NCBI GenBank assembly: GCA_021736975.1
Contig: JAIPET010000005.1
Coordinates: forward strand, 4,920-68,919
From: Candidatus Woesearchaeota archaeon
GTDB lineage: Archaea > Nanobdellota > Nanobdellia > Woesearchaeales > 21-14-0-10-32-9
Length of the DNA stretch: 64,000 bases
Reading direction: 5' to 3'
Shown here: piece by piece, positions 1 to 64,000 of the stretch
Position numbering within the stretch: the stretch's first letter is position 1
How the letters are laid out: each line of letters starts with the position of its first letter
The notes under the pieces: generated by a model
Told to the model about the DNA's origin: nothing
Seen by the model: only the letters and a program-made list of their open reading frames with translations
Databases searched by the model: none
Translations under genes and position numbers: made by a program

Positions 1-3000
1 CTAACAAACATCACACTAAACACATTCACAAACGACGCAGGATACATAACAAGCCAAACAGACGACCAAACATTCGCAGAAATAGGAGCAGGAACCGCAA
101 CAAGCGTAGCATTCGTAATAGGAAACAGCGCAACACTATCAACAACAGGAACCGGGACAATAACCGCAACAACCGCAAACACAGGAGACAGCGCAACAAG
201 CTTCTTTAGCACAGGAACACTAGAAGTAGCAATAGGAGGAACAGGAACAACAACAAGCACAGGAAGCGGAAACCTAGTACTAAGCACAAGCCCAACACTA
301 ACAACACCAAACATAGGCGCAGCAACAGGAACATCACTAATCGCAAGCGGAGACATAAACACAACAACAGGAGATATATGCATCGACGGAGGAAACTGCC
401 TAAGCCAAATGAGCAACACAAGCGGAACAGTAACAAGCGTAGCAGCAGGAAACGGAATGGACTTCACCACAATAACCGGAAGCGGAACAATAACCCTAGG
501 AACACCAACCACACTAACAAGCACAACAACAAACAGCGCAAGCGCAACAACCCACACACACGCAATAACAACAGGAATAGCAAACACAAACATCGTAAAA
601 ATAGACCACGCAAGCGCAGCAGACAACGACTACGCAAAACTAACAGCAAACGGAATAGAAGGAAGAAGCTATACAGAAGTAAAAACAGACTTATCATTAA
701 ATAACGTAGAAAACACAGCACTAAGCACATGGCCAGGAACAACAAGCATAACCACACTAGGAACAATAGGAACAGGAACATGGACAGGAACAAGCATCGG
801 AACAACATACACAGACGCAAAAGACACAACAGACGACAACGTAGCAGGAGACGTAGACTCATCAGAAATAACAGACGGAACAATAAACGAATCAGACCTA
901 AACATTACAAACACACCAACAGACAATTATTTACTAAGTTTTGATGATACAACAGGCGGATTCACATGGGTCGCTGCAGACGGATCAGGAACTGATGATC
1001 AAACATTCGCAGAAATAGGAGCAGGAACAATAACAAGCGCAGCTTTCGTAGTCGGAAACTCAGCAACACTATCTGCAACAGGAACCGGGACAATAAATGC
1101 AACAGACTTAATCTGCACAGACTGTATAGGTGCAACAGAAATATCTGATAGTTATCTTTTAAACAACGGTGACACAATGGACGGCACATTAACAATGGGA
1201 GGATCCACATCAAACATAGCTCTTGGTTCAAACTGGTTAAGTAATGATGGAGACGATGAAGGCGTCTGGGTTACAAGCACAGGAAATGTTGGGATAGGAA
1301 TAACAACACCAAATGCAACACTACATGTAGCAGGAACAATAAACACAACAGGCGGAGACATATGCATCTATGGAGGAAACTGCTTAAGCGAATCACTAAC
1401 AAGCATACCAGACTCATACGTCCTAACAACAGGAGACACAATGAGCGGCCCATTAAGAATAAGAGATGTCGGCGGCGGAGCAACAATAAACATAGGAGCA
1501 GACAGAACAAACTACGCAGATACCGCAACAATAATACTACAAGAAGACGCAGACAACACATACGGAACAAACGGATACGGCTTTAGACACAGATATGACG
1601 GATCAGCAAACACATACTACTTTGACACAGCATCCACAACAACCACAACAAACATATACACAGCAAACCTAGGAAGCAACATAATAGACTTCAAAGCAAC
1701 ACCAACAATAAACGGAGTACCAATGATAGATATAGAAGTAGACGGAAGCATAACAAACGAACTACAAACACTACAAGAAGTAACAAACCAAGGAACACCA
1801 ACAACAACCGCCGCAATAACAATCGACAGCGACGGAAACGAACAAACAAACATCGGCGGAACACTATACATAAACGGATCAAGCCTCGGAGAAAGAGTAG
1901 GAATAGGAACAACAAGTCCTTCAGCAATGCTAGAAATTGAATCTAGTGGAACAGATAATGCAAATATGGACATAGACGCTCCTTCTGGAGAAATATCTTT
2001 AATAAATTTTCAAAGTGCAGGTACAACTAAATTCCAAATACAAGGAAAAAGTGCAAGCGATCATTTTGTAATTTGGGACAATGTAAATAGCGAATCAAGA
2101 ATTAATTTGAGGTCAGACAATGGAGATAATAATTATAAAACAGGTATGGTTGGAGGAACACACGAATTCCTTAATAGCACAGAAGATACACTGATGACAA
2201 TAGCTGGAGATGGATATGTAAGTATAGGAACCACATCTACATCCGGAAAATTAACAATAGATCAAAATGCAAATGATGAAGCACTATACATTACGGGAGG
2301 AAGCGGAGGACAACCTATAGCCACATTTATAAGAGATTTAGGTTCAAATGGAACTATAAAAATAACCTCGACAGGAGGAGATCCACAGATACAATTTGAT
2401 CCTGAAGACTCAGGAACTGTTTGGTCTGCAGGAGTAGATGATGGGGACGGAGATAGTTTTAAAATATCTTATGGAGGAAGCATAGAATCAGGAACTGCAG
2501 GAATAAGCATACAAACAGACGGAGATGTAGGAATAGGAACAACAAGTCCTGGAGCGGGATTAGATGTTCATAATAATGTAATAATATCTGACGGGACAGA
2601 TTCATGCGCGCAAACAGAAAATGGAGATTTATGTGTGGATAATGATTTAGAAATAGATGGAAAAATAATGTTAAGAACAGCCAATACAGACGGAATATTA
2701 AATATGGGTGGAAGTCACGGAGAACAAATTTTATTTAAAGGAGGAGCAAGTGTTTATGAATTTGTTGTTGAATATGATGATGGCGCCGCGGGAACCTCTT
2801 TAGTTTTTGAACAAGATACAAATCCTGTTTTGGTATTAAATACTACTGGCGAAGTATTAGTCGGAGGTGCTTCAGATTCAGGCGCATATAAATTGCAAGT
2901 AAATGGAAATATATGTGAAGATGATGGAACAATAGCAACATGTAGCTCTGATGAACGATTAAAAGAAAATATTCTTGATATTGAAAACGCGACAGAATAT

Positions 3001-3264
3001 TTAATTAAATTTAGACCAAGGACTTATAATTTTATCGGAGAATCCAAAAAAATGTCTGGTTTTATAGCTCAAGAAGTAAATGAAACACATCCAGAACTAT
3101 TTGTAGAAAAAGAAGATGGTTATTATACTTGGGATAATCCTGGTTTAGAAATTATAACTGTCAAAGCAATACAAGAATTAAATGAAAGAATAAATAATTT
3201 AGAAACAGAAAATGATTTGATGAAAGAAGATTTGTGCTTCCTTGGAATACAAAGATGGTGTTGA
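1..3264 (+). CDS. Large Thr/Gly-rich modular surface/fibre (adhesin-like) protein with C-terminal intramolecular chaperone (peptidase S74-like) domain; 5'-truncated by the window
   Basis: Frame 1 is open from base 1, so the 409 start in the track is internal. Repeated VGIGTTSP-type motifs; C-terminal S|SDERLKENI...RPRTY...GFIAQEV...PE followed by a coiled coil is the tail-fibre chaperone signature. Confidence 0.85.
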   Translation, partial: LTNITLNTFTNDAGYITSQTDDQTFAEIGAGTATSVAFVIGNSATLSTTGTGTITATTANTGDSATSFFSTGTLEVAIGGTGTTTSTGSGNLVLSTSPTLTTPNIGAATGTSLIASGDINTTTGDICIDGGNCLSQMSNTSGTVTSVAAGNGMDFTTITGSGTITLGTPTTLTSTTTNSASATTHTHAITTGIANTNIVKIDHASAADNDYAKLTANGIEGRSYTEVKTDLSLNNVENTALSTWPGTTSITTLGTIGTGTWTGTSIGTTYTDAKDTTDDNVAGDVDSSEITDGTINESDLNITNTPTDNYLLSFDDTTGGFTWVAADGSGTDDQTFAEIGAGTITSAAFVVGNSATLSATGTGTINATDLICTDCIGATEISDSYLLNNGDTMDGTLTMGGSTSNIALGSNWLSNDGDDEGVWVTSTGNVGIGITTPNATLHVAGTINTTGGDICIYGGNCLSESLTSIPDSYVLTTGDTMSGPLRIRDVGGGATINIGADRTNYADTATIILQEDADNTYGTNGYGFRHRYDGSANTYYFDTASTTTTTNIYTANLGSNIIDFKATPTINGVPMIDIEVDGSITNELQTLQEVTNQGTPTTTAAITIDSDGNEQTNIGGTLYINGSSLGERVGIGTTSPSAMLEIESSGTDNANMDIDAPSGEISLINFQSAGTTKFQIQGKSASDHFVIWDNVNSESRINLRSDNGDNNYKTGMVGGTHEFLNSTEDTLMTIAGDGYVSIGTTSTSGKLTIDQNANDEALYITGGSGGQPIATFIRDLGSNGTIKITSTGGDPQIQFDPEDSGTVWSAGVDDGDGDSFKISYGGSIESGTAGISIQTDGDVGIGTTSPGAGLDVHNNVIISDGTDSCAQTENGDLCVDNDLEIDGKIMLRTANTDGILNMGGSHGEQILFKGGASVYEFVVEYDDGAAGTSLVFEQDTNPVLVLNTTGEVLVGGASDSGAYKLQVNGNICEDDGTIATCSSDERLKENILDIENATEYLIKFRPRTYNFIGESKKMSGFIAQEVNETHPELFVEKEDGYYTWDNPGLEIITVKAIQELNERINNLETENDLMKEDLCFLGIQRWC
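58..1104 (+). repeat. Intragenic duplicated module (58-171 vs 991-1104; TDDQTFAEIGAGT...GTGTI)
   Basis: Direct nucleotide and amino-acid similarity over about 38 codons; a second duplicated module lies at 355-405 vs 1339-1389 (INTTxGDICIxGGNCLS). Confidence 0.9.
1897..2550 (+). repeat. Identical 24-bp direct repeat GTAGGAATAGGAACAACAAGTCCT (1897-1920 and 2527-2550) encoding VGIGTTSP
   Basis: Read directly from the sequence. Confidence 0.9.
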
Positions 3265-3357
3265 TAACAGTTAATAAAAAAATAGTTTTTAGAAAAATAA
3301 ATTGAGTTATTGCATCAACTTTTTAAAAATCAAATCATTTTTATTTTTTGTTTTTTT

Positions 3358-3804
3358 TTAGATTATTTCATAATCTTCAAGTTTAATTGTTCCTATAATA
3401 GGAACTGAAATATTTGATCTGAATTGTATTTTATCAAAAATTGCAGCATACTTCTTTTCACCCATGCTGAGCATGACAAGACCTGAATAATATAAATCCA
3501 CATTAGAAATTAAAGCGCGTCCAGTGAAATTTCCTGTAATATCATCATTTGATTTATTAATAATATAAACTAAACTTGCATGACCTTTATCATTTAAATC
3601 ATTATAAAAAATTAAAAAATTATTTTTTTTAGAAAAAATTGAATGCATAGGAATTTCCATGAAACCATTATAATCGTGCTGAATTATCGCAAAAGGATTT
3701 GTAGTTCCTTTTTCATCTTCTATTGTTTCTATCTCCCCATAAAAATAAGACTTAGGATCACTATCCACATATTTACCTAAAATGTCATAATAATTTATTC
3801 TCAT
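3358..3804 (-). CDS. Hypothetical protein, translationally coupled downstream of the HEPN toxin
   Basis: 148-aa ORF whose ATG overlaps the HEPN stop (ATGA); no recognisable motif. Confidence 0.6.
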   Translation of the reverse strand: MRINYYDILGKYVDSDPKSYFYGEIETIEDEKGTTNPFAIIQHDYNGFMEIPMHSIFSKKNNFLIFYNDLNDKGHASLVYIINKSNDDITGNFTGRALISNVDLYYSGLVMLSMGEKKYAAIFDKIQFRSNISVPIIGTIKLEDYEII

Positions 3805-4187
3805 TTTACTATTTCTTCCTGAAATTTTTTTGCATCAATAATTATTTCTTTAAGACTTTCATAAAATAACTCTTCATCAAAATCATCATATTGATGAATC
3901 ATTAAATTCCTCATCCCTTTAAAACTTTGCATTTTATTATAAGTTGTTTCTGATAAAATATTTAAATCTTTTAATATTTCAAATGATTTTCCTCTTTCTA
4001 AAATTCCTTTTTCTTTTAAAATAATATTTGAAATTTTTATAATTTCTTCAATTATTATCTCAGCTAAACGCTCGCATGCTGCAGAAACAACATAATTCGA
4101 TTTGTAAGAATCTGAATTATTAGGAAGGACTTTTTCTAATTGAAATATATGTTTATTAAGGTCTTTAATTTTATTATTTATTCTCAT
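3801..4187 (-). CDS. hepT: HEPN-domain (DUF86/HepT-like) RNase toxin
   Basis: RNLMIHQY matches the RX4HXY motif; lies directly downstream of an MNT gene. Start is either 4187 or 4202. Confidence 0.85.
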   Translation of the reverse strand: MRINNKIKDLNKHIFQLEKVLPNNSDSYKSNYVVSAACERLAEIIIEEIIKISNIILKEKGILERGKSFEILKDLNILSETTYNKMQSFKGMRNLMIHQYDDFDEELFYESLKEIIIDAKKFQEEIVK

Positions 4188-4677
4188 AGAATATTTTTCC
4201 ATTTAATTTTACCTCATCTTGAATTTTTTTAGGTAAATTATTAAAAATACTTATATCAAATAGTTCATTTGATTCAGACATCATTCTTTTTTTAAAAAAA
4301 GAAGAATCTTTTAAATTAGTTTTTGAAAATTCTACGGAAATATCCACGTCTGATTCGAAAGACATTTGGTTTTTTACAAATGAACCAAAAATGTAAATTT
4401 TCTTTAAATTTTTTCCATATCCATCTAATAACATCGTATCTCTTAATAATTCTAATTGTTTGTAAACTTCTCCTCCTTTTTTTATTTTAAACTCTTCTTT
4501 ATATACAGAACATTTTTTTATAAATTCAAACTTTAGCCTTATATCTCTTGAAAGTCTATTTTTTTCTGATTGTGATAAATTCAAACCGAGAAGCTGTTTT
4601 TTTATAATATTAATTTCCGATTTACCAAATATTTTTGTAGCAGATTTATCTGTTTTAATAAATTCAAATAAAGTCAT
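4174..4677 (-). CDS. mntA: Minimal nucleotidyltransferase (MntA-like) antitoxin with N-terminal extension
   Basis: GSFVKNQMSFESDVD matches GSX10DXD; GAGGTGG RBS precedes the ATG at 4677. Confidence 0.85.
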   Translation of the reverse strand: MTLFEFIKTDKSATKIFGKSEINIIKKQLLGLNLSQSEKNRLSRDIRLKFEFIKKCSVYKEEFKIKKGGEVYKQLELLRDTMLLDGYGKNLKKIYIFGSFVKNQMSFESDVDISVEFSKTNLKDSSFFKKRMMSESNELFDISIFNNLPKKIQDEVKLNGKIFYENK

Positions 4678-4678
4678 A

Positions 4679-4719
4679 ATAACCACCTCGAAGGTTATAA
4701 TAACCTAAATAATGGTTAT
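4679..4719. promoter_or_regulatory. Two tandem ATAACC-N8-GGTTAT palindromes (4679-4698, 4700-4719), putative TA operator
   Basis: Exact half-sites with 21-bp periodicity, located between a TATA-like box (~4721-4728) and the mntA start. Confidence 0.7.
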
Positions 4720-4765
4720 ATTTATAAGTTTTATGTAAAGAAAAGAGTTAATTAAAATCATTTAT

Positions 4766-7700
4766 TCACATCCTTTTTACAGTGCCTGGTTTTGGATTAA
4801 ATATATCTCCTTTTCTTTTTAAATTTTCAAGAATCTCATCTGTTTTTTCTTCACTTAATCCTTTTATTTCAGCTTCTCTAACAATATCATTAACAGGAAC
4901 AACATCTTTATTTAATGCTTTTTCAAGTTCAACAATTATTTCTTTAACTATATGAACATTACCCCTTTGACTAGCACTAATACCTGTTGCAATCCTATCA
5001 ATATCAAATTTTCCCGTTTCAGTATCAAGACCTATTAGAGTCAAACAATGATGAAGTAAATCAATAGCTCTTCTCGCGTCTGCCTTAGTAACTTTATTAC
5101 TTAAACGAGTCTTCGCGCTCGCTTCTGATAATCTTACAAGACCTTCTAATTGTCTAGCAGAAATTGGAACTGATTGAATCTTACCATCTTCTCCACTACC
5201 ACCAGAATTTCTCATGTTAACAAAATAATCTTTAATTTCATTAATAGCAGGCTCTGTTATAAGTGGATGAATTCTTTGTTTTGCATATGCAACATATAAT
5301 TTTATAGTTTCAGAATCAAGAGGTGTATCTTGAGCAGTTTCATCTTTATGTAATTTCAAAATAAAAGAAGCTAACTTTTCATCTTTTTCCCTATTAGGTA
5401 AATCTTTAACAGGAAATATTAAATCAAACCTATTAATCAAAGGCGGAGGTAAATCAATTTGTTTAACTAAAATCTCATAAGGATCAAATCTTCCAAACTT
5501 TGGATTTGCAGCAGCAAGAACAGTTGTTTCAGATCTAAGCGTTGCTTGAATATTAGCCTTACTAATACTAATACTTTGCTGCTCTAAAGCTTCGTGCATC
5601 GCGCTAGTATCCTCACTACTCATCTTATCAAGCTCATCAATACAAACCATCCCTTTATTTGCAAGAACTAATGCTCCTGCTTCTAATGCCCAACCTTTAG
5701 TAAATTCATCTCTAACAACCGCGGCAGTAAGACCGGCGCCACTTGCACCTTTTCCAGAAACAAATCTTGTTTTAGGAGCTACAATAGATACACGTTTAAG
5801 AAGCTGTGAATTATGAATGATGACTCCATTAGCAACAAAATTATGAGTTGAATTTACTTCAAAATCATAAACAAAAGTTTCTTTTAAATCAACTTCTTGA
5901 ACATCTAATATTTTATCCCAAAAAATATCAGAATAAGCAATTTGAGCAAGTAATTTTGTTGAATAAGAATAAAAACCATTTTTATAAAGATGAGAAACTA
6001 TTTTTTTCATAGTTCTTTTTGAAGGCATCCTATTGTTTTGTTCATAATGACAATAAGTACTTCTTCTAACACCCATATTGCTTTGAGATAAACCTAAACT
6101 TTTTCTTACATCAAACAATAATTTTGAAATATTAGGAACAACATCCACATCAGCACTATTGTTTGTATCAATAACAAATTTAAGAGCATCAATTTTTCTT
6201 TTAGAAACAAAACCTATTTGCTTAGAATATAATTTTAAAAATTCACCTGAAATTATTAATTCATAAGATTTAACAGAGCTCTTATTTATTGTATTAGTTG
6301 CAAATTTAATTTTTTCTTTTTTAAACGCTACAATTCCAAATCTTAAAAGAGCAATTTGTAAATTTTCAACAAGCTCTTTACTTGTTGAATGAAATTCAAT
6401 TTGTCTTTTCTTATTATTAACATGAGAATCACATTCAAATAAAGACTTAATAAATTCAGAAAGAATTATGTTTGGAGATTTAAGTACTTTATTTGGAATA
6501 TTTTTATTAATCGACTTAGTTACAATTTCAAAAAATTCTTTATTTAAAAAATTAAAAATATTTTTTGAAAATAAATAAATTTCTTTTGCATTAGTTCCTT
6601 TTTTACTTCTTGTTTTTGTATTAGAATCAAATAAACCATTAATTAAATATTGATAATCCTTTAAAGATTCATCATCTGCATTAGAAAAACTTATTTGAGA
6701 AGACGTATTAGTGTTTCTAAAACAACCATTTGCGCATAAATAACCTAAAAATCTTGCTAAACACTTATCTAATAAATTTGGAAATTTATTTGTTTTTTTA
6801 TTATTTGAAAAATTTTTTTCTTTAAAATTTTCTAAAAATTGAGTTTCTCCTAAAATATTTAATTTATTAGGTGTTGCCAAATAATCTCCTTTAACATACG
6901 TTTTAGCTTCTTTAGCAATTATAAATCCTTCATGATTTGTAAATAAAGGATGATTTTTTGTGACAATTAATTTTTTTCCGGATCGTAAAGTTATTGATAA
7001 TAAATTTTCGTTGATTTTTCTTTTCCAAACTTTTGATGCAAATCCAGTCCTAATTGCTCCATCTAATTGTAAAGAAGGAAGTTTTATATTTGATTCCGAA
7101 AATTCATTTTGATAATCCCTATTATCTGCGATTTCTTTAATTTTTTTTATCTCTCCATTTTCTAAACTTATTTTAGTATCTCCAGAAACACACTTTCCTG
7201 ATCCCGGATCTCCGATTAATAAAACGTGAATATCTCCTCTTCTTTTAACACCATCATCTTGTTCCTTTAATCTTCCCCCAAACATCTGAAGAATCAAAGC
7301 TTCTTTAATTCTATCATGACCATAAATACTTGGAGCCATACTAGTCACTAATTTTTCATAAATTTTTGGATCTTTTGATAATTCTAAAATTTCTTTTTCT
7401 TTTTCTTTACTAATAACTAAAGTTTCAAATTCTTCTTGCATAGGTTCGATATGATTAACTTCAAGCATCAACTCATACCTCGTACTTTTTCCACCAGAAT
7501 GAAGAGTTATCGGAACTTCTTTAATTACACCAGTAACTATAATTTTTGCCCCAGGATTTGTTTTTTTATCAGACATAGGACTTACTAAATCATTTTTTAA
7601 AAAAATATTAATTCTTTTAGGTTGCTCACCACCATCCATGTCTTCAGGATCTTCTTCCAAAACAATTTTTTGAGCATCCACTAATTCTTTACTTAAAAGA

Positions 7701-8179
7701 TTGAATTTTCCTTTTCTAGCACAAACATTACAATTATTAGGTTCTTTAAATTTATCATCCATTTGAAGCATAGGAATTATATTACCACAACTAGGACACT
7801 CAAAACGAGCACTCGTCACTTGAGGTCTAACATCAGATTTTTGACGAACTAAACCTTTAAATTCATACATTTTGTTAAGATTTCTACTCCTAATATCTCT
7901 AACTTGAAGCAAAGAAGATTTTGGAAGATCAAAAAATCTAACATTTAATTTTGCTTCTTCAACACCAAGATCAAATTTAGATATAGCATATTCAGCTGCT
8001 TTAATAACATCTTCAGGTTGCTCCAATAATAAATCAGCTAATTCAATATCAAATTTTGCAAGTTCTTTAAATGGCAAAGCAATATATTCCTCTCCTTTAG
8101 AAGCTAAAGACAATAATTTATCATGATAATTAATTTCAAAAAATTCAGTAAATTTCTGTATTTGATCTTTTGCATCCAA
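4766..8179 (-). CDS. mcm: Replicative helicase MCM (intein-containing)
   Basis: CPSC/CNVC Zn finger, Walker A GDPGSGK/S split by an intein, Walker B CIDELDKM, AAANP, RFDL and C-terminal wHTH; TTG start. Confidence 0.97.
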   Translation of the reverse strand: MDAKDQIQKFTEFFEINYHDKLLSLASKGEEYIALPFKELAKFDIELADLLLEQPEDVIKAAEYAISKFDLGVEEAKLNVRFFDLPKSSLLQVRDIRSRNLNKMYEFKGLVRQKSDVRPQVTSARFECPSCGNIIPMLQMDDKFKEPNNCNVCARKGKFNLLSKELVDAQKIVLEEDPEDMDGGEQPKRINIFLKNDLVSPMSDKKTNPGAKIIVTGVIKEVPITLHSGGKSTRYELMLEVNHIEPMQEEFETLVISKEKEKEILELSKDPKIYEKLVTSMAPSIYGHDRIKEALILQMFGGRLKEQDDGVKRRGDIHVLLIGDPGSGKCVSGDTKISLENGEIKKIKEIADNRDYQNEFSESNIKLPSLQLDGAIRTGFASKVWKRKINENLLSITLRSGKKLIVTKNHPLFTNHEGFIIAKEAKTYVKGDYLATPNKLNILGETQFLENFKEKNFSNNKKTNKFPNLLDKCLARFLGYLCANGCFRNTNTSSQISFSNADDESLKDYQYLINGLFDSNTKTRSKKGTNAKEIYLFSKNIFNFLNKEFFEIVTKSINKNIPNKVLKSPNIILSEFIKSLFECDSHVNNKKRQIEFHSTSKELVENLQIALLRFGIVAFKKEKIKFATNTINKSSVKSYELIISGEFLKLYSKQIGFVSKRKIDALKFVIDTNNSADVDVVPNISKLLFDVRKSLGLSQSNMGVRRSTYCHYEQNNRMPSKRTMKKIVSHLYKNGFYSYSTKLLAQIAYSDIFWDKILDVQEVDLKETFVYDFEVNSTHNFVANGVIIHNSQLLKRVSIVAPKTRFVSGKGASGAGLTAAVVRDEFTKGWALEAGALVLANKGMVCIDELDKMSSEDTSAMHEALEQQSISISKANIQATLRSETTVLAAANPKFGRFDPYEILVKQIDLPPPLINRFDLIFPVKDLPNREKDEKLASFILKLHKDETAQDTPLDSETIKLYVAYAKQRIHPLITEPAINEIKDYFVNMRNSGGSGEDGKIQSVPISARQLEGLVRLSEASAKTRLSNKVTKADARRAIDLLHHCLTLIGLDTETGKFDIDRIATGISASQRGNVHIVKEIIVELEKALNKDVVPVNDIVREAEIKGLSEEKTDEILENLKRKGDIFNPKPGTVKRM
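5810..7192 (-). mobile_element. 461-aa intein in the MCM Walker A motif with LAGLIDADG-type homing endonuclease and an XRE-like HTH insert
   Basis: Starts CVSGDT, block B VTKNHPLF, endonuclease blocks FLGYLCANG and FIKSLFECDS, ends VYDFEV..HNFVANGVIIHN|S. Confidence 0.93.
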
Positions 8180-8275
8180 ATTAAAAACACCCTTCCCCCT
8201 AAGATAATTTATGAAAGAAAAAAAATTAAAAAAAGATTACTAAAAAATAACCGAAAAATTTACGAGTTTACCGAA

Positions 8276-8869
8276 TTATTTTTTAAGTTTTAATAAGTTT
8301 GCAATTAACATATCTACAGCTGTATGAACCATTTCTTCTGATTTAGTTCCTGTGCAAACAATTTTTCCATTACTAAAAAGTAAAAATGTAGCTTTTGCTT
8401 CCATTAATTTATATACTAATCCTGGAAATTGTTCAGGTTCATATTCTGTATTATCAAGTCTCATAGCTAATGTATTTAAATTTAAATCCATACCAATATT
8501 ACCAGATGCAACAATGTTTTGCACATTGATTTTTGGCTTAATTTTAATTTTAATACCTATTTTTTCAAGACTTTCAATTATTCTTTGTATACTTTCATCT
8601 ACTTTTTCTAAACTTCTTGCTCCTGTACAAACAACATTTCCTGAGCTAAAAATCAGTGCACTTGTCTTTGGTTCTTTTATTCTTATTACAAGTCCTGGAA
8701 ATTGTTCAGGGTTGTATTCTGTGTTAGAAAGTGTTGCAGCCATTTTTTCTAAAGGAACATCGTGTTCTAGGCTTGTAGATACTACGATATTTACCACAGT
8801 TATGTTTTGGTGTGGATCAAAATCCTTCGGAGTATTTTTTTTTACTGGCATTTTTTTCTCCTCCTTCAT
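8276..8869 (-). CDS. tbp: TATA-box binding protein
   Basis: Two repeats NIVxS...EYxPEQFPGL...LxFSSGxxVCTG. Confidence 0.97.
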   Translation of the reverse strand: MKEEKKMPVKKNTPKDFDPHQNITVVNIVVSTSLEHDVPLEKMAATLSNTEYNPEQFPGLVIRIKEPKTSALIFSSGNVVCTGARSLEKVDESIQRIIESLEKIGIKIKIKPKINVQNIVASGNIGMDLNLNTLAMRLDNTEYEPEQFPGLVYKLMEAKATFLLFSNGKIVCTGTKSEEMVHTAVDMLIANLLKLKK

Positions 8870-9014
8870 ATTTATGCTAAGGTTGCATCTTTGTAATTGC
8901 TCACTGTAATCCCTTAAGCAACTATCATTGGTTTATAAAGGAAATATTCTATCATTTATAAATGCTTTTATACTTATTTAAACATTTCATAAACTACACA
9001 TTGCAAAATCTAGG

Positions 9015-9121
9015 CCCCCATCATTTCCTATGGAGATATATGAATACATAGCTTCTCGACGTGAAATGAATGTTTTCAAGTATATCAGTATACAAAATAC
9101 ACCCCATTATTTCCTATGGAA
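9015..9121 (-). promoter_or_regulatory. ORB-like elements upstream of tbp (9015-9035 and 9102-9121 on minus; degenerate mini-ORB 9055-9074 on plus)
   Basis: Reverse complements CTCCATAGGAAATGATGGGGG and TTCCATAGGAAATAATGGGG match the ORBs next to cdc6. Confidence 0.75.
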
Positions 9122-9204
9122 GTTTTATACTAAAAAAATAAACCAATATACTAAATGCTGATATTTGAAATGAATTGACAAAAAAGAAAGAAAAAAAGAA
9201 AAAA

Positions 9205-9552
9205 TTAAGATATTATACCTAATTCTTCAGCTTTTTTCCAATAACCAAGCCTACCTTCATCAAAATGGAAAAAAATCAAATATTCTTCCAAAATATTAAA
9301 GCCAAGTTTAAGCGATACTAACCAATCGAAGATGTGTTCAGTGTAACAATAAGGACAAATATCCATTCTTTTACCAGTAACCACACAAAAATCATCTCCT
9401 GATGGTCTGTTCAGAAAATCTTCTGTCTTATTGTTTAAAGCCACCATTAATTCAGGCTTTGTCTCAGCTAACCAAACACTCATTTGCTCAGCCAACCTTT
9501 CCGGACATAACGGATTCGTTATTTGCTGCCCGCACGTCACACATGCTCCCAT
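9205..9552 (-). CDS. Small Cys-rich putative Zn-binding protein
   Basis: CVTC...CPE and C...CPYC motifs; strong GGAGGTG RBS before the ATG at 9552. Confidence 0.75.
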   Translation of the reverse strand: MGACVTCGQQITNPLCPERLAEQMSVWLAETKPELMVALNNKTEDFLNRPSGDDFCVVTGKRMDICPYCYTEHIFDWLVSLKLGFNILEEYLIFFHFDEGRLGYWKKAEELGIIS

Positions 9553-9610
9553 TTTATCCACCTCCTGGATTTATTTTTCTCGTAGGTGTAAATGAAAAGT
9601 GTCCAAATTA

Positions 9611-9662
9611 TCCCGGACTTACAATAGCTTAAGAATTGACCTTGAACACTGCGAATCCGGGA
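9611..9662 (-). promoter_or_regulatory. Long imperfect RNA hairpin in the 5' region of the Zn-binding protein gene
   Basis: UCCCGGA/UCCGGGA base stem extended by about 15 further pairs including several G-U pairs on the minus strand. Confidence 0.55.
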
Positions 9663-9675
9663 AAAAATGAACGGT

Positions 9676-9777
9676 TCACAACACCCAAGGAGTATTAATC
9701 TTATGATCCATAAACAGTGATCTAACTAGCTTCACGCAATTATATACAATTGACAAATTCACTAGCTTTTGAATCAT
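9676..9777 (-). CDS. Possible 33-aa leaderless upstream peptide (MIQKLVNLSIVYNCVKLVRSLFMDHKINTPWVL)
   Basis: ATG lies about 24 nt downstream of a TTTATATA box (9801-9808, minus strand); below the ORF-track cut-off. Confidence 0.3.
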   Translation of the reverse strand: MIQKLVNLSIVYNCVKLVRSLFMDHKINTPWVL

Positions 9778-9861
9778 AATTAAATTTATTGAACAAATCA
9801 TATATAAATATTATTATACTGGAGGCAAAGATTTTATAAATATACTAAAATTCTTAATAAT

Positions 9862-10269
9862 ATGGATTACGAGTCAATGTTAAAAGAAGCAAGAGATAAA
9901 TTACCTGAACCAACAGATACAGGAGAACGATTTGAAATTCCAAAAGTAAGAGGACAAATAGAAGGAACAAAAACCATAATCTCAAACTTCAACCAAATAG
10001 CAGAAACAATCGGAAGACCAGCATCACACTTACTAAAATATGTACAAAGAGATCTAGCAACCCCAGGAACATTCAGAAAACAAGCAGTAATATTCGGATC
10101 AAAAATAGCAGCATCAAAAATAAACGAAAGCATAAAAAATTACACAGAACAATTCGTAATATGTAAAGAATGTGGAAAACCAGAATCAAAACTAAATAAA
10201 GAAGGCGACATATATTTTATAAAATGTCAAGCATGCGGTGCAAGATATACATTTACTGCAAAAATATAA
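9862..10269 (+). CDS. eif2b: Translation initiation factor aIF2 beta subunit
   Basis: ERFEIP...GTKTIISNF...LAT.G and CKECGKPES...CQACGA Zn ribbon. Confidence 0.95.
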   Translation: MDYESMLKEARDKLPEPTDTGERFEIPKVRGQIEGTKTIISNFNQIAETIGRPASHLLKYVQRDLATPGTFRKQAVIFGSKIAASKINESIKNYTEQFVICKECGKPESKLNKEGDIYFIKCQACGARYTFTAKI

Positions 10270-10330
10270 TTCTGAAAATATACTTAAAGAACTATGAAAA
10301 AACAATTAAATCTTTTGAATCTCAAAAAAA

Positions 10331-11020
10331 TCAATAATAATCTCTAACATCAATATCTTCTCCTGAGTTAATTTTTATTTCTTTAGTACACACTTTAAAA
10401 AAAACATTCGCAACTTTTTCTGGAGAAACACCTTCGTATTCGGTCATGTCTGTGCTTGTCAGACCCGGACTTATGTTGTATATTTTGATGTTGCCAGGAA
10501 GTTCTTTCGCGAGAGCTTTTGTAAATGTTTTTACAGCTGCTTTTGTAGATGCATAAGAAACTGCTTCTTCAGGAAGATGTTTTGCCGCAACACTACCAGT
10601 ATTAACTATGATAGCTTCTGATTTTTCTTTCATAAAAGACAAAAACGCTAATGTTGTTTTCATAACACCTAAAAAATTAACTTTTACTTCTTCTTCAATT
10701 CTTTCAAATGTTTGTTTTTCAAAATAATTCCATGAAAGAACTCCTGCATTATTAATAAGAATGTCGGGAATTACTTTTTTTTCTTTTAAGAAATCAACAG
10801 CATTCAAAATCGAAGTATTATCAGAAACATCTAATTGTAAAGAAAATGAATCGTTTTGACATTCCTTAACTACAAGTTCTGCTAAATTTTTATTATTTTT
10901 ATAACAAACAACAACTTTTGCACCATTTTTAGCAAATAATTTGCATATTGCAGCACCAATACCTCTGCTACCGCCAGTAACAAGAATTGTTTTATTGTTA
11001 ATTTCCATAATTATAAACAA
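10331..11020 (-). CDS. Short-chain dehydrogenase/reductase
   Basis: TGGSRGIG, NNAG and YASTK motifs. Confidence 0.9.
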   Translation of the reverse strand: MFIIMEINNKTILVTGGSRGIGAAICKLFAKNGAKVVVCYKNNKNLAELVVKECQNDSFSLQLDVSDNTSILNAVDFLKEKKVIPDILINNAGVLSWNYFEKQTFERIEEEVKVNFLGVMKTTLAFLSFMKEKSEAIIVNTGSVAAKHLPEEAVSYASTKAAVKTFTKALAKELPGNIKIYNISPGLTSTDMTEYEGVSPEKVANVFFKVCTKEIKINSGEDIDVRDYY

Positions 11021-11063
11021 TGCAAGTAATATTTATATTTAACTAAAACAAAATAACAAACAA

Positions 11064-14000
11064 TTAAACAAAACTACTAAGACCGGTTTGAATCTCTTTT
11101 TCTTTACCAAACACAGACTCTATTCTACGCTTAGTTAATTCAACTGCTTGTCTAGTATAAAGATCCAAATCATAATTATTAACTAAATCTAAACAATAAT
11201 CAATATATTTAACAATACTACCTTCACTAATCGTAAAAATAACCTTTCCTTTACAAGTAGTACATTTTCCTGAAAGAGGAGGCCTTCTAAATTTCGCATT
11301 ACAACCAACACATCTAAATTGTTGCAAAGAAAATTTTCTCAAATTTCCTTTCGTATCTCTAATAAAATGTTTATTAATAATTAATTTTGCAACATCACGT
11401 TCATCAACAGCCCTAAGTTTAATAGCCAAATCCATTTGAGCTTCAACTTTCTCACCCATAGAAGGAATTAACTTATATGCAGAACACAAAACACCTTGAT
11501 TAAAATCATAGGTATCATGAGTAAAACCAATATTTTCATATTGATTAGGAGTTCCTATAACAGTACCAATTCTTGGAATTTTTACATCATAAGGTAATTT
11601 ATATTCTTCAGATGCTCTATAAAATGCTAAAGGATATTTCCAAGCAATATCCATATTAAAAATCATATCATCAACTTCACTAGGTAAAACAATAGAAGTT
11701 AAAACTAAAGGTGCATCCATAACACTACCTCTTGAACTAGGTAAATATTTTTGAGAAAAATTAAGAAAAGCATCTAAAGCTAAAGTAATACAACTTTCGT
11801 CACCATCACAATCTCTACGCATCGCCGCATGAATATATGGATGAGCATAAAATGCTTGAGTCTTAGAAAATCCGACGATCCTAGTTATAATACCAGCACT
11901 TGTATGAGGAGCTAAACCAATAGTTAAATGACCTGCTAAATCCTCTTTTTTTTCCAAATTATAAAATGGCTTCAGATCATATAATTTAATAAGCATCTCA
12001 TCAATAAACTTAGTAGTTCTAAATAAAATTTCATCTGCAGGTTCATCAGGACTTGCAGGACTACAAGGAATTACAATATCTTGAATTTTCAACTCTAAAA
12101 TTTGATCATCTTTTTCTAATTTTTTACCAAAAATATCTTTTTCATAACCCATCTCATTTAATTTTTCAATAGAAGTTCCAATTTCTTTAGGTTTAAAATG
12201 AGTAATTGCAACTTCAGAACAATCATATCTAACCGTACCATCTTTATTTACAGAAACACCATGTTTAGCTCTAAGAATTCCCTTCATAATGTGTTCTCCA
12301 ACACGTTCCTTATTACTAGTACCACGAACACCCTTAATTAAATCAGGAATAATATTAGTTTTTAATTTCTTTTTCATAGAATGAATAATATCTTGAATTT
12401 TAATTCTGGTTGAAAGATCAGATCTTTCTAATTCTTCAGTTCTAGAATCACATTCATGGCATCTTCTAAAAGGAGAATCCATATTACATTTTTTACATCT
12501 ATACATTTTAAGTTCTGTTTTAATATAACCTTTCTCTAAAGCAGCTTGAAAACTTCTAAGTCTACCACCCTCTTCACCAACAGGAAATAATACGTGAGGA
12601 CTTCCAGTGAGTTTTCTCATCTTAGCTTTTTCAGGTCTTCCCATCCTACTACCAATAAAAATACCTGATTTATCTTTTATTTTAATAGAACAAATTTTAT
12701 TTATTAAATCTAAAGAATCTTTTGATTCATTAGTTAACTTAACTAAATTTATTTCTTTACCGGTTTGCAAACAAAATTTGAGTGTATCAACATATTCAAA
12801 ATTCAAAATTAAATTTTTATTTTTTAATTTATGAGGAATACCTAATAATTCCAATTCTCTTTTTAAATCACAATTTTCTAATAAATATTCATCTCCTTCT
12901 TTCAAAGAAGTGGATATCCAATCTCTTAATTCAGAAATTTTTTCTTTTTTAATTTCCTTCCAAAAAAATGTGTGTTGAGGATGAAGAGGAATATTTAATC
13001 TTTCACTTATTTGTTTTGCTGCTTCAAAACTAATTTTTGTTTTAGTAAAATTCTTAATTAATTTTTCAATTTTTTCAGGATCAATATCTAATAATTCAGA
13101 TAATTTTTCATAATCAAGAGTCCAAAAAAAATTTAATGCGGCTTCTTCAAATTCTTGAATCCAATATTCTTGACAATAACCAGAAGGAATTAATTTGTGA
13201 GCTCTATCAAAAAAATCACCATAATTAATTAAAACATCACCAGTATAAATTATTTCTTTAATATCATCTTTATGATGTTTGGCTTGAGCTTCTGAATTAA
13301 TTTGTAAAACATCACCATTTTTTAATTTAACAATAGGACCTTCAATAGTATCACAAGAAGAATACGCTGCTGCTTTTCCTGGTCTTTCAACTTTAAGTTG
13401 AGTTCCTGTAGCGACAAAACTATTTAAAATATGCATAGTAGCAGGATGAATTGACTGACCTGAAAATCCAGATGTTCTACTACGACCATATCTTAATCTA
13501 AAAGCACCACTTCTCATAGGATGACCAATAACAGGTCTACCACCAACCAAATCTTTAACATAAGTATAATCAGGATAAATAGGTGCTGCATCTCCAGATT
13601 TTTTTTGTTTACCTTTACTTTTAGATTTAGCTTGAATTTCTTTAATATATTTTTCAAGAAAATTCCACTGCTCCATACCCATATCATTTCCCCAAACACT
13701 AAGATTTTTCCACAACTTCGGAGCTTTTAAAGGAATACAAGAACTATGAATTAAACAATAACCAGATCTTAATTTATTAGTTGGAATTCTAGGAATGTCT
13801 TTGTAAAGAGCACTTGAAACTTCTCTTTTTTCAGAAGGATCACCACTAATTTCAACAGGAATTTTTTGCATTAAAAAAACAGATTCTTCTTTACTTGGAA
13901 AATATTGTAAATTTGCAACATACTCATGATAATCTTCAAGTTCTGCGGGACATCTTTGACATTCTTTTTCTGTAGCATCATATTCTAAAAAACCCATATG

Positions 14001-14531
14001 TTTTCTTACATAATCAGCAATTAAAACAGAAACAGCAGCACCCGTACCTCCAGCAGCCCTAATAGGACCCGCATAATTAATACACATATATTTTCCTTTA
14101 CCATCAAGCCTATCTTTTAATTCAAGACTTGTAAAACCTTCTAAAGGAGCAGAAACAACACCCAATGTTACATAAGCAAAACCAGTTCTAATACCTATCT
14201 CCATTGCTTCTATTTGATTTTTAAATTTACAAAATTTTTCTTGAGCAATTTCTAATGCAATTTTCATAGCAACTCTCCAGTCTTGTGGAGAAATTTCATT
14301 TTCTAATTCTAAAATTCTCTCAATTGCACCACTACCCTCTATTTGCGGGGCTACTGCACTAATAAGACCAACTACTCTTTCAGCTAAATTTTCAGCGAGT
14401 TTAACTTCTACAAAATCCTCTGGATCATAAGATTTTTTTCTAGCTTCAGATGCAAACTTATGAAGTCTTAACGATTCCTCTTTCAATCCAAAAAAGTATT
14501 TTTTCATACTTTCTGATGCAATCAATGCCAT
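11064..14531 (-). CDS. polC: DNA polymerase D large subunit DP2
   Basis: AGPIRAAGGT, RLRYGRSR, RMGRPEKAK, catalytic RRDCDGDE and C-terminal CxxC Zn finger. Confidence 0.98.
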   Translation of the reverse strand: MALIASESMKKYFFGLKEESLRLHKFASEARKKSYDPEDFVEVKLAENLAERVVGLISAVAPQIEGSGAIERILELENEISPQDWRVAMKIALEIAQEKFCKFKNQIEAMEIGIRTGFAYVTLGVVSAPLEGFTSLELKDRLDGKGKYMCINYAGPIRAAGGTGAAVSVLIADYVRKHMGFLEYDATEKECQRCPAELEDYHEYVANLQYFPSKEESVFLMQKIPVEISGDPSEKREVSSALYKDIPRIPTNKLRSGYCLIHSSCIPLKAPKLWKNLSVWGNDMGMEQWNFLEKYIKEIQAKSKSKGKQKKSGDAAPIYPDYTYVKDLVGGRPVIGHPMRSGAFRLRYGRSRTSGFSGQSIHPATMHILNSFVATGTQLKVERPGKAAAYSSCDTIEGPIVKLKNGDVLQINSEAQAKHHKDDIKEIIYTGDVLINYGDFFDRAHKLIPSGYCQEYWIQEFEEAALNFFWTLDYEKLSELLDIDPEKIEKLIKNFTKTKISFEAAKQISERLNIPLHPQHTFFWKEIKKEKISELRDWISTSLKEGDEYLLENCDLKRELELLGIPHKLKNKNLILNFEYVDTLKFCLQTGKEINLVKLTNESKDSLDLINKICSIKIKDKSGIFIGSRMGRPEKAKMRKLTGSPHVLFPVGEEGGRLRSFQAALEKGYIKTELKMYRCKKCNMDSPFRRCHECDSRTEELERSDLSTRIKIQDIIHSMKKKLKTNIIPDLIKGVRGTSNKERVGEHIMKGILRAKHGVSVNKDGTVRYDCSEVAITHFKPKEIGTSIEKLNEMGYEKDIFGKKLEKDDQILELKIQDIVIPCSPASPDEPADEILFRTTKFIDEMLIKLYDLKPFYNLEKKEDLAGHLTIGLAPHTSAGIITRIVGFSKTQAFYAHPYIHAAMRRDCDGDESCITLALDAFLNFSQKYLPSSRGSVMDAPLVLTSIVLPSEVDDMIFNMDIAWKYPLAFYRASEEYKLPYDVKIPRIGTVIGTPNQYENIGFTHDTYDFNQGVLCSAYKLIPSMGEKVEAQMDLAIKLRAVDERDVAKLIINKHFIRDTKGNLRKFSLQQFRCVGCNAKFRRPPLSGKCTTCKGKVIFTISEGSIVKYIDYCLDLVNNYDLDLYTRQAVELTKRRIESVFGKEKEIQTGLSSFV

Positions 14532-14547
14532 TAATTTTTAACCCCTT

Positions 14548-16182
14548 TCATTTTTTAAAATCCTCACTATTGTTATCAATATTTTTTTTTTCTGATTCTT
14601 CTTTAATATTTTCTTCTTCTAATTTTTTCTTTTTTTCATTTTCTTCTTCTATTTTTTTTTGTTCAGCTTCTGCTTTAGCTTTTGCTTCTTTAATTTCTTT
14701 TAATAATTCAGCTTCTTTTTCTTTAGCTTCTTGACTCATAAAATTCATCATTTTAACAGCCCTAGTCTTTAAATTTATTAAAGGTAATCTTGCAGGTTGA
14801 GGTTCTAAACCTCTTTTAATCTGATCATCAGTAGTTTCTGTCCAACAACTACCATTAATCATAGTTATATTTCTATAATTTTTAGCGGCAGCTCTATGAA
14901 TATGACCTGTGATAAAAAAATCAGGAACAATATCAATTATTAAAGGATCTCTTTCAGGATCTGGAATATAAAGAGTCGAACCATGAGTTGGAGCTAAATG
15001 TCTTCTTTGAAGCAAATATTGCATTATTAAATCTGAACGTTTTTGTCCTCCTGCACTCCTAATACTTGGAATGTTTTCTGAATAATAAATTAAAGAACCT
15101 CCGTGATAAATCAAACAATCAAAACCAGAAAAATCTTCTGTTGAAGCAATATTAACATAAGCAGGATTACTAAGTATAAATAAATTTGGAATTGTATATA
15201 ATTCTTCTGCTAAATCTTTAGGTACAGGTTCTTGAGGTTCTGCAAGTCTACCAGCATCGTGATTTCCTGAAATCATTATAATTTTTTTATCCTTAGGAAT
15301 TTTTTTAAAATATTTAGCAGCATATTCATATTGTTTTTTAATATCAATTATATCTAAATCATCTTCTTGAGAAGGATAAACTCCAACTCCTTCAATTATA
15401 TCACCTGTATGAATAATATATTTTACTTTTTTTGCCAATTCTCTTTGTTCTAAAGAACCAGATTCACCATTAATCCATAAAATAAATTTATCAAATTCTT
15501 CTTTCATAAAAACATTAGAACCGAAATGAATATCACCAAGAATCGCAACATATTCTTCTTTAGCTTGTTTTTTTAATTCTTTAGTAGGAGGAATGTCAGG
15601 AAAAACAATTTTTTGAGCAAAAATAGCATCATTAAATTTTTTACCAATAACACCTATAACCTCATCTAAAGAAATATCATCTGCAATATTATACAACTCT
15701 TTATTTTTTTCATCTTTTTTAACAATAACAACACAAATACCTGTTTTATCTTCTAATTTCAAAATATAATTTTCATTTTTAGTCAAATTTTTTTCCAAAA
15801 CCATACCTATTATTGCAGTTTGATTTTCAGCATCTTTTTCCATCATTCTAGAAATACTAGTAACACCCATCATTTCTTGTCTATTTCTTAATATAGAAGC
15901 TGTAATATTATATCTATTATTCATAACACCAACAAAATCTTGAAAAGATCTTTTTTTACTTTTTTTATCATAAGATCTAATAACATGAACATTATGATTA
16001 TCTTCTTTTAATTTTGAATATTTATTAATTAATGCTTCATCAATTAAATCTAAAGAATCTCCTTCTAATTCTATAATTTTATTTAAAATTTCTTCATCTA
16101 CTTCTTTTTCCATGATGTCAGGACTAACTAATATTCCTTTTTCTATAAGTGAATTTAATATTGTTGATGAACTCATTTTCAA
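14548..16182 (-). CDS. polB: DNA polymerase D small (exonuclease) subunit DP1
   Basis: OB fold, DIHFGS, GDIIEG, GNHD, HLAPTHG and GHIH calcineurin-like motifs. Confidence 0.96.
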   Translation of the reverse strand: MKMSSSTILNSLIEKGILVSPDIMEKEVDEEILNKIIELEGDSLDLIDEALINKYSKLKEDNHNVHVIRSYDKKSKKRSFQDFVGVMNNRYNITASILRNRQEMMGVTSISRMMEKDAENQTAIIGMVLEKNLTKNENYILKLEDKTGICVVIVKKDEKNKELYNIADDISLDEVIGVIGKKFNDAIFAQKIVFPDIPPTKELKKQAKEEYVAILGDIHFGSNVFMKEEFDKFILWINGESGSLEQRELAKKVKYIIHTGDIIEGVGVYPSQEDDLDIIDIKKQYEYAAKYFKKIPKDKKIIMISGNHDAGRLAEPQEPVPKDLAEELYTIPNLFILSNPAYVNIASTEDFSGFDCLIYHGGSLIYYSENIPSIRSAGGQKRSDLIMQYLLQRRHLAPTHGSTLYIPDPERDPLIIDIVPDFFITGHIHRAAAKNYRNITMINGSCWTETTDDQIKRGLEPQPARLPLINLKTRAVKMMNFMSQEAKEKEAELLKEIKEAKAKAEAEQKKIEEENEKKKKLEEENIKEESEKKNIDNNSEDFKK

Positions 16183-17417
16183 ATTTTTAATTTTTCCCTA
16201 TTACTATCTGATATTCCTAATTCTTCATCAAGAAGTGTAAGAATTTTCTTTTCGATACTTTTACTTAAAGATAAAGATATCTCCCTTGTTCTACCAAATC
16301 TACCTTTACTAATAACTTTAGCATTAATAATGCCGAGCATATCAAGTTCTGCAATAATATCAGATACTCTTCTTTGAGTTAAAGGTCTAAGACCTGAAAC
16401 ACTACAAATATCTTTGTATAATTCATAAATATCACCTGTAAAAATATTATTATCTTTTTGTTGAGATAATAATAAAATAGGATAAAGTGTTGCTTGAAAT
16501 TGTTTGGGATGAGTTTTAACCATATCTATCATCCTATCTCTTTCTATTTTATCTTCTGCTTCATCTATATTTTCTATTAATAATTTTTCTTGATTTTTTC
16601 TTTCTGCAATTTCACCTGCGACTCTTAAAAGTTCTAAAGCTCTTCTTGCATCACCATGTTCTCTTGCCGCATAAGCAGCACATTTTTGAATAACACCATC
16701 TTCTATAGTTCCAGATTTAAAACCAATTTCTGCTCTTTTTTTAAGAATTTCTTGTATTTGAACAGCATTATAAGGTGGAAATACTATTTCTTCTTCACTA
16801 AGACTAGATTTTACTCTAGGATCTAAATTATTTGCAAACATTAAATCGTTTGATATTCCTATAATACTTAATTGAGATTTTTTTAAATCTTGATTTATTC
16901 TTGTTAAATTATAAATTATTTCATCACCAGCTTTTTTTATTAATTGATCAATTTCATCCAAAATCAAAATAATTATCTTATTTTCTTGTTCTAAAGCTGA
17001 AAAAAATATATTATATACTTCATCAGTTGGTAAACCTGTTGGAGGAATTGCTTTACCAAAAAATCTTGCTAATTCAGCAATTAATCTATATTCTGTATCT
17101 GCAATTTTTTTTAATTTACAATTTAAATAAAATATTTGAAGGGGAATATCTCTTTGTTTTGCAACATTTTCCATTTGTTCTGCAACATGTCTAGAAATTA
17201 ATGTTTTTCCAGTTCCTGTTTTTCCATAAATAAACAAATTTGATGGTTTATCTGTTTTTAATGCAGGAGCTAATATTTGTGCTATTTGATTAATTTGATC
17301 ATCACGATGATTTATTTCACCAGGCATATATGAACTTTGTAATACTTTTTTATTGCTGAATAATGAGTCTTTTTTTAAGAATTTTTCAAAAAAATTGTTA
17401 AGATTATTTTCTACCAT
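16179..17417 (-). CDS. cdc6: Orc1/Cdc6 replication initiator
   Basis: GKTGTGKT, LDEID, GDARRAL and wHTH ISKGRFGRTR. Confidence 0.97.
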   Translation of the reverse strand: MVENNLNNFFEKFLKKDSLFSNKKVLQSSYMPGEINHRDDQINQIAQILAPALKTDKPSNLFIYGKTGTGKTLISRHVAEQMENVAKQRDIPLQIFYLNCKLKKIADTEYRLIAELARFFGKAIPPTGLPTDEVYNIFFSALEQENKIIILILDEIDQLIKKAGDEIIYNLTRINQDLKKSQLSIIGISNDLMFANNLDPRVKSSLSEEEIVFPPYNAVQIQEILKKRAEIGFKSGTIEDGVIQKCAAYAAREHGDARRALELLRVAGEIAERKNQEKLLIENIDEAEDKIERDRMIDMVKTHPKQFQATLYPILLLSQQKDNNIFTGDIYELYKDICSVSGLRPLTQRRVSDIIAELDMLGIINAKVISKGRFGRTREISLSLSKSIEKKILTLLDEELGISDSNREKLKI

Positions 17418-17441
17418 TTAGTTTTCCCCTCCAAACCATAT

Positions 17442-17547
17442 TTCCAGACGAAATAGAGGGTATATAAATATTCTTCTTTTGGAACTTATATTTTGGAATA
17501 GTATATAACAAGAAATATACTACTCTCCCCTTTATTTCGTATAGAAC
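17442..17547. promoter_or_regulatory. Inverted ORB pair (17442-17461 +; 17527-17547 -) with G-strings facing an ~65-bp AT-rich DUE
   Basis: TTCCAGACGAAATAGAGGGT and (rc) GTTCTATACGAAATAAAGGGG show canonical archaeal origin geometry. Confidence 0.85.
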
Positions 17548-17577
17548 TTATTTAGAACAAAAAAAGTTTGATTTATG

Positions 17578-17609
<32 letters not shown>

Positions 17610-18354
17610 CAGATTACATCATATTATATTATTAAATAAAAATAAAACATATTAAATAAATATAATTCATAAATAAATATAAAACATATTAAATAAAAAC
17701 AAGTAATAAACTAATAAATAAAAATAAGTAACATATTAAATAAATATTCTTCATAAATAAATATAAATCATATAAACATTGAATATTAATCAAATAATTT
17801 ATTAAATACCAAATATCAAATAAAATACAAACAAAAAATAATAATAAATAAATTATAACTAATTTACTTCTTAATTGATGTTTAAATTTGTTTTTAGAAT
17901 TTATTTATTTTAAAATAAATATTATTTTTGAATTTGATCTCTTTTTTATTTTCTTTTTCTTTATTCTTTATGTTCATTCTTTTTTTTTATTATTTATATT
18001 TATTTTTTTCTTGTTTCTTTTTCTTCATTCTTTATGTTCTTTCTTTATTATTATTATTACTTATAGAATAATATAATATATAATAATACAATAATTAACT
18101 TCCATATAGAAAAGAAAGATGAGTTTTTAAGAGTTATTGACAAGAAATAAAAAAAAAGAAAATTATTCATATAATAATAAATAAAATAAAATTAGAATAA
18201 TAATATAATAATGTCTATTTTTTTCTTATAGAAATATATTAAATTTATTTTTTAGTATTTAATAATTATTAGATTTTTATGTGTTTTTTATGTGTTTTGT
18301 TAAAATAATTATATATTATAGATTAATATATTTGTTTATTAATTTAATAAGACT

Positions 18355-18535
18355 TAATTAAGATGATATATTTGGTTATTTAGTATTAATATGTAATTAA
18401 GATGATATATTTAGTTATTTAGTATTAATATGTAATTAAGATGATATATTTGGTTATTTAGTATTAATATGTAATTAAGATGATATATTTAGTTATTTAG
18501 TAATTAATATGTAATTAAGATGATATATTTAGTTA
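18355..18535. repeat. 39-bp tandem repeat, about 4.6 copies (TAATTAAGATGATATATTTRGTTATTTAGTATTAATATG)
   Basis: Head-to-tail copies starting at 18355, 18394, 18433, 18472 and 18512, with no spacers. Confidence 0.9.
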
Positions 18536-18700
18536 AAAATCTAATATAACAAATATTAAATGTTTATAATATTTATAATAATTATATATGCTTAGGTTGA
18601 CTATTAAGATTATTTGATTGTTTATTAAAATATTAAATTTAACTATAAAATAATATGATCTTTAAAATAAATAAATGTAACTTATTTTTATCAAAAAGTA

Positions 18701-18720
18701 TTCTATAGGAAATGTAGGGG
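18701..18720 (+). promoter_or_regulatory. ORB element (TTCTATAGGAAATGTAGGGG) at the distal end of the origin region
   Basis: Matches the other ORBs, including the G-string. Confidence 0.8.
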
Positions 18721-18789
18721 TGACATCAAAAAATTTAGATAAATTTCTAAATTCATATTATTTATTATATTATCTAAAATATTATCTAA

Positions 18790-18909
18790 AATATTATTAA
18801 TACAAATTATATTATTTAACATGTTTTTAATATATATTATATTTTTAATATACACAATATTATTAATACAAATTATATTATTTAACATGTTTTTAATATA
18901 TATTATATT
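18790..18909. repeat. Tandem duplication with ~66-bp period (AATATTATTAATACAAATTATATTATTTAACATGTTTTTAATATATATTATATT x2)
   Basis: Read directly from the sequence. Confidence 0.85.
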
Positions 18910-18923
18910 AATATTAAAATAAA

Positions 18924-20597
18924 TCATTTATTATTTTCTTTTAATACAGAAATAATATTATCAAGTTCAATTTCAAAACCAGAACAAGGCATTTCAAGAT
19001 CAAACAAAGAAATAGCTTTAGGAGAAATTTCACCAACAAAACCAATAATTTTACCATTAAAAATAATTTTACCAGTTCTACCACTCATAAAAATATTATT
19101 TTCATCTTTTTCAATTTTATAATCTAAATTTAAATCTTGAAATAAAGAATCAAGATGTTGTTTTGCAGTTGTAAAATTAACATTTTCAGAACAAAAAATA
19201 GCTGCCAAACTATTAGATTCTTTTATTGATGTAAATTCTGAATTATCTTTTTTGAAAATAACACCTAATTCAAAAAAATTCTGAGGATAATCATACATCT
19301 TATTATTTTTCAAATTATGAAGTAAATTAATCATAATATTTCTTCTTAAAGAATTAAACTCAGAAGACAAAGCATTTTTAACAAAAACAACATTATCAAC
19401 AAGTTTATTTTGAATATCTTTAGATACAAGAGAATAAGTATTAGTTTCATTCATTTTCAAACCTACAAAATGTTCTCTAATTTTTTTAAAGATTTTTTCA
19501 GAATAATTTTCTTTTCCAAGACTATAAGTTCTATTATCATCAGATTCTATATTATTATATCCAAAACCAATACCAATATCTTCAACTAAATCAATTTGAT
19601 GAATAATATCAGATCTATAACATGGAACAAAAACATCAAAAAAATGCTTTTGAATATTTACACCAAAACCCATCTTTTCAAGACATTCAACAACTTTTTC
19701 ATCAGATAATTCAAGACCAAGGTATTTTTTAATATAATTTTTATTTAAAAAAGATTTATTAGATTCTAATTTAGGAGTTGTTAATTTTCCTAAAGGATCT
19801 TGTTCATAAAATAAATTAACATCAAAAATTTTTCCACCCATATCACTTAAAGCAGAAACAACAATATTAATAGCTTTACTTAAAACATCAAAATTAAAAC
19901 CAGAACATTCTAAAAAAACATCAGTAGTAGATTCTGAAATTTTACCAGTTTTATGAGAATTAATAATAGGAGGCATACTTAAAATTTCATTATTAGCATC
20001 CATAAAAATAGGATACAATTTTTTACCATCTAACAAATGAGCAAAATCCTTACCTTTTTCATGTTCTAATAAAATTTGAGAAGCATTCATTTCTACAGAT
20101 TTTTCTAAAGGAACAAAACTAATTTCTTCAGGCTTTTTAGCAGTATATGTAATAGGCCACTTTATTGCTTCCATAGGATAAATACCAATTGCACATTTCT
20201 TTCTATTTCTACCATAAGTAACATGAAGTTTTTCTTGAATTTCAATAATATTTTTTAATTTTTCTTCATTTATTTTCAAACCCTTAATAACAGCGCAAGC
20301 AGTATAAGGTCTAACATCTTTAACTTCTTTTTTAATAAAAATATCATATTTACTTTTTTCAGACTTATATTCTTTCAAACCAATTTTATTCCCAATAAAA
20401 GAACTAAGAGCTCTAGAAAAACCTTCATCTGAAAGAAGATCAGGTCTATTAGGAAAAATTTCTACAATAATTTCATCACTAGTGATTTCTTCAAGATCAG
20501 TACCAAGATAAGGAATAATCTCTTTTAATTCCTCATCTGATAAATCTTTACCAATAAGTTCTTTTACACGTTCCTTATTTAATTTTATTGTAGGCAT
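18924..20597 (-). CDS. pheT: Phenylalanyl-tRNA synthetase beta subunit (archaeal type)
   Basis: MPTI start, NRPDLLS, B3/B4 GRNRKK.AIG and B5 YRSDIIHQIDLVED. Confidence 0.95.
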   Translation of the reverse strand: MPTIKLNKERVKELIGKDLSDEELKEIIPYLGTDLEEITSDEIIVEIFPNRPDLLSDEGFSRALSSFIGNKIGLKEYKSEKSKYDIFIKKEVKDVRPYTACAVIKGLKINEEKLKNIIEIQEKLHVTYGRNRKKCAIGIYPMEAIKWPITYTAKKPEEISFVPLEKSVEMNASQILLEHEKGKDFAHLLDGKKLYPIFMDANNEILSMPPIINSHKTGKISESTTDVFLECSGFNFDVLSKAINIVVSALSDMGGKIFDVNLFYEQDPLGKLTTPKLESNKSFLNKNYIKKYLGLELSDEKVVECLEKMGFGVNIQKHFFDVFVPCYRSDIIHQIDLVEDIGIGFGYNNIESDDNRTYSLGKENYSEKIFKKIREHFVGLKMNETNTYSLVSKDIQNKLVDNVVFVKNALSSEFNSLRRNIMINLLHNLKNNKMYDYPQNFFELGVIFKKDNSEFTSIKESNSLAAIFCSENVNFTTAKQHLDSLFQDLNLDYKIEKDENNIFMSGRTGKIIFNGKIIGFVGEISPKAISLFDLEMPCSGFEIELDNIISVLKENNK

Positions 20598-20598
20598 T

Positions 20599-21144
20599 TT
20601 ATTCAAAATATCCAATTATTTTTTTTATATAATTATTATGTTCTTCATTTTCAATATGTGTGTGCCATTTTACTATAATTTCTTCAAGATACTCTAAAAA
20701 ATATGGATTAAACATTTTATGGTAAATGCTTTTTTTAAAATATTTACTTAATGCATCAAAATATTTTATTAAAATTTCACCATCTTCAGTTTTATATATT
20801 AATGAATTTTTTATTAAAATTTCAATAGATTTTATTATATAACCATAAGATTCACCAAATGAATCCATAGCATTATTAGCTTGAACCATAACATTACCTT
20901 CTGTTTCATTATTATTAGCAAACAAAATAAGTTTTTCATAAAATTGAGTTCCTGCGTCAAATTTTTTTTGAATGTGTTTTGTAAAATTTTTAGGATTTTC
21001 ATCTCTTTGATTTAAAGCATTTTTCATAGAAAATTTGAATCTATCAATCATAATAGTTTCATTATTATTTCTTTCAAAAATTTCTTTTAATTTTTTTTGT
21101 GCATTTTTTTGTGCATTATTTATAGTTTTATTTAACAATCCCAT
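20599..21144 (-). CDS. Hypothetical protein
   Basis: 181-aa ORF within the pheS-pheT run with an upstream GGTA RBS-like element; no motif recognised. Confidence 0.6.
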   Translation of the reverse strand: MGLLNKTINNAQKNAQKKLKEIFERNNNETIMIDRFKFSMKNALNQRDENPKNFTKHIQKKFDAGTQFYEKLILFANNNETEGNVMVQANNAMDSFGESYGYIIKSIEILIKNSLIYKTEDGEILIKYFDALSKYFKKSIYHKMFNPYFLEYLEEIIVKWHTHIENEEHNNYIKKIIGYFE

Positions 21145-21215
21145 TTTTTTTACCTTTTATTTTTTATTCAATTTTATTTTTTTATCTTCTTTCCAATTAT
21201 TTTTAAGTTCATGTT

Positions 21216-21845
21216 TTAATTTTTCATTAATCGTTTTTTTTTCTTTAATTTTTCATTTTTAATCAATTTTAAAATTAATTCAACTGCTTGAATAGGTGAA
21301 TTAGCACCAAAAATATACTCAGTTTTTCTAACATCAAAAAATCTATTAGTTAATTCTTCAGCCATTCCACCACTAGGTGTTAAAGCTACAAGAGGTTTAC
21401 TTGACATATAAGCATATGTCGCTTCATTTAAAGTTCCAGCACCACCACCTACAAGTATTGCACCATCACAACTATTGAGGTTTATTGCATCTCTACTCCA
21501 ACCTATCCCTGTTGCTATAACAAAATCTGAATAATCGTTAACTCTATTCATATCTTCCCAAGGTATTATTGATATTGTGGTTCCTTTCTTGCTTTTTGCA
21601 CCTTTGTGTGCTGCTTCCATAACACCTAATCCACCACCTGTTAAAGTTACATAACCTTTTTTAGCAATTTCTTGACCAACTTCATATGCATAATTATATG
21701 CTTTTTTTGTTGTTATAGATTTGCTAGAACCAAGAACAGCAATAACAATATTTCTTTTTGTTTTACCAATTTTTGTTTTTTGATAATTTAATTTATCATA
21801 ATTTTTTGTGTTATTTATTTTGTTAGTTTGTTTTTTTGCAGCCAT
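21216..21845 (-). CDS. SLOG-superfamily (TIGR00725/LOG-like) nucleotide-binding protein
   Basis: TGGGLGVMEA and GGGAGTLNE motifs. Confidence 0.85.
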   Translation of the reverse strand: MAAKKQTNKINNTKNYDKLNYQKTKIGKTKRNIVIAVLGSSKSITTKKAYNYAYEVGQEIAKKGYVTLTGGGLGVMEAAHKGAKSKKGTTISIIPWEDMNRVNDYSDFVIATGIGWSRDAINLNSCDGAILVGGGAGTLNEATYAYMSSKPLVALTPSGGMAEELTNRFFDVRKTEYIFGANSPIQAVELILKLIKNEKLKKKKRLMKN

Positions 21846-21858
21846 TTTTTTACCTCTT

Positions 21859-23379
21859 TTATTTTAAAAACGATTTCATATTTCTTAATTGTTCTAAATC
21901 ATTTCTATACAAATCTCTTAAATCAGTTAATTCATAATAAGCAAGAATTATTCGCTCCATACCAAGACCCCAAGCCAAAACAGGACATTCAAAACCCATA
22001 AGTGTTTTAGTAACTTCAGGTCTAAAAATTCCACAACCACCCATTTCTATCCATTGTTTTTTTCCAGGATGATAAACTTCTACTTCTGCACTAGGTTCTG
22101 TATAAGGGAAATAAGCAGGTCTAATTCTAACATCAGTATAACCCATTTTTCCAAAAAACTCTTTTAAATATCCTTTTAATTTAGCTAAATTACCATCAAG
22201 ATCAACAACTATACCTTCAACCTGTTGAAATTGAAATAAATGTTTCCAATCTACAGCTTCATTTCTAAAAACTTTACCGATCTTGAAAAATTTTTTAGGC
22301 AAATCTTCTTTTTTTAATTTACTTATTGTTTGTGCACTAAGAACAGTTGTATGAGTTCTTAATAATGTTTGTTGACTAATATCTTTTGAAAATTCATATT
22401 TCCAACCTTTAGAACCTGTCTCTCCACCAAACTCATGAACAGATTTTACTTTTTTAAATAAGTCAGGCTCAATTTTTGATTTTTCAACATCCAAATAAAA
22501 TGTATCTTGCATTTCTCTAGCAGGATGATCTTGAGGAACAAATAAAGCATCCAAATCCCAAAAAGCACTTTGACTTTCAGTTCCATCCATTTCTTCAAAA
22601 CCCATTTCAAGCCACAAAGATTTCATATATTCAATAGCTTCATTCACAAAATGTTTTCTACCTTTATTAATTCTAGGAACTTTACTATTAATATCAAACG
22701 ATCTAAATTTTTTATTTTTCCACGAACCATCTTTTAACATAGAAGAACTGAGTTTTTCTTCATATTTTAAAGAGTCTTTTCCGATTTCTTTTGAAATTTC
22801 TTTTCCTTTATCAGTAATATGAGCAAACCAATATGTTTTTTTATCTTTTTTTAAGATGTTTTTCCTTGATAATAATTCATTCATTGCTTTTTTGTCTTTA
22901 TCATTTAATTTATTTACAGATATAGGAAATATATTTTCTAAAAATACTTCTAAATCATTTTTTTCTTTAATTAACAAAATTCCTTCTTTTGTTATTGAAA
23001 ATATCAATTCATTTTCTTTTTCTATATTTAAGGCCTTTTGTCTTTTTAATAAACCAATAGAAACATTTAATTCATCAGAACTCAATTCTTTTAAAATTTC
23101 AGATCTTTTCATGTTATTTTTTTCAATGAGTTTAAGTAATCTTTTTTCAGGAAATCCTTTTTCTTTGATTTCTACTCCATTTATATCTAAATTTATGAAT
23201 TCTTCTTCTTGTTTTTCAAGTTTCACAAGGTTTTTATTTGAGAGCCATTGAGCAGCTCTTTGAACTTCTATATCTTTTAAACCTGTTTCTTTTACTATTT
23301 TATCAAGTTCTGATTCTTTAACTAGTAAAGGAAACACTTTTATTTCTAAAGGAGTTAATTCTGATATTATATTTGACAT
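21859..23379 (-). CDS. pheS: Phenylalanyl-tRNA synthetase alpha subunit (archaeal long form)
   Basis: PQDHPAREMQDTF, LLRTHTT, FRNE, YFPYTEPS and GLGMER motifs. Confidence 0.97.
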   Translation of the reverse strand: MSNIISELTPLEIKVFPLLVKESELDKIVKETGLKDIEVQRAAQWLSNKNLVKLEKQEEEFINLDINGVEIKEKGFPEKRLLKLIEKNNMKRSEILKELSSDELNVSIGLLKRQKALNIEKENELIFSITKEGILLIKEKNDLEVFLENIFPISVNKLNDKDKKAMNELLSRKNILKKDKKTYWFAHITDKGKEISKEIGKDSLKYEEKLSSSMLKDGSWKNKKFRSFDINSKVPRINKGRKHFVNEAIEYMKSLWLEMGFEEMDGTESQSAFWDLDALFVPQDHPAREMQDTFYLDVEKSKIEPDLFKKVKSVHEFGGETGSKGWKYEFSKDISQQTLLRTHTTVLSAQTISKLKKEDLPKKFFKIGKVFRNEAVDWKHLFQFQQVEGIVVDLDGNLAKLKGYLKEFFGKMGYTDVRIRPAYFPYTEPSAEVEVYHPGKKQWIEMGGCGIFRPEVTKTLMGFECPVLAWGLGMERIILAYYELTDLRDLYRNDLEQLRNMKSFLK

Positions 23380-23462
23380 ATTTTGTGTGTGATTGGTTTA
23401 TTATATAATATTTTTGCATTTTTACGAATAAATTTATATAATTCTACGTTGTTTTTATTTAT

Positions 23463-24851
23463 ATGCATATTAAATTAACAAATTCAATGGGCCGAGAAAA
23501 ACAAACATTTAAACCTTTAAAAAAAGGCGAAGTCAAAATATATACTTGTGGACCTACAGTTTATAATTATGCACACATAGGAAACTTAAGAGCTTATATC
23601 TTTGCAGATGTTTTGAAAAGGACATTTTTATTTAATGATTATAAAGTAAAACACGTAATAAATATTACTGATGTAGGACATTTAAGTGATGATGCAGATG
23701 AAGGAGAAGACAAACTCGAAAAAGGAGCTAAAAGAGAAGGAAAAACAGTGTGGGATATAGCTAAATTTTACACAGAAGCATTTTACACAGATATGAACGA
23801 TCTTAATATAATAAATCCAAATACTTATTGTAAAGCCACAGAACATATTCAAGAAATGATTGAAATGAATAAAAAACTTGAAAAAAATGGTTTTACATAT
23901 ATTGCAGAAGGAAATTTATATTTTGATACATCAAAATTTGAAAATTACTGGAATTTAATAGGAAAAAAACAAGAAGAAGAAAATCAACAATCAAGAGTAG
24001 TTCAAGATAAACATAAAAAAAACAAAACAGATTTCGTATTGTGGTTTACAAGACATAAACATGGAAATCACGCAATGGAATGGGATAGTCCTTGGGGAAA
24101 AGGATTTCCAGGTTGGCATATAGAATGTAGCGCTATGAGTTCTAAATATTTAGGTGAAAAAATAGATATTCATACAGGAGGAATAGATCACGTTCCAATA
24201 CATCATACAAATGAAATTGCACAATCAGAATGTGCATATGGACATAAATGGGTAAATTACTGGTTACACAATGAATTCTTAGTAGTTAAAGATTCAGAAA
24301 AAATGTCAAAATCAACAGGAAATTTCCTAAGACTCCAAACACTTATAGATAAAGGATACAGTCCTTTAGAGTATAGATATTTTCTATTAGGTACACATTA
24401 TAGAAAAAAAATAATGTTTAGCTACGAAGCACTAGATGGAGCAAAAAACAGTTTGAAGAAATTAAAGAACAAAATAATAGAAGCAAAAAAAGAAAAATCC
24501 GAATTTAATAAAGAAAAATATGATGAATATTATAACAAATTTCAAGAATCCATAAATGACGATTTGAACACAGCACAAGCTCTTGCTTTAGTTTGGGATT
24601 GTTTAAATGACAAAATAGGATCAGAAACAAAATTAAAAATAATAGATAAATTTGATGAAATTTTAGGTCTTGAACTTTTAAAAGAAGAAAAAGTTGATAT
24701 TCCTAAAGAAGTTATAGAACTCGCAGAAAAGAGATGGAAATCTAAAAAAAATAAAAATTGGGAAGAATCAGATAAATTAAGAGCAGAAATAGAAAGCAAA
24801 GGATTTGATATTCTTGATTCTAAAGAATACTATGAAATAAAGAAAAAATAA
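23463..24851 (+). CDS. cysS: Cysteinyl-tRNA synthetase
   Basis: [20 protein letters not shown] and KMSKS motifs. Confidence 0.98.
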
Positions 24852-24962
24852 TAAACTCATAAACATATTTTTTTTAAGAATCAAAATGATTGAAATTATA
24901 AAATATAAAACTAAACACTTTTTAGAAATTGTGTTTGCTGCATAAATAATTTAATATAAATA

Positions 24963-25748
24963 TTAATTAGTAGTATGTTTTTGTTTTTTTTCTTCATTTA
25001 TTAAATATTTAAGATGGTTCTTTTCATCTTCATTTAATTCTTTTGAAGAAATTAGTGTTTTTTCAAATTCATAAGATTTTAATTTATCTGTTGCCATTTG
25101 AAAATCTCTTTGTAAAGATATATTTAATTTTTTTATTTCATTTTCAGAAGGAACTTCTCCAATTAAATCGCCTAAAAAAAACAAAACAGAACCAAAGGCA
25201 TCAGAAGGAGTTAAATACGCATCTATTCTTATATTTAAAGAATCTTTTTCAAAATATTGAACAGAAATTAAACCTTCAAAAGCAACACCACCAAAATTTG
25301 TTTCTCCACAATAAACTATTGTTTTAATATTATATTCGTTGTTTTGATTTGAATACAGTTTTTCAAAAATAATAGGCAAACTTAATTCTTCTTTTTCTAT
25401 ACTTAATTTAATCTTTCCATTAGGAAGTTTTTTAGTTTTATATGATCCACCAACAGTTAAACTGGCAATTTTTCCAATATATTCAACAGACCCATAAGGT
25501 TCTTTTAATAATAAATTTTCTAATAGTGATTCAGATAAACTAGATTTAACATGCATGTCTGTATGAAAAGAAGGATCTTCAAATATATCTAGAAGATTTT
25601 TTGCTTCATTATCATATTTAGCTTTTATTACATTTTCAACAAGAGTTTTATTTGGCAAAGGAATTATTTTATTTATTTTTTCTTGGGCATTATTTTGATA
25701 ATTTAAAAAAAGAAATAATGAAAAAGATAATGCTGTAAATTTATTCAT
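24963..25748 (-). CDS. Hypothetical protein with putative signal peptide
   Basis: N-terminal MNK + hydrophobic stretch + AQE; 261 aa. Confidence 0.65.
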   Translation of the reverse strand: MNKFTALSFSLFLFLNYQNNAQEKINKIIPLPNKTLVENVIKAKYDNEAKNLLDIFEDPSFHTDMHVKSSLSESLLENLLLKEPYGSVEYIGKIASLTVGGSYKTKKLPNGKIKLSIEKEELSLPIIFEKLYSNQNNEYNIKTIVYCGETNFGGVAFEGLISVQYFEKDSLNIRIDAYLTPSDAFGSVLFFLGDLIGEVPSENEIKKLNISLQRDFQMATDKLKSYEFEKTLISSKELNEDEKNHLKYLINEEKKQKHTTN

Positions 25749-25821
25749 ATTTTTTTTAAAATATATTTACTATATTAAATTTTTGTTATAGAAAATAAGA
25801 AATAAAAAAATAAAAACATAT

Positions 25822-26634
25822 TTAATTTTTAAGCTTAACTTCTTTCATAGCTTTCCAAGCAATCTCATAAAGATTTTGAATAGATGAAGCAAAGAAAGGT
25901 GTATTTATCCAAATACCAATGTCATATGTAGGATGAACTTCTGAATCGTCCATTAACATAAAAACAATTTCTTTTCCATCAACAACAACAAATCTTCCAT
26001 TAACTGATGCATGTCTAACTTCCGCAACTCCTGCAAGTTGTTTTGCTGCTTTTTCTGTTTCTTTATTCATTGGAGCGCATATTTTTATTTTAACTCCTCT
26101 TTTCTTAAGTTGTTCAAATACAGGTTTAAATCCTTCAATTTTTCTTAAGAAACCTTGAGATGTAGTCATAATAGTAACAGATTCTTCTGCTCCTCTTATA
26201 GTCATATCAAGATGATTATACAAGTTATGTCTTCCTTTTAATGAACCAGATAAATCTGAAGGCTCAATTAATTCAACACCTTGATTATGTAATGAATTTA
26301 ATTCATCAACAATTTCAGTTCCTTTCAAACTTTCTAAAGCTTTAACATGTGTATCTGCTTCTGATTTAACATTTTTCTTAACTCTTTCAAGAACTTCTTT
26401 TGGTGGTACCGCGATGTATTTAATTGGTTTGCCGATTTTCATAACAACAAATCCTTTCTTTTCTAATGATTCAAGAACATCATAAGATCTTGATCTTGGT
26501 ACGTTTGCAATGTCAGAAAGTTCTCCTGCTGTACTTACCCCTCTTGAAAGTAAAGCAGTCCAAATTTTTACTTCATATAAATTTAAATTGAAGTATCTTC
26601 GTAATTTACTTAAAAATTCATCTTTAACTATCAT
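25822..26634 (-). CDS. TrmB-family (TrmBL2-like) transcriptional/chromatin regulator
   Basis: LNLYEVKIWTALL...VPRSRSYDVLESLEKKGF wHTH plus PLD-like C-terminal domain. Confidence 0.9.
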   Translation of the reverse strand: MIVKDEFLSKLRRYFNLNLYEVKIWTALLSRGVSTAGELSDIANVPRSRSYDVLESLEKKGFVVMKIGKPIKYIAVPPKEVLERVKKNVKSEADTHVKALESLKGTEIVDELNSLHNQGVELIEPSDLSGSLKGRHNLYNHLDMTIRGAEESVTIMTTSQGFLRKIEGFKPVFEQLKKRGVKIKICAPMNKETEKAAKQLAGVAEVRHASVNGRFVVVDGKEIVFMLMDDSEVHPTYDIGIWINTPFFASSIQNLYEIAWKAMKEVKLKN

Positions 26635-26740
26635 TCTAATTTCCCCCTTCGATAGGGCTAACCCCACCTCTTTTTAGTTACTATTAAAATTAACTACTTT
26701 ATATATGTTACGTTTTTTCACTATTGCTTGACAGTAATCT

Positions 26741-27589
26741 TTACGACTTTGTTAGTAAGTAGTAAATTTCGGGTCCTATTTCAAATTCGTAAATGTTCCA
26801 ACCCGCAGAATTCTTTTGTTTCAGAGCTTCTTGGAACCAATGACGTTTTCCAGTAATTATGTTTTTTCCACTTATTGTTTTGCTTGGAAAAGAGATAATT
26901 ATATTTTTACAAGAAATTTTATTTAATAATTTTGTAGAACTTCCTCTCTTAAGAGCCTCAAAACTATCTAAAGATTTTAAGAGGAGACAAGTATCAAAAT
27001 CTTTAATTTTTTTAACAATTTCATTTTGAAAAGATTCTTTTGTCAAATCTCCATACATAGTATTTCCTTTAATTTTAGATATATCAAAAAAAGATTGAAT
27101 AAAAATCATATCTTCTTTACTAATATCAGAAGCAAAATATTCAATTTCTAAATTCCAAAAATAATAAGAAAAAGGATTAAAACCACATGCAAGATCTGCA
27201 ATCTTTTTTGGTTTTTTACAAACATCAATTATTTTTGAATAAACTCTATGAAAATAAAGAAGTCTTTCCTTTGTTGAAAGATGAGATTTTAATATTTTAT
27301 CAATTGCTTTTTCTTTATCTTGCTTTGAACTCAGATTGAATATTTCCAAAGCCTTTTTTCTTTTATTATTATTCAAAGTCTCTTTTTGAAAAACACCATA
27401 AAGAACTCTAAGTTTTTTTCTTACTATTTTTTTGAATTCTTTGAATTCTTTACTTTTTTCATTGAATTTTTTCTCTTTAAGTTTATCATAAATTTTTGGA
27501 TTTTCCTTTTCAGAATCAGAGATTATTTTATTTAAAAATTCTTCAGGAATGTTTCTAAGTTCTTTTTTGGCTAAGAGTTTTGATTTCAT
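26741..27589 (-). CDS. ArmA/Rmt/Sgm (FmrO)-family 16S rRNA m7G1405-type methyltransferase homologue
   Basis: Family motifs in the correct order: RKKLRVLYG, HLSTKER, DLACGFNP, SDI, LLLK, ISFPSKTISGK, WF and EIYY. Confidence 0.85.
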   Translation of the reverse strand: MKSKLLAKKELRNIPEEFLNKIISDSEKENPKIYDKLKEKKFNEKSKEFKEFKKIVRKKLRVLYGVFQKETLNNNKRKKALEIFNLSSKQDKEKAIDKILKSHLSTKERLLYFHRVYSKIIDVCKKPKKIADLACGFNPFSYYFWNLEIEYFASDISKEDMIFIQSFFDISKIKGNTMYGDLTKESFQNEIVKKIKDFDTCLLLKSLDSFEALKRGSSTKLLNKISCKNIIISFPSKTISGKNIITGKRHWFQEALKQKNSAGWNIYEFEIGPEIYYLLTKS

Positions 27590-28140
27590 TTTTGTTCATT
27601 TATTAAGTTGGATGTTATTGTTATTAGTATTACTCCTGTGAAAAAATATGCACTCATATCTATTTTGAAAAAAAAGAAAGCGGCAGATATTATTACGATG
27701 ATTAGCAAAGAATACAAAATTGTTTTTTTTGGTTTAGTGTATTCTTTGTGTTTTGGGTTTCTTTCATTTCTTATACTTGTGTATATGTAATGAACTATTA
27801 ATAGTAAAGCAACAAGGACAATTTCGGGATGAAATAAATATATAAACGCGCCACTACCAACATATCCAATTCCTAAGAATAAGTTATTGAAAAAATATGA
27901 ATCTTTTTTAAAATTGTCTTGTTTAGATAAATAATAAAAAATTATATACATAAAAAGCCCTAAAACACCAATCCCTATAAAAATACTGCTGAGAACTCGA
28001 TGTTCTTCTGTTATTGTTGCACCTATAGAAAATATGTTTAAACGTGTTAATACTCCTGTTAATATAAGAAGAATGTTTAATATTATAGCCGAATACTTGT
28101 TATAATATTTTTGTTTTAATAATTCCAACATATTTACCAT
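27586..28140 (-). CDS. Multi-pass membrane protein, unknown function
   Basis: About 6 hydrophobic segments; coupled to pelota upstream and the methyltransferase downstream. Confidence 0.7.
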   Translation of the reverse strand: MVNMLELLKQKYYNKYSAIILNILLILTGVLTRLNIFSIGATITEEHRVLSSIFIGIGVLGLFMYIIFYYLSKQDNFKKDSYFFNNLFLGIGYVGSGAFIYLFHPEIVLVALLLIVHYIYTSIRNERNPKHKEYTKPKKTILYSLLIIVIISAAFFFFKIDMSAYFFTGVILITITSNLINEQK

Positions 28141-29165
28141 CTTAGTGTTCCCGCAATACCTCCTAATGAGTCCAGTTTTTGCATTGTTTCTTTTTGAGTT
28201 ATGAATATTATTTCTGATTGGATTTGCTCTGCATTTCTTAACATAAAGTCTATTTCTTTATAGTTTTCTTTTTCTTTCATTTTTTTAAGAAGATTTTCTG
28301 AAACCATTATTTTTTTCACTGCACCTTCGGTAATTTTTTGTTTGGTTTCTTTAACACCATAACAAGCTTTATCATGACTAATAGCAGTCATTATTTCTTC
28401 TACTGCTTGTAATTCTCTTGAAGTTCTTTCATCTTCTAAAGCTTTTTTTAATTCTGTTCTTTTCAGAAGCTCATTAAATGATGTTTTGTTAACTTCACTA
28501 ATATTTGCTTTTATTATTTTTTTATTTAATTCAGAAGATAATTCTTTTTCTAAATATTCTTTCCAAAAAGCCGGACTGGCTATTATTATTTTATCTGGAT
28601 TGAATCTTGTGTTGTATTCTTCTATTTGTTTACCAATTTCTTTGTAAAAATTTCCTTTTTTTTCTTCAGGAGTATCTTTTTTTTGCACATCACCTTCAAA
28701 TTCAGATAAAATTTCATAACCATTTCTTTTAGTTAAACCAAACATAGAATTTTGTCTATCAAAAACAACAAGTAAAATATTAGATTTAGGTTTAGTTGCT
28801 TCCTCTAATTTTTTTAATTCAAAATTCGCCCAATTCTTTTGTATGTTTATTTTATCTCTTATTTCAAGATTAAAAGAATGATGAGAACCAATAGAAACAT
28901 CATCAGGACCTTCTTTAATTGTTCCAAGAATTCTTAAAGAATTGTTTTGAGGTTCATATTCAACCTTTTCAGTTTGGATTTTTAAAAAAATAGTTTTACG
29001 AACAACTTTAGCATTTTCATCAGAACCAATTTTTATTTTACGTTCAGTTTTACCTTTAACTAAATCACCTTTGGACAATACATGGGATAAACTCCAAAGA
29101 TCTTCTTCATCAGTAATTTCAATACTAATATCTCCTTTTTTCAAATCTTTACCTAAAATCTTCAT
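28134..29165 (-). CDS. pelA: Pelota (aDom34) ribosome rescue factor
   Basis: EDLWSL...GDLV...T.R, LRILGTI, GSHHSF, ACYG and LGGIAGTLRW; the real start is probably 29165. Confidence 0.93.
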   Translation of the reverse strand: MKILGKDLKKGDISIEITDEEDLWSLSHVLSKGDLVKGKTERKIKIGSDENAKVVRKTIFLKIQTEKVEYEPQNNSLRILGTIKEGPDDVSIGSHHSFNLEIRDKINIQKNWANFELKKLEEATKPKSNILLVVFDRQNSMFGLTKRNGYEILSEFEGDVQKKDTPEEKKGNFYKEIGKQIEEYNTRFNPDKIIIASPAFWKEYLEKELSSELNKKIIKANISEVNKTSFNELLKRTELKKALEDERTSRELQAVEEIMTAISHDKACYGVKETKQKITEGAVKKIMVSENLLKKMKEKENYKEIDFMLRNAEQIQSEIIFITQKETMQKLDSLGGIAGTLRW

Positions 29166-29221
29166 AATAAAACAATAAAAGAACGATGTCTTTATATATT
29201 TTAATCTAAATTCTTGACACA

Positions 29222-30046
29222 ATGACAAAAAAGAGAAAACCAATAACAGGTTTAGTTTTAAGTGGAGGATCAAGCAGAGTATTTGCTCAATTAGGAGTGC
29301 TTAAAGTATTATATTCTAAAGGATTCAGACCTGATATGATAGCAGGATGCTCTGTAGGAAGTTTACTTGGAACATTGTTAGCATCAGGAAAAAGTTTAGA
29401 AGAAATTGAAAAATGGTTATTTGAACAAAACCCTCTCAGACTTTTAGATATAAAATTTAACAGAATGGGTTTAATTAAAGGAGAAAAATTTGTAAAAGCA
29501 ATATTAGACTTTTCTGATGCTAAAACTTTTGAAGATTTAAAAATACCTTTAATAGTTAATGCTACAAACATAAATAAGGGAAAAAATGAGTTTTTTTCAA
29601 AAGGTTTACTTTCAAATCCTTTAAATGCAAGTATTGCAATACCAGGAATATTTCAACCTAAAAAAATAGGTACTGAATTATATGTTGATGGAGGAGTCAC
29701 AAATCCAGTTCCTGTAGATGCATTAAAAGATGCAGATTACATAGTCGCAATAGATGTTTCATTTTTCTTTAAAGAAATTACAGAAAATTCAGGAGCATCA
29801 AGAGTATTATCACAATCAGTATATATTTCTCAAAGATCAGCATTTGAAGGAATAATGAAAAAAATGGAAAACAAACAAATATTATTAATAAAACCACCTA
29901 TCGAAAAATATTTTATAGCGGAATTTAGAAAAGAAAAATATGCAGAAATGATGGATATAGGTATTATTCAAGCAAGAAGAATATTAAGTTCAAAAAAAAA
30001 TTCTGAATTTATAAAAAAAATATATAAAAATGAAAACAAAAAATAA
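29222..30046 (+). CDS. Patatin-like phospholipase/esterase
   Basis: LSGGSSR, GCSVG nucleophile and DGG motifs. Confidence 0.9.
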   Translation: MTKKRKPITGLVLSGGSSRVFAQLGVLKVLYSKGFRPDMIAGCSVGSLLGTLLASGKSLEEIEKWLFEQNPLRLLDIKFNRMGLIKGEKFVKAILDFSDAKTFEDLKIPLIVNATNINKGKNEFFSKGLLSNPLNASIAIPGIFQPKKIGTELYVDGGVTNPVPVDALKDADYIVAIDVSFFFKEITENSGASRVLSQSVYISQRSAFEGIMKKMENKQILLIKPPIEKYFIAEFRKEKYAEMMDIGIIQARRILSSKKNSEFIKKIYKNENKK

Positions 30047-30818
30047 AATTGCACTAGTTCTAGGAGGAGGCGGGTTTAGAATATACGCACATCTTGGTGT
30101 TATAAAAGTATTAGATGAAATGGGTATAAAACCAGATTATATAGCTGCAGCATCATCAGGTTCTTTAATAGGTGTTCTTTTAGCAAGTGGAAAATCATAT
30201 AAGGAAATAGAAAATTTATTATTAAAAAATAAACATTTAACACTTTTAGATCCTGTATTAAAATTTAATGGTTTATTAAGAGGAAAAAGAAAAGTAAAAA
30301 AAGTATTAAATTTCTTAAAAATAAAAACATTTGAAGAATTAAAAATACCATTAATAATAAACGCAACAGATATAAATGATGGAAAAGAAATAGTTTTTAA
30401 AAAAGGACCTTTGTTTCCGGCAATACAAGCATCAAGTGCATTTCCAGGAATATTTTATCCAGTAAAATTAAAAGGAAAATATTTGGTTGATGGAGGGATA
30501 TATTCAACACTCCCAATACATCTTCTTCCAAAAGTTGATACAGTTATTGCAATTGACATATCTTATTTTTATAAAAAAATAAAAAAATCATCATCTTTTG
30601 CACATATATTACGTCAAAGTCTTTTTTTTATACAAAAACAACAGGTTAAACAAGAAATAGAATTAGAATTATTAAAAAATAAATCAAGAAAAATAATATT
30701 AATATCGCCCAAAGTAGAAGCATATTCTTTATTTGAATTTAGAAAAAAGAAACTTATAGAATTATTCAAATTAGGTGAAGAAGAAGCTAGAAGAGTATTA
30801 AAAAAAAATATTTTCTGA
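30030..30818 (+). CDS. Patatin-like phospholipase/esterase (tandem paralogue)
   Basis: LGGGGFR, AASSG nucleophile and DGG motifs. Confidence 0.9.
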   Translation: MKTKNKIALVLGGGGFRIYAHLGVIKVLDEMGIKPDYIAAASSGSLIGVLLASGKSYKEIENLLLKNKHLTLLDPVLKFNGLLRGKRKVKKVLNFLKIKTFEELKIPLIINATDINDGKEIVFKKGPLFPAIQASSAFPGIFYPVKLKGKYLVDGGIYSTLPIHLLPKVDTVIAIDISYFYKKIKKSSSFAHILRQSLFFIQKQQVKQEIELELLKNKSRKIILISPKVEAYSLFEFRKKKLIELFKLGEEEARRVLKKNIF

Positions 30819-31005
30819 TTGTTTAATTCATTAATTTTTTTAGAAAACACAATTAATTTCTATACTGTAAATAAATAAGCACTGGACATATGTGCACAGA
30901 GTATATAAAGAAAAACACATAACTAATTATGTTGCCTTTAAACAAGGTTACCCCGCAATCAAAATTGGTTGTGTTGAAATAAAAAGCGAAAGCAAGGGTG
31001 AAAAA

Positions 31006-31326
31006 ATGGAAGAAAATAAAGTAGATGAAGTAGGAAGAGTTGGAGTAAAAACACCATCTGTAAAAGATATATTAGGAAAAAAACATCCTGAAAAAAAATT
31101 TAGAGCAGGATCTGTTTCTGCAACAATTTGGTTAAATCAAGGACAAACAGATGATGGAAAAGAAACAACATATAAAACAATAAGTTTTGAAAGAAGTTAT
31201 CTAGATAAAGACGGAAATTGGCAAACAACAAACTCATTAAGAACTAATGATTTACCAAAAGCAATACTTGTTCTAAACAAAGCATATGAACACTTAGAAT
31301 TAAAAGAATTTCACGATGAAAATTGA
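31006..31326 (+). CDS. Conserved-looking small protein, possible PC4-like ssDNA-binding fold, first gene of the radA operon
   Basis: PEKKFRAGSVSATIW...SFERSYLDKDGNWQTTNSL..NDLPKA pattern; GGGTGA RBS before the ATG at 31006. Function inferred. Confidence 0.6.
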   Translation: MEENKVDEVGRVGVKTPSVKDILGKKHPEKKFRAGSVSATIWLNQGQTDDGKETTYKTISFERSYLDKDGNWQTTNSLRTNDLPKAILVLNKAYEHLELKEFHDEN

Positions 31327-31338
31327 GGCGAATAAAAA

Positions 31339-32286
31339 ATGGCAAAAGAAAAAGAAAAAGAAGTAACTGTAACAGATTTACCAGGAGTAGGAGTTGCAAC
31401 AGCAGATAAATTATCAGCTGCAGGATATGATGATTTATTATCAATAGCTGTAAGTAGTATTGGACAATTAACAGATGCTGCAGGAGTATCAGAAGCAGTA
31501 GCAAGAAAAATGATACAATCAGCAAGAGAAAACTTAAATATGGGTTTTCAAACAGGAATAGAAGTTCTAAAAAAAAGAGATTTAGTACAAAAATTTAGTA
31601 CAGGATGTCCAACTTTTGATCAAATGATGGGAGGAGGATTTGAAACTGGGGCAATCGTAGAATGTTTTGGACAATACGGTTCTGGAAAAACACAAATAGG
31701 ACATTTAATGGCAGTAAGTATACAAAAAATGGATCCTGAAGCAGTAGCAGTATACATAGATACAGAGTCAACATTTAGACCAGAAAGAATAGCTCAATTT
31801 GCAAGAGGTTTAGAAATAGATCCAGAAAAAGCATTAAATAATATAAAAGTTGCAAAAGCATACAATTCAGATCATCAAATGATTCTTGCAGAAAAAGTAG
31901 AAGATCTAATAAAAGATGGAAATAAAGTAAGATTAGTTATTGTTGATTCTTTAACAGCACACTTTAGAGCAGAATTTATAGGAAGAGGAACACTTGCAGA
32001 AAGACAACAAAAAATAAACAAACATATGAGAACGCTTGCACAAATTGCAGATAAATATAATATTTGTATATATGTAACAAATCAAGTAATGGCAAAACCA
32101 GATTCTTTTTTCGGAGATCCAACAGAAGCAATTGGAGGGAATATAGTTGGACATAATTCAACATTTAGAATATATTTACGAAGAGGAAAAAAGAATAGTA
32201 GAGTAGCAAAATTAATAGATTCTCCTAATCTACCAGATTCTGAATGTGCTTTTAATATAACAGAAACTTGTTTAGAAGACATATAA
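31339..32286 (+). CDS. radA: DNA repair and recombination protein RadA
   Basis: N-terminal HhH, GQYGSGKTQ, YIDTESTFRPER, VDSLT and LIDSPNLP. Confidence 0.97.
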   Translation: MAKEKEKEVTVTDLPGVGVATADKLSAAGYDDLLSIAVSSIGQLTDAAGVSEAVARKMIQSARENLNMGFQTGIEVLKKRDLVQKFSTGCPTFDQMMGGGFETGAIVECFGQYGSGKTQIGHLMAVSIQKMDPEAVAVYIDTESTFRPERIAQFARGLEIDPEKALNNIKVAKAYNSDHQMILAEKVEDLIKDGNKVRLVIVDSLTAHFRAEFIGRGTLAERQQKINKHMRTLAQIADKYNICIYVTNQVMAKPDSFFGDPTEAIGGNIVGHNSTFRIYLRRGKKNSRVAKLIDSPNLPDSECAFNITETCLEDI

Positions 32287-32399
32287 TTAACCTATTTTTT
32301 TATTTTTTCGTTTATTTTTTCTAAAATTATTTAAAATATAAGTTCCTCTTAAAGAAAACAACACAAAAAAGTGTAGAAATTAATAGGTGAAACAAGGAA

Positions 32400-32828
32400 A
32401 TGCAAAGATTTGGAAATAGTGGGGGATATGAACAAAAATCTCCACCTGTACAGGTGGGAGAAGAGTTGGATGTAAGAATAGAAGCTGTCGGAGAAAAAGG
32501 CGATGGAGTAGCAAAAGTAAGAGGATTTGTACTTTTCATTCCAGGAGCAAAAGAAAACGAAGAATTAAGAGTAAAAATAACAAGAGTTCTTAGACAAGTT
32601 GGATTTGCAGAAGTAATCGGAAAAGCAGAAGGTCCAATAGCAGATGATAAACCACAACAAAAAGAAACTCCAATTAAAGAAGCAAGAAAAGCACCAGTTC
32701 AAGAAGAATTCAAATACGACGAAACAAAAGATTCAGAAGATTTTGGAGATGAACCTTTAGAAGAAACATCTAAAGAAAATTCTGAAGAAGAATTAAACGA
32801 ATCTGATGAAGATTCTGAAGATAAATAA
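32400..32828 (+). CDS. Single-TRAM-domain RNA chaperone with acidic tail
   Basis: PPVQVGEELDVRIEAVGEKGDGVAKVRGFVLFIPG motif. Confidence 0.9.
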   Translation: MQRFGNSGGYEQKSPPVQVGEELDVRIEAVGEKGDGVAKVRGFVLFIPGAKENEELRVKITRVLRQVGFAEVIGKAEGPIADDKPQQKETPIKEARKAPVQEEFKYDETKDSEDFGDEPLEETSKENSEEELNESDEDSEDK

Positions 32829-32949
32829 AAATAATTTCTAATTTTTTTATTTTAATTTTATAAAATTATTATTGTTGCGCGTTTTAATTTCTATATTGTA
32901 AATAAATAAGATAATATTTATAAAACAAACACAATTACTAATAAATAGA

Positions 32950-33006
32950 GCCGACAACAATTCGCAGTAGAATTGTGATACACGTGAGGCAAAAAAAACC
33001 GTGGTG
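32950..33006 (+). promoter_or_regulatory. Candidate structured 5' leader of rps2
   Basis: GC-richer island with ACAATTC/GAATTGT hairpin, GCC/GGC closing stem and CACG/CGTG pseudoknot potential across an A8 linker. Confidence 0.45.
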
Positions 33007-33049
33007 TTATTTTCTAATAATACTACTAAAATAAAAGGAGAAAAACAAA

Positions 33050-33649
33050 ATGGCAGATGAAGAATTATTAATAGCAAACGACGAATACCTAAAATCAGGT
33101 ATACACATAGGAACAAAATTTAGAACAAAACATATGGAAAATTTCATATACAAAACAAGACCAGACGGACTATCAGTTCTAAACATACAACAAATAGATC
33201 TTAGAATTAAATTAGCAGCAACAATGATATCAAACTACAAACCAGAAGAAATACTAATAGCATGCAGAAGAGAAAACGGCTGGAAATCAGTAAAAAAATT
33301 CGCAGAAATAACAGGATGTAAATTCTTCGCAGGAAGATACCCACCAGGCGTACTAACAAACCCAGCACTAAAAAACTTCATAGAAGCAAAAATAATATTA
33401 GTAGTAGATTCATGGCCTGATAAAAATGCAATAGAAGACGCATTAAAAATAGGAATACCAGTAATCGCACTATGTGATACAAACAACCAATCAAACAACA
33501 TAGATTTAGTAGTGCCATGTAATAATAAAGGTAAGAAGTCATTAGGATTATTCTTTTACTTGTTAGCAAAAATTTACACAAAAAACACAGGAATGCTATC
33601 AGAAAAAGAATTCAAATACACACTTGAAGACTTTACAGCAGATGAATAA
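33050..33649 (+). CDS. rps2: 30S ribosomal protein uS2
   Basis: YLKSGIHIGTK, GRYPPGVLTNP and PCNNKG motifs. Confidence 0.97.
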   Translation: MADEELLIANDEYLKSGIHIGTKFRTKHMENFIYKTRPDGLSVLNIQQIDLRIKLAATMISNYKPEEILIACRRENGWKSVKKFAEITGCKFFAGRYPPGVLTNPALKNFIEAKIILVVDSWPDKNAIEDALKIGIPVIALCDTNNQSNNIDLVVPCNNKGKKSLGLFFYLLAKIYTKNTGMLSEKEFKYTLEDFTADE

Positions 33650-33710
33650 ATTGTTGTTATAAATATATAACCTAAAAATAAGTAAGATACAAAATCTTAC
33701 AATAATTTTT

Positions 33711-34115
33711 TTAATTTATTTTTTTTATTAAATTAAATTTTTTATCTAAAAAATCAAGTAAAAATCTAAAAATATAACCTACAATAAAACCTAACATTGA
33801 AAAACTTTCAGCAAAATAAACAAAAATCAATGATAAAAAAGGAATAACATAATAACTAATTTTTTCAAACTTTTCCTTATTAACATCTAAAGTATCTTTT
33901 GCAAAGAATTTTTTCATATATTTGCCAATAAAATAAAAACAACCAATAAATAACAAAAAAATACCTGATAAAATTATAAATGAAATTAAATCATATTCTT
34001 CAGATTGAATAAATTTAAACAAATAGTCATACATCGCAGCACTAATAAAAACCAAACCAGTAAAAATAATAAAATCCCAAATAATTCTAAAAATAAGAAG
34101 ACTTTTTTGCTTCAC
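33711..34115 (-). CDS. Small membrane protein
   Basis: About 4 hydrophobic helices; coupled to radB. Confidence 0.65.
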   Translation of the reverse strand: MKQKSLLIFRIIWDFIIFTGLVFISAAMYDYLFKFIQSEEYDLISFIILSGIFLLFIGCFYFIGKYMKKFFAKDTLDVNKEKFEKISYYVIPFLSLIFVYFAESFSMLGFIVGYIFRFLLDFLDKKFNLIKKIN

Positions 34116-34795
34116 TCTTCAATCTCCTCAAAACCATTATCAATAATTTTGAAAATAACTTCTTTTCCCTCAGGCAAAGATCTATGCTTTCTTAAAATAG
34201 CTTTTTTAGCTCCATTAAAGCTTTGTAATTCTATGAGACATTTACTCGCATACTTTAAAATATCACCACCGACCATGTTAATTTTGTCTTTATGCTCAAA
34301 ATCAGAATAAACTTGATTAGTTACAAGAACAGGGATCTTAAATTTGCGAGTAATATGAACTAAATCAGCTAATTGAACACCCAAATCCCTATTAACATTA
34401 AAAACATCCTTAGTTTTACCAACTTCCAATCTGTAAAGCATAGCTATACTATCAACAATAATTAAACCAATTTTATCATTAACCAATTTTTTCAATTTAT
34501 CAAAAACTTTTTTTTGTTCATCAAAATCAGTAGGATTAAGAACAATAACATTTTTCAAAATAGTCTCATAATCATCAGTTAATTGTTTTAACCTAGCAAC
34601 ACTAAAACTACCTTCAGTATCAATATAAATTATTTTTTTATCAGGATTACGAGCCAAACAAATCATACACAAATTACTTTTTCCAGAACCAGGTGGACCA
34701 AAAACAGTAGTAACAACATCTTTTTCAAAACCACCTTCCAATAACCAATCAATAATACTACTTCCAGAGCTAATTTTAGAGTTTTCTTCATCCAT
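34112..34795 (-). CDS. radB: DNA repair protein RadB
   Basis: GPPGSGKSN, IDTEG and the C-terminal KHR motif; no N-terminal HhH. Confidence 0.93.
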   Translation of the reverse strand: MDEENSKISSGSSIIDWLLEGGFEKDVVTTVFGPPGSGKSNLCMICLARNPDKKIIYIDTEGSFSVARLKQLTDDYETILKNVIVLNPTDFDEQKKVFDKLKKLVNDKIGLIIVDSIAMLYRLEVGKTKDVFNVNRDLGVQLADLVHITRKFKIPVLVTNQVYSDFEHKDKINMVGGDILKYASKCLIELQSFNGAKKAILRKHRSLPEGKEVIFKIIDNGFEEIEE

Positions 34796-34826
34796 TCAAA
34801 TAGAAAATATGCTTTTTAATAAATAT

Positions 34827-35219
34827 TTAACGCATTTGAGGTACTGAATCAAATAAAGATTGCAACCCAGTTTTAATAGCTCCTTTTTCAGAAATTGAAT
34901 GATGCATTTTAGGATTAATAGACCAAGATTCAGACTTATCCAAATTAACAAAATGAAACACTAAATCTTTAGAAATAATAAGATTCCAATTACTAATCAA
35001 CCAATCCAAATTTTTCTTAACATTTAAACAAGAAATTTTTTCATTACTAAGATTATCAATATTTAATTTATCAAGATAATCAGCACACAAATGAATTTGT
35101 TTATGACCTGACTTTAAATTAACAATAATTTTATCAGAATCTTCTTTTAAAGATTCAATCCTTCTAAATACAGTATCTTTATATTTAATATATGCAACAG
35201 TCCATTCAACTAAATTCAT
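34827..35219 (-). CDS. Hypothetical protein
   Basis: 130-aa ORF upstream of radB with a globular composition. Confidence 0.65.
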   Translation of the reverse strand: MNLVEWTVAYIKYKDTVFRRIESLKEDSDKIIVNLKSGHKQIHLCADYLDKLNIDNLSNEKISCLNVKKNLDWLISNWNLIISKDLVFHFVNLDKSESWSINPKMHHSISEKGAIKTGLQSLFDSVPQMR

Positions 35220-35403
35220 GATTAACTAGCTCTTTTTTCTCTTTTATTAATTTTTTCTTTCTTAAGGCAATATGAAATCCTTCTTTTTTTGTATTGCGAA
35301 ACACTATTTTTTACTCCGTCAAAAACAAAAAATCAATATTTGCACCTATTTGCTGTACAAAATGCAAATATTTCAAATTAACTTCAAGGCAATATTGAGG
35401 GTT

Positions 35404-35787
35404 TCATATTGGCCCTTTCTTAACAAAAATATGACTTAACAAATTAGGAATCAAAAAACAAATAGCAAATAACAAACCAGCGCTAAAAGCATAAGAATAA
35501 ATATTAACAGGAACACTAACATAAATAACAGAAAAATTCAATAAACTACCAAAAATAATAACAAACCAAACCCCTGCATGGTGATGTTTAGTAAAATCAT
35601 CCAAATTTTGAACAAAATGATTAATAAAAACACCCAAAGTCAAACCAAGAATACCAGTAACAAAATAACCAAACCAACCTAAAAATAACAATATAGGAAT
35701 TAAAATATAAGCACACGCAGCACTAACTAATAATAATGCAATTAATAAAACGTAAAAAGTACTATCTCCCAAAATTATTCTTGCCAT
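35404..35787 (-). CDS. Small membrane protein with HHH motif
   Basis: 4 hydrophobic segments with a KHHHA loop. Confidence 0.65.
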   Translation of the reverse strand: MARIILGDSTFYVLLIALLLVSAACAYILIPILLFLGWFGYFVTGILGLTLGVFINHFVQNLDDFTKHHHAGVWFVIIFGSLLNFSVIYVSVPVNIYSYAFSAGLLFAICFLIPNLLSHIFVKKGPI

Positions 35788-36108
35788 ACTACAAAAATTA
35801 ACATCTTAACTATATAAATCTTTTTTACATTTAAATCGTGTCCTAAATAGAATTTTAAAGTATGTTCAAATACAGCACAATCTATACGATTTTATTTAAA
35901 TTTAATATGTCTAGACGGTCCTAAATATAAACATTTGAGTGATTTGAGATACAAATTCATTTAATCATAATAAAACAGACTTAGATAATTTAACACATAT
36001 AAAAATCAAAATAACATAAAACTAAATGAATTAATTAAAAATAAAAATTCTGAACAATTGAACAAAACATAACATAAATTATAAATAGCAATAAGAAAAA
36101 CGAATAAT

Positions 36109-37182
36109 ATGGTGGAATTATCAGGACTAGACATTCATTATGTAGTAGAAGAGCTTAAACTACTTGAAAACTCAAAAATAGATAAAATATACCAAATAGA
36201 AAATAACAAATTCATATTTAGATTAAGAACAAAAGAAGGCAAAAAAGAACTAATAATAGAATTACCTACAAAAATATACTTAAACACAAAAAACATTGAA
36301 ATGCCACAAGAACCACCACAATTCTGTCAATATTTAAGAAAATATTTACAAAACAACACATTAGAAAAAATAGATCAAAAAGACTTTGAAAGAATAATAG
36401 AAATAAAAACAAGAGGAAAAGACGGACAAAAAACACTAATATTAGAATTATTCAAACCAGGAAACATAATTTTACTAAACGAAGAAGAAATAATAATGAA
36501 TTGTTTATCAAAAAAGAAATTTAAAGATAGAAAAGTAGTGCCAAAAGAAAAATACTTATTTCCACCATTACAAAAAAACCCAAAAAAATTAACAGAAAAA
36601 GAAATATGCAAAATATTAACGAATACAGAAAAAACACTAGGAGCTGCTATAGCAACAGAATTAAGTTTTGGAGGAAAATACGCACAAGAAATATGTTATG
36701 AAATAGATAAAACAAAACATTACAAAGAATTAAGCAATGAAGAAAAACAAACAATACAAAAAAACATAAAAGAAATATTCAAAAGAGAAATAAAACCAAA
36801 TACTTCAGAAAACAAACCATATCCTTTCATAATGAAAACAAAGAAAGCGGAAAAAGAATTCAACACATTTAGCGAAACAATACAATCAACAGAAACAAAA
36901 CAAACAAAATCACAAGAAAAGAAAAACAAAAAACTAGAAAGAATACAAAGAACAATAGATCAACAAGAAAAAAGAATACAAGGACTAAAAATAGAAATAG
37001 ATGAAAACCAAAAAAAAGGAGAATTCATATATGAAAACTATCAAAAATTAAACACATTACTAGAAAAATCAAAACAAATAATGAATGAAAAAGGAATGCT
37101 AGAATTAGAAAACGCATTAAAAGAAATGAAAGAATTCAAATCATTAAATAAAAAAGAGAAAAAAATAAAATTAGATATCTAA
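36109..37182 (+). CDS. NFACT/RqcH-family protein, N-terminal half only
   Basis: LSGLDI, KIDKIYQ, FCQYLRKYL, ERII, LILELF..GNIIL, GGKYAQE and a coiled coil; ends before the NFACT-R/C domains. Confidence 0.85.
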   Translation: MVELSGLDIHYVVEELKLLENSKIDKIYQIENNKFIFRLRTKEGKKELIIELPTKIYLNTKNIEMPQEPPQFCQYLRKYLQNNTLEKIDQKDFERIIEIKTRGKDGQKTLILELFKPGNIILLNEEEIIMNCLSKKKFKDRKVVPKEKYLFPPLQKNPKKLTEKEICKILTNTEKTLGAAIATELSFGGKYAQEICYEIDKTKHYKELSNEEKQTIQKNIKEIFKREIKPNTSENKPYPFIMKTKKAEKEFNTFSETIQSTETKQTKSQEKKNKKLERIQRTIDQQEKRIQGLKIEIDENQKKGEFIYENYQKLNTLLEKSKQIMNEKGMLELENALKEMKEFKSLNKKEKKIKLDI

Positions 37183-37412
37183 ATAACATCACCAATATCT
37201 AATTCATCTTCTGGATCAACAAGTTCATTAGTAACAGAATCAGCAGTATTTTCTGGTGTTTGCGAATCAACATTTTCTGAAGGCAAATCAGTATTTTGTG
37301 TTCCAGTTTCAGTTTTTTGAACATTTTCTTCTGGATTATCATTTTTATCACTACATCCAGATACTAATCCTAAAATTAAAATTCCTAAAATTATTAAAGC
37401 AAAATATTTCAT
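37179..37412 (-). CDS. Small lipoprotein-like secreted protein
   Basis: MKY + hydrophobic stretch + LVSG|C lipobox, followed by an acidic tail. Confidence 0.65.
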   Translation of the reverse strand: MKYFALIILGILILGLVSGCSDKNDNPEENVQKTETGTQNTDLPSENVDSQTPENTADSVTNELVDPEDELDIGDVI

Positions 37413-37413
37413 T

Positions 37414-38571
37414 TTAATTACCTCCCATTTCTTCATTTTGTTCTTCACCAACAACATTCTGATTCATTCTTGGTGGTAAATCTTCTGGATTAGGCCTTCT
37501 AATATTTTCACCAGGTCTTACATCTCTAACAGGCTTATTTTCATTCAACATTTGCCTAGTATCCATTTGTTTTTTTAACTTATTTCTGAGTTGATCCATT
37601 TGAGTTTTAGATTTTTTAAGAATTTCTTTTGCTTCAATTCTTTTTTCATTCAAATTATTCATTTTAATCTTCATATTCTCAGTTATTTCTTTGAGTTCTT
37701 CAGGTTTCATTTTTTTAACTTCTTCCATTACTCTTTCTTTAACTTGATCAACAGACAATTCACCAGTTCTAATTTTATTAGCAATTTCTTGCGCTTTAGG
37801 ATGATTTTTTAAAGATTCTTTTAATCTTTCGGAATTAAATTCTCTAACATTTTCTCTAGCTTTTTCTTTCAAATCTTTAAGAGCAGAATAATCAGCATCT
37901 TTAAGAAGTTTATTTAATTCTTCTCTATCTTCAGAATTAATCAATTCTTTAGCCATATCTTTAAAATCCTTACTGATATCAATAGATTCTTTCTTAAAAG
38001 AAACAAATTCTTCAACAGCACCTTCCTCTGGAGGATTATTTGCTAAATCATTAACTTGATCAAGAACTTCTTTTAAATCTGTAATTAAAATTTCAAGTTC
38101 AGATACATCATTTTCTTTATCAGAAAGATAAGATGTAACAACACCAGTTCTAATTATATTTTTAGTAATAGCTGCTTGTAATTGAACTAATCTCATTTTA
38201 GCACCTATTTTTGTACCTGTGACAACAGATTCACTTTCTATAATTTCTTCAAATGTTTCTTTTTCTGCGTTTATTTCTTCAGATTCTTCATTATCTTCTT
38301 CTGAACCTTCGTTTTCTAATTCATTTTCAGACATCTCTTCATACATTTCTTCATTTTCATCATCGTCATTCATTTCATCAGAAATTTCTTCACATTCATT
38401 ATTAGAACACAATTCATTTTCTTCACAATCAGAATCAAGTTCACAATAATCATCATCTAACTCCTCATTTAAATCATCTTCTTCATCATCCGTTACATTT
38501 TGTGCTAAAACAAAATTAGTAGCAGATATTAAAACAAGTAAAATAATTAACAAAACTAATATTTTTTTCAT
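37414..38571 (-). CDS. Secreted protein with acidic Cys-containing N-terminal region and long coiled coil
   Basis: MKKILVLL signal peptide, CELDSDC...C...C motif, D/E-rich tract and helical C-terminus. Confidence 0.75.
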   Translation of the reverse strand: MKKILVLLIILLVLISATNFVLAQNVTDDEEDDLNEELDDDYCELDSDCEENELCSNNECEEISDEMNDDDENEEMYEEMSENELENEGSEEDNEESEEINAEKETFEEIIESESVVTGTKIGAKMRLVQLQAAITKNIIRTGVVTSYLSDKENDVSELEILITDLKEVLDQVNDLANNPPEEGAVEEFVSFKKESIDISKDFKDMAKELINSEDREELNKLLKDADYSALKDLKEKARENVREFNSERLKESLKNHPKAQEIANKIRTGELSVDQVKERVMEEVKKMKPEELKEITENMKIKMNNLNEKRIEAKEILKKSKTQMDQLRNKLKKQMDTRQMLNENKPVRDVRPGENIRRPNPEDLPPRMNQNVVGEEQNEEMGGN

Positions 38572-38663
38572 AACTCTCAACCTCCATTGATAATGGTTAA
38601 TTATTTATTTTATTTATATGCTTTATGGAGATATTTAAAAACTTTGAAATTTTAACAAATAAA

Positions 38664-39548
38664 ATGAACATACTACTTGAAAGATATCAACAACTAAAAA
38701 ATCAAATAAGAAACTTAAAACCAAAAATAAAACCAGCTATAAGAATAAACACACTAAAAGGAACAGAAGAAGAAATAGTAACAAATTTAAGAAAAAAAGG
38801 AATAAAATTACAAAAAATACCATTTTTAAACCATGCTTATTGGTACAAAGCAACATTTTCATTAGCATCAACACCAGAATACTTACAAGGACAAATATAT
38901 ATACAAGAAACAGCAAGTCAAATACCTCCTATTATCTTAAATCCAGAACCAACTGATTTAGTTCTTGATATGGCAGCAAGTCCAGGATCAAAAACAACTC
39001 AAATTGCACAATTAATGAAAAATAAAGGGGTGATACTAGCAATAGATAATGATAAAGAAAGAATACCAAAATTAAGAAATAACATAGAAAGATTATCAAT
39101 AAAAAACACAATAGTAATCTGTATAGATTCTTCAAAAATAAAAGAATTAAATATTACTTTTGACAAAATATTACTTGACGCACCATGTTCAGGAAACTAC
39201 TGTATAGAAAAAGATTACTTTTTAAAAAGAAGTATAAAAGATTTTGAAAATAGAGCAAAAATACAAAAAAAATTACTAATAGCAGCACACAGTGTTTTAA
39301 AATCAGGAGGAACTTTAGTTTATAGTACTTGTTCACTTGAACCAGAAGAAGATGAATTAGTAATTGATTGGTTCTTAAAAAATTATAAAGATATGGACTT
39401 AGAAAAAATTAATTTAACAATAGGCGAACCAGGAAACACAAAAATTTTCAATAAAAATATAAATCCTGAAATAATAAAAACAATAAAGCTTTGGCCTGAT
39501 AAAACAAACACACAAGGATTTTTCATAGCTAAATTAAAGAAAAAATGA
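38664..39548 (+). CDS. RsmB/NOP2/NSUN-family RNA m5C methyltransferase
   Basis: DMAASPGSKTTQ, DAPCSG, YSTCS and GFFIAKL motifs. Confidence 0.93.
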   Translation: MNILLERYQQLKNQIRNLKPKIKPAIRINTLKGTEEEIVTNLRKKGIKLQKIPFLNHAYWYKATFSLASTPEYLQGQIYIQETASQIPPIILNPEPTDLVLDMAASPGSKTTQIAQLMKNKGVILAIDNDKERIPKLRNNIERLSIKNTIVICIDSSKIKELNITFDKILLDAPCSGNYCIEKDYFLKRSIKDFENRAKIQKKLLIAAHSVLKSGGTLVYSTCSLEPEEDELVIDWFLKNYKDMDLEKINLTIGEPGNTKIFNKNINPEIIKTIKLWPDKTNTQGFFIAKLKKK

Positions 39549-40036
39549 TAAAAATACTAGCAATGATAATAAGCATACCAGCATCACTAATAATTTTTAT
39601 TGCATTAACAATATGTTTATATTTCATGAAATATATTACGATGCAAAACTTAATTCTTGCAGGAATATCTTTAATTGCATCTTCAATAATAATCATGATG
39701 TTTAGAATAATATTTCCAGCAAAAAGACCAAACAAAAAAACATTAGAACACGAATTTTTAAATAAATTCGGAAAAAAACACAAATTAATATTTCTGAAAT
39801 GGTATAAAGATTTAGAAGGAAGAAAATTTGCATCAGCACACGTATCAAGAATAGTAATACTTGCAACAATATTTTATTTTATGAATGAACTAGAATATTC
39901 AGTAATTTTACTCGTATTTGCATTAATTGTTGGAATTTCAAGAGTATTAGTAAAAAAACATACAACTCTTGATATATTTACAGGAGCAGCAATAGGAATA
40001 ATTACAACATATTTTGTAAATTTGCTTTTTTTCTAA
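39545..40036 (+). CDS. PAP2-family membrane phosphatase
   Basis: R..FPAKRP, FASAH and SRVLVKKHTTLDI motifs with TM helices. Confidence 0.8.
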   Translation: MIKILAMIISIPASLIIFIALTICLYFMKYITMQNLILAGISLIASSIIIMMFRIIFPAKRPNKKTLEHEFLNKFGKKHKLIFLKWYKDLEGRKFASAHVSRIVILATIFYFMNELEYSVILLVFALIVGISRVLVKKHTTLDIFTGAAIGIITTYFVNLLFF

Positions 40037-40164
40037 AATTTCGAAAAACTTCTGAAAATTTTGTAGTAATCTATTTTTAAGAAATAATAATTTCTTTTTA
40101 TGGTAATAAAAAGTGTGCTTAAAAAAATATTTTTTTGGCATTTTTTAGACCGGAGGAACTAAAA

Positions 40165-40383
40165 ATGGGATTAACCAATAAAAAAGAAGAACAACTAAGG
40201 CAAATGCCAATAGTAAATACAAAAATAACAAAGAGCAAAGACGGCAAGTACTTGATACATAAACTTGAATTTGTAACAATAAGACCAATGGCATATTATG
40301 ATGCGATTATTCAAGACAACCAAGAAGTACAAACTGAACTTGATGAAGAACTACAAAAAGTAGCAGAAGCAAACAAAGTTTAA
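40165..40383 (+). CDS. Small hypothetical protein
   Basis: GGAGG RBS before the ATG at 40165; 72 aa. Confidence 0.65.
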   Translation: MGLTNKKEEQLRQMPIVNTKITKSKDGKYLIHKLEFVTIRPMAYYDAIIQDNQEVQTELDEELQKVAEANKV

Positions 40384-40470
40384 TTTTTTTTAATTATTAT
40401 TTTCTATATGGAAAATAAATATGTAAAAAGAAAAATTGTGTTGTTTTTAATACTTAAAGAAAATAAAGTG

Positions 40471-40583
40471 TGGACAGCTCTCAAAATTTCCCGCACGTAA
40501 GGGCAGTACACTCTTGAACGTTGACGCGCTTAACTTCCGTGTTCGAAAAGGGTACGGGTGATCCACGCCGCTATGACCGTCCA
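40471..40583 (-). rRNA. rrf: 5S rRNA (stand-alone)
   Basis: rc: TGGACGGTCATAGCGG...CCCGTACCC..TCGAACACGGAAGTTAAGC...GTACTG...GGGAA...GCTGTCCA; the termini pair and a TTTATAAA box lies at 40605-40612. Confidence 0.93.
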
Positions 40584-40696
40584 ATATCTAGGAAAGAACT
40601 TCTATTTATAAAGCTTATGGGTATATTTAAACATTAATTATTAAAATTTTAGTTATGTTGGAAAAATATATTAAGAACAAACCCTTTTTTTATTTT

Positions 40697-41770
40697 ATGA
40701 ATAGAAAAAAAGCATTAATAACAGGAATAACAGGACAAGATGGTTCTTATCTAGCAGAATTATTACTAGAAAAAGGATATGAAGTACATGGATTAATAAG
40801 AAGATCAAGTTCATTTAATACAGGAAGAATAGATCATTTATATCAAGATCAACATGAAACTAATGTTAACATATTTTTACATTATGGAGATTTAAGTGAC
40901 GCAACAAATCTAATTAGTCTTATAAAAAAAATAGAACCAGACGAAATATATAATTTAGGAGCGCAAAGTCATGTAAAAGTCTCTTTTGAAACTCCAGAAT
41001 TTACAGCAAATACAGATGCACTTGGAACATTAAGGCTTCTTGAAGCAATAAAATTACTAGGATTAGAGAAAAAAATAAAATTTTATCAAGCCTCAACAAG
41101 TGAATTATATGGAAAAGTGCAAGAAACACCACAAAAAGAAACAACACCATTTTATCCAAGAAGTCCTTATGGTGTTGCAAAATTATATTCTTTTTGGATA
41201 ACAAAAAATTATAGAGAAGCATATGGTATGTTTGCAGTAAATGGAATTTTATTTAATCATGAAAGTGAAAGAAGAGGAAAAACATTTGTAACAAGAAAAA
41301 TAACGATAGCTTTGTCAAAAATAAAATTAGGATTATTAGATAATGTATTTTTAGGAAACTTAGATTCAAAAAGAGACTGGGGATATGCAAAAGAATATGT
41401 GAAAGGAATGTGGATGATGTTACAAGCAGATAAACCACAAGATTATGTTATGGCAACAGGTGAATATCACTCTGTAAGAGAATTTATAGAAGAATGTTGC
41501 AAACATTTAGAAATAGATTTAGAATGGCAAGGAAAAGGTTTAGATGAAATAGGAATAAATAAAAAAACAGGAAAAACAATAATAAAAATAGATCCTAAAT
41601 ATTTTAGACCAGCAGAAGTAGATTTATTATTAGGAGATCCTACGAAAATAAAAGAAGAATTAGGTTGGGAAGCAAAAACAAAATTTTCAGATCTTGTAAA
41701 ATTAATGATAGATTATGATTATAATATGATAAAAAATAATGATGATCCAGAAGATAGGGATTTATTCTAA
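40697..41770 (+). CDS. gmd: GDP-mannose 4,6-dehydratase
   Basis: [29 protein letters not shown] and PRSPYGVAK motifs. Confidence 0.97.
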
Positions 41771-42700
41771 GTGATTATATTGGAAAAAAACAGTAAAATA
41801 ACGGTATTTGGAGGAACAGGTTTACTTGGAAGTGCTATTGTAAAAAGATTAAAAGCAAAAGGATATCAAAACATAGATTCAATATCAAGTAAAGAAATAA
41901 ATTTACTAGAAAAAAAAGAAGTTGAAGAATACTTGAAAAATCAACAACCAGATCAATTATTTATGGTGGCTGGACACGTAGGAGGAATATACTCAAATAT
42001 GAAAAGAGGAGCAGATTTCTTATATAAAAACACAACTATGGCACTAAATGTGTTTGAATCAATAAAAAACTACTCTAAAAATACAAAAATACTATTCACA
42101 GGATCCACATGCATTTACCCAAAAGAAAATCCACAACCAATAAATGAAGATAGATTTTTAGCAGGAAAATTAGAAAAAACAAACATAGGCTACGCAATAG
42201 CAAAAATAACAGGAATAATAGCCTCAGAATTATATACAAAACAATACGGATTAAAAACCATTGCAGTTATGCCAACAAACTTATATGGTCCAAATGATAA
42301 TTACGACTTAGAAAATGGACACATGATACCTGGACTTATAAAAAAATTCTATGACGCAAAACAAAACAATAACACAATAACTCTATGGGGCAGTGGAAAA
42401 CCAAGAAGAGAAGCACTATTTTCAGAAGATTGTGCGGACGTATGCATATATTTAATGAAAAATTATGATGGCTCCGAAATAATAAATATAGGAACGGGAT
42501 TTGATTATTCAATAACTGAATTTGCAGATAAAATAAAAAAAGTTTTAGATTTTGAACCAAAAATAGAATGGGACACAAGTAAACCAGACGGAACTTTTGA
42601 AAAAAGAACAGATATAACAAGATTAAAGAAAATCATGCCAGAATATAAACCTCGATCCTTCGAAGAAGGATTAAAGATTGTATTAGAATATGATTTTTGA
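41771..42700 (+). CDS. fcl: GDP-L-fucose synthase
   Basis: VGGI..N, GSTCIYP, YAIAK, MPTNLYGPNDNY, WGSGKPRRE and KPDG motifs. Confidence 0.92.
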   Translation: MIILEKNSKITVFGGTGLLGSAIVKRLKAKGYQNIDSISSKEINLLEKKEVEEYLKNQQPDQLFMVAGHVGGIYSNMKRGADFLYKNTTMALNVFESIKNYSKNTKILFTGSTCIYPKENPQPINEDRFLAGKLEKTNIGYAIAKITGIIASELYTKQYGLKTIAVMPTNLYGPNDNYDLENGHMIPGLIKKFYDAKQNNNTITLWGSGKPRREALFSEDCADVCIYLMKNYDGSEIINIGTGFDYSITEFADKIKKVLDFEPKIEWDTSKPDGTFEKRTDITRLKKIMPEYKPRSFEEGLKIVLEYDF

Positions 42701-42739
42701 ATGAGTATATATTTTTAAGAATATTTAAAAGGTTTAACA

Positions 42740-44212
42740 ATGATTAAAATAAAAAAAATATTTAATGACTGGATGACAAAATTAGGAATTCCAACATCGG
42801 GATTCGGATTTGATTTTATAAAAAATACAGGATGGATATTTGGAGCAAAAATTTTAGAAAGTATAATTTCTTATATCATAATAGTATTAATCAGTAATAA
42901 TTTAGGCGCGGAAGGCTTAGGACAATATTCTTTTCTTTTTAGTTTTGTAGGTTTATTTTTTATATTTGCAGATATGGGATTATCCGAATTAATGGTAAAA
43001 AATTTATCGAAAAACTTTAACAAAGCAAAATTTTATGTGTCTAATATTTTTTCGCTAAAAATAATATTTTCGATAGCTTCTTTCATTGTTTACTTTATTG
43101 CTTTGTTTTTTATTAATAAAGATGCGTTATTTGTTGCTTTTATTTTTGTAGGTATTGTTCAAATTACAACTAATTTACAATATGTTTTTCTTTCAATTTT
43201 ACGAATTAAACAAAAAGGTAAGGCGATTGCTATAACGAATATAGTTGAAAGAGTTCTTGTTGTAATTGCAGCAATAATAATTTTACCAACAACAAAAGAT
43301 TTAACACTATTTATAGGATTTTTAATGGTTGCACAATTAATAAAATCAGTAATTATTTATTTATATAGTAAATCATTTTTTAAATTAAAATTGTCTTTTA
43401 ATTTATCTAGTTTTAAAGATTTTATTAAACAAGGATTTCCATTTCTTTTAATAGGTATTTTTAGTGCTGTTTATGTTCAATTAGATACTATTATGCTTTC
43501 ATTTATGAAGGGAGATGTTATTGTTGGTTTTTATCAAGCAGGATATAAATTAATTAATATGTTAAATTTAATACCGGGCATGTTGTTATTGTTTGGATTT
43601 CCTATGTTTTCAAGATTAATTCATAAAAATAAATCGTCTGCAAGAAAATTACTTGAAAAAATGTTACAAGGATTACTAATTTTAATAATTCCAGTTGTTG
43701 TTGCTGTTTTTTTAATTGGAAATAGACTTTTAGAATTTATTTACAATTTTAATTCTATAGAGAGTTTCATATCTTTTAAAATTTTAATTATTGCAGAAAT
43801 ATTTATAATTTTATCAATGATTTTAGGCAGTTTTATTTCTTCTAATAAACCAAAAGTTTTTGCAAAACTCGCTGCGTTTGGAGCAGGATTAAATATATTA
43901 TTGAATTTCTTACTAATACCAAAATATTCTCTTTATGGAGCGGGTATAGCGACACTCATAACATATTTGATGTTGTTTTTATTGATGTATTTTTATATTG
44001 AGAAAAAAATGTTATCATTTAATTTTTGGAAATATTGTGTGGTTCCAATCATTTCATCATTAGTAATGTTCTTTGTTTTGATGTTTAATTTGAATTTGAA
44101 TTTAATTTTTATTGTTATTCTTGGTGTTATATTATATTCTGTTTCTTTAGGAGTATCATATTTTGCTTTTAATTTATTTCGACGCGAGAAAAAGATTAAA
44201 AAGGTCCAGTAA
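42740..44212 (+). CDS. Polysaccharide flippase (Wzx/MOP family)
   Basis: About 14 TM segments; LGAEGLGQYS, DTIML..M...VGFY and LIPKYSLYGAGIAT motifs. Confidence 0.92.
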   Translation: MIKIKKIFNDWMTKLGIPTSGFGFDFIKNTGWIFGAKILESIISYIIIVLISNNLGAEGLGQYSFLFSFVGLFFIFADMGLSELMVKNLSKNFNKAKFYVSNIFSLKIIFSIASFIVYFIALFFINKDALFVAFIFVGIVQITTNLQYVFLSILRIKQKGKAIAITNIVERVLVVIAAIIILPTTKDLTLFIGFLMVAQLIKSVIIYLYSKSFFKLKLSFNLSSFKDFIKQGFPFLLIGIFSAVYVQLDTIMLSFMKGDVIVGFYQAGYKLINMLNLIPGMLLLFGFPMFSRLIHKNKSSARKLLEKMLQGLLILIIPVVVAVFLIGNRLLEFIYNFNSIESFISFKILIIAEIFIILSMILGSFISSNKPKVFAKLAAFGAGLNILLNFLLIPKYSLYGAGIATLITYLMLFLLMYFYIEKKMLSFNFWKYCVVPIISSLVMFFVLMFNLNLNLIFIVILGVILYSVSLGVSYFAFNLFRREKKIKKVQ

Positions 44213-46232
44213 ATGATTTGTCCGGAATATCATGATGTTCATTTTCTTCCACATCTATTTTTTTATTAATATTCATTAAAACATAACAAGCATTGACAAT
44301 GTTGTTTTTATTTGGATAATAATATTTAGTAAGTCCTTTACTTGTTGGTGTTGGAATATCAGGTAAAGTGATTCTAATAGGTGCAGTCTTTAAATAAGAA
44401 AACATTTTTTCTGTAACTCTTGAAATTATTTCTCCAGCAAAACCTCCAGAATAATGTCCACTATCTAAAACAAGAAGTCTTCCAGTTTTTTTAACAGAAT
44501 CTAAGATTGTGTCTTCATCTAATGGTTTTAAAGTAATAACATTTATGTGTTCGATGTCAAATTCATTTTTTAAGCTGGATGTTGCTTTCATAGCTTCTAA
44601 GGTCATAATCGAAGTAGAAACGACAGTTATATCTTTGCCTTTTTTAATAATTTTACATTTTCCAATGTCTGTTTTGTAAATATTTTCAGGAACATAATCA
44701 ATTAAATTGTGAAGCCATCTGTGTTCAATATAAATAATACAATTATTATCTAATACACTAGAAATTAACAAACCTTTTGCATCGTTGGCATTTGTAGGCA
44801 TAACAACTTTTAAACCAGGTATGTGTGAAAATAAAGCTTGTAAATTTTGAGAATGCTGAGCACCCTGTCCCCAACCACGTCCAATAATCATTCTGATTGT
44901 CAAAGGAACTTTTAATTTGCCTTCGAACATATAACTAAATTTTGCTGCATTATTTATTATTTGATCTAATGAAAGCAAAGAAAAATCAAGTCTTTGATGA
45001 GTTAAAATGGGTCTTAAACCTAATAATGCTGCACCTATACACATACCAGTCAAACCGTTTTCAGATACAGGCATGTCTAAAACTCTATCTGCACCAAATT
45101 TTTTTCTCAAATTAGTTGTAGTTCCAAATATGCCTTTAGGATCTGGAACTCCTTCTCCAATAATAAAAACATTTTCATCAAAATCCATTATTTGTTCTGT
45201 AGCTTCTCTAATTGCTTCAGCATATTTTATGGTTCTATCTGTTTTTTTAGGATTTTCAAAATTGATATTTGAATCAGAATAAACATGTTTATTCAATTCC
45301 TCTTTTTTAGGAAATGAATCTTTTTTTGCTTTTTCAATAGATTTTTCAATAAGAAATTCACATTTTTTTTCATATTCTTCAATTTCTTTTTCAGATATTA
45401 AATTATCATTTAAACATCTATTTTTAATTAATTTCAAACCATCTTTTTTTTGCCATTCAGAAATTTCAGAATTTAATCTATAATTTAAGTGATCGTCAGG
45501 ACTAGGACCGCAATGTTCAACAAATCTATATGTTTTAACTTCCAAAAATCCTGGACCTAAACCTTTTTTTATGTGGGCAGTTAATTCTTTAGTTGCTAAA
45601 TATATATCATATGGGTCGTTAGATTCTACAGTAATGACTTTAAGACCGTGCGCTTTAGCAATTGAAGAAATTTCTCTTTTTGGTTGTCTTTCATTAATAG
45701 GAGTGTAAACTGAATAAAAATTATTTTCACAAATAAATAAAACTGGAAGTTTTTTTAAAGATGCAAAATTAATACTTTCGTGAAAGACACCTTCTTCTGT
45801 TGAGCCATCACCAAAAAAAACAGTGGATATTCTATTTTCTTTTTTGTAGTTTATACTAAATGCGGCGCCAGTAGCTAAAGGAATAACGCCGCCCACAATA
45901 GGTGTTGATGCGTAAAAATTAACATCTAAATCTATTAAATGCATAGAACCTCCACGACCACCACTACAACCTGTTTTTTTACCATAAATTTCAGAAAAAA
46001 ATTTATCTAAATTACCTCCTTTGGCGATGTAAGGTCCGTGTGATCTGTGTCCTGAAAAAACAATATCTTCAGTATTTAAAGCTTCACAAACACCTACTGC
46101 TGTTCCTTCTTGTCCAATTGTTAAATGAACAGGACAACGCATTTCTTGTTCAGAATATTTTTCTTGAATTTTTTCTTCAACTTTTCTTAAGAAAATGAAT
46201 TTTTTCAATAAGTTTTGAACATTATTTGTCAT
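44196..46232 (-). CDS. Fused 2-oxoacid dehydrogenase E1 alpha+beta-like ThDP enzyme
   Basis: HLTIGQE, HRSH, GDG...ENN ThDP motif, then DMPVSE, GAQHSQ and the transketolase-C domain. Confidence 0.9.
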   Translation of the reverse strand: MTNNVQNLLKKFIFLRKVEEKIQEKYSEQEMRCPVHLTIGQEGTAVGVCEALNTEDIVFSGHRSHGPYIAKGGNLDKFFSEIYGKKTGCSGGRGGSMHLIDLDVNFYASTPIVGGVIPLATGAAFSINYKKENRISTVFFGDGSTEEGVFHESINFASLKKLPVLFICENNFYSVYTPINERQPKREISSIAKAHGLKVITVESNDPYDIYLATKELTAHIKKGLGPGFLEVKTYRFVEHCGPSPDDHLNYRLNSEISEWQKKDGLKLIKNRCLNDNLISEKEIEEYEKKCEFLIEKSIEKAKKDSFPKKEELNKHVYSDSNINFENPKKTDRTIKYAEAIREATEQIMDFDENVFIIGEGVPDPKGIFGTTTNLRKKFGADRVLDMPVSENGLTGMCIGAALLGLRPILTHQRLDFSLLSLDQIINNAAKFSYMFEGKLKVPLTIRMIIGRGWGQGAQHSQNLQALFSHIPGLKVVMPTNANDAKGLLISSVLDNNCIIYIEHRWLHNLIDYVPENIYKTDIGKCKIIKKGKDITVVSTSIMTLEAMKATSSLKNEFDIEHINVITLKPLDEDTILDSVKKTGRLLVLDSGHYSGGFAGEIISRVTEKMFSYLKTAPIRITLPDIPTPTSKGLTKYYYPNKNNIVNACYVLMNINKKIDVEENEHHDIPDKSFTGPF

Positions 46233-46284
46233 ATGAACATTGATGGATGAAAACATTTAAAAATATTGTCATATTCTACGAATT

Positions 46285-47274
46285 GTGAGATTTGAAAAAA
46301 TATTTATTACTGGAGGGGCGGGTTATGTAGGAAGTTTACTTGTTCCTTCGTTGCTTAAAAAAGGATATTCTGTAGTTGTATATGATTTATACATTTATGA
46401 GTATAAATTCGATGAACACCCAAATTTAACTCAAATTAAAGGAGATATAAGAAATAGAGAAAAAATGATTGAAGCATCAAAGAATTGTGATGCATTTATA
46501 CACTTAGCTTGCATTTCTAACGATCCAAGTTTCGATTTAAACCCTGATTTAGGAAAATCAATAAATTTTGATGCTTTTCAAATTGTTATAGATGCTTGTA
46601 AATTAAATAATATAAAAAGATTAGTTGTTGCTAGTTCTACAAGTCAATATGGTATAAAACCTCTGAATGTTGATGTTACAGAAGATATAGAAGCAGAACC
46701 AATAACAGATTATGCTAAATATAAGATAGAATGCGAAAAACTGCTAAATCAAACAGATGTTCAGGATATGGAATACGTGTTTGTTAGACCTGCTACACTA
46801 TGCGGATATGCTCCTCGTCTAAGATTAGATTTATCGGTTAATATATTGACAATAAATGCTCTAGTAAATAAAAAAATAAAAATATTTGGCGGAGATCAAA
46901 TGAGACCTGCTTTAAATATAAAAGACATGGTAAGATTTTATGAATTAATGCTAGAAATTGAAGGAGAAAAAATTCACAAACAAGCATTCAATGTTTCTTA
47001 TGCAAATAAAACAATAAAAGAAATAGCTCAAGAAGTAAAAGATACATTAAATGATAAAGAAGTTGTTTTTGAAGTACTTCCATCATCAGATAAAAGATCA
47101 TATCATGTTAATACAAATAAAATGAAATTGATGTTGAATTTTGAATGTAAATATGATTTTATAGATGCAATACTTTCAATAAAAGAAGCATACGAAAAAG
47201 GTTTAATAGTAAATGGTTTAGAAAATTCGTTTTATCATAATATAAAAAGAATGAAAGAAGTTGATTTAAAATGA
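46285..47274 (+). CDS. NAD-dependent nucleotide-sugar epimerase/dehydratase (extended SDR)
   Basis: TGGAGYVG, ISNDPS and YAKYK motifs. Confidence 0.88.
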   Translation: MRFEKIFITGGAGYVGSLLVPSLLKKGYSVVVYDLYIYEYKFDEHPNLTQIKGDIRNREKMIEASKNCDAFIHLACISNDPSFDLNPDLGKSINFDAFQIVIDACKLNNIKRLVVASSTSQYGIKPLNVDVTEDIEAEPITDYAKYKIECEKLLNQTDVQDMEYVFVRPATLCGYAPRLRLDLSVNILTINALVNKKIKIFGGDQMRPALNIKDMVRFYELMLEIEGEKIHKQAFNVSYANKTIKEIAQEVKDTLNDKEVVFEVLPSSDKRSYHVNTNKMKLMLNFECKYDFIDAILSIKEAYEKGLIVNGLENSFYHNIKRMKEVDLK

Positions 47275-48260
47275 GCAAAGTTGTTGTTATTGGAAGTAAT
47301 TCTTTTTCTGGAAGTAACTTTATTTCCCATTTAATAAAAAATTCAAAATATGATATTGTTGGAATAAGTAGATCTGCTGAAAAATCAGATGTTTTTCTTA
47401 CATATAAAAAACAACCTTTAGAAAGATTTACATTTCACCAATTAGACTTAAATAAAGACATAAAAAAAATATTAGACTTATTAGATGAATTACAACCAGA
47501 ATATATTGTAAATTTTGCTTCTCAAAGCATGGTTGGACAAAGTTGGGATCATCCTGATCATTGGTATAAAACTAATGTGTTATCCATAGTACATTTAGTT
47601 AATGCACTAAAAGAAAAAAAATATTTAAAGAAATATGTTCATGTTTCAACACCAGAAGTATATGGTAGTTGTTCAGGTTCTGTTAATGAATCACATCCTC
47701 ACAATCCAAGTACACCATATGCGGGTTCTCGAGCTGCTGCTGATGATTTTATTCAAATGCTTATAAAACAATTTAATTTTCCCGCAGTGTTTACAAGAGC
47801 TGCTAATGTTTATGGTCCAGGGCAACAATTATTTAAGATAATTCCTAGATCAATAATTTACATGAAATTAGGGAAAAAAATTCCTTTACATGGTGGTGGA
47901 TTTGCAAGAAGATCATTTATTCATATTGATGATGTGGCTGTTGCTACAAAAAAAATTATGGAGTGTGCAAAACCAGGCGAAATTTATCATTTATCCACGC
48001 CACAACTTATATCTATTAAGGATATTGTTGGTTTAATTGCAAAACATCTAAATTTGAAATTTTCTGAAGTTGTTGAAGACGTCGAAACAAGGAGAGGACT
48101 TGATGATGCGTATATTCTTGATTCATCTAAAGCGAAAAAAGAGTTTGATTGGGAAGCAAAAGTTTCACTTGAAGAAGGTTTAAGTGATGTAATTAAATGG
48201 GTTGAAGACTATTGGGACATTATTTCTAAAGAACAATTAGAATATGTTCACGAGGAATAA
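47271..48260 (+). CDS. NDP-sugar 4,6-dehydratase-like extended SDR
   Basis: GSNSFSG variant Rossmann motif, STPEVYG, PYAGSR and NVYGPGQ. Confidence 0.85.
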   Translation: MSKVVVIGSNSFSGSNFISHLIKNSKYDIVGISRSAEKSDVFLTYKKQPLERFTFHQLDLNKDIKKILDLLDELQPEYIVNFASQSMVGQSWDHPDHWYKTNVLSIVHLVNALKEKKYLKKYVHVSTPEVYGSCSGSVNESHPHNPSTPYAGSRAAADDFIQMLIKQFNFPAVFTRAANVYGPGQQLFKIIPRSIIYMKLGKKIPLHGGGFARRSFIHIDDVAVATKKIMECAKPGEIYHLSTPQLISIKDIVGLIAKHLNLKFSEVVEDVETRRGLDDAYILDSSKAKKEFDWEAKVSLEEGLSDVIKWVEDYWDIISKEQLEYVHEE

Positions 48261-48263
48261 AAA

Positions 48264-49454
48264 ATGAATGATATTAAATATACTGTGCGAGTTGCTTGCG
48301 GTGTTTGTGAAATGCCTTTTTCTAAACCAGTTATGTATCTTCCAAAATTTCCTTTAACAGAACTATTTGTTAATGAAAAACCTGAAAAGTTATCAGGTTA
48401 TCTCGATCAAGAATTTCATATTTGTTCTAATTGCGGTCATGGTCAATTATCAAATGTAATTGCTCCTGAACAATTATATTCTCCTTCTGCATATTTTTTT
48501 AGAACATCTACCAGTACTTCTGCTTCAAAATGTAATGATTTTTTTTTATCATTTATTAAAAAAGTTGTTGATAATAAAAAGTTTATTTCTGCAGTCGAAA
48601 TTGGATGTAGTGATCTTTATTTGCTCAAACAATTATCTTTTTGTACTCAAAAATTTATAGGAATAGATCCTATATTAAAAGGTAAAGAAAAAGAATTTTC
48701 TGAAGAAAATGTTTTTGTATATGGTGATTTATATGAACATATTGCAGAAGATATTTCATTAAAAGATTCTTTAGTTATTAGTAGTCATACTGTTGAGCAT
48801 ATTGAAAATCCTAAAAAAATGTTTAAGAAAATGATTGAGAAATCATCTGATGAAACCGTTTTTATTCATCAATTTCCAAGTCTCGAATATTTAATAGATG
48901 ATGCTCGTTTTGATCAAGTATTTCATCAACATTTAAACTATTTTTCTCTTAATTCTGTAAAATATATGCTTAATGAAATAGGTGCCGAGCTTGTTGATTA
49001 CACTTTTAATCCTAGACACTGGGGCTCATTACTTATTGCTTTTAAAAAATCAAAAAAGCAAAATATTTTGTCAAAAACAGATTTAATAAATTATGGTTTA
49101 ATCAGAGCTAAAAAAGAACATGCTCATTTTTGCAATATTATGAATTTTACAAAAGATCAACTTGAGCAAATAAAAAGTCCTGTATATATTTTTGGTGCAG
49201 CACTAATGTTACCTATATTGAGTTATTATCTTAAAAATGATTTTTCCTTAATAATTGCTATTGTTGATGATGATTCAAGTAAAAAAGGAAGATATTATAT
49301 TAATTTAAAAACACAAATTATTAATACAAGTGATATTTCTTCATTTGAGGACGCAGTGATACTTTTAGGCATTTTAAATCATTCAAGAAGAGTGATGAAA
49401 AGAATTATTGAATTAAATCCTAAAAAAATAATTATACCAATACAAACGATGTGA
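48264..49454 (+). CDS. NDP-sugar C-methyltransferase-like protein
   Basis: N-terminal CxxC...CxxCGH Zn site, EIGCSD, HTVEH, FDQVFHQHLNYFS and C-terminal FGAA domain. Confidence 0.78.
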   Translation: MNDIKYTVRVACGVCEMPFSKPVMYLPKFPLTELFVNEKPEKLSGYLDQEFHICSNCGHGQLSNVIAPEQLYSPSAYFFRTSTSTSASKCNDFFLSFIKKVVDNKKFISAVEIGCSDLYLLKQLSFCTQKFIGIDPILKGKEKEFSEENVFVYGDLYEHIAEDISLKDSLVISSHTVEHIENPKKMFKKMIEKSSDETVFIHQFPSLEYLIDDARFDQVFHQHLNYFSLNSVKYMLNEIGAELVDYTFNPRHWGSLLIAFKKSKKQNILSKTDLINYGLIRAKKEHAHFCNIMNFTKDQLEQIKSPVYIFGAALMLPILSYYLKNDFSLIIAIVDDDSSKKGRYYINLKTQIINTSDISSFEDAVILLGILNHSRRVMKRIIELNPKKIIIPIQTM

Positions 49455-49458
49455 TGAT

Positions 49459-50238
49459 ATGAATTTAGAACTTAAAGGGAAAAAAGCTTTAATAACTGGT
49501 GCTGGAAGAGGTCTTGGTGCATCAATAGCAATAAATCTCGCAAAAGAAGGAGTTCAAGTTGCAATTATTTCTCGTTCAAAAAGTGATTTAAATCTTCTTA
49601 TTAAAAAAATGGATGGCGAAGGTCATTATGCTTTTGAATGCGATCTTTTAGAAGAAAATTCTGCTAAAACAGTTGTTGAGGACATTCAAAAAAACTTTGG
49701 AAATGTTGAAATTCTTATCAATAATGTTGGTGGAACATTAAATATAAAAGATCCTTTTTGTTCTATTGAAGATTGGAGAAAAGTATGGAAACTTAATATG
49801 GAAACAACTATTGAATTTACTAATTTACTTTCTCCTCATATGATAAATCAATCTTGGGGAAGAATTGTGAATATATCTTCAATTTCATCATTAGAAAATC
49901 AAGGTCCTGTAACTTATTGTTCTGTTAAAGCAGCTCTTACTGCATATACTAGAAGTATGGGTCGTGTTCTCTCAGCAAAAGGAGTTGTTATGACATCTGT
50001 GTTACCTGGTGCGGTATTTACAGAAGGAGGATATTGGGATATTACTTCAAAAAAAGATCCAGAACATGTAAAAAAATATCTTTCTGAACGAATGTCAATA
50101 GGACGATTTGGAAAAGTGGATGAAATAGGATCTGTTGTTACTTTTCTTTGTTCGAATCAAGCTTCTTTTTTTGTAGGATCAGCAATTCTTGTAGATGGTG
50201 GACAAGGAAAATGTTTTAATGACGGAACGAGGAATTAA
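49459..50238 (+). CDS. Classical SDR oxidoreductase
   Basis: TGAGRGLG, NNVG and YCSVK motifs. Confidence 0.9.
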   Translation: MNLELKGKKALITGAGRGLGASIAINLAKEGVQVAIISRSKSDLNLLIKKMDGEGHYAFECDLLEENSAKTVVEDIQKNFGNVEILINNVGGTLNIKDPFCSIEDWRKVWKLNMETTIEFTNLLSPHMINQSWGRIVNISSISSLENQGPVTYCSVKAALTAYTRSMGRVLSAKGVVMTSVLPGAVFTEGGYWDITSKKDPEHVKKYLSERMSIGRFGKVDEIGSVVTFLCSNQASFFVGSAILVDGGQGKCFNDGTRN

Positions 50239-50240
50239 CT

Positions 50241-51020
50241 ATGAAAACAAATGGAGATTTAAGATATGCTATTGCAAATACTGTGTATTCTGCTGGCGAA
50301 GGACATATTCCGAGTGCTTATTCTATTATAGATATTATTAATGTAATTTATGGTAAATTTTTAAATATTAATAAAAATGACGTTACTAATAAAGATAGAG
50401 ATTATTTTATTCTTAGTAAAGGTCATGGTGCTGTAGCATATTATGTTGTTCTTGAAAAATATGGATTTATTACAAAAGAAGATTTAATGACTAAAAGCAA
50501 AGAAAATGCTATTTTAGGCGGTCATCCTGATTGCACAAAAGTTCCTGGGGTGGAGGCATCAACAGGATCTTTAGGTCATGGTGCAGTTACAGCATTAGGG
50601 ATTGCATTGGGATTAAAAATTAAACAACAAAAAAATAAGGTTATAACCATTATAGGTGATGGAGAAAGCAATGAAGGTTCAATTTGGGAATCTGCTCTTG
50701 TAGCTGCAAATCTTAAATTGGGAAACTTATGTTATGTTATTGATAATAATAAATCTACAGAACAAATTCTTCCAATGACAGATATGGCTAAAAAATGGGA
50801 ATCTTTTGGTTGGGAAGTTTACGAAATAGATGGTCATGATGAAGAAGAAATTTTAAAAACATTTCAAAAAATTGATTTTTCTTATGTTGGAAAACCTAAA
50901 CTCATAATTGCAAATACAATAAAAGGAAAAGGTGTTAGTTTTATTGAAGGTCATGGACCTTGGCACCATAAAGTTCCTTCTGATGAAGAACTTCAAGCAA
51001 TAAAAGAGGAGTTGTTATAA
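50241..51020 (+). CDS. Transketolase N-terminal (ThDP-binding) subunit
   Basis: GHIPS, LSKGH, STGSLGHG, GDGE..EG..WE and TIKGKG..WHH motifs. Confidence 0.92.
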   Translation: MKTNGDLRYAIANTVYSAGEGHIPSAYSIIDIINVIYGKFLNINKNDVTNKDRDYFILSKGHGAVAYYVVLEKYGFITKEDLMTKSKENAILGGHPDCTKVPGVEASTGSLGHGAVTALGIALGLKIKQQKNKVITIIGDGESNEGSIWESALVAANLKLGNLCYVIDNNKSTEQILPMTDMAKKWESFGWEVYEIDGHDEEEILKTFQKIDFSYVGKPKLIIANTIKGKGVSFIEGHGPWHHKVPSDEELQAIKEELL

Positions 51021-51973
51021 TGAGTGAAAATATTTTTAATCAAACAAGTAAAAATCTTAAGAAAAAAATGAGACAAGAGTTTGCAGATACAATGTTGGAA
51101 GTTGGAATGAAAGATGAAAATCTTGTTGTTCTAATAGGAGACATAAGTCATTTTGTTCTACAACCTTTTGCAAAAGCATGTCCGAATAGATTTTATAATA
51201 TTGGTATTTGTGAACAAACTATTACAAATATGGCTGCAGGTCTTTCTAAAGTGGGATTTTATCCAGTAATACACACTATTAATCCATTTATTGTTGAAAG
51301 ATCTTTTGAACAACTTAAATTAGATTTTGGTTATCAAAAATTAGGAATTAATATTATTACTGTAGGTAGTGCATTTGATTATGGCGCTTTAGGATCTACA
51401 CATCATTGTTATGGAGATTTTGCTCTTCTAAAAACAATAGAGAATATGCAAATTATTTATCCTGCATCTTGCGAAGAGTTTAATACTTTGTTCAAGCAAA
51501 CATATGCAAATGGATTTCCAACTTTTTTTAGAATTCCTGAAGCTCAACATCAAATGGATTTGGGAAATATTACTTTCGGAAAAGGAGTTTTAGTTAGAGA
51601 AGGAAAAAATGTAACTATTATTGCAATAGGTCCTCAACTTAAAACAGCTATTGAAGCTGCAAATATGCTTGCAAAAGACAATATTTCTGCAGAGATTATT
51701 TATTTACATACTATCAGACCTTTTGATAAAGAATTAGTAAATAAAAGCATCAACAAGACAAAAAAATGTATTGTTATTGAAGAACATGGTAAATATGGTG
51801 GTGTTTTTGACGATGTATTAAGAGAGTCAAAAGATATTATGAATGTAAAATATAGATCTATTAACATAGGAGATAAATTTATTCACAAGTATGGCACTTA
51901 CAAACAACATTGTGAACGACTTGGTTTTACGCCAGAAAATATTTGTGATAAAATTAAAAAGGAGTTGCTTTGA
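51020..51973 (+). CDS. Transketolase C-terminal subunit
   Basis: NIGICEQ, ERSFEQLKLD, GSTHH and EEH motifs. Confidence 0.92.
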   Translation: MSENIFNQTSKNLKKKMRQEFADTMLEVGMKDENLVVLIGDISHFVLQPFAKACPNRFYNIGICEQTITNMAAGLSKVGFYPVIHTINPFIVERSFEQLKLDFGYQKLGINIITVGSAFDYGALGSTHHCYGDFALLKTIENMQIIYPASCEEFNTLFKQTYANGFPTFFRIPEAQHQMDLGNITFGKGVLVREGKNVTIIAIGPQLKTAIEAANMLAKDNISAEIIYLHTIRPFDKELVNKSINKTKKCIVIEEHGKYGGVFDDVLRESKDIMNVKYRSINIGDKFIHKYGTYKQHCERLGFTPENICDKIKKELL

Positions 51974-51974
51974 A

Positions 51975-52877
51975 ATGGGAATGCCAAAATCTATAATTGC
52001 TTATTTAATGAATGAGGGGCTGAAAAGACCTTTTTCAGGAAGTGTTCTTACTTTAGGAACTCAAGATGTATATATAACATATGCTGAGTTGCAAAAACTT
52101 GCAAAAAAGTACGGTTTTAAATTAAAGAATGTTAAGAAAACTTTATCTTCAAAAAAAGAATTTGCTAGCGAAAATTTTATTTCAGATGTTTGTCTTTTTG
52201 AATCTTTAGGTTTCTCTCATGTTCAAAGTTTAGATTTATCAAAATATGAATCTTCAAACATAATTTTCGATCTTAATTCTGAAAAAATTCCTTCAAAATA
52301 TAAAGAATCATTTGACGTTATTTTCGATGGAGGAACTATTGAACATGTTTTTCATACACCAAATTTTTTAAAAAACACTTTTAATTTTTTGAAAGTAAAC
52401 GGTCGAATGATTCATTTTACACCATCATCAAATACTTTGGATCATGGATTTTTTATGTTTTCTCCGACTTTTTTTTATGATTATTACAAATCTAACAATT
52501 ATGAAATTATAACTTCTCAAGTAGGTAGAGCTAGAACAAATACTAATTTTGGTTTTGTTGAAATAAGCAATTATTTTCCTGGTTGCTTATCAACTATAGG
52601 TATTGGCGGTCTTGATGATTCAACTTATATACTTTTTTTTACTATTAAAAAAACAAAAAAATCTACTTGTATGAAAATACCTCAACAAGGGGCTTATAAT
52701 ATTTTATGGGAGAGTAATCAGAAGAAAAAATATTCAAATAAAACAGCTTTATGGAATAACTTGATTAAATTTTCTTCTCAACATCCTTTACTTTATAAGT
52801 TTATTATAAATTCAAAATTACTAATAATAAACGGTAGAAGAAAAGGTTTAGGTTTAAAAGTAGTTCGTCGTTATTAA
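51975..52877 (+). CDS. Class I SAM-dependent methyltransferase-like protein
   Basis: VLTLGTQD, DLN, FDVIFDGGTIEHVF and HGF motifs. Confidence 0.75.
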   Translation: MGMPKSIIAYLMNEGLKRPFSGSVLTLGTQDVYITYAELQKLAKKYGFKLKNVKKTLSSKKEFASENFISDVCLFESLGFSHVQSLDLSKYESSNIIFDLNSEKIPSKYKESFDVIFDGGTIEHVFHTPNFLKNTFNFLKVNGRMIHFTPSSNTLDHGFFMFSPTFFYDYYKSNNYEIITSQVGRARTNTNFGFVEISNYFPGCLSTIGIGGLDDSTYILFFTIKKTKKSTCMKIPQQGAYNILWESNQKKKYSNKTALWNNLIKFSSQHPLLYKFIINSKLLIINGRRKGLGLKVVRRY

Positions 52878-52890
52878 TATAATATTTAAA

Positions 52891-53715
52891 ATGAAACAAA
52901 AAAACTATTATAATTACAAAAATGATGTTTTTGTTATTTTTGGCGGTGCAAAAGATATAGGTATGTGTATTGCAAAAAGTTTCTTTGATTCAGGTGCAAA
53001 AGTTATTGTTGTAGATATTGAACCTATTGAGTCTGAATTTTTTTTTTTTTATCAAGCTGATTTAACAAATGAATCAGATGTAAAAAAACTTGTTGAAAAA
53101 ATTCTTCTTAAATATAAAAAAATAGATGTTTTAATTAATAATGTGCGTGGAAAAAGATTTAAAAGTGATGATGCTTTGGATTTTTCATTAGATGTTTGGA
53201 TGAATAGTTTAAGTACTATTTTGGGAGGTTCGTATATTGTTGCAAAATACTTTATTCCAGTTATGATAAAACAAAAAAAAGGAGTTATTTTAAATTTAGC
53301 ATCTATATCTGGAAATCTTATAGGAGATGAAGATATCAGTTATCACGTTGCAAAGGCAGGGTTAATACAATTCACAAAATATATTTCCACTAAATATGGA
53401 AAATTCAATATACGTGCAAATTGTATATCTCCAGGATTCATAGTGAAAGATCAAAATTTAGAAAGATTTAACAATAAAGAAAATGATGATTATAAAAAAA
53501 CAGCACTCTTATCACATCCTTTAAGAAGAATTGGTGTTGTAGATGATGTGGCTAAAGCAGCATTGTTTTTGTGCTCAGATGATGCATCATTTATTACAGG
53601 TCAAGATTTTATTGTTGATGGGGGTTTAACAAATAATGATCCTTGGGCATTAGCAAATAATATTAGAAATTATTTAAATAATCCAAATAAGGAGCGAGTT
53701 TATGACAGTAAATAA
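52891..53715 (+). CDS. Classical SDR oxidoreductase
   Basis: GGAKDIG, YHVAK, IRANCISPG and ITGQ..VDGG motifs. Confidence 0.9.
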   Translation: MKQKNYYNYKNDVFVIFGGAKDIGMCIAKSFFDSGAKVIVVDIEPIESEFFFFYQADLTNESDVKKLVEKILLKYKKIDVLINNVRGKRFKSDDALDFSLDVWMNSLSTILGGSYIVAKYFIPVMIKQKKGVILNLASISGNLIGDEDISYHVAKAGLIQFTKYISTKYGKFNIRANCISPGFIVKDQNLERFNNKENDDYKKTALLSHPLRRIGVVDDVAKAALFLCSDDASFITGQDFIVDGGLTNNDPWALANNIRNYLNNPNKERVYDSK

Positions 53716-54604
53716 AAATTCAATTTTAGGCGTTCTTGATTTATCTAAACACACAAAACTAGGAGAATTATTAATTTTTATTGAGAATATTAAGATTAAA
53801 AAAAACACATCTACATTTAAAAATATAGATGTTGCCATTTTGAGTGATGATAAAACTAAATTGTTTACTGTTCAATTACCTATATTATATAATTATCTTA
53901 AAATTAATACTTGTTTTTTATTTGAATCAAAAAATATTTTTAAAGAATTTATTAATAAACACAAAACAGAATATTATAATATATATCCCTCTACAATAAA
54001 TTATGTTGAGCAGGAAAATCCACTAGATTCAACATTTGAATCTAGAAATTTTTTTAAAAAGAAAAACAAAATTCCTTATTTAAGCTCTCTTTCAAAAAAA
54101 TTCAGTTCTACAAATATGTCCTTAACTAAGCAGTTAAAAAATAATTATTCAGTTGTTGTTCATCTTAAAAATTCAACATCCAAACATAAAGAAAGTGATG
54201 CTATTCAAAATGAATGGTTTGCTTTTTTTGATTATTTTAAATCAGAAAATATTTTATTTTTTTTGATAGGTGCTGATGATATCATTGACAAAATAAAGAA
54301 ATTATCTAATATTATAATAACAAGAGATATAGGATTAAATATTGTGGATGATTTAATCTTAATTGAACATGCAGATTTATTTATGGGTATGTGTAGCGGC
54401 CCATTTCAAATAGCTTTGTTTAACAAAAAACCTTACATTGTTTTTAAAAATCCTGATCATCATAAAGAAGAGATGAAAAAGGAAATTGGTGATAAAAATA
54501 AATATATTTTTGCAGCTAACAATCAAAATATTTATAGAGAAGTTGAGTCATTTAACTCTTTGAAAAACAAATTTAGCGCAGTATATAAAAAGGTGCATCG
54601 ATGA
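53702..54604 (+). CDS. Putative GT-B glycosyltransferase-like protein (GT9-like C-terminus)
   Basis: LGE near the N-terminus, VVVHLK, and DLILIEHADLFMGMCSGP...ALF.KKP. Confidence 0.55.
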   Translation: MTVNKNSILGVLDLSKHTKLGELLIFIENIKIKKNTSTFKNIDVAILSDDKTKLFTVQLPILYNYLKINTCFLFESKNIFKEFINKHKTEYYNIYPSTINYVEQENPLDSTFESRNFFKKKNKIPYLSSLSKKFSSTNMSLTKQLKNNYSVVVHLKNSTSKHKESDAIQNEWFAFFDYFKSENILFFLIGADDIIDKIKKLSNIIITRDIGLNIVDDLILIEHADLFMGMCSGPFQIALFNKKPYIVFKNPDHHKEEMKKEIGDKNKYIFAANNQNIYREVESFNSLKNKFSAVYKKVHR

Positions 54605-55599
54605 AATACTCTAAATTATCAAATACAAACATATCTGTGTCAAAACTTTGTCTTGGATGTGCAAATTTTGGAGAAAGAACAGACTATGAAGAAGCTGAAA
54701 AAATAGTTTTAGCAGCTATGAAAAATGGAATAAATTTTTTTGATACTGCAAATGTTTATCCTAATCAAGGTCTAGAAGGAAGATCTGAAAGAATTCTTGG
54801 AAAGATTATAAAAAAACATAATCTTAGAGATAAAATTATTCTAGCAACAAAAGTTAGAGCTAGGATGAGTTCTAAAAAAGGAGATTCAGGTCTTAAAAAA
54901 AAACATATTCTTGAGCAAATCAAAGGTTCTTTAGATAGATTACAAACTTCTTTTGTTGATATTTACCAATTCCACAGACCTGATGATGATGTTCCTGTAA
55001 TTGAGCAATTATCTGCTATTGATCTTTTGGTAAAAAAAAATTTAGTGCATTTTCATGGTTTATCTTCGTTTGTTTCTTGGAAATTAGTTGAACAAATCTT
55101 GATTTCCAAAGCAAATAATTTTCAGAAAATAGTTTCTTTACAAGAAAAATATAATTTATTAGATCGTCAATTAGAATCTCAAATAATAGATATTTGTAAA
55201 AAATATGACATTTCCATTTTAGCATATAGTCCTCTTGAAGGAGGGTTATTGTCTGGAAAATATGATTTAAATAATCCTTCTCCAAAAAATGCAAGACACA
55301 CTATTTGGAAAAAAGATTTCACTTCAGAAGAGAACCTAGTTTTATTAACTAAAGCAGATCTTTTAAAAAAAATGGCTCAGGAAAAAGGGATTACTTTAGT
55401 ACAATTATCTATTGCATGGATTTTACAAAATAAGGCAATAACTTCTTGTATTATAGGTCCAAGAAACATCGATCAGTTTAATGAATATGTTTCTGCACTA
55501 AAAATAAATTTAACTGACGAGGACTTACAAAGAATTGATGATATTTGTCCGCCTCTTTATGCAAAGAAAATATCAAAAAATAGTATGTTTAGAAAATAA
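54601..55599 (+). CDS. Aldo/keto reductase
   Basis: LCLGC, FFDTANVY, LATK, DIYQFH and YSPLEGGLLSGKY motifs. Confidence 0.93.
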   Translation: MKYSKLSNTNISVSKLCLGCANFGERTDYEEAEKIVLAAMKNGINFFDTANVYPNQGLEGRSERILGKIIKKHNLRDKIILATKVRARMSSKKGDSGLKKKHILEQIKGSLDRLQTSFVDIYQFHRPDDDVPVIEQLSAIDLLVKKNLVHFHGLSSFVSWKLVEQILISKANNFQKIVSLQEKYNLLDRQLESQIIDICKKYDISILAYSPLEGGLLSGKYDLNNPSPKNARHTIWKKDFTSEENLVLLTKADLLKKMAQEKGITLVQLSIAWILQNKAITSCIIGPRNIDQFNEYVSALKINLTDEDLQRIDDICPPLYAKKISKNSMFRK

Positions 55600-55612
55600 T
55601 TTGGTTGAAAAA

Positions 55613-56659
55613 ATGAAATTAATAAGTTTTTTTAAAAAAGCATTCATATTTTTAAGAGTTCATATAACTTTAAGAATATTCAGATTTTTATGGTCAATTC
55701 GTTTTTTGGTTATGAATTTATTTAATATTAAAAAAGACGCAATTATAGGTGTGTGGGATTTTTCTTGTGGTACAATGGGTGATGCGTTGCTATTTCATGA
55801 AATTCTAGCATGTTTAAAAGAAGAATTTGCTCCTGGAAAAAATAATGTTGAAGTTTGTTTCATTCATGATGAAACTCAAGATAAAAATGTTTATTCTGAT
55901 AATTGGAAAAAGATGATTTCTGATACAGTTCATTTTAATAAATATTTAGGAAAAATTCATAATTTTAATTCCTATGACGAATTTAGAAATTATTTGAATT
56001 CTTCTAAAAAAAGTTATGTTGTTTGGCCTTCAAAAAATGGATTTGTATTTCCTTATGATATGAATATCATTATTAGATTTTTTTCATTATTTAAACGAAT
56101 TCCTTCTTTTAGTTCACCTAAAAATATTTCAGATAAAGTTGGTGTTTTTTTAAAAGAACAAATATATCCTGCTCTACCTATAGTTGTTTCTTTAAGAAAT
56201 CTTAAATCAAGACATAATCATAGAAATTCAGATATATCTGTATTATATCACTTTTTTAAACATTTTAAATCTGATGATCGCTATAAATTCATAATTATTT
56301 GTTCAAAAGAAGAAGTTGATGATTCATTAAGATTGAATAATGTCTTATTTTCAAAAGATTATTTTAAGTCAATTCAAGAAGATTATGTTATTATACAAAA
56401 ATCATATGCAGGTATTTTTCCAACCTCAGGACCTGCTATTATTGCTTATTTTGACGGAATTCCATTTATACAATACGGTTTTGATATGAATAATACTAAT
56501 CATAGTCCTGTATTATCAATCTCTAGAAGTAAAAAATTTGTTTTTTTAAATCATAATCAGCGAATTTTTTGGAAAAAAGAAGAACTAACTTGGTTATTGG
56601 AAGAGTTCGATAAATTATTAAAGGATATTGAACAATATAATAAAAAGGTGAAAAAATGA
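55613..56659 (+). CDS. Putative GT-B glycosyltransferase-like protein, distant paralogue of 53702-54604
   Basis: GVWDF..MGDALLF, VVSLRN and EDY.II...SGP...AYF.GIP in the same order as its paralogue. Confidence 0.5.
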   Translation: MKLISFFKKAFIFLRVHITLRIFRFLWSIRFLVMNLFNIKKDAIIGVWDFSCGTMGDALLFHEILACLKEEFAPGKNNVEVCFIHDETQDKNVYSDNWKKMISDTVHFNKYLGKIHNFNSYDEFRNYLNSSKKSYVVWPSKNGFVFPYDMNIIIRFFSLFKRIPSFSSPKNISDKVGVFLKEQIYPALPIVVSLRNLKSRHNHRNSDISVLYHFFKHFKSDDRYKFIIICSKEEVDDSLRLNNVLFSKDYFKSIQEDYVIIQKSYAGIFPTSGPAIIAYFDGIPFIQYGFDMNNTNHSPVLSISRSKKFVFLNHNQRIFWKKEELTWLLEEFDKLLKDIEQYNKKVKK

Positions 56660-57312
56660 CAGAAATTAATTTATTGGAGAAATATCCAAAAACTAAACGT
56701 GATCTTAAAGCGCGTGGTGAAGAAAAAACTGATGAAATTCGTTCAGTAGCAAGAAAGTTTGAAAAAGATTTTTTTGATGGTGATAGAAAGTATGGTTATG
56801 GTGGGTTTACATATAACTCAAGATTCTGGAGTGAAGTAGTAAAAGATTTTATTAATTATTATGATCTTCAACCGGGAAATAAAATTTTTGATATTGGTTC
56901 CGCAAAAGGGTTTATGCTTTATGATTTGAATCAAGCAATGCCTGAACTTATTTTAAAAGGTATTGATATTAGTAATTATGCTGTTGCGCACACTATCAAG
57001 GGCGTTAGAGAGTTTAACTTCGTCGGTGACGTTCGAGATTTAAGCATGTATAAAGATGATGAGTTTGATTTAGTTATTTGTATAAATACAGTTCATAATT
57101 TGCCTATTGATGAATGCAAACGTGCTATTTCTGAAATTCAGCGTATTGGAAAACATGCATTTATTACTATGGATGCTTGGAATACAGATGAAGAAAAAGA
57201 AGCTATGATGGCTTGGAATCTTACAGCAAAAACAATGATGAGTGTTTTAGATTGGAAAAAACTTTTTGATGAAGTTGGTTACAAAGGTGATTATTATTGG
57301 TTTATGCCATAA
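56656..57312 (+). CDS. Class I SAM-dependent methyltransferase
   Basis: FDIGSAKGF, GIDIS and FDLVICINTVHNL motifs. Confidence 0.88.
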   Translation: MTEINLLEKYPKTKRDLKARGEEKTDEIRSVARKFEKDFFDGDRKYGYGGFTYNSRFWSEVVKDFINYYDLQPGNKIFDIGSAKGFMLYDLNQAMPELILKGIDISNYAVAHTIKGVREFNFVGDVRDLSMYKDDEFDLVICINTVHNLPIDECKRAISEIQRIGKHAFITMDAWNTDEEKEAMMAWNLTAKTMMSVLDWKKLFDEVGYKGDYYWFMP

Positions 57313-57322
57313 GGAGTGATTT

Positions 57323-58363
57323 ATGAAAACTAAAGGCGCAGTTTTATATGAAACTAATGCAAATCTTGTTATAGATACTCTTGAAATTCCAAAACTTCAG
57401 CTAGGACAAGTGTTAGTTAAAATTATTTGTAGTGGTATTTGCAGGTCTCAAATTCATGAAATCGAAGCCCATAAAGGTCCTGATAACTATCTTCCTCATT
57501 TATTGGGGCATGAAGCAGTAGGTGTGGTTGAAAAAGTGAGTAGCAACGTTTCTAAGGTTTCTATCGGCGATAAGGTTGTTTTAACATGGATTAAAGGAAC
57601 AGGATGTGATGTTTCTGGTTCAACTTATATTGATTCTGAAGGCGTTTCTATTAATTCAGGTGCAATAACAACATTTAGTAATTATGCAGTTTTAAGTGAA
57701 AATAGGTTGGTAAAAATTCCTGAATCAGTTCCTGATTCTATTGCGCCTTTATTTGGTTGTGCAATTCCTACAGGTGTGGGTATTATTCAAAACGAACTTG
57801 ATGTTCAAGAAGGACAATCTATTGCAATTTTTGGCGTTGGTGGTGTTGGATCTGCTGCTTTATTAGGTGCAGTTGCAAGAAAAGCAAAGAATATCATAGC
57901 AGTTGATATTAATGATGAAAAGCTTAATATAGCAAAAGAACTAGGCGCAACACATGTTATTAATATTCGAGAAAATGTTCTTGATATTATTAAAAAAATA
58001 ACAATGGATAAATATCTTGATTTTGCAGTTGATTGTTCTGGAAATATAGCTACTATGGAACTCGCATTTAAATCTATTAATGACAAAGGCACTCTTGTTA
58101 TTGCTGGAAATCCTAAAAAAGGAGAAACTATTTCCATTGTTCCTTTTGATCTTATTAAAGGAAAAAGAATTATTGGTAGTTGGGGAGGTTCTACGAACCC
58201 TGATAAAGATATACCTCTTTATATTAAACAATATCTTGATGGTGATCTTCATGTTGAACTTTTAAAAACTAAAATTTATTCTCTTGAGGACATCAATGAG
58301 GCTATAGTTTCATTCAAAAAGGGAGATTTTTCAAGAGTTTTATTAGATTGTTCAACAAAGTAA
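57323..58363 (+). CDS. Zn-dependent (MDR) alcohol dehydrogenase
   Basis: GICRSQ, GHEAVG, GCAIPTG and GVGGVG motifs; lacks the structural-Zn lobe. Confidence 0.9.
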   Translation: MKTKGAVLYETNANLVIDTLEIPKLQLGQVLVKIICSGICRSQIHEIEAHKGPDNYLPHLLGHEAVGVVEKVSSNVSKVSIGDKVVLTWIKGTGCDVSGSTYIDSEGVSINSGAITTFSNYAVLSENRLVKIPESVPDSIAPLFGCAIPTGVGIIQNELDVQEGQSIAIFGVGGVGSAALLGAVARKAKNIIAVDINDEKLNIAKELGATHVINIRENVLDIIKKITMDKYLDFAVDCSGNIATMELAFKSINDKGTLVIAGNPKKGETISIVPFDLIKGKRIIGSWGGSTNPDKDIPLYIKQYLDGDLHVELLKTKIYSLEDINEAIVSFKKGDFSRVLLDCSTK

Positions 58364-58366
58364 TAC

Positions 58367-59431
58367 GTGCTTATTTTAAGAAAGTTTTATAAAATAACTT
58401 TAATTCATAAGAATGGTGTGGTTATTAAAAAACGATTTGCTGTGGATTTTGACAAAATTGTTGATGTTCTTGAGAATATTAAAGATTTAAACGTTCTGGT
58501 TATTGGAGATACTATTATTGATGAATATGTTTTTGCTAAACAAAAAGGCCGTGCTATTAAAGATCCTATTCTTTCAATGGAATATGTTAATCATGAAGTT
58601 TATGCTGGCGGAATTTATGCAACTGCTAATCATCTAAGTTCTTTTGTAAAAAACATTACATTAGTTACTTTACTTGGTGACAAAGAGACAAAAGAAGATT
58701 TTCTTAAATCACATGTTTCTAAAAATACGCGTGTTAAACATTTTTTTAAGAAAGATTCAGTAACTACTGTGAAAAAAAGATTTGTTGATTCTTATAGGGG
58801 AAATAAGTTATTTAAAATAGAACATATAACTGATGCCCCTATTTCAAATAGTCTTTCTAAAGAGATTGTTTCTTATCTTGAAGAAGAGCTTCCTAAATAT
58901 GATTTAGTTGTTGTTAATGATTTCGGTCACGGTTTTATTAATGAAGATATTCGTTCTGTTATTCAGAAAAAATCAAAATATTTAGCTATAAATGTTCAAT
59001 CAAATAGTGCAAATACAGGTTTTAATTATGTCACGCTTTATACTAAAGCTGATTTCATAACTATGAATGAAAGTGAAATTAGATTGCCTATGATGATGCG
59101 TTTTGAAGATATAGATGTGGTTATGAATAAGTTTAGTGAAAAATATTTTTTTGATAAGTTTATATTGACACTTGGTAAGAGGGGTTCTATTTATTATACT
59201 GCCGGAGAAACCTTTGCTTGTCCTGTAGTTATTGATACAATAGTTGATACTGTTGGTTCGGGCGATGCATTATTTGCCATATCTTCTTTATTTTCTTATT
59301 CAGGTGCTGATGGTTTTTTAATTTCATTTATTGGCAATGTTGCAGGTGGTATAAAAACTAATTATTTAGGTAATAAAGAATCTGTTTCAAAAAATAAACT
59401 TATTAAAGTGTCTAAGGAGTTGTTATTATGA
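58367..59431 (+). CDS. PfkB/ribokinase-family sugar-phosphate kinase (HldA/RfaE-I-like); start uncertain
   Basis: VLVIGDTIIDEY, DFGHG, NESE and DTVGSGD motifs. Confidence 0.88.
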   Translation: MLILRKFYKITLIHKNGVVIKKRFAVDFDKIVDVLENIKDLNVLVIGDTIIDEYVFAKQKGRAIKDPILSMEYVNHEVYAGGIYATANHLSSFVKNITLVTLLGDKETKEDFLKSHVSKNTRVKHFFKKDSVTTVKKRFVDSYRGNKLFKIEHITDAPISNSLSKEIVSYLEEELPKYDLVVVNDFGHGFINEDIRSVIQKKSKYLAINVQSNSANTGFNYVTLYTKADFITMNESEIRLPMMMRFEDIDVVMNKFSEKYFFDKFILTLGKRGSIYYTAGETFACPVVIDTIVDTVGSGDALFAISSLFSYSGADGFLISFIGNVAGGIKTNYLGNKESVSKNKLIKVSKELLL

Positions 59432-59979
59432 CTTTTGAAGAATATTCAAGTCAAATTAAATCAGAACTAGATAAACTAGTTTATGATGAAGAAATTCTTT
59501 TCACATTAAAAAATACTTTAAAAACCGGTAAAAAAATATTTATAGCAGGAAATGGCGGAAGTGCTTCTATTGCTAATCATTGCGCATGCGATTTTTCAAA
59601 AGGAGCAACATCTGATTGGAAAAATAATTTTAATAGATATAAAGTCATTTCTCTTTCAAGCAATTTAAGTTACATGACTGCAATTTCAAATGATGAAAAT
59701 TATACTGATGTTTTTAAACAACAATTAGTAAATTTAGCAGAAGAAGGAGATATTCTAATTCTTATTTCTTCTTCAGGTAATAGCCCTAATATTATTAATG
59801 CTTTAGAATATGCTAAGGAGATTGGCATGGTAAGTATAGGTATATGTGGTTTTGATGGAGGGCAGCTTAAAAAATCTGCTGATTTAATTGCTCATGTAAA
59901 TATGAATTCTTATGAAGTTTGTGAAGATGTTCATAGCATTTTCTGTCATTATATCACAATATGGTTAAGAAATAATTAA
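59428..59979 (+). CDS. gmhA: SIS-domain phosphoheptose isomerase (GmhA-like)
   Basis: GNGGSAS.A.H, TAISND, ISSSGNSPN and EDVH motifs. Confidence 0.88.
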   Translation: MTFEEYSSQIKSELDKLVYDEEILFTLKNTLKTGKKIFIAGNGGSASIANHCACDFSKGATSDWKNNFNRYKVISLSSNLSYMTAISNDENYTDVFKQQLVNLAEEGDILILISSSGNSPNIINALEYAKEIGMVSIGICGFDGGQLKKSADLIAHVNMNSYEVCEDVHSIFCHYITIWLRNN

Positions 59980-61046
59980 TTATTTTTTCCTATTTCTTTT
60001 ATTAGTTCATCATATTCTTTATTCGCATCTAAAAAAGTTGCTTTTAAATTGTCAGCGAGTAATTCATCATCTTTACTATCTCCTAGAACTATTATTTTGT
60101 CAAAATCATTTATTTTTTTATTAATTTCTTCTAATCCTTTAGACACCATTCTGATGCTTGGTTTTCTATCTGTTTTTTCTTTGATATGTTTATTTACCCA
60201 ATTTATTTCTGGTTTAGTTTTTGCATAATCATTGTCTACATCTGGGCAGTATTGCCAATTCAAAATAATTATATTTTTTGAAAGCAATTTATCATCAATA
60301 TTTTTATTTATTTCTTCAACTGTTTTGCAAGTAAAATATCCTCTCGCGACTCCTGCTTGATTAGAAATCACGATGTTAGTAGTTTTAAATTTTGTTTGTA
60401 AATATATTATTGTGTTGATAATATTTTCTTTTAATTTTAAATCTTTTTTCCAAGTTTTTTCTTTTCCAAAAAAACCACTATCTTCTATAAGAGTTCCATC
60501 CCTATCTATAAGAAGAAGAACGTCCTCGTTTTTTATATCGTTTTTTATATATTGAATTATTTTTGTAGTTGATAATGGTGGTTCAGTAGTATATTTCATT
60601 TCTCCTCCAATATCTTTTATTGCTTTTCTTTCAGAAATTATTCCAGGTGTTGTTTTATTTATAAAATCAGGTCCTTTAATATAATATGATGGTTTAAGTT
60701 CATGTATTATTTCAGTTCCTTTTTTAAATGGTGAAATAACAACATAATCAACTGATTGATGTGATGCGATGATATATGCTCTTAGTTTATCAGTATATAT
60801 TGGTCTTCCCAAACCTTTTCTAGAAGTAACAAATTCATCCGCTGTAACTGAAACAACTAAATAATCGCATTGAGATTTAGCAATTTCAAAATGTTTAAAG
60901 TGACCTGGGTGTGTAAGATCAAAACCTCCATGACACAACCCAATTTTTTTCCCTTGTTTTTTTAACAAATTTATTTTTTCACTGCATTTTTTTAAAGATA
61001 TTATTTTTTTTGAAGAATACAACTCTATATTTTCAACAGCTAACAT
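59976..61046 (-). CDS. Fusion of HldC/RfaE-II-like nucleotidyltransferase and GmhB-like HAD phosphatase
   Basis: N-terminal CHGGFDLTHPGH, KG.GRP, KGPD and STT; C-terminal IDRDGTL, SNQAGVARG, YCP, RKP and GDSKDD. Confidence 0.85.
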   Translation of the reverse strand: MLAVENIELYSSKKIISLKKCSEKINLLKKQGKKIGLCHGGFDLTHPGHFKHFEIAKSQCDYLVVSVTADEFVTSRKGLGRPIYTDKLRAYIIASHQSVDYVVISPFKKGTEIIHELKPSYYIKGPDFINKTTPGIISERKAIKDIGGEMKYTTEPPLSTTKIIQYIKNDIKNEDVLLLIDRDGTLIEDSGFFGKEKTWKKDLKLKENIINTIIYLQTKFKTTNIVISNQAGVARGYFTCKTVEEINKNIDDKLLSKNIIILNWQYCPDVDNDYAKTKPEINWVNKHIKEKTDRKPSIRMVSKGLEEINKKINDFDKIIVLGDSKDDELLADNLKATFLDANKEYDELIKEIGKNN

Positions 61047-61188
61047 AAATTAATAAAACAAATACTTGTTTAAATAATTTTCTTTTATGATTTTGCCTTT
61101 ATAATTGGTGATTTGGGCTTGATTGATTTTATTATGAAAATCATTTTCTAATTTAGAATAAACAAATTCACTAATGAGTTATAATTTA

Positions 61189-62070
61189 TCATAGTGTATT
61201 TTTATCTCTAAGTTTTTCCATTACTTTTTTTTCTGTTTCATAAACTTCTTTTTTGCCGTTACCTAACCAAATATCTACTTTGTTAATATCTCTTAATAAT
61301 TTTCTAAGTCCATCGTATTCTATGCTTGCTGCTTGATCAGTTCCCCACATTGCTCGATCAATAGTTATGTGTCTTTCAATTATTTTTGCTCCTAATGTTG
61401 TAGCTACAACGCTCGCAGTAATTCCTTCTTCGTGTCCTGAATAACCTATTATGTTGTTTGGAAATTCTTTTTGTAATGTTTGTATTACTTTTAGGTTTAA
61501 TTCCTCGTCTTTGGCAGGATATCCTGAGTTACAGTGCAGTATTGCTACGTCGTTATTTCCCTCAAATATTTTAACTGCTTTCTTTATTTGTTCTAAATTA
61601 GTTCCACCTGTTGATAATATGACTGGTTTTTTAGTTGCTTTAACTCTTTCTAAAAGTTCTTTATCTGTTATTTTTGCTGAGGCGAATTTATGGAAGGATA
61701 CATCAAATTTTTCTAGGAATTCGAAACTTGGAACATCCCATGCTGATGCAGTCCATAATATTTTTTTTTCTTTACAATATCTATCAATTTCTTTATATTC
61801 TGTTTCTTCAAATTCTATTTTTTTCTTGTAATCAAAATAAGTCATTTCTCCCCAAGGAGTATCTCTTAATCTGTTTCTTTGTTCTTTTGGAACACATATC
61901 TCAGGCGTTCTCTTTTGAAACTTAACGGCATCAGCTCCAAGCATGCATGCCATATCTATCATTTTTTTAGCTGTTTCTAATGATCCATTGTGATTGATTC
62001 CAATTTCAGCTATGAAAAATGGTTTGCTAGTATCTGTTATTATTTTATTTCCAAGAATTATTTGTTTCAT
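61189..62070 (-). CDS. neuB: Nonulosonic acid synthase (NeuB family) lacking the C-terminal SAF domain
   Basis: IAEIGINHNG, AVKFQ, GYSGHE and ERHIT motifs; only 293 aa. Confidence 0.92.
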   Translation of the reverse strand: MKQIILGNKIITDTSKPFFIAEIGINHNGSLETAKKMIDMACMLGADAVKFQKRTPEICVPKEQRNRLRDTPWGEMTYFDYKKKIEFEETEYKEIDRYCKEKKILWTASAWDVPSFEFLEKFDVSFHKFASAKITDKELLERVKATKKPVILSTGGTNLEQIKKAVKIFEGNNDVAILHCNSGYPAKDEELNLKVIQTLQKEFPNNIIGYSGHEEGITASVVATTLGAKIIERHITIDRAMWGTDQAASIEYDGLRKLLRDINKVDIWLGNGKKEVYETEKKVMEKLRDKNTL

Positions 62071-62167
62071 TTTTTCACCTTTTTAATTTTATAAGTATTT
62101 TTTAATAATTGTATTTATGTTGCTTATGTTCTTGACATTATTAATTTTGTGTTTTCTAAGTCATTTT

Positions 62168-63313
62168 TTACTTTAATATATCGCACAAATCTCTTACAAA
62201 TCCATTTCCACCTTCATATTCTGAGATATAGTTACAAATTGCTTTAACTTCTTTTCTGGCATTTTTTGGGCACGCACTAAAACCAACTTTTTCTAAAACT
62301 GGAATGTCTTGAATATCATCTCCGCAGAAGCATATTTCTTCATCTTTTAGGTTGTATTTATTTTTTATTTCTTCATATGTTTGGAGTTTATTTTTTATTC
62401 CTAGGTGTATTTCTTTAATCCGGAGTTTTTCCATTCTTTTTTTAACAATCTCTGAGTTCTCTGCACTTATAACACCTATTATTTTTTCATTTCTTATTAG
62501 TTCAATTCCTTTGCCATCAATTCTTGAAAATTTAACTGTTTCATTTCCTTTTTCATCTTGATAAACTGATCCGTCTGTAAATACTCCATCTACATCAAAT
62601 AATATCATTTTTATTTTGTTTTTTTTATCTTCAAAGTTTGATTTTATAAACTTATTTTTCATTAAGAATTCCACTATTTCAAAGTCAAATGATTCATCAA
62701 TTTCAAAAGACATCCATTTAGGCATTTCGTAGATTGATATTTTGCCACCTAATCTGTTTTTTTCATTTTCTAGAATTTCTTTTTTGAATATATAAAATGA
62801 GCCATTCTCAACAAATTCCCATTCTTTATCTTGTCTTCTTGGTCTATTTTTAAAATCATAATTTATTGATTTTCCTTCTTTTGTCCAGAGAAATGAATCA
62901 TTTTTGTATGTTGTAAGTAATGAATCTGCTTTTTCCTCAAACATTTGTTCTATAGCGTCATCTATTTGTTTACTATATCTTATAGGAGACGTACATTGAA
63001 ATAAGCACATATAATCAAAATCATTTTGAAGTTCATTTGATGCATGTATTAATGCAGATTCAGTAGATGCTGTGTCTCCGGATATTTCATCAGGTCTTCG
63101 TATTATTTGAGCTCCAAGTTCCATTGAAGTGGTTTCAATTTCATTATCATCTGTTGATACATAAACTTGATCGATATATTTAGAACATTTAACTTGGTCT
63201 ATAGTCCAAGCTATTAATTGTTTTCCAGCAATTAATTTTATGTTTTTTTTAGGTATTCCCTTACTACCTCCTCTCGCAGGTATTATTGCTATGATTTTTT
63301 TATTTTTATACAT
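62168..63313 (-). CDS. neuA: CMP-nonulosonate synthetase (NeuA) fused to a KdsC-like HAD phosphatase
   Basis: IPARGGSKGIPKKN, VSTD, TSP and ENGS; then FDVDGVFTDG, GDDIQD and GG.G.VR. Confidence 0.92.
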   Translation of the reverse strand: MYKNKKIIAIIPARGGSKGIPKKNIKLIAGKQLIAWTIDQVKCSKYIDQVYVSTDDNEIETTSMELGAQIIRRPDEISGDTASTESALIHASNELQNDFDYMCLFQCTSPIRYSKQIDDAIEQMFEEKADSLLTTYKNDSFLWTKEGKSINYDFKNRPRRQDKEWEFVENGSFYIFKKEILENEKNRLGGKISIYEMPKWMSFEIDESFDFEIVEFLMKNKFIKSNFEDKKNKIKMILFDVDGVFTDGSVYQDEKGNETVKFSRIDGKGIELIRNEKIIGVISAENSEIVKKRMEKLRIKEIHLGIKNKLQTYEEIKNKYNLKDEEICFCGDDIQDIPVLEKVGFSACPKNARKEVKAICNYISEYEGGNGFVRDLCDILK

Positions 63314-63998
63314 TTTTATATCCTTTTATTATTTCAGTAATTCTTCCTAATGCTTTTCCATCTTCTTTATACATGAAATTTTTTATAAATTTTGTTCTTT
63401 CTTGTTCTTTTTTTTGTTTTGATTGGTATATTTCTTGTATTGCTTTTTTCATTAAGTTCCTGTTGTTTATTTTTTTGGCCAACCCGTATTTTTCGTAGTC
63501 AAATTGTGTGGTCATCTCTTCTATCCAATTAGGCATTATTATTTGTTTTTTTAGTATTATTGCATTATATAGTGCTGTTGAAAACCCACCTAACACAAAA
63601 TCACTTATTAGTATCATTTCATCCAGATTTTCTTGAGTTATTGTCACATTATTTTTAAGGTAATCATATTCTTTTAATTCTTCTCGAGGATGTATTTTTA
63701 TTAACAATTTGATTTTTTGTTTATTTAATTCTTCATATATTTCTGTAGTTAGTCTTTTTTGTTTTTCTGTTGTCCAATTTCCAAATTTATCTTTTCCTAG
63801 TGGTTGAGTTATTAATAAACACATTTTATCTTCTCTTTTGAAACCTAGTTTTTCTTTAATTTTGAATATTTTTTCTTTATTCCAATTAAGTTTTTCAAAA
63901 GTTGAATCAAATTGAGGATTACCCACAACAATTACATCTTCGGGTTTATATCCATCTCTTTTGATATAGAATTCTTTATCTTTTAAGCCATAACAAAG
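63306..63998 (-). CDS. Putative GT-B glycosyltransferase (sialyl/CDP-glycerol transferase-like), 5'-truncated by the window
   Basis: Frame is open to the window end; VVGNPQFD, KIHPRE, STA...A and DGKA..RI motifs. Confidence 0.65.
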   Translation of the reverse strand, partial: LCYGLKDKEFYIKRDGYKPEDVIVVGNPQFDSTFEKLNWNKEKIFKIKEKLGFKREDKMCLLITQPLGKDKFGNWTTEKQKRLTTEIYEELNKQKIKLLIKIHPREELKEYDYLKNNVTITQENLDEMILISDFVLGGFSTALYNAIILKKQIIMPNWIEEMTTQFDYEKYGLAKKINNRNLMKKAIQEIYQSKQKKEQERTKFIKNFMYKEDGKALGRITEIIKGYKNV

Positions 63999-64000
63999 AC

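Follow-up and report, generated by a model that had tools for sequence, protein, structure and literature searches.

A modular gene cassette with an orphan E1 fusion and an atypical split transketolase, proposed to make a carbon-branched, methylated surface sugar in a reduced archaeon

Gene content of the cassette and its surroundings

We analysed a 64-kb window (64,000 nucleotides of contig JAIPET010000005.1, Candidatus Woesearchaeota archaeon, assembly GCA_021736975.1), within which a cassette of about 17 kb runs from a fused E1 alpha/beta gene (44196..46256, − strand) to a nucleotidyltransferase/phosphatase fusion (59976..61046, −). Gene types were assigned by Pfam and NCBIfam profile matches, and the 17 cassette genes of the initial annotation were all recovered, with identical ORF limits and the family types claimed for them. 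The flanks were also as it described, with a flippase on one side and NeuB plus a NeuA/KdsC-type fusion on the other. The upstream context (40655..44212, +) comprises a GDP-mannose 4,6-dehydratase (TIGR01472, 597 bits, over the cut-off), a GDP-L-fucose synthase (NF047922, 326 bits, under the cut-off of 500) and a Wzx-type flippase (PF01943). Downstream (61189..64000, −) are a NeuB-type synthase (PF03102), a CMP-transferase/KdsC-type phosphatase fusion (PF02348 and TIGR01670) and a glycosyl/glycerophosphotransferase-like gene (PF04464) that extends beyond the window end. Beyond the window, the contig carries an acyltransferase and a GT2 gene as far as its end. Elsewhere in the window are genes for MCM (with an intein), TBP, PolD, Cdc6, RadA and aRF1, and within the 64 kb we saw neither an oligosaccharyltransferase nor an S-layer gene. 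The genome measures 1.31 Mb at 98.3% completeness, in agreement with the earlier description of a reduced archaeon.

Two extended SDRs are encoded next to the E1 fusion. SDRe1 (46285..47274, +; PF01370) is the gene tied most closely to E1: its cluster is present in 60 of 81 sources, in most cases immediately 5′ of the E1 genes. Its nearest solved structure is 6VO6 (E 8.4e-32), which we take to be Cj1427. Cj1427 is a GDP-heptose C4-dehydrogenase (PMC10680097), and we propose that SDRe1 is an NDP-heptose dehydrogenase or a branch ketoreductase. DH46 (47271..48260, +) belongs to a distinct subfamily of SDRs resembling NDP-sugar 4,6-dehydratases (TIGR01181, 204 bits, cut-off 365), with the family motifs GSNSFSG, S(S/T)PEVYG and YAxS(K/R); its nearest solved structures are dTDP-glucose 4,6-dehydratases (E 2.6e-44).

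The methyltransferases and reductases are dispersed along the cassette. CMT (48264..49454, +; PF08421 and PF13489) resembles sugar C-methyltransferases of the TcaB9/TylC3 type, and among solved structures in the PDB it comes closest to two sugar 3-C-methyltransferases, TcaB9 (E 1.5e-12) and the one for mycarose. In each of 10 sources with CMT it was accompanied by a second ThDP enzyme, a transketolase in four and a YerE-type enzyme in six (neither in none). The classical SDR SDRc1 (49459..50238, +; PF00106), a partner of CMT and the second ThDP enzyme, is proposed to be a ketoreductase. MTx (51891..52877, +) is a weak methyltransferase-like ORF, matching PF13847 below the cut-off (E 5e-5, 23 bits); translation probably begins at the in-frame ATG immediately 3′ of the transketolase stop, and homologues occur in loci L045, L051, L054, L071 and L124. 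A second classical SDR, SDRc2 (52891..53715, +; PF13561), was found again 3′ of the transketolase in L115, L124, L136 and L150. The set is completed by an aldo-keto reductase (AKR; 54601..55599, +; PF00248, 229 bits), the SAM methyltransferase MT218 (56656..57312, +; PF13847/PF13649/PF08241) and a Zn-dependent alcohol dehydrogenase (ZnADH; 57323..58363, +; PF00107 and PF08240).

The two genes described initially as GT-like paralogues, U300 (53702..54604, +) and U374 (55535..56659, +), are indeed related (25% identity, E 3e-18) and can now be specified further as putative GT9-like glycosyltransferases of the GT-B class. Neither has a Pfam match. The AlphaFold model of U374, which has a long N-terminal helix (pLDDT 88.8), adopts a GT-B fold nearest to GT9 heptosyltransferases: the best Foldseek match is the GT9 protein 3TOV (E 4.8e-9), and VIA-align Z scores are 18.0 for 3TOV, 17.8 for WaaF and 16.5 for WaaC; the UDP-GlcNAc 2-epimerases, which are the next unrelated GT-B class, reach 13.6. 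The U374 family has 853 representatives.

The sugar activation genes lie at the end of the cassette. They encode a pfkB sugar-phosphate kinase resembling heptose-7-phosphate kinases (HepK; 58367..59431, +; PF00294), a GmhA-like SIS isomerase (59428..59979, +; PF13580) and the terminal fusion of an HldE-domain-II-like (cytidylyltransferase-like) nucleotidyltransferase with a GmhB-like HAD phosphatase. This fusion shows HxGH and DRDGT motifs, its phosphatase domain matches HAD-IIIA TIGR01662 (44.7 bits, cut-off 44.6), and L136 contains a homologue with 58% identity. All four activation enzymes score under the NCBIfam equivalog cut-offs, at 112 bits against 345 for the kinase (TIGR02198, rfaE domain I), 117.5 against 209 for the isomerase (TIGR00441), 101 against 181.5 for the nucleotidyltransferase (TIGR02199) and 50 against 178 for the phosphatase, so that the term heptose applies at the family level, and the substrate may possibly be a ketose phosphate other than the heptose type.

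Two unusual thiamine-dependent enzymes

The E1 fusion is a single ORF of 686 aa (PF00676, PF02779 and PF02780) with a GDG...NN ThDP motif that is invariant across the E1 family alignment, and it is the sole strong E1_dh match in the genome. The initial annotation noted no E2/E3 in the window, and profile searches extended this to the whole genome: there were no matches to E2 (PF00198), lipoyl domain (PF00364), E3 (PF02852) or lipoate ligase (PF03099) in this 98.3%-complete assembly, whereas each profile matched 10–14 of 14 control genomes. The fused E1 therefore cannot be part of a dehydrogenase complex. The view that it serves as E1 in an ordinary dehydrogenase complex (pyruvate, branched-chain or acetoin) and lies beside sugar genes by chance is accordingly hardly credible, even though the NCBIfam profiles that it matches best are those for PDH E1 alpha (286 bits) and PDH E1 beta (298 bits), neither reaching its cut-off, and it aligns with human PDH E1 beta (E 4e-60). 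Further against it, E1 was present in none of four same-family genomes searched, and all 80 fetched relatives are in sugar loci, which follows from the construction of the search, although the sugar partners are recurrent. Relatives sharing 45–68% identity with it are encoded in sugar loci. We propose that the cassette E1 is of the alphaKADH2 type and introduces a C2 (acetyl) branch.

The second thiamine-dependent enzyme is a split transketolase, with an N-terminal, ThDP-binding subunit (50241..51020, +; PF00456) and a C-terminal Pyr + C subunit (51020..51973, +; PF02779 and PF02780). As the initial annotation had advised, we searched the genome for a housekeeping transketolase and found a canonical split copy on contig C45, adjoining ribulose-phosphate 3-epimerase; the cassette copy is thus a second, atypical one, scoring 125 bits with PF00456 against 190 for the housekeeping copy. 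Its N-subunit matches PDB 6YAK (E 2.3e-56), and the enzyme retains the catalytic His residues, with a five-residue deletion following the DNN motif. In the C-subunit, three of the four canonical phosphate-binding positions (Ser, His and Arg) and the acceptor Asp are replaced, as they are in its four orthologues, whereas the housekeeping transketolase and PDB 6YAJ retain all of these residues. The residues by which the phosphate of a normal donor is bound are also missing from the cassette enzyme. In related loci, its gene slot is held by a YerE-like thiamine carboligase: among 81 sources, six contained the transketolase, 25 a YerE/ALS-type enzyme and none both. YerE-like enzymes work on NDP-keto sugars (PMC9306805).

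Distribution and modularity

Relatives of the cassette were collected in two sets, 80 genome loci seeded on E1, with partner genes counted by tblastn, and 36 long metagenome loci for which the cassette transketolase was the seed. A core of E1, two NDP-sugar SDRs, a methyltransferase, a Zn-ADH, a kinase and an isomerase is repeated in the 80 genome loci, across many phyla: DH46 was found in 62, SDRe1 in 58, HepK in 48, the core gene MT218 in 41 (at about 50% identity), the core gene ZnADH, usually directly 3′ of MT218, in 27, and GmhA in 20. The gene order SDRe1-E1a-E1b is repeated among them. The 36 long loci contained SDRc1 in 28 cases (median identity 57%), CMT in 25, MT218 in 24, DH46 and ZnADH in 19 each, SDRe1 in 18, E1 in 17, U300 in 14 (directly 3′ of the transketolase) and AKR in 11. 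Gene order is kept in these loci, and L136 matches the cassette almost gene for gene. Since the same genes recur together in both sets, their grouping is not due to chance. Nor is the cassette peculiar to its source archaeon; numerous uncultured archaea and bacteria share it, and the modular family of which it is a member extends over many phyla of bacteria and several lineages of archaea. None of the four same-family genomes searched has it, and it is a variable island, not a fixed lineage trait.

The E1 and transketolase modules can occur apart. The transketolase is missing from most E1 loci, 45 of 76 E1-bearing sources have no second ThDP enzyme, and L115 contains the full transketolase block with E1 absent; transketolase and YerE types occur together in two of the 36 long loci. 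The two enzymes need not share one sugar substrate.

Proposed product and alternative readings

The orphan E1, the second, atypical transketolase, the operon context and the lack of a characterised match make a carbon-branched, methylated surface sugar the best reading. Both thiamine enzymes are encoded in a nucleotide-sugar tailoring operon adjoining heptose-type activation genes. We suggest, with a probability of roughly 0.6, that this modular, widespread cassette starts from a heptose-type precursor in NDP-activated form and makes such a sugar for a glycan of the cell surface. The branched, methylated surface sugar of the initial annotation is thereby retained, but its chain extension and carbocycle are not: no cyclase-type gene was found and nothing points to a carbocyclic sugar. 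As it had anticipated, searches of the literature turned up no characterised pathway that combines these genes, and no described product of the cassette.

In the proposed route, the housekeeping transketolase on the other contig would supply sedoheptulose-7-phosphate, which the GmhA-like isomerase, pfkB kinase, GmhB-like phosphatase and HldE-type nucleotidyltransferase would convert into an NDP-heptose. SDRe1, DH46 or both would then create a ring keto group, by oxidation or dehydration. The orphan E1 would decarboxylate pyruvate on ThDP and add the C2 unit to the keto carbon, so that a tertiary alcohol bearing an acetyl branch results, and the TcaB9-type enzyme would C-methylate adjacent to a keto group. 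The atypical transketolase would form a second ThDP-dependent C–C bond, probably by transferring a hydroxyacetyl unit, in the role of YerE-like enzymes in sister cassettes. The two classical SDRs, AKR and ZnADH would reduce ring and side-chain ketones, the methyltransferases would O-methylate, and the GT9-like paralogues would transfer the product into a glycan unit exported by the adjoining Wzx flippase. Both the order given here for tailoring and the carbon taken to be branched are guesses.

Two or more sugars could instead be made, each module branching an NDP-sugar of its own (a 4-keto-heptose for one and a 6-deoxy-4-keto-heptose for the other, for example) to give a glycan with two singly branched sugars. 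The separability of the modules agrees with this, including the 45 E1-bearing sources without a partner and the E1-free block of L115, as do the two keto-forming SDRs and the two GT9-like paralogues; but the genes form a single tight, co-oriented operon with one activation set, and E1 is inside the same block in 17 of the 36 long loci. We consider this reading unlikely, although the sequence itself offers no means of choosing between one product and two.

Improbable, in our view, is a route in which the transketolase, E1 or both build a higher ketose phosphate (such as an octulose or nonulose) that the isomerase, kinase, phosphatase and nucleotidyltransferase then activate. The lincosamide octose pathway is a precedent for making and then activating such a compound, transketolases naturally yield 1-hydroxy-2-ketoses usable by a GmhA-type isomerase, and the activation enzymes are divergent. 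However, chain extension before activation is disfavoured by the loss of phosphate-binding residues and acceptor Asp from the cassette transketolase and by its interchangeability with enzymes acting on NDP-keto sugars; moreover, its neighbours always include a keto-sugar C-methyltransferase and an SDR, and in most cassettes the activation genes occur where no transketolase is present. For a single sugar, a set of four reductases and up to three methyltransferases is large, and free acyloins can arise from E1-type enzymes, so a non-sugar substituent or small secreted metabolite (such as an acyloin, diol or cyclitol-like aglycone), attached to the heptose or independent of it, was also considered. 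We regard it as quite improbable, given that CMT and both extended SDRs have nucleotide-sugar enzymes as nearest solved relatives, that a flippase and other glycan genes flank the cassette, and that no carrier protein, cyclase or exporter besides Wzx was seen.

On the preferred reading of a branched surface sugar, thiamine-dependent enzymes resembling central-metabolism genes probably serve surface-sugar branching in an archaeon with a tiny genome. Antibiotic pathways offer parallels for both of them. According to the review PMC12247030, E1-type alphaKADH2 enzymes attach acetyl branches to keto sugars. In antibiotic pathways, such enzymes produce a tertiary alcohol with an acetyl branch, the same outcome that we propose for the cassette E1. 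For miharamycin and amipurimycin biosynthesis, the review gives split-gene transketolases as the proposed source of hydroxyacetyl branches, and the cassette transketolase is likewise split.

Gene content and genomic setting

The cassette comprises 17 genes (44196..61046), whose ORF coordinates agreed exactly with those of the initial annotation; the family types named there were also confirmed by Pfam and NCBIfam searches. On the minus strand lies E1 (44196-46256), a ThDP enzyme of 686 aa in which an alpha part (PF00676) is joined to a beta part (PF02779 and PF02780) in a single protein. The plus strand then carries two extended SDRs, SDRe1 (46285-47274) and the 4,6-dehydratase-like DH46 (47271-48260), a sugar C-methyltransferase-like enzyme (48264-49454), the classical SDR SDRc1 (49459-50238), the two genes of a split transketolase (50241-51973), a weak methyltransferase-like ORF (51891-52877) and a second classical SDR, SDRc2 (52891-53715). 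These are followed, on the same strand, by U300 (53702-54604), a protein without a Pfam match, the aldo-keto reductase AKR (54601-55599), a second protein without a Pfam match, U374 (55535-56659), the SAM methyltransferase MT218 (56656-57312), a Zn-ADH (57323-58363), a pfkB kinase (58367-59431) and a SIS isomerase (59428-59979). The last gene, on the minus strand, encodes an HldE-domain-II-like nucleotidyltransferase fused to a HAD-IIIA phosphatase (59976-61046).

The cassette is preceded by GDP-fucose synthesis genes and a Wzx flippase gene and followed by a NeuB-type synthase and a NeuA/KdsC-type fusion. Beyond these, the glycan island still includes a glycerophosphotransferase-like gene, an acyltransferase and a GT2 before the contig ends. 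At 293 aa the NeuB-type synthase is short, NeuB being its sole matched Pfam domain, and the adjoining gene joins a CMP-transferase to a phosphatase of the KdsC/Kdn-9-P type (NF058599, 135.5 bits against a cut-off of 180; both genes within 61189-63313). This pair may belong to a Kdn- or sialic-acid-like pathway that proceeds via a phosphorylated intermediate. An Rfam scan of the window returned a lone 5S rRNA (40469-40584), at the left edge of the glycan island, as its sole match, and no riboswitch close to the cassette. G+C content was 0.25-0.30 in cassette and flanks alike, so base composition gives no hint of a recent transfer.

Within its first 40 kb, the window encodes archaeal proteins of information processing (MCM with an intein, TBP, aIF2-beta, both PolD subunits, Cdc6, RadA and aRF1), the genome amounts to 1.31 Mb in 47 contigs at 98.3% completeness, and the closest named relatives of E1 are from Woesearchaeota; the earlier description of the host as a reduced archaeon is therefore correct. 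Three DNA sequencing runs, all from one lake-water study and perhaps of the source sample, were listed, and no RNA runs. Several other features of the window were recorded. The intein that breaks the MCM helicase gene (4766-8179) has a LAGLIDADG homing-endonuclease domain. A stretch of 1.5 kb without genes and with a G+C content of 0.18 (17417-18924) directly adjoins cdc6/orc1 (16179-17417) and contains four tandem 39-nt units at 18345-18500, reported by the tool as three overlapping 78-nt copies, plus several further direct repeats. This stretch may be an origin of replication. A Peptidase_S74 (endosialidase intramolecular chaperone) domain forms the end of a 951-aa ORF (409-3264), perhaps a fibre-like surface protein or one of viral origin; G+C content is 0.43 and AT skew 0.53 in the first 2 kb of the window, against a G+C content of ~0.27 in the remainder. 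An HepT-like RNase gene overlapping an MNT-type nucleotidyltransferase gene (3801-4686) looks like a toxin-antitoxin module, and two patatin-like phospholipase genes stand in tandem at 29222-30818.

Predicted enzymes for sugar activation, tailoring and transfer

The four activation domains are all encoded on three adjacent genes (58367-61046), and their best NCBIfam matches were to models of the ADP-heptose pathway, with scores of 117.5 bits for the GmhA-like isomerase (cut-off 209.45), 111.9 for the HldE-I-like kinase (345), 49.7 for the GmhB-like phosphatase (178) and 101.3 for the HldE-II-like nucleotidyltransferase (181.5). As all four fall below the equivalog cut-offs, a heptose class of substrate is suggested rather than established. 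The nucleotidyltransferase domain ends in ...PPLSTT..., without an Arg before STT, and deviates at two further motif positions; a commentary on Tang et al. ties that Arg to CDP/UDP promiscuity.

DH46 was closest to dTDP-glucose 4,6-dehydratases (E 2.6e-44) and constitutes a distinct subfamily, reaching 204 bits against a cut-off of 365 for the RmlB-type NCBIfam equivalog. The catalytic residues of RmlB-type 4,6-dehydratases are T-D-E and YxxxK; the conserved motifs of DH46 are GSNSFSG, S(S/T)PEVYG and YAxS(K/R), the last with Arg in the window, and the Tyr and Glu are kept. The closest solved relative of SDRe1 was 6VO6 (E 8.4e-32), which we take to be Cj1427, the GDP-heptose C4-dehydrogenase of Campylobacter jejuni. 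For the C-methyltransferase, the closest solved relatives were TcaB9 (E 1.5e-12 over residues 10-258), mycarose 3-C-methyltransferase and another sugar 3-C-methyltransferase; the characterised enzymes of this kind (TcaB9, TylC3, KijD1) combine an N-terminal zinc-binding domain, a SAM domain and, at the C terminus, PF08484. In the cassette protein PF08421 (33.4 bits) and PF13489 (38 bits) matched above their cut-offs, and PF08484 only at E 0.012.

U300 and U374 are paralogues of each other, with an identity of 25% (E 3e-18). An exhaustive profile search of 1.84 billion representatives revealed a family of 853 relatives at E <= 0.001; a word-index search with U374 recovered only 6 proteins. Neither PF01075 (GT9) nor any other informative Pfam family matched U300, U374 or the 58 family members scanned, one of which gave a single stray match to an unrelated Pfam family. 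An AlphaFold model of U374, built from a 58-row alignment (mean pLDDT 88.8), consists of a long N-terminal helix and two Rossmann-like domains. Foldseek ranked the GT9 enzyme 3TOV first (E 4.8e-9), and VIA-align gave Z scores of 18.0 for 3TOV, 17.8 for WaaF (1PSW), 16.4-16.6 for WaaC and 15.3-16.7 for plant NDH subunits, which are presumably GT9-like proteins; the next unrelated GT-B class, UDP-GlcNAc 2-epimerases, reached 13.6. The ESM Atlas pointed weakly to GT9 (30% of one cluster, score 0.92). The Foldseek and VIA-align matches of the model thus support the initial annotation of these paralogues as GT-like, with a GT-B fold nearest to GT9 heptosyltransferases, and the predicted fold would fit a heptose-type donor.

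Thiamine-dependent enzymes and their distribution

E1 is the sole strong E1_dh match in the genome and scored below curated PDH cut-offs (286 against 394 for TIGR03182; 298.5 against 321 for NF006667). The initial annotation had named a normal complex of E1 with E2 and E3 encoded elsewhere as counting against its idea. The E2 catalytic (PF00198), lipoyl (PF00364), E3 dimerisation (PF02852) and lipoate/biotin ligase (PF03099) families gave zero matches in the 98.3%-complete genome, in searches that each detect 10-14 of 14 control genomes; hence no such partners are encoded in the assembled 98%. The ThDP motif GDG...ENN and the QHS motif of the beta part were invariant in 18 members of the E1 family. 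The earlier comparison of E1 had been with AviB1/AviB2, which we take to be alphaKADH2-type enzymes.

Among 8000 candidates scored, the E1 fusion had 5306 relatives of similar length (E <= 0.001). The best 120 were 45-55% identical; named relatives include members of Woesearchaeota, marine Synechococcus, Magnetococcales, Akkermansiaceae and further groups. With one genome scanned per species, 568 E1 relatives were confirmed in 599 candidate stretches. The best 80 loci of these, whose titles include the strains Sneathiella glossodoripedis JCM 23214, Pseudodesulfovibrio karagichevae 9FUS and Lusitaniella coriacea LEGE 07167, were searched with the window proteins (tblastn, coverage >=50%, E <= 1e-10). 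The two SDR genes to which E1 is divergently adjacent were the most frequent, with DH46 in 62 and SDRe1 in 58 of these 80 E1-seeded loci, followed by the pfkB kinase (48), MT218 (41), Zn-ADH (27), the SIS isomerase (20), the C-methyltransferase (18), SDRc1 (16) and the transketolase N subunit (5). Clustering of ORFs from the 80 loci and the window (81 sources; identity >=33%, coverage >=70%) showed E1 as two separate genes in 70 loci and fused in 5 sources including the window. Bacterial loci have a kinase-nucleotidyltransferase fusion of 512 aa; a YerE/ALS-type thiamine enzyme occurs in 25 of the 80 loci and a B12-radical-SAM enzyme in 12. A common order is kinase-transferase, isomerase, DH46, SDRe1, E1a, E1b, SDR, methyltransferase, YerE-like enzyme, MT218 and Zn-ADH.

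The initial annotation had raised the matter of a housekeeping transketolase, and a second split transketolase was found on contig C45 of the same genome. We take it to be the housekeeping enzyme because of its higher PF00456 score (190 bits, against 125 for the cassette copy) and its neighbour, a ribulose-phosphate 3-epimerase gene, which lies upstream. The two halves of this housekeeping transketolase (G000:C45:8366-13653; L001, L086) flank two other genes, one for a NUDIX hydrolase and one of the isochorismatase family. The C subunit of the cassette copy was aligned with its orthologues from four loci (L007, L043, L063 and L071), with the housekeeping copy and, by way of a PDB search, with 6YAJ, a split transketolase of solved structure. 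Housekeeping copy and 6YAJ keep all five positions of interest, four residues binding the substrate phosphate (Arg, Ser, His and Arg) and an Asp binding the acceptor hydroxyl, presumably R358, S385, H461, R520 and D469 in E. coli transketolase numbering. In the window the first Arg alone is kept, with Phe in place of Ser, Ser in place of His, Leu in place of Asp and Glu in place of the last Arg; the four orthologues share the pattern at the Ser, His and Asp positions and have Glu, Ala, Lys or Arg at the last. The cassette transketolase keeps the thiamine-activating Glu, the catalytic His residues and the metal/ThDP motif. The N-subunit motifs GDG..NEG, GH, LSKGH, GHPD and WHH align with PDB 6YAK and the housekeeping copy, and five residues are deleted after the DNN motif.

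Among the 81 sources, the transketolase was present in 6 and the YerE type in 25, with both in none; by the same clustering, the C-methyltransferase was found in 10, four times with the transketolase, six times with the YerE type and never alone. YerE-like genes thus hold the second ThDP slot in 25 sister cassettes and the split transketolase holds it in the window, where, as in the whole genome, PF02776 (YerE/ALS type) had zero matches. From the replaced residues and the shared gene slot, we read the cassette transketolase as a putative counterpart of the YerE-like carboligase, and as neither a housekeeping pentose-phosphate enzyme nor a supplier of sedoheptulose-7-P. Pyruvate is unlikely to be its donor.

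When metagenomes were scanned with five aligned cassette-type C subunits, 425 relatives were confirmed in 595 candidate stretches; 80 of these transketolase-seeded loci were kept, 36 of which were at least 8 kb long. All 36 long loci had the transketolase N subunit, and SDRc1 (28), the C-methyltransferase (25), MT218 (24), DH46 and Zn-ADH (19 each), SDRe1 (18), E1 (17), a U300 homologue (14), an FkbM-type methyltransferase (13), AKR (11) and SDRc2 (10) were found in decreasing numbers. The YerE type occurred in two (L122 and L123), the sole long loci with both enzymes, so the mutual exclusion is not absolute. Loci L115, L124, L136 and L150 have the order SDRe1, (E1), DH46, C-methyltransferase, SDRc1, both transketolase genes, U300, SDRc2, AKR, MT218 and Zn-ADH. 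L136 matches the window almost gene for gene, with identities of 68% for E1, 72% for SDRe1, 70% for DH46, 68-69% for the transketolase subunits and 58% for the transferase/phosphatase fusion. L115 has the entire block and no E1, indicating that the E1 module and the second thiamine module are separable.

Within the phylum, 56 of 301 sampled genomes had an E1-like match at E <= 1e-50, mostly at 34-40% identity and to the beta part only. Matches of at least 50% identity, as separate alpha or beta segments, were confined to four genomes of the 301 (G011, G097, G186 and G023). This tally and one row of the E1 beta tree include an unpublished genome, G243, on which no conclusion depends. Four further members of the family, one of them congeneric with the window's genome, gave no E1 match (0/4), and the only transketolase C subunit in them was of the housekeeping type (26-31% identity); this marks the cassette as a variable island and not a lineage trait. 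In a FastTree phylogeny of E1 beta, nine archaeal rows, the window and one kin genome formed one group, nested among bacterial rows, with a support of 89 that is below the level starred by the tool.

Predicted product and relation to known pathways

We favour, with a probability of about 60%, a single route from an NDP-heptose-type sugar to a branched, methylated and transferred product. An NDP-heptose-type sugar would be made and then oxidised or dehydrated to a keto sugar, which E1 would C-acetylate with pyruvate as the acyl source. C-methylation and a second branching by the atypical transketolase would follow, and after reduction and O-methylation the GT9-like enzymes would transfer the product.

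Other explanations were weighed against this route. The two thiamine modules might each act on a separate sugar and give two products, which we consider unlikely. The initial annotation had proposed a chain-extended sugar; extension ahead of activation now seems improbable, because the cassette transketolase has lost its phosphate-binding residues and shares its slot with YerE-like enzymes. We would be similarly surprised by a product that is not a sugar, given that the relatives of the tailoring enzymes are nucleotide-sugar enzymes. The active-site His motif QHS of E1 beta occurs also in human PDH E1 beta and does not discriminate between dehydrogenase and sugar-branching roles; with E2, E3 and the lipoyl machinery missing, we give almost no credence to E1 working in an ordinary dehydrogenase complex.

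A more specific form of the favoured single route is put forward tentatively: one heptose could carry two thiamine-installed branches, acetyl or hydroxyethyl via E1 and hydroxyacetyl or dihydroxyethyl via the transketolase, plus a C-methyl group, giving about 12 carbons and a kind of sugar never described. If so, this would be the first transketolase naturally using a nucleotide-linked keto sugar as acceptor in primary cell-surface glycan synthesis, and the Pfam-less GT9-like family would be the dedicated transferase of the doubly branched heptose. With carriers of the cassette numbering in the hundreds among uncultured bacteria and DPANN archaea, such a sugar would also be a widespread yet unseen surface determinant.

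In the literature searched, which extended to few subscription journals, no described cassette or product was found and none of the listed papers mentioning DPANN mentioned heptose; as far as searched, the enzyme chemistries have precedents and the cassette, the heptose-type substrate, the transketolase subfamily and the transferase family are undescribed. PMC12247030 documents thiamine-dependent sugar branching by a single LPS family, the YerE-like enzymes, and in antibiotic pathways, in which the E1 type has been shown in vitro once and the transketolase type never. Here the two antibiotic-type thiamine enzymes share one surface-glycan cassette, common among uncultured bacteria and found also in genome-reduced archaea; it offers a large natural candidate set for testing keto-sugar branching by split transketolases and predicts an unseen class of surface sugar. 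For tiny genomes, it also warns that genes annotated as 'pyruvate dehydrogenase E1' or 'transketolase' in such loci should not be taken as signs of energy or pentose-phosphate metabolism.

By domain make-up and gene context, E1 resembles the alphaKADH2-type branching enzymes: both have E1 alpha and beta with the ThDP motif and no E2/E3 partner, both are encoded beside enzymes making NDP-keto sugars, and a pyruvate-derived C2 branch is expected. PMC12247030 credits alphaKADH2 enzymes with adding acetyl branches to keto sugars of aldgamycin, kosinostatin, kibdelomycin and related antibiotics, and counts about 120 known gene clusters; KbDH (KbDH-alpha/beta, kibdelomycin) is the one enzyme tested in vitro. 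E1 differs in its fused subunits (split in 70/80 related loci), in its DPANN host and surface-glycan island, as against actinomycete antibiotic clusters, and in a predicted heptose-type substrate, as against a deoxyhexose or pentose.

Split-gene transketolases are proposed, their function pending, to install the hydroxyacetyl branch of miharamycin and amipurimycin, with 13 candidate sequences, all from Streptomycetes, according to PMC12247030. The likeness to the cassette is one of architecture and context, a two-gene transketolase in a sugar-tailoring cluster with a keto sugar as presumed acceptor, whereas the cassette enzymes are scattered across metagenomes, in surface-glycan cassettes. YerE-like enzymes act in LPS (PMC12247030), and a common scheme for LPS branched sugars is outlined for YerE, ErwE and MyGE (PMC9306805). 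In YerE/YerF (yersiniose A), ErwE and MyGE, a ThDP enzyme adds an acyl group to an NDP-4-keto sugar, an SDR reduces the adduct and the sugar enters a surface glycan; the cassette would work alike.

The cassette shares its four activation enzyme families with the ADP-heptose pathway (GmhA, HldE, GmhB), but with other domain fusions, the kinase being standalone and the transferase fused to the phosphatase. The putative transferases U300 and U374 likewise have the predicted fold of the GT9 heptosyltransferases WaaC and WaaF (Z 16.5-18), but no Pfam GT9 match. The capsular heptose pathway of C. jejuni comprises the C4-dehydrogenase Cj1427, a 4,6-dehydratase, epimerases and reductases (PMC10680097). 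There an NDP-heptose is C4-oxidised or 4,6-dehydrated and then tailored by SDRs, as one would be in the cassette; C. jejuni, however, makes GDP-alpha-heptose with a different kinase/transferase set, whereas activation in the cassette is HldE/GmhB-like, and the cassette has both thiamine enzymes and a C-methyltransferase, which the C. jejuni pathway lacks.
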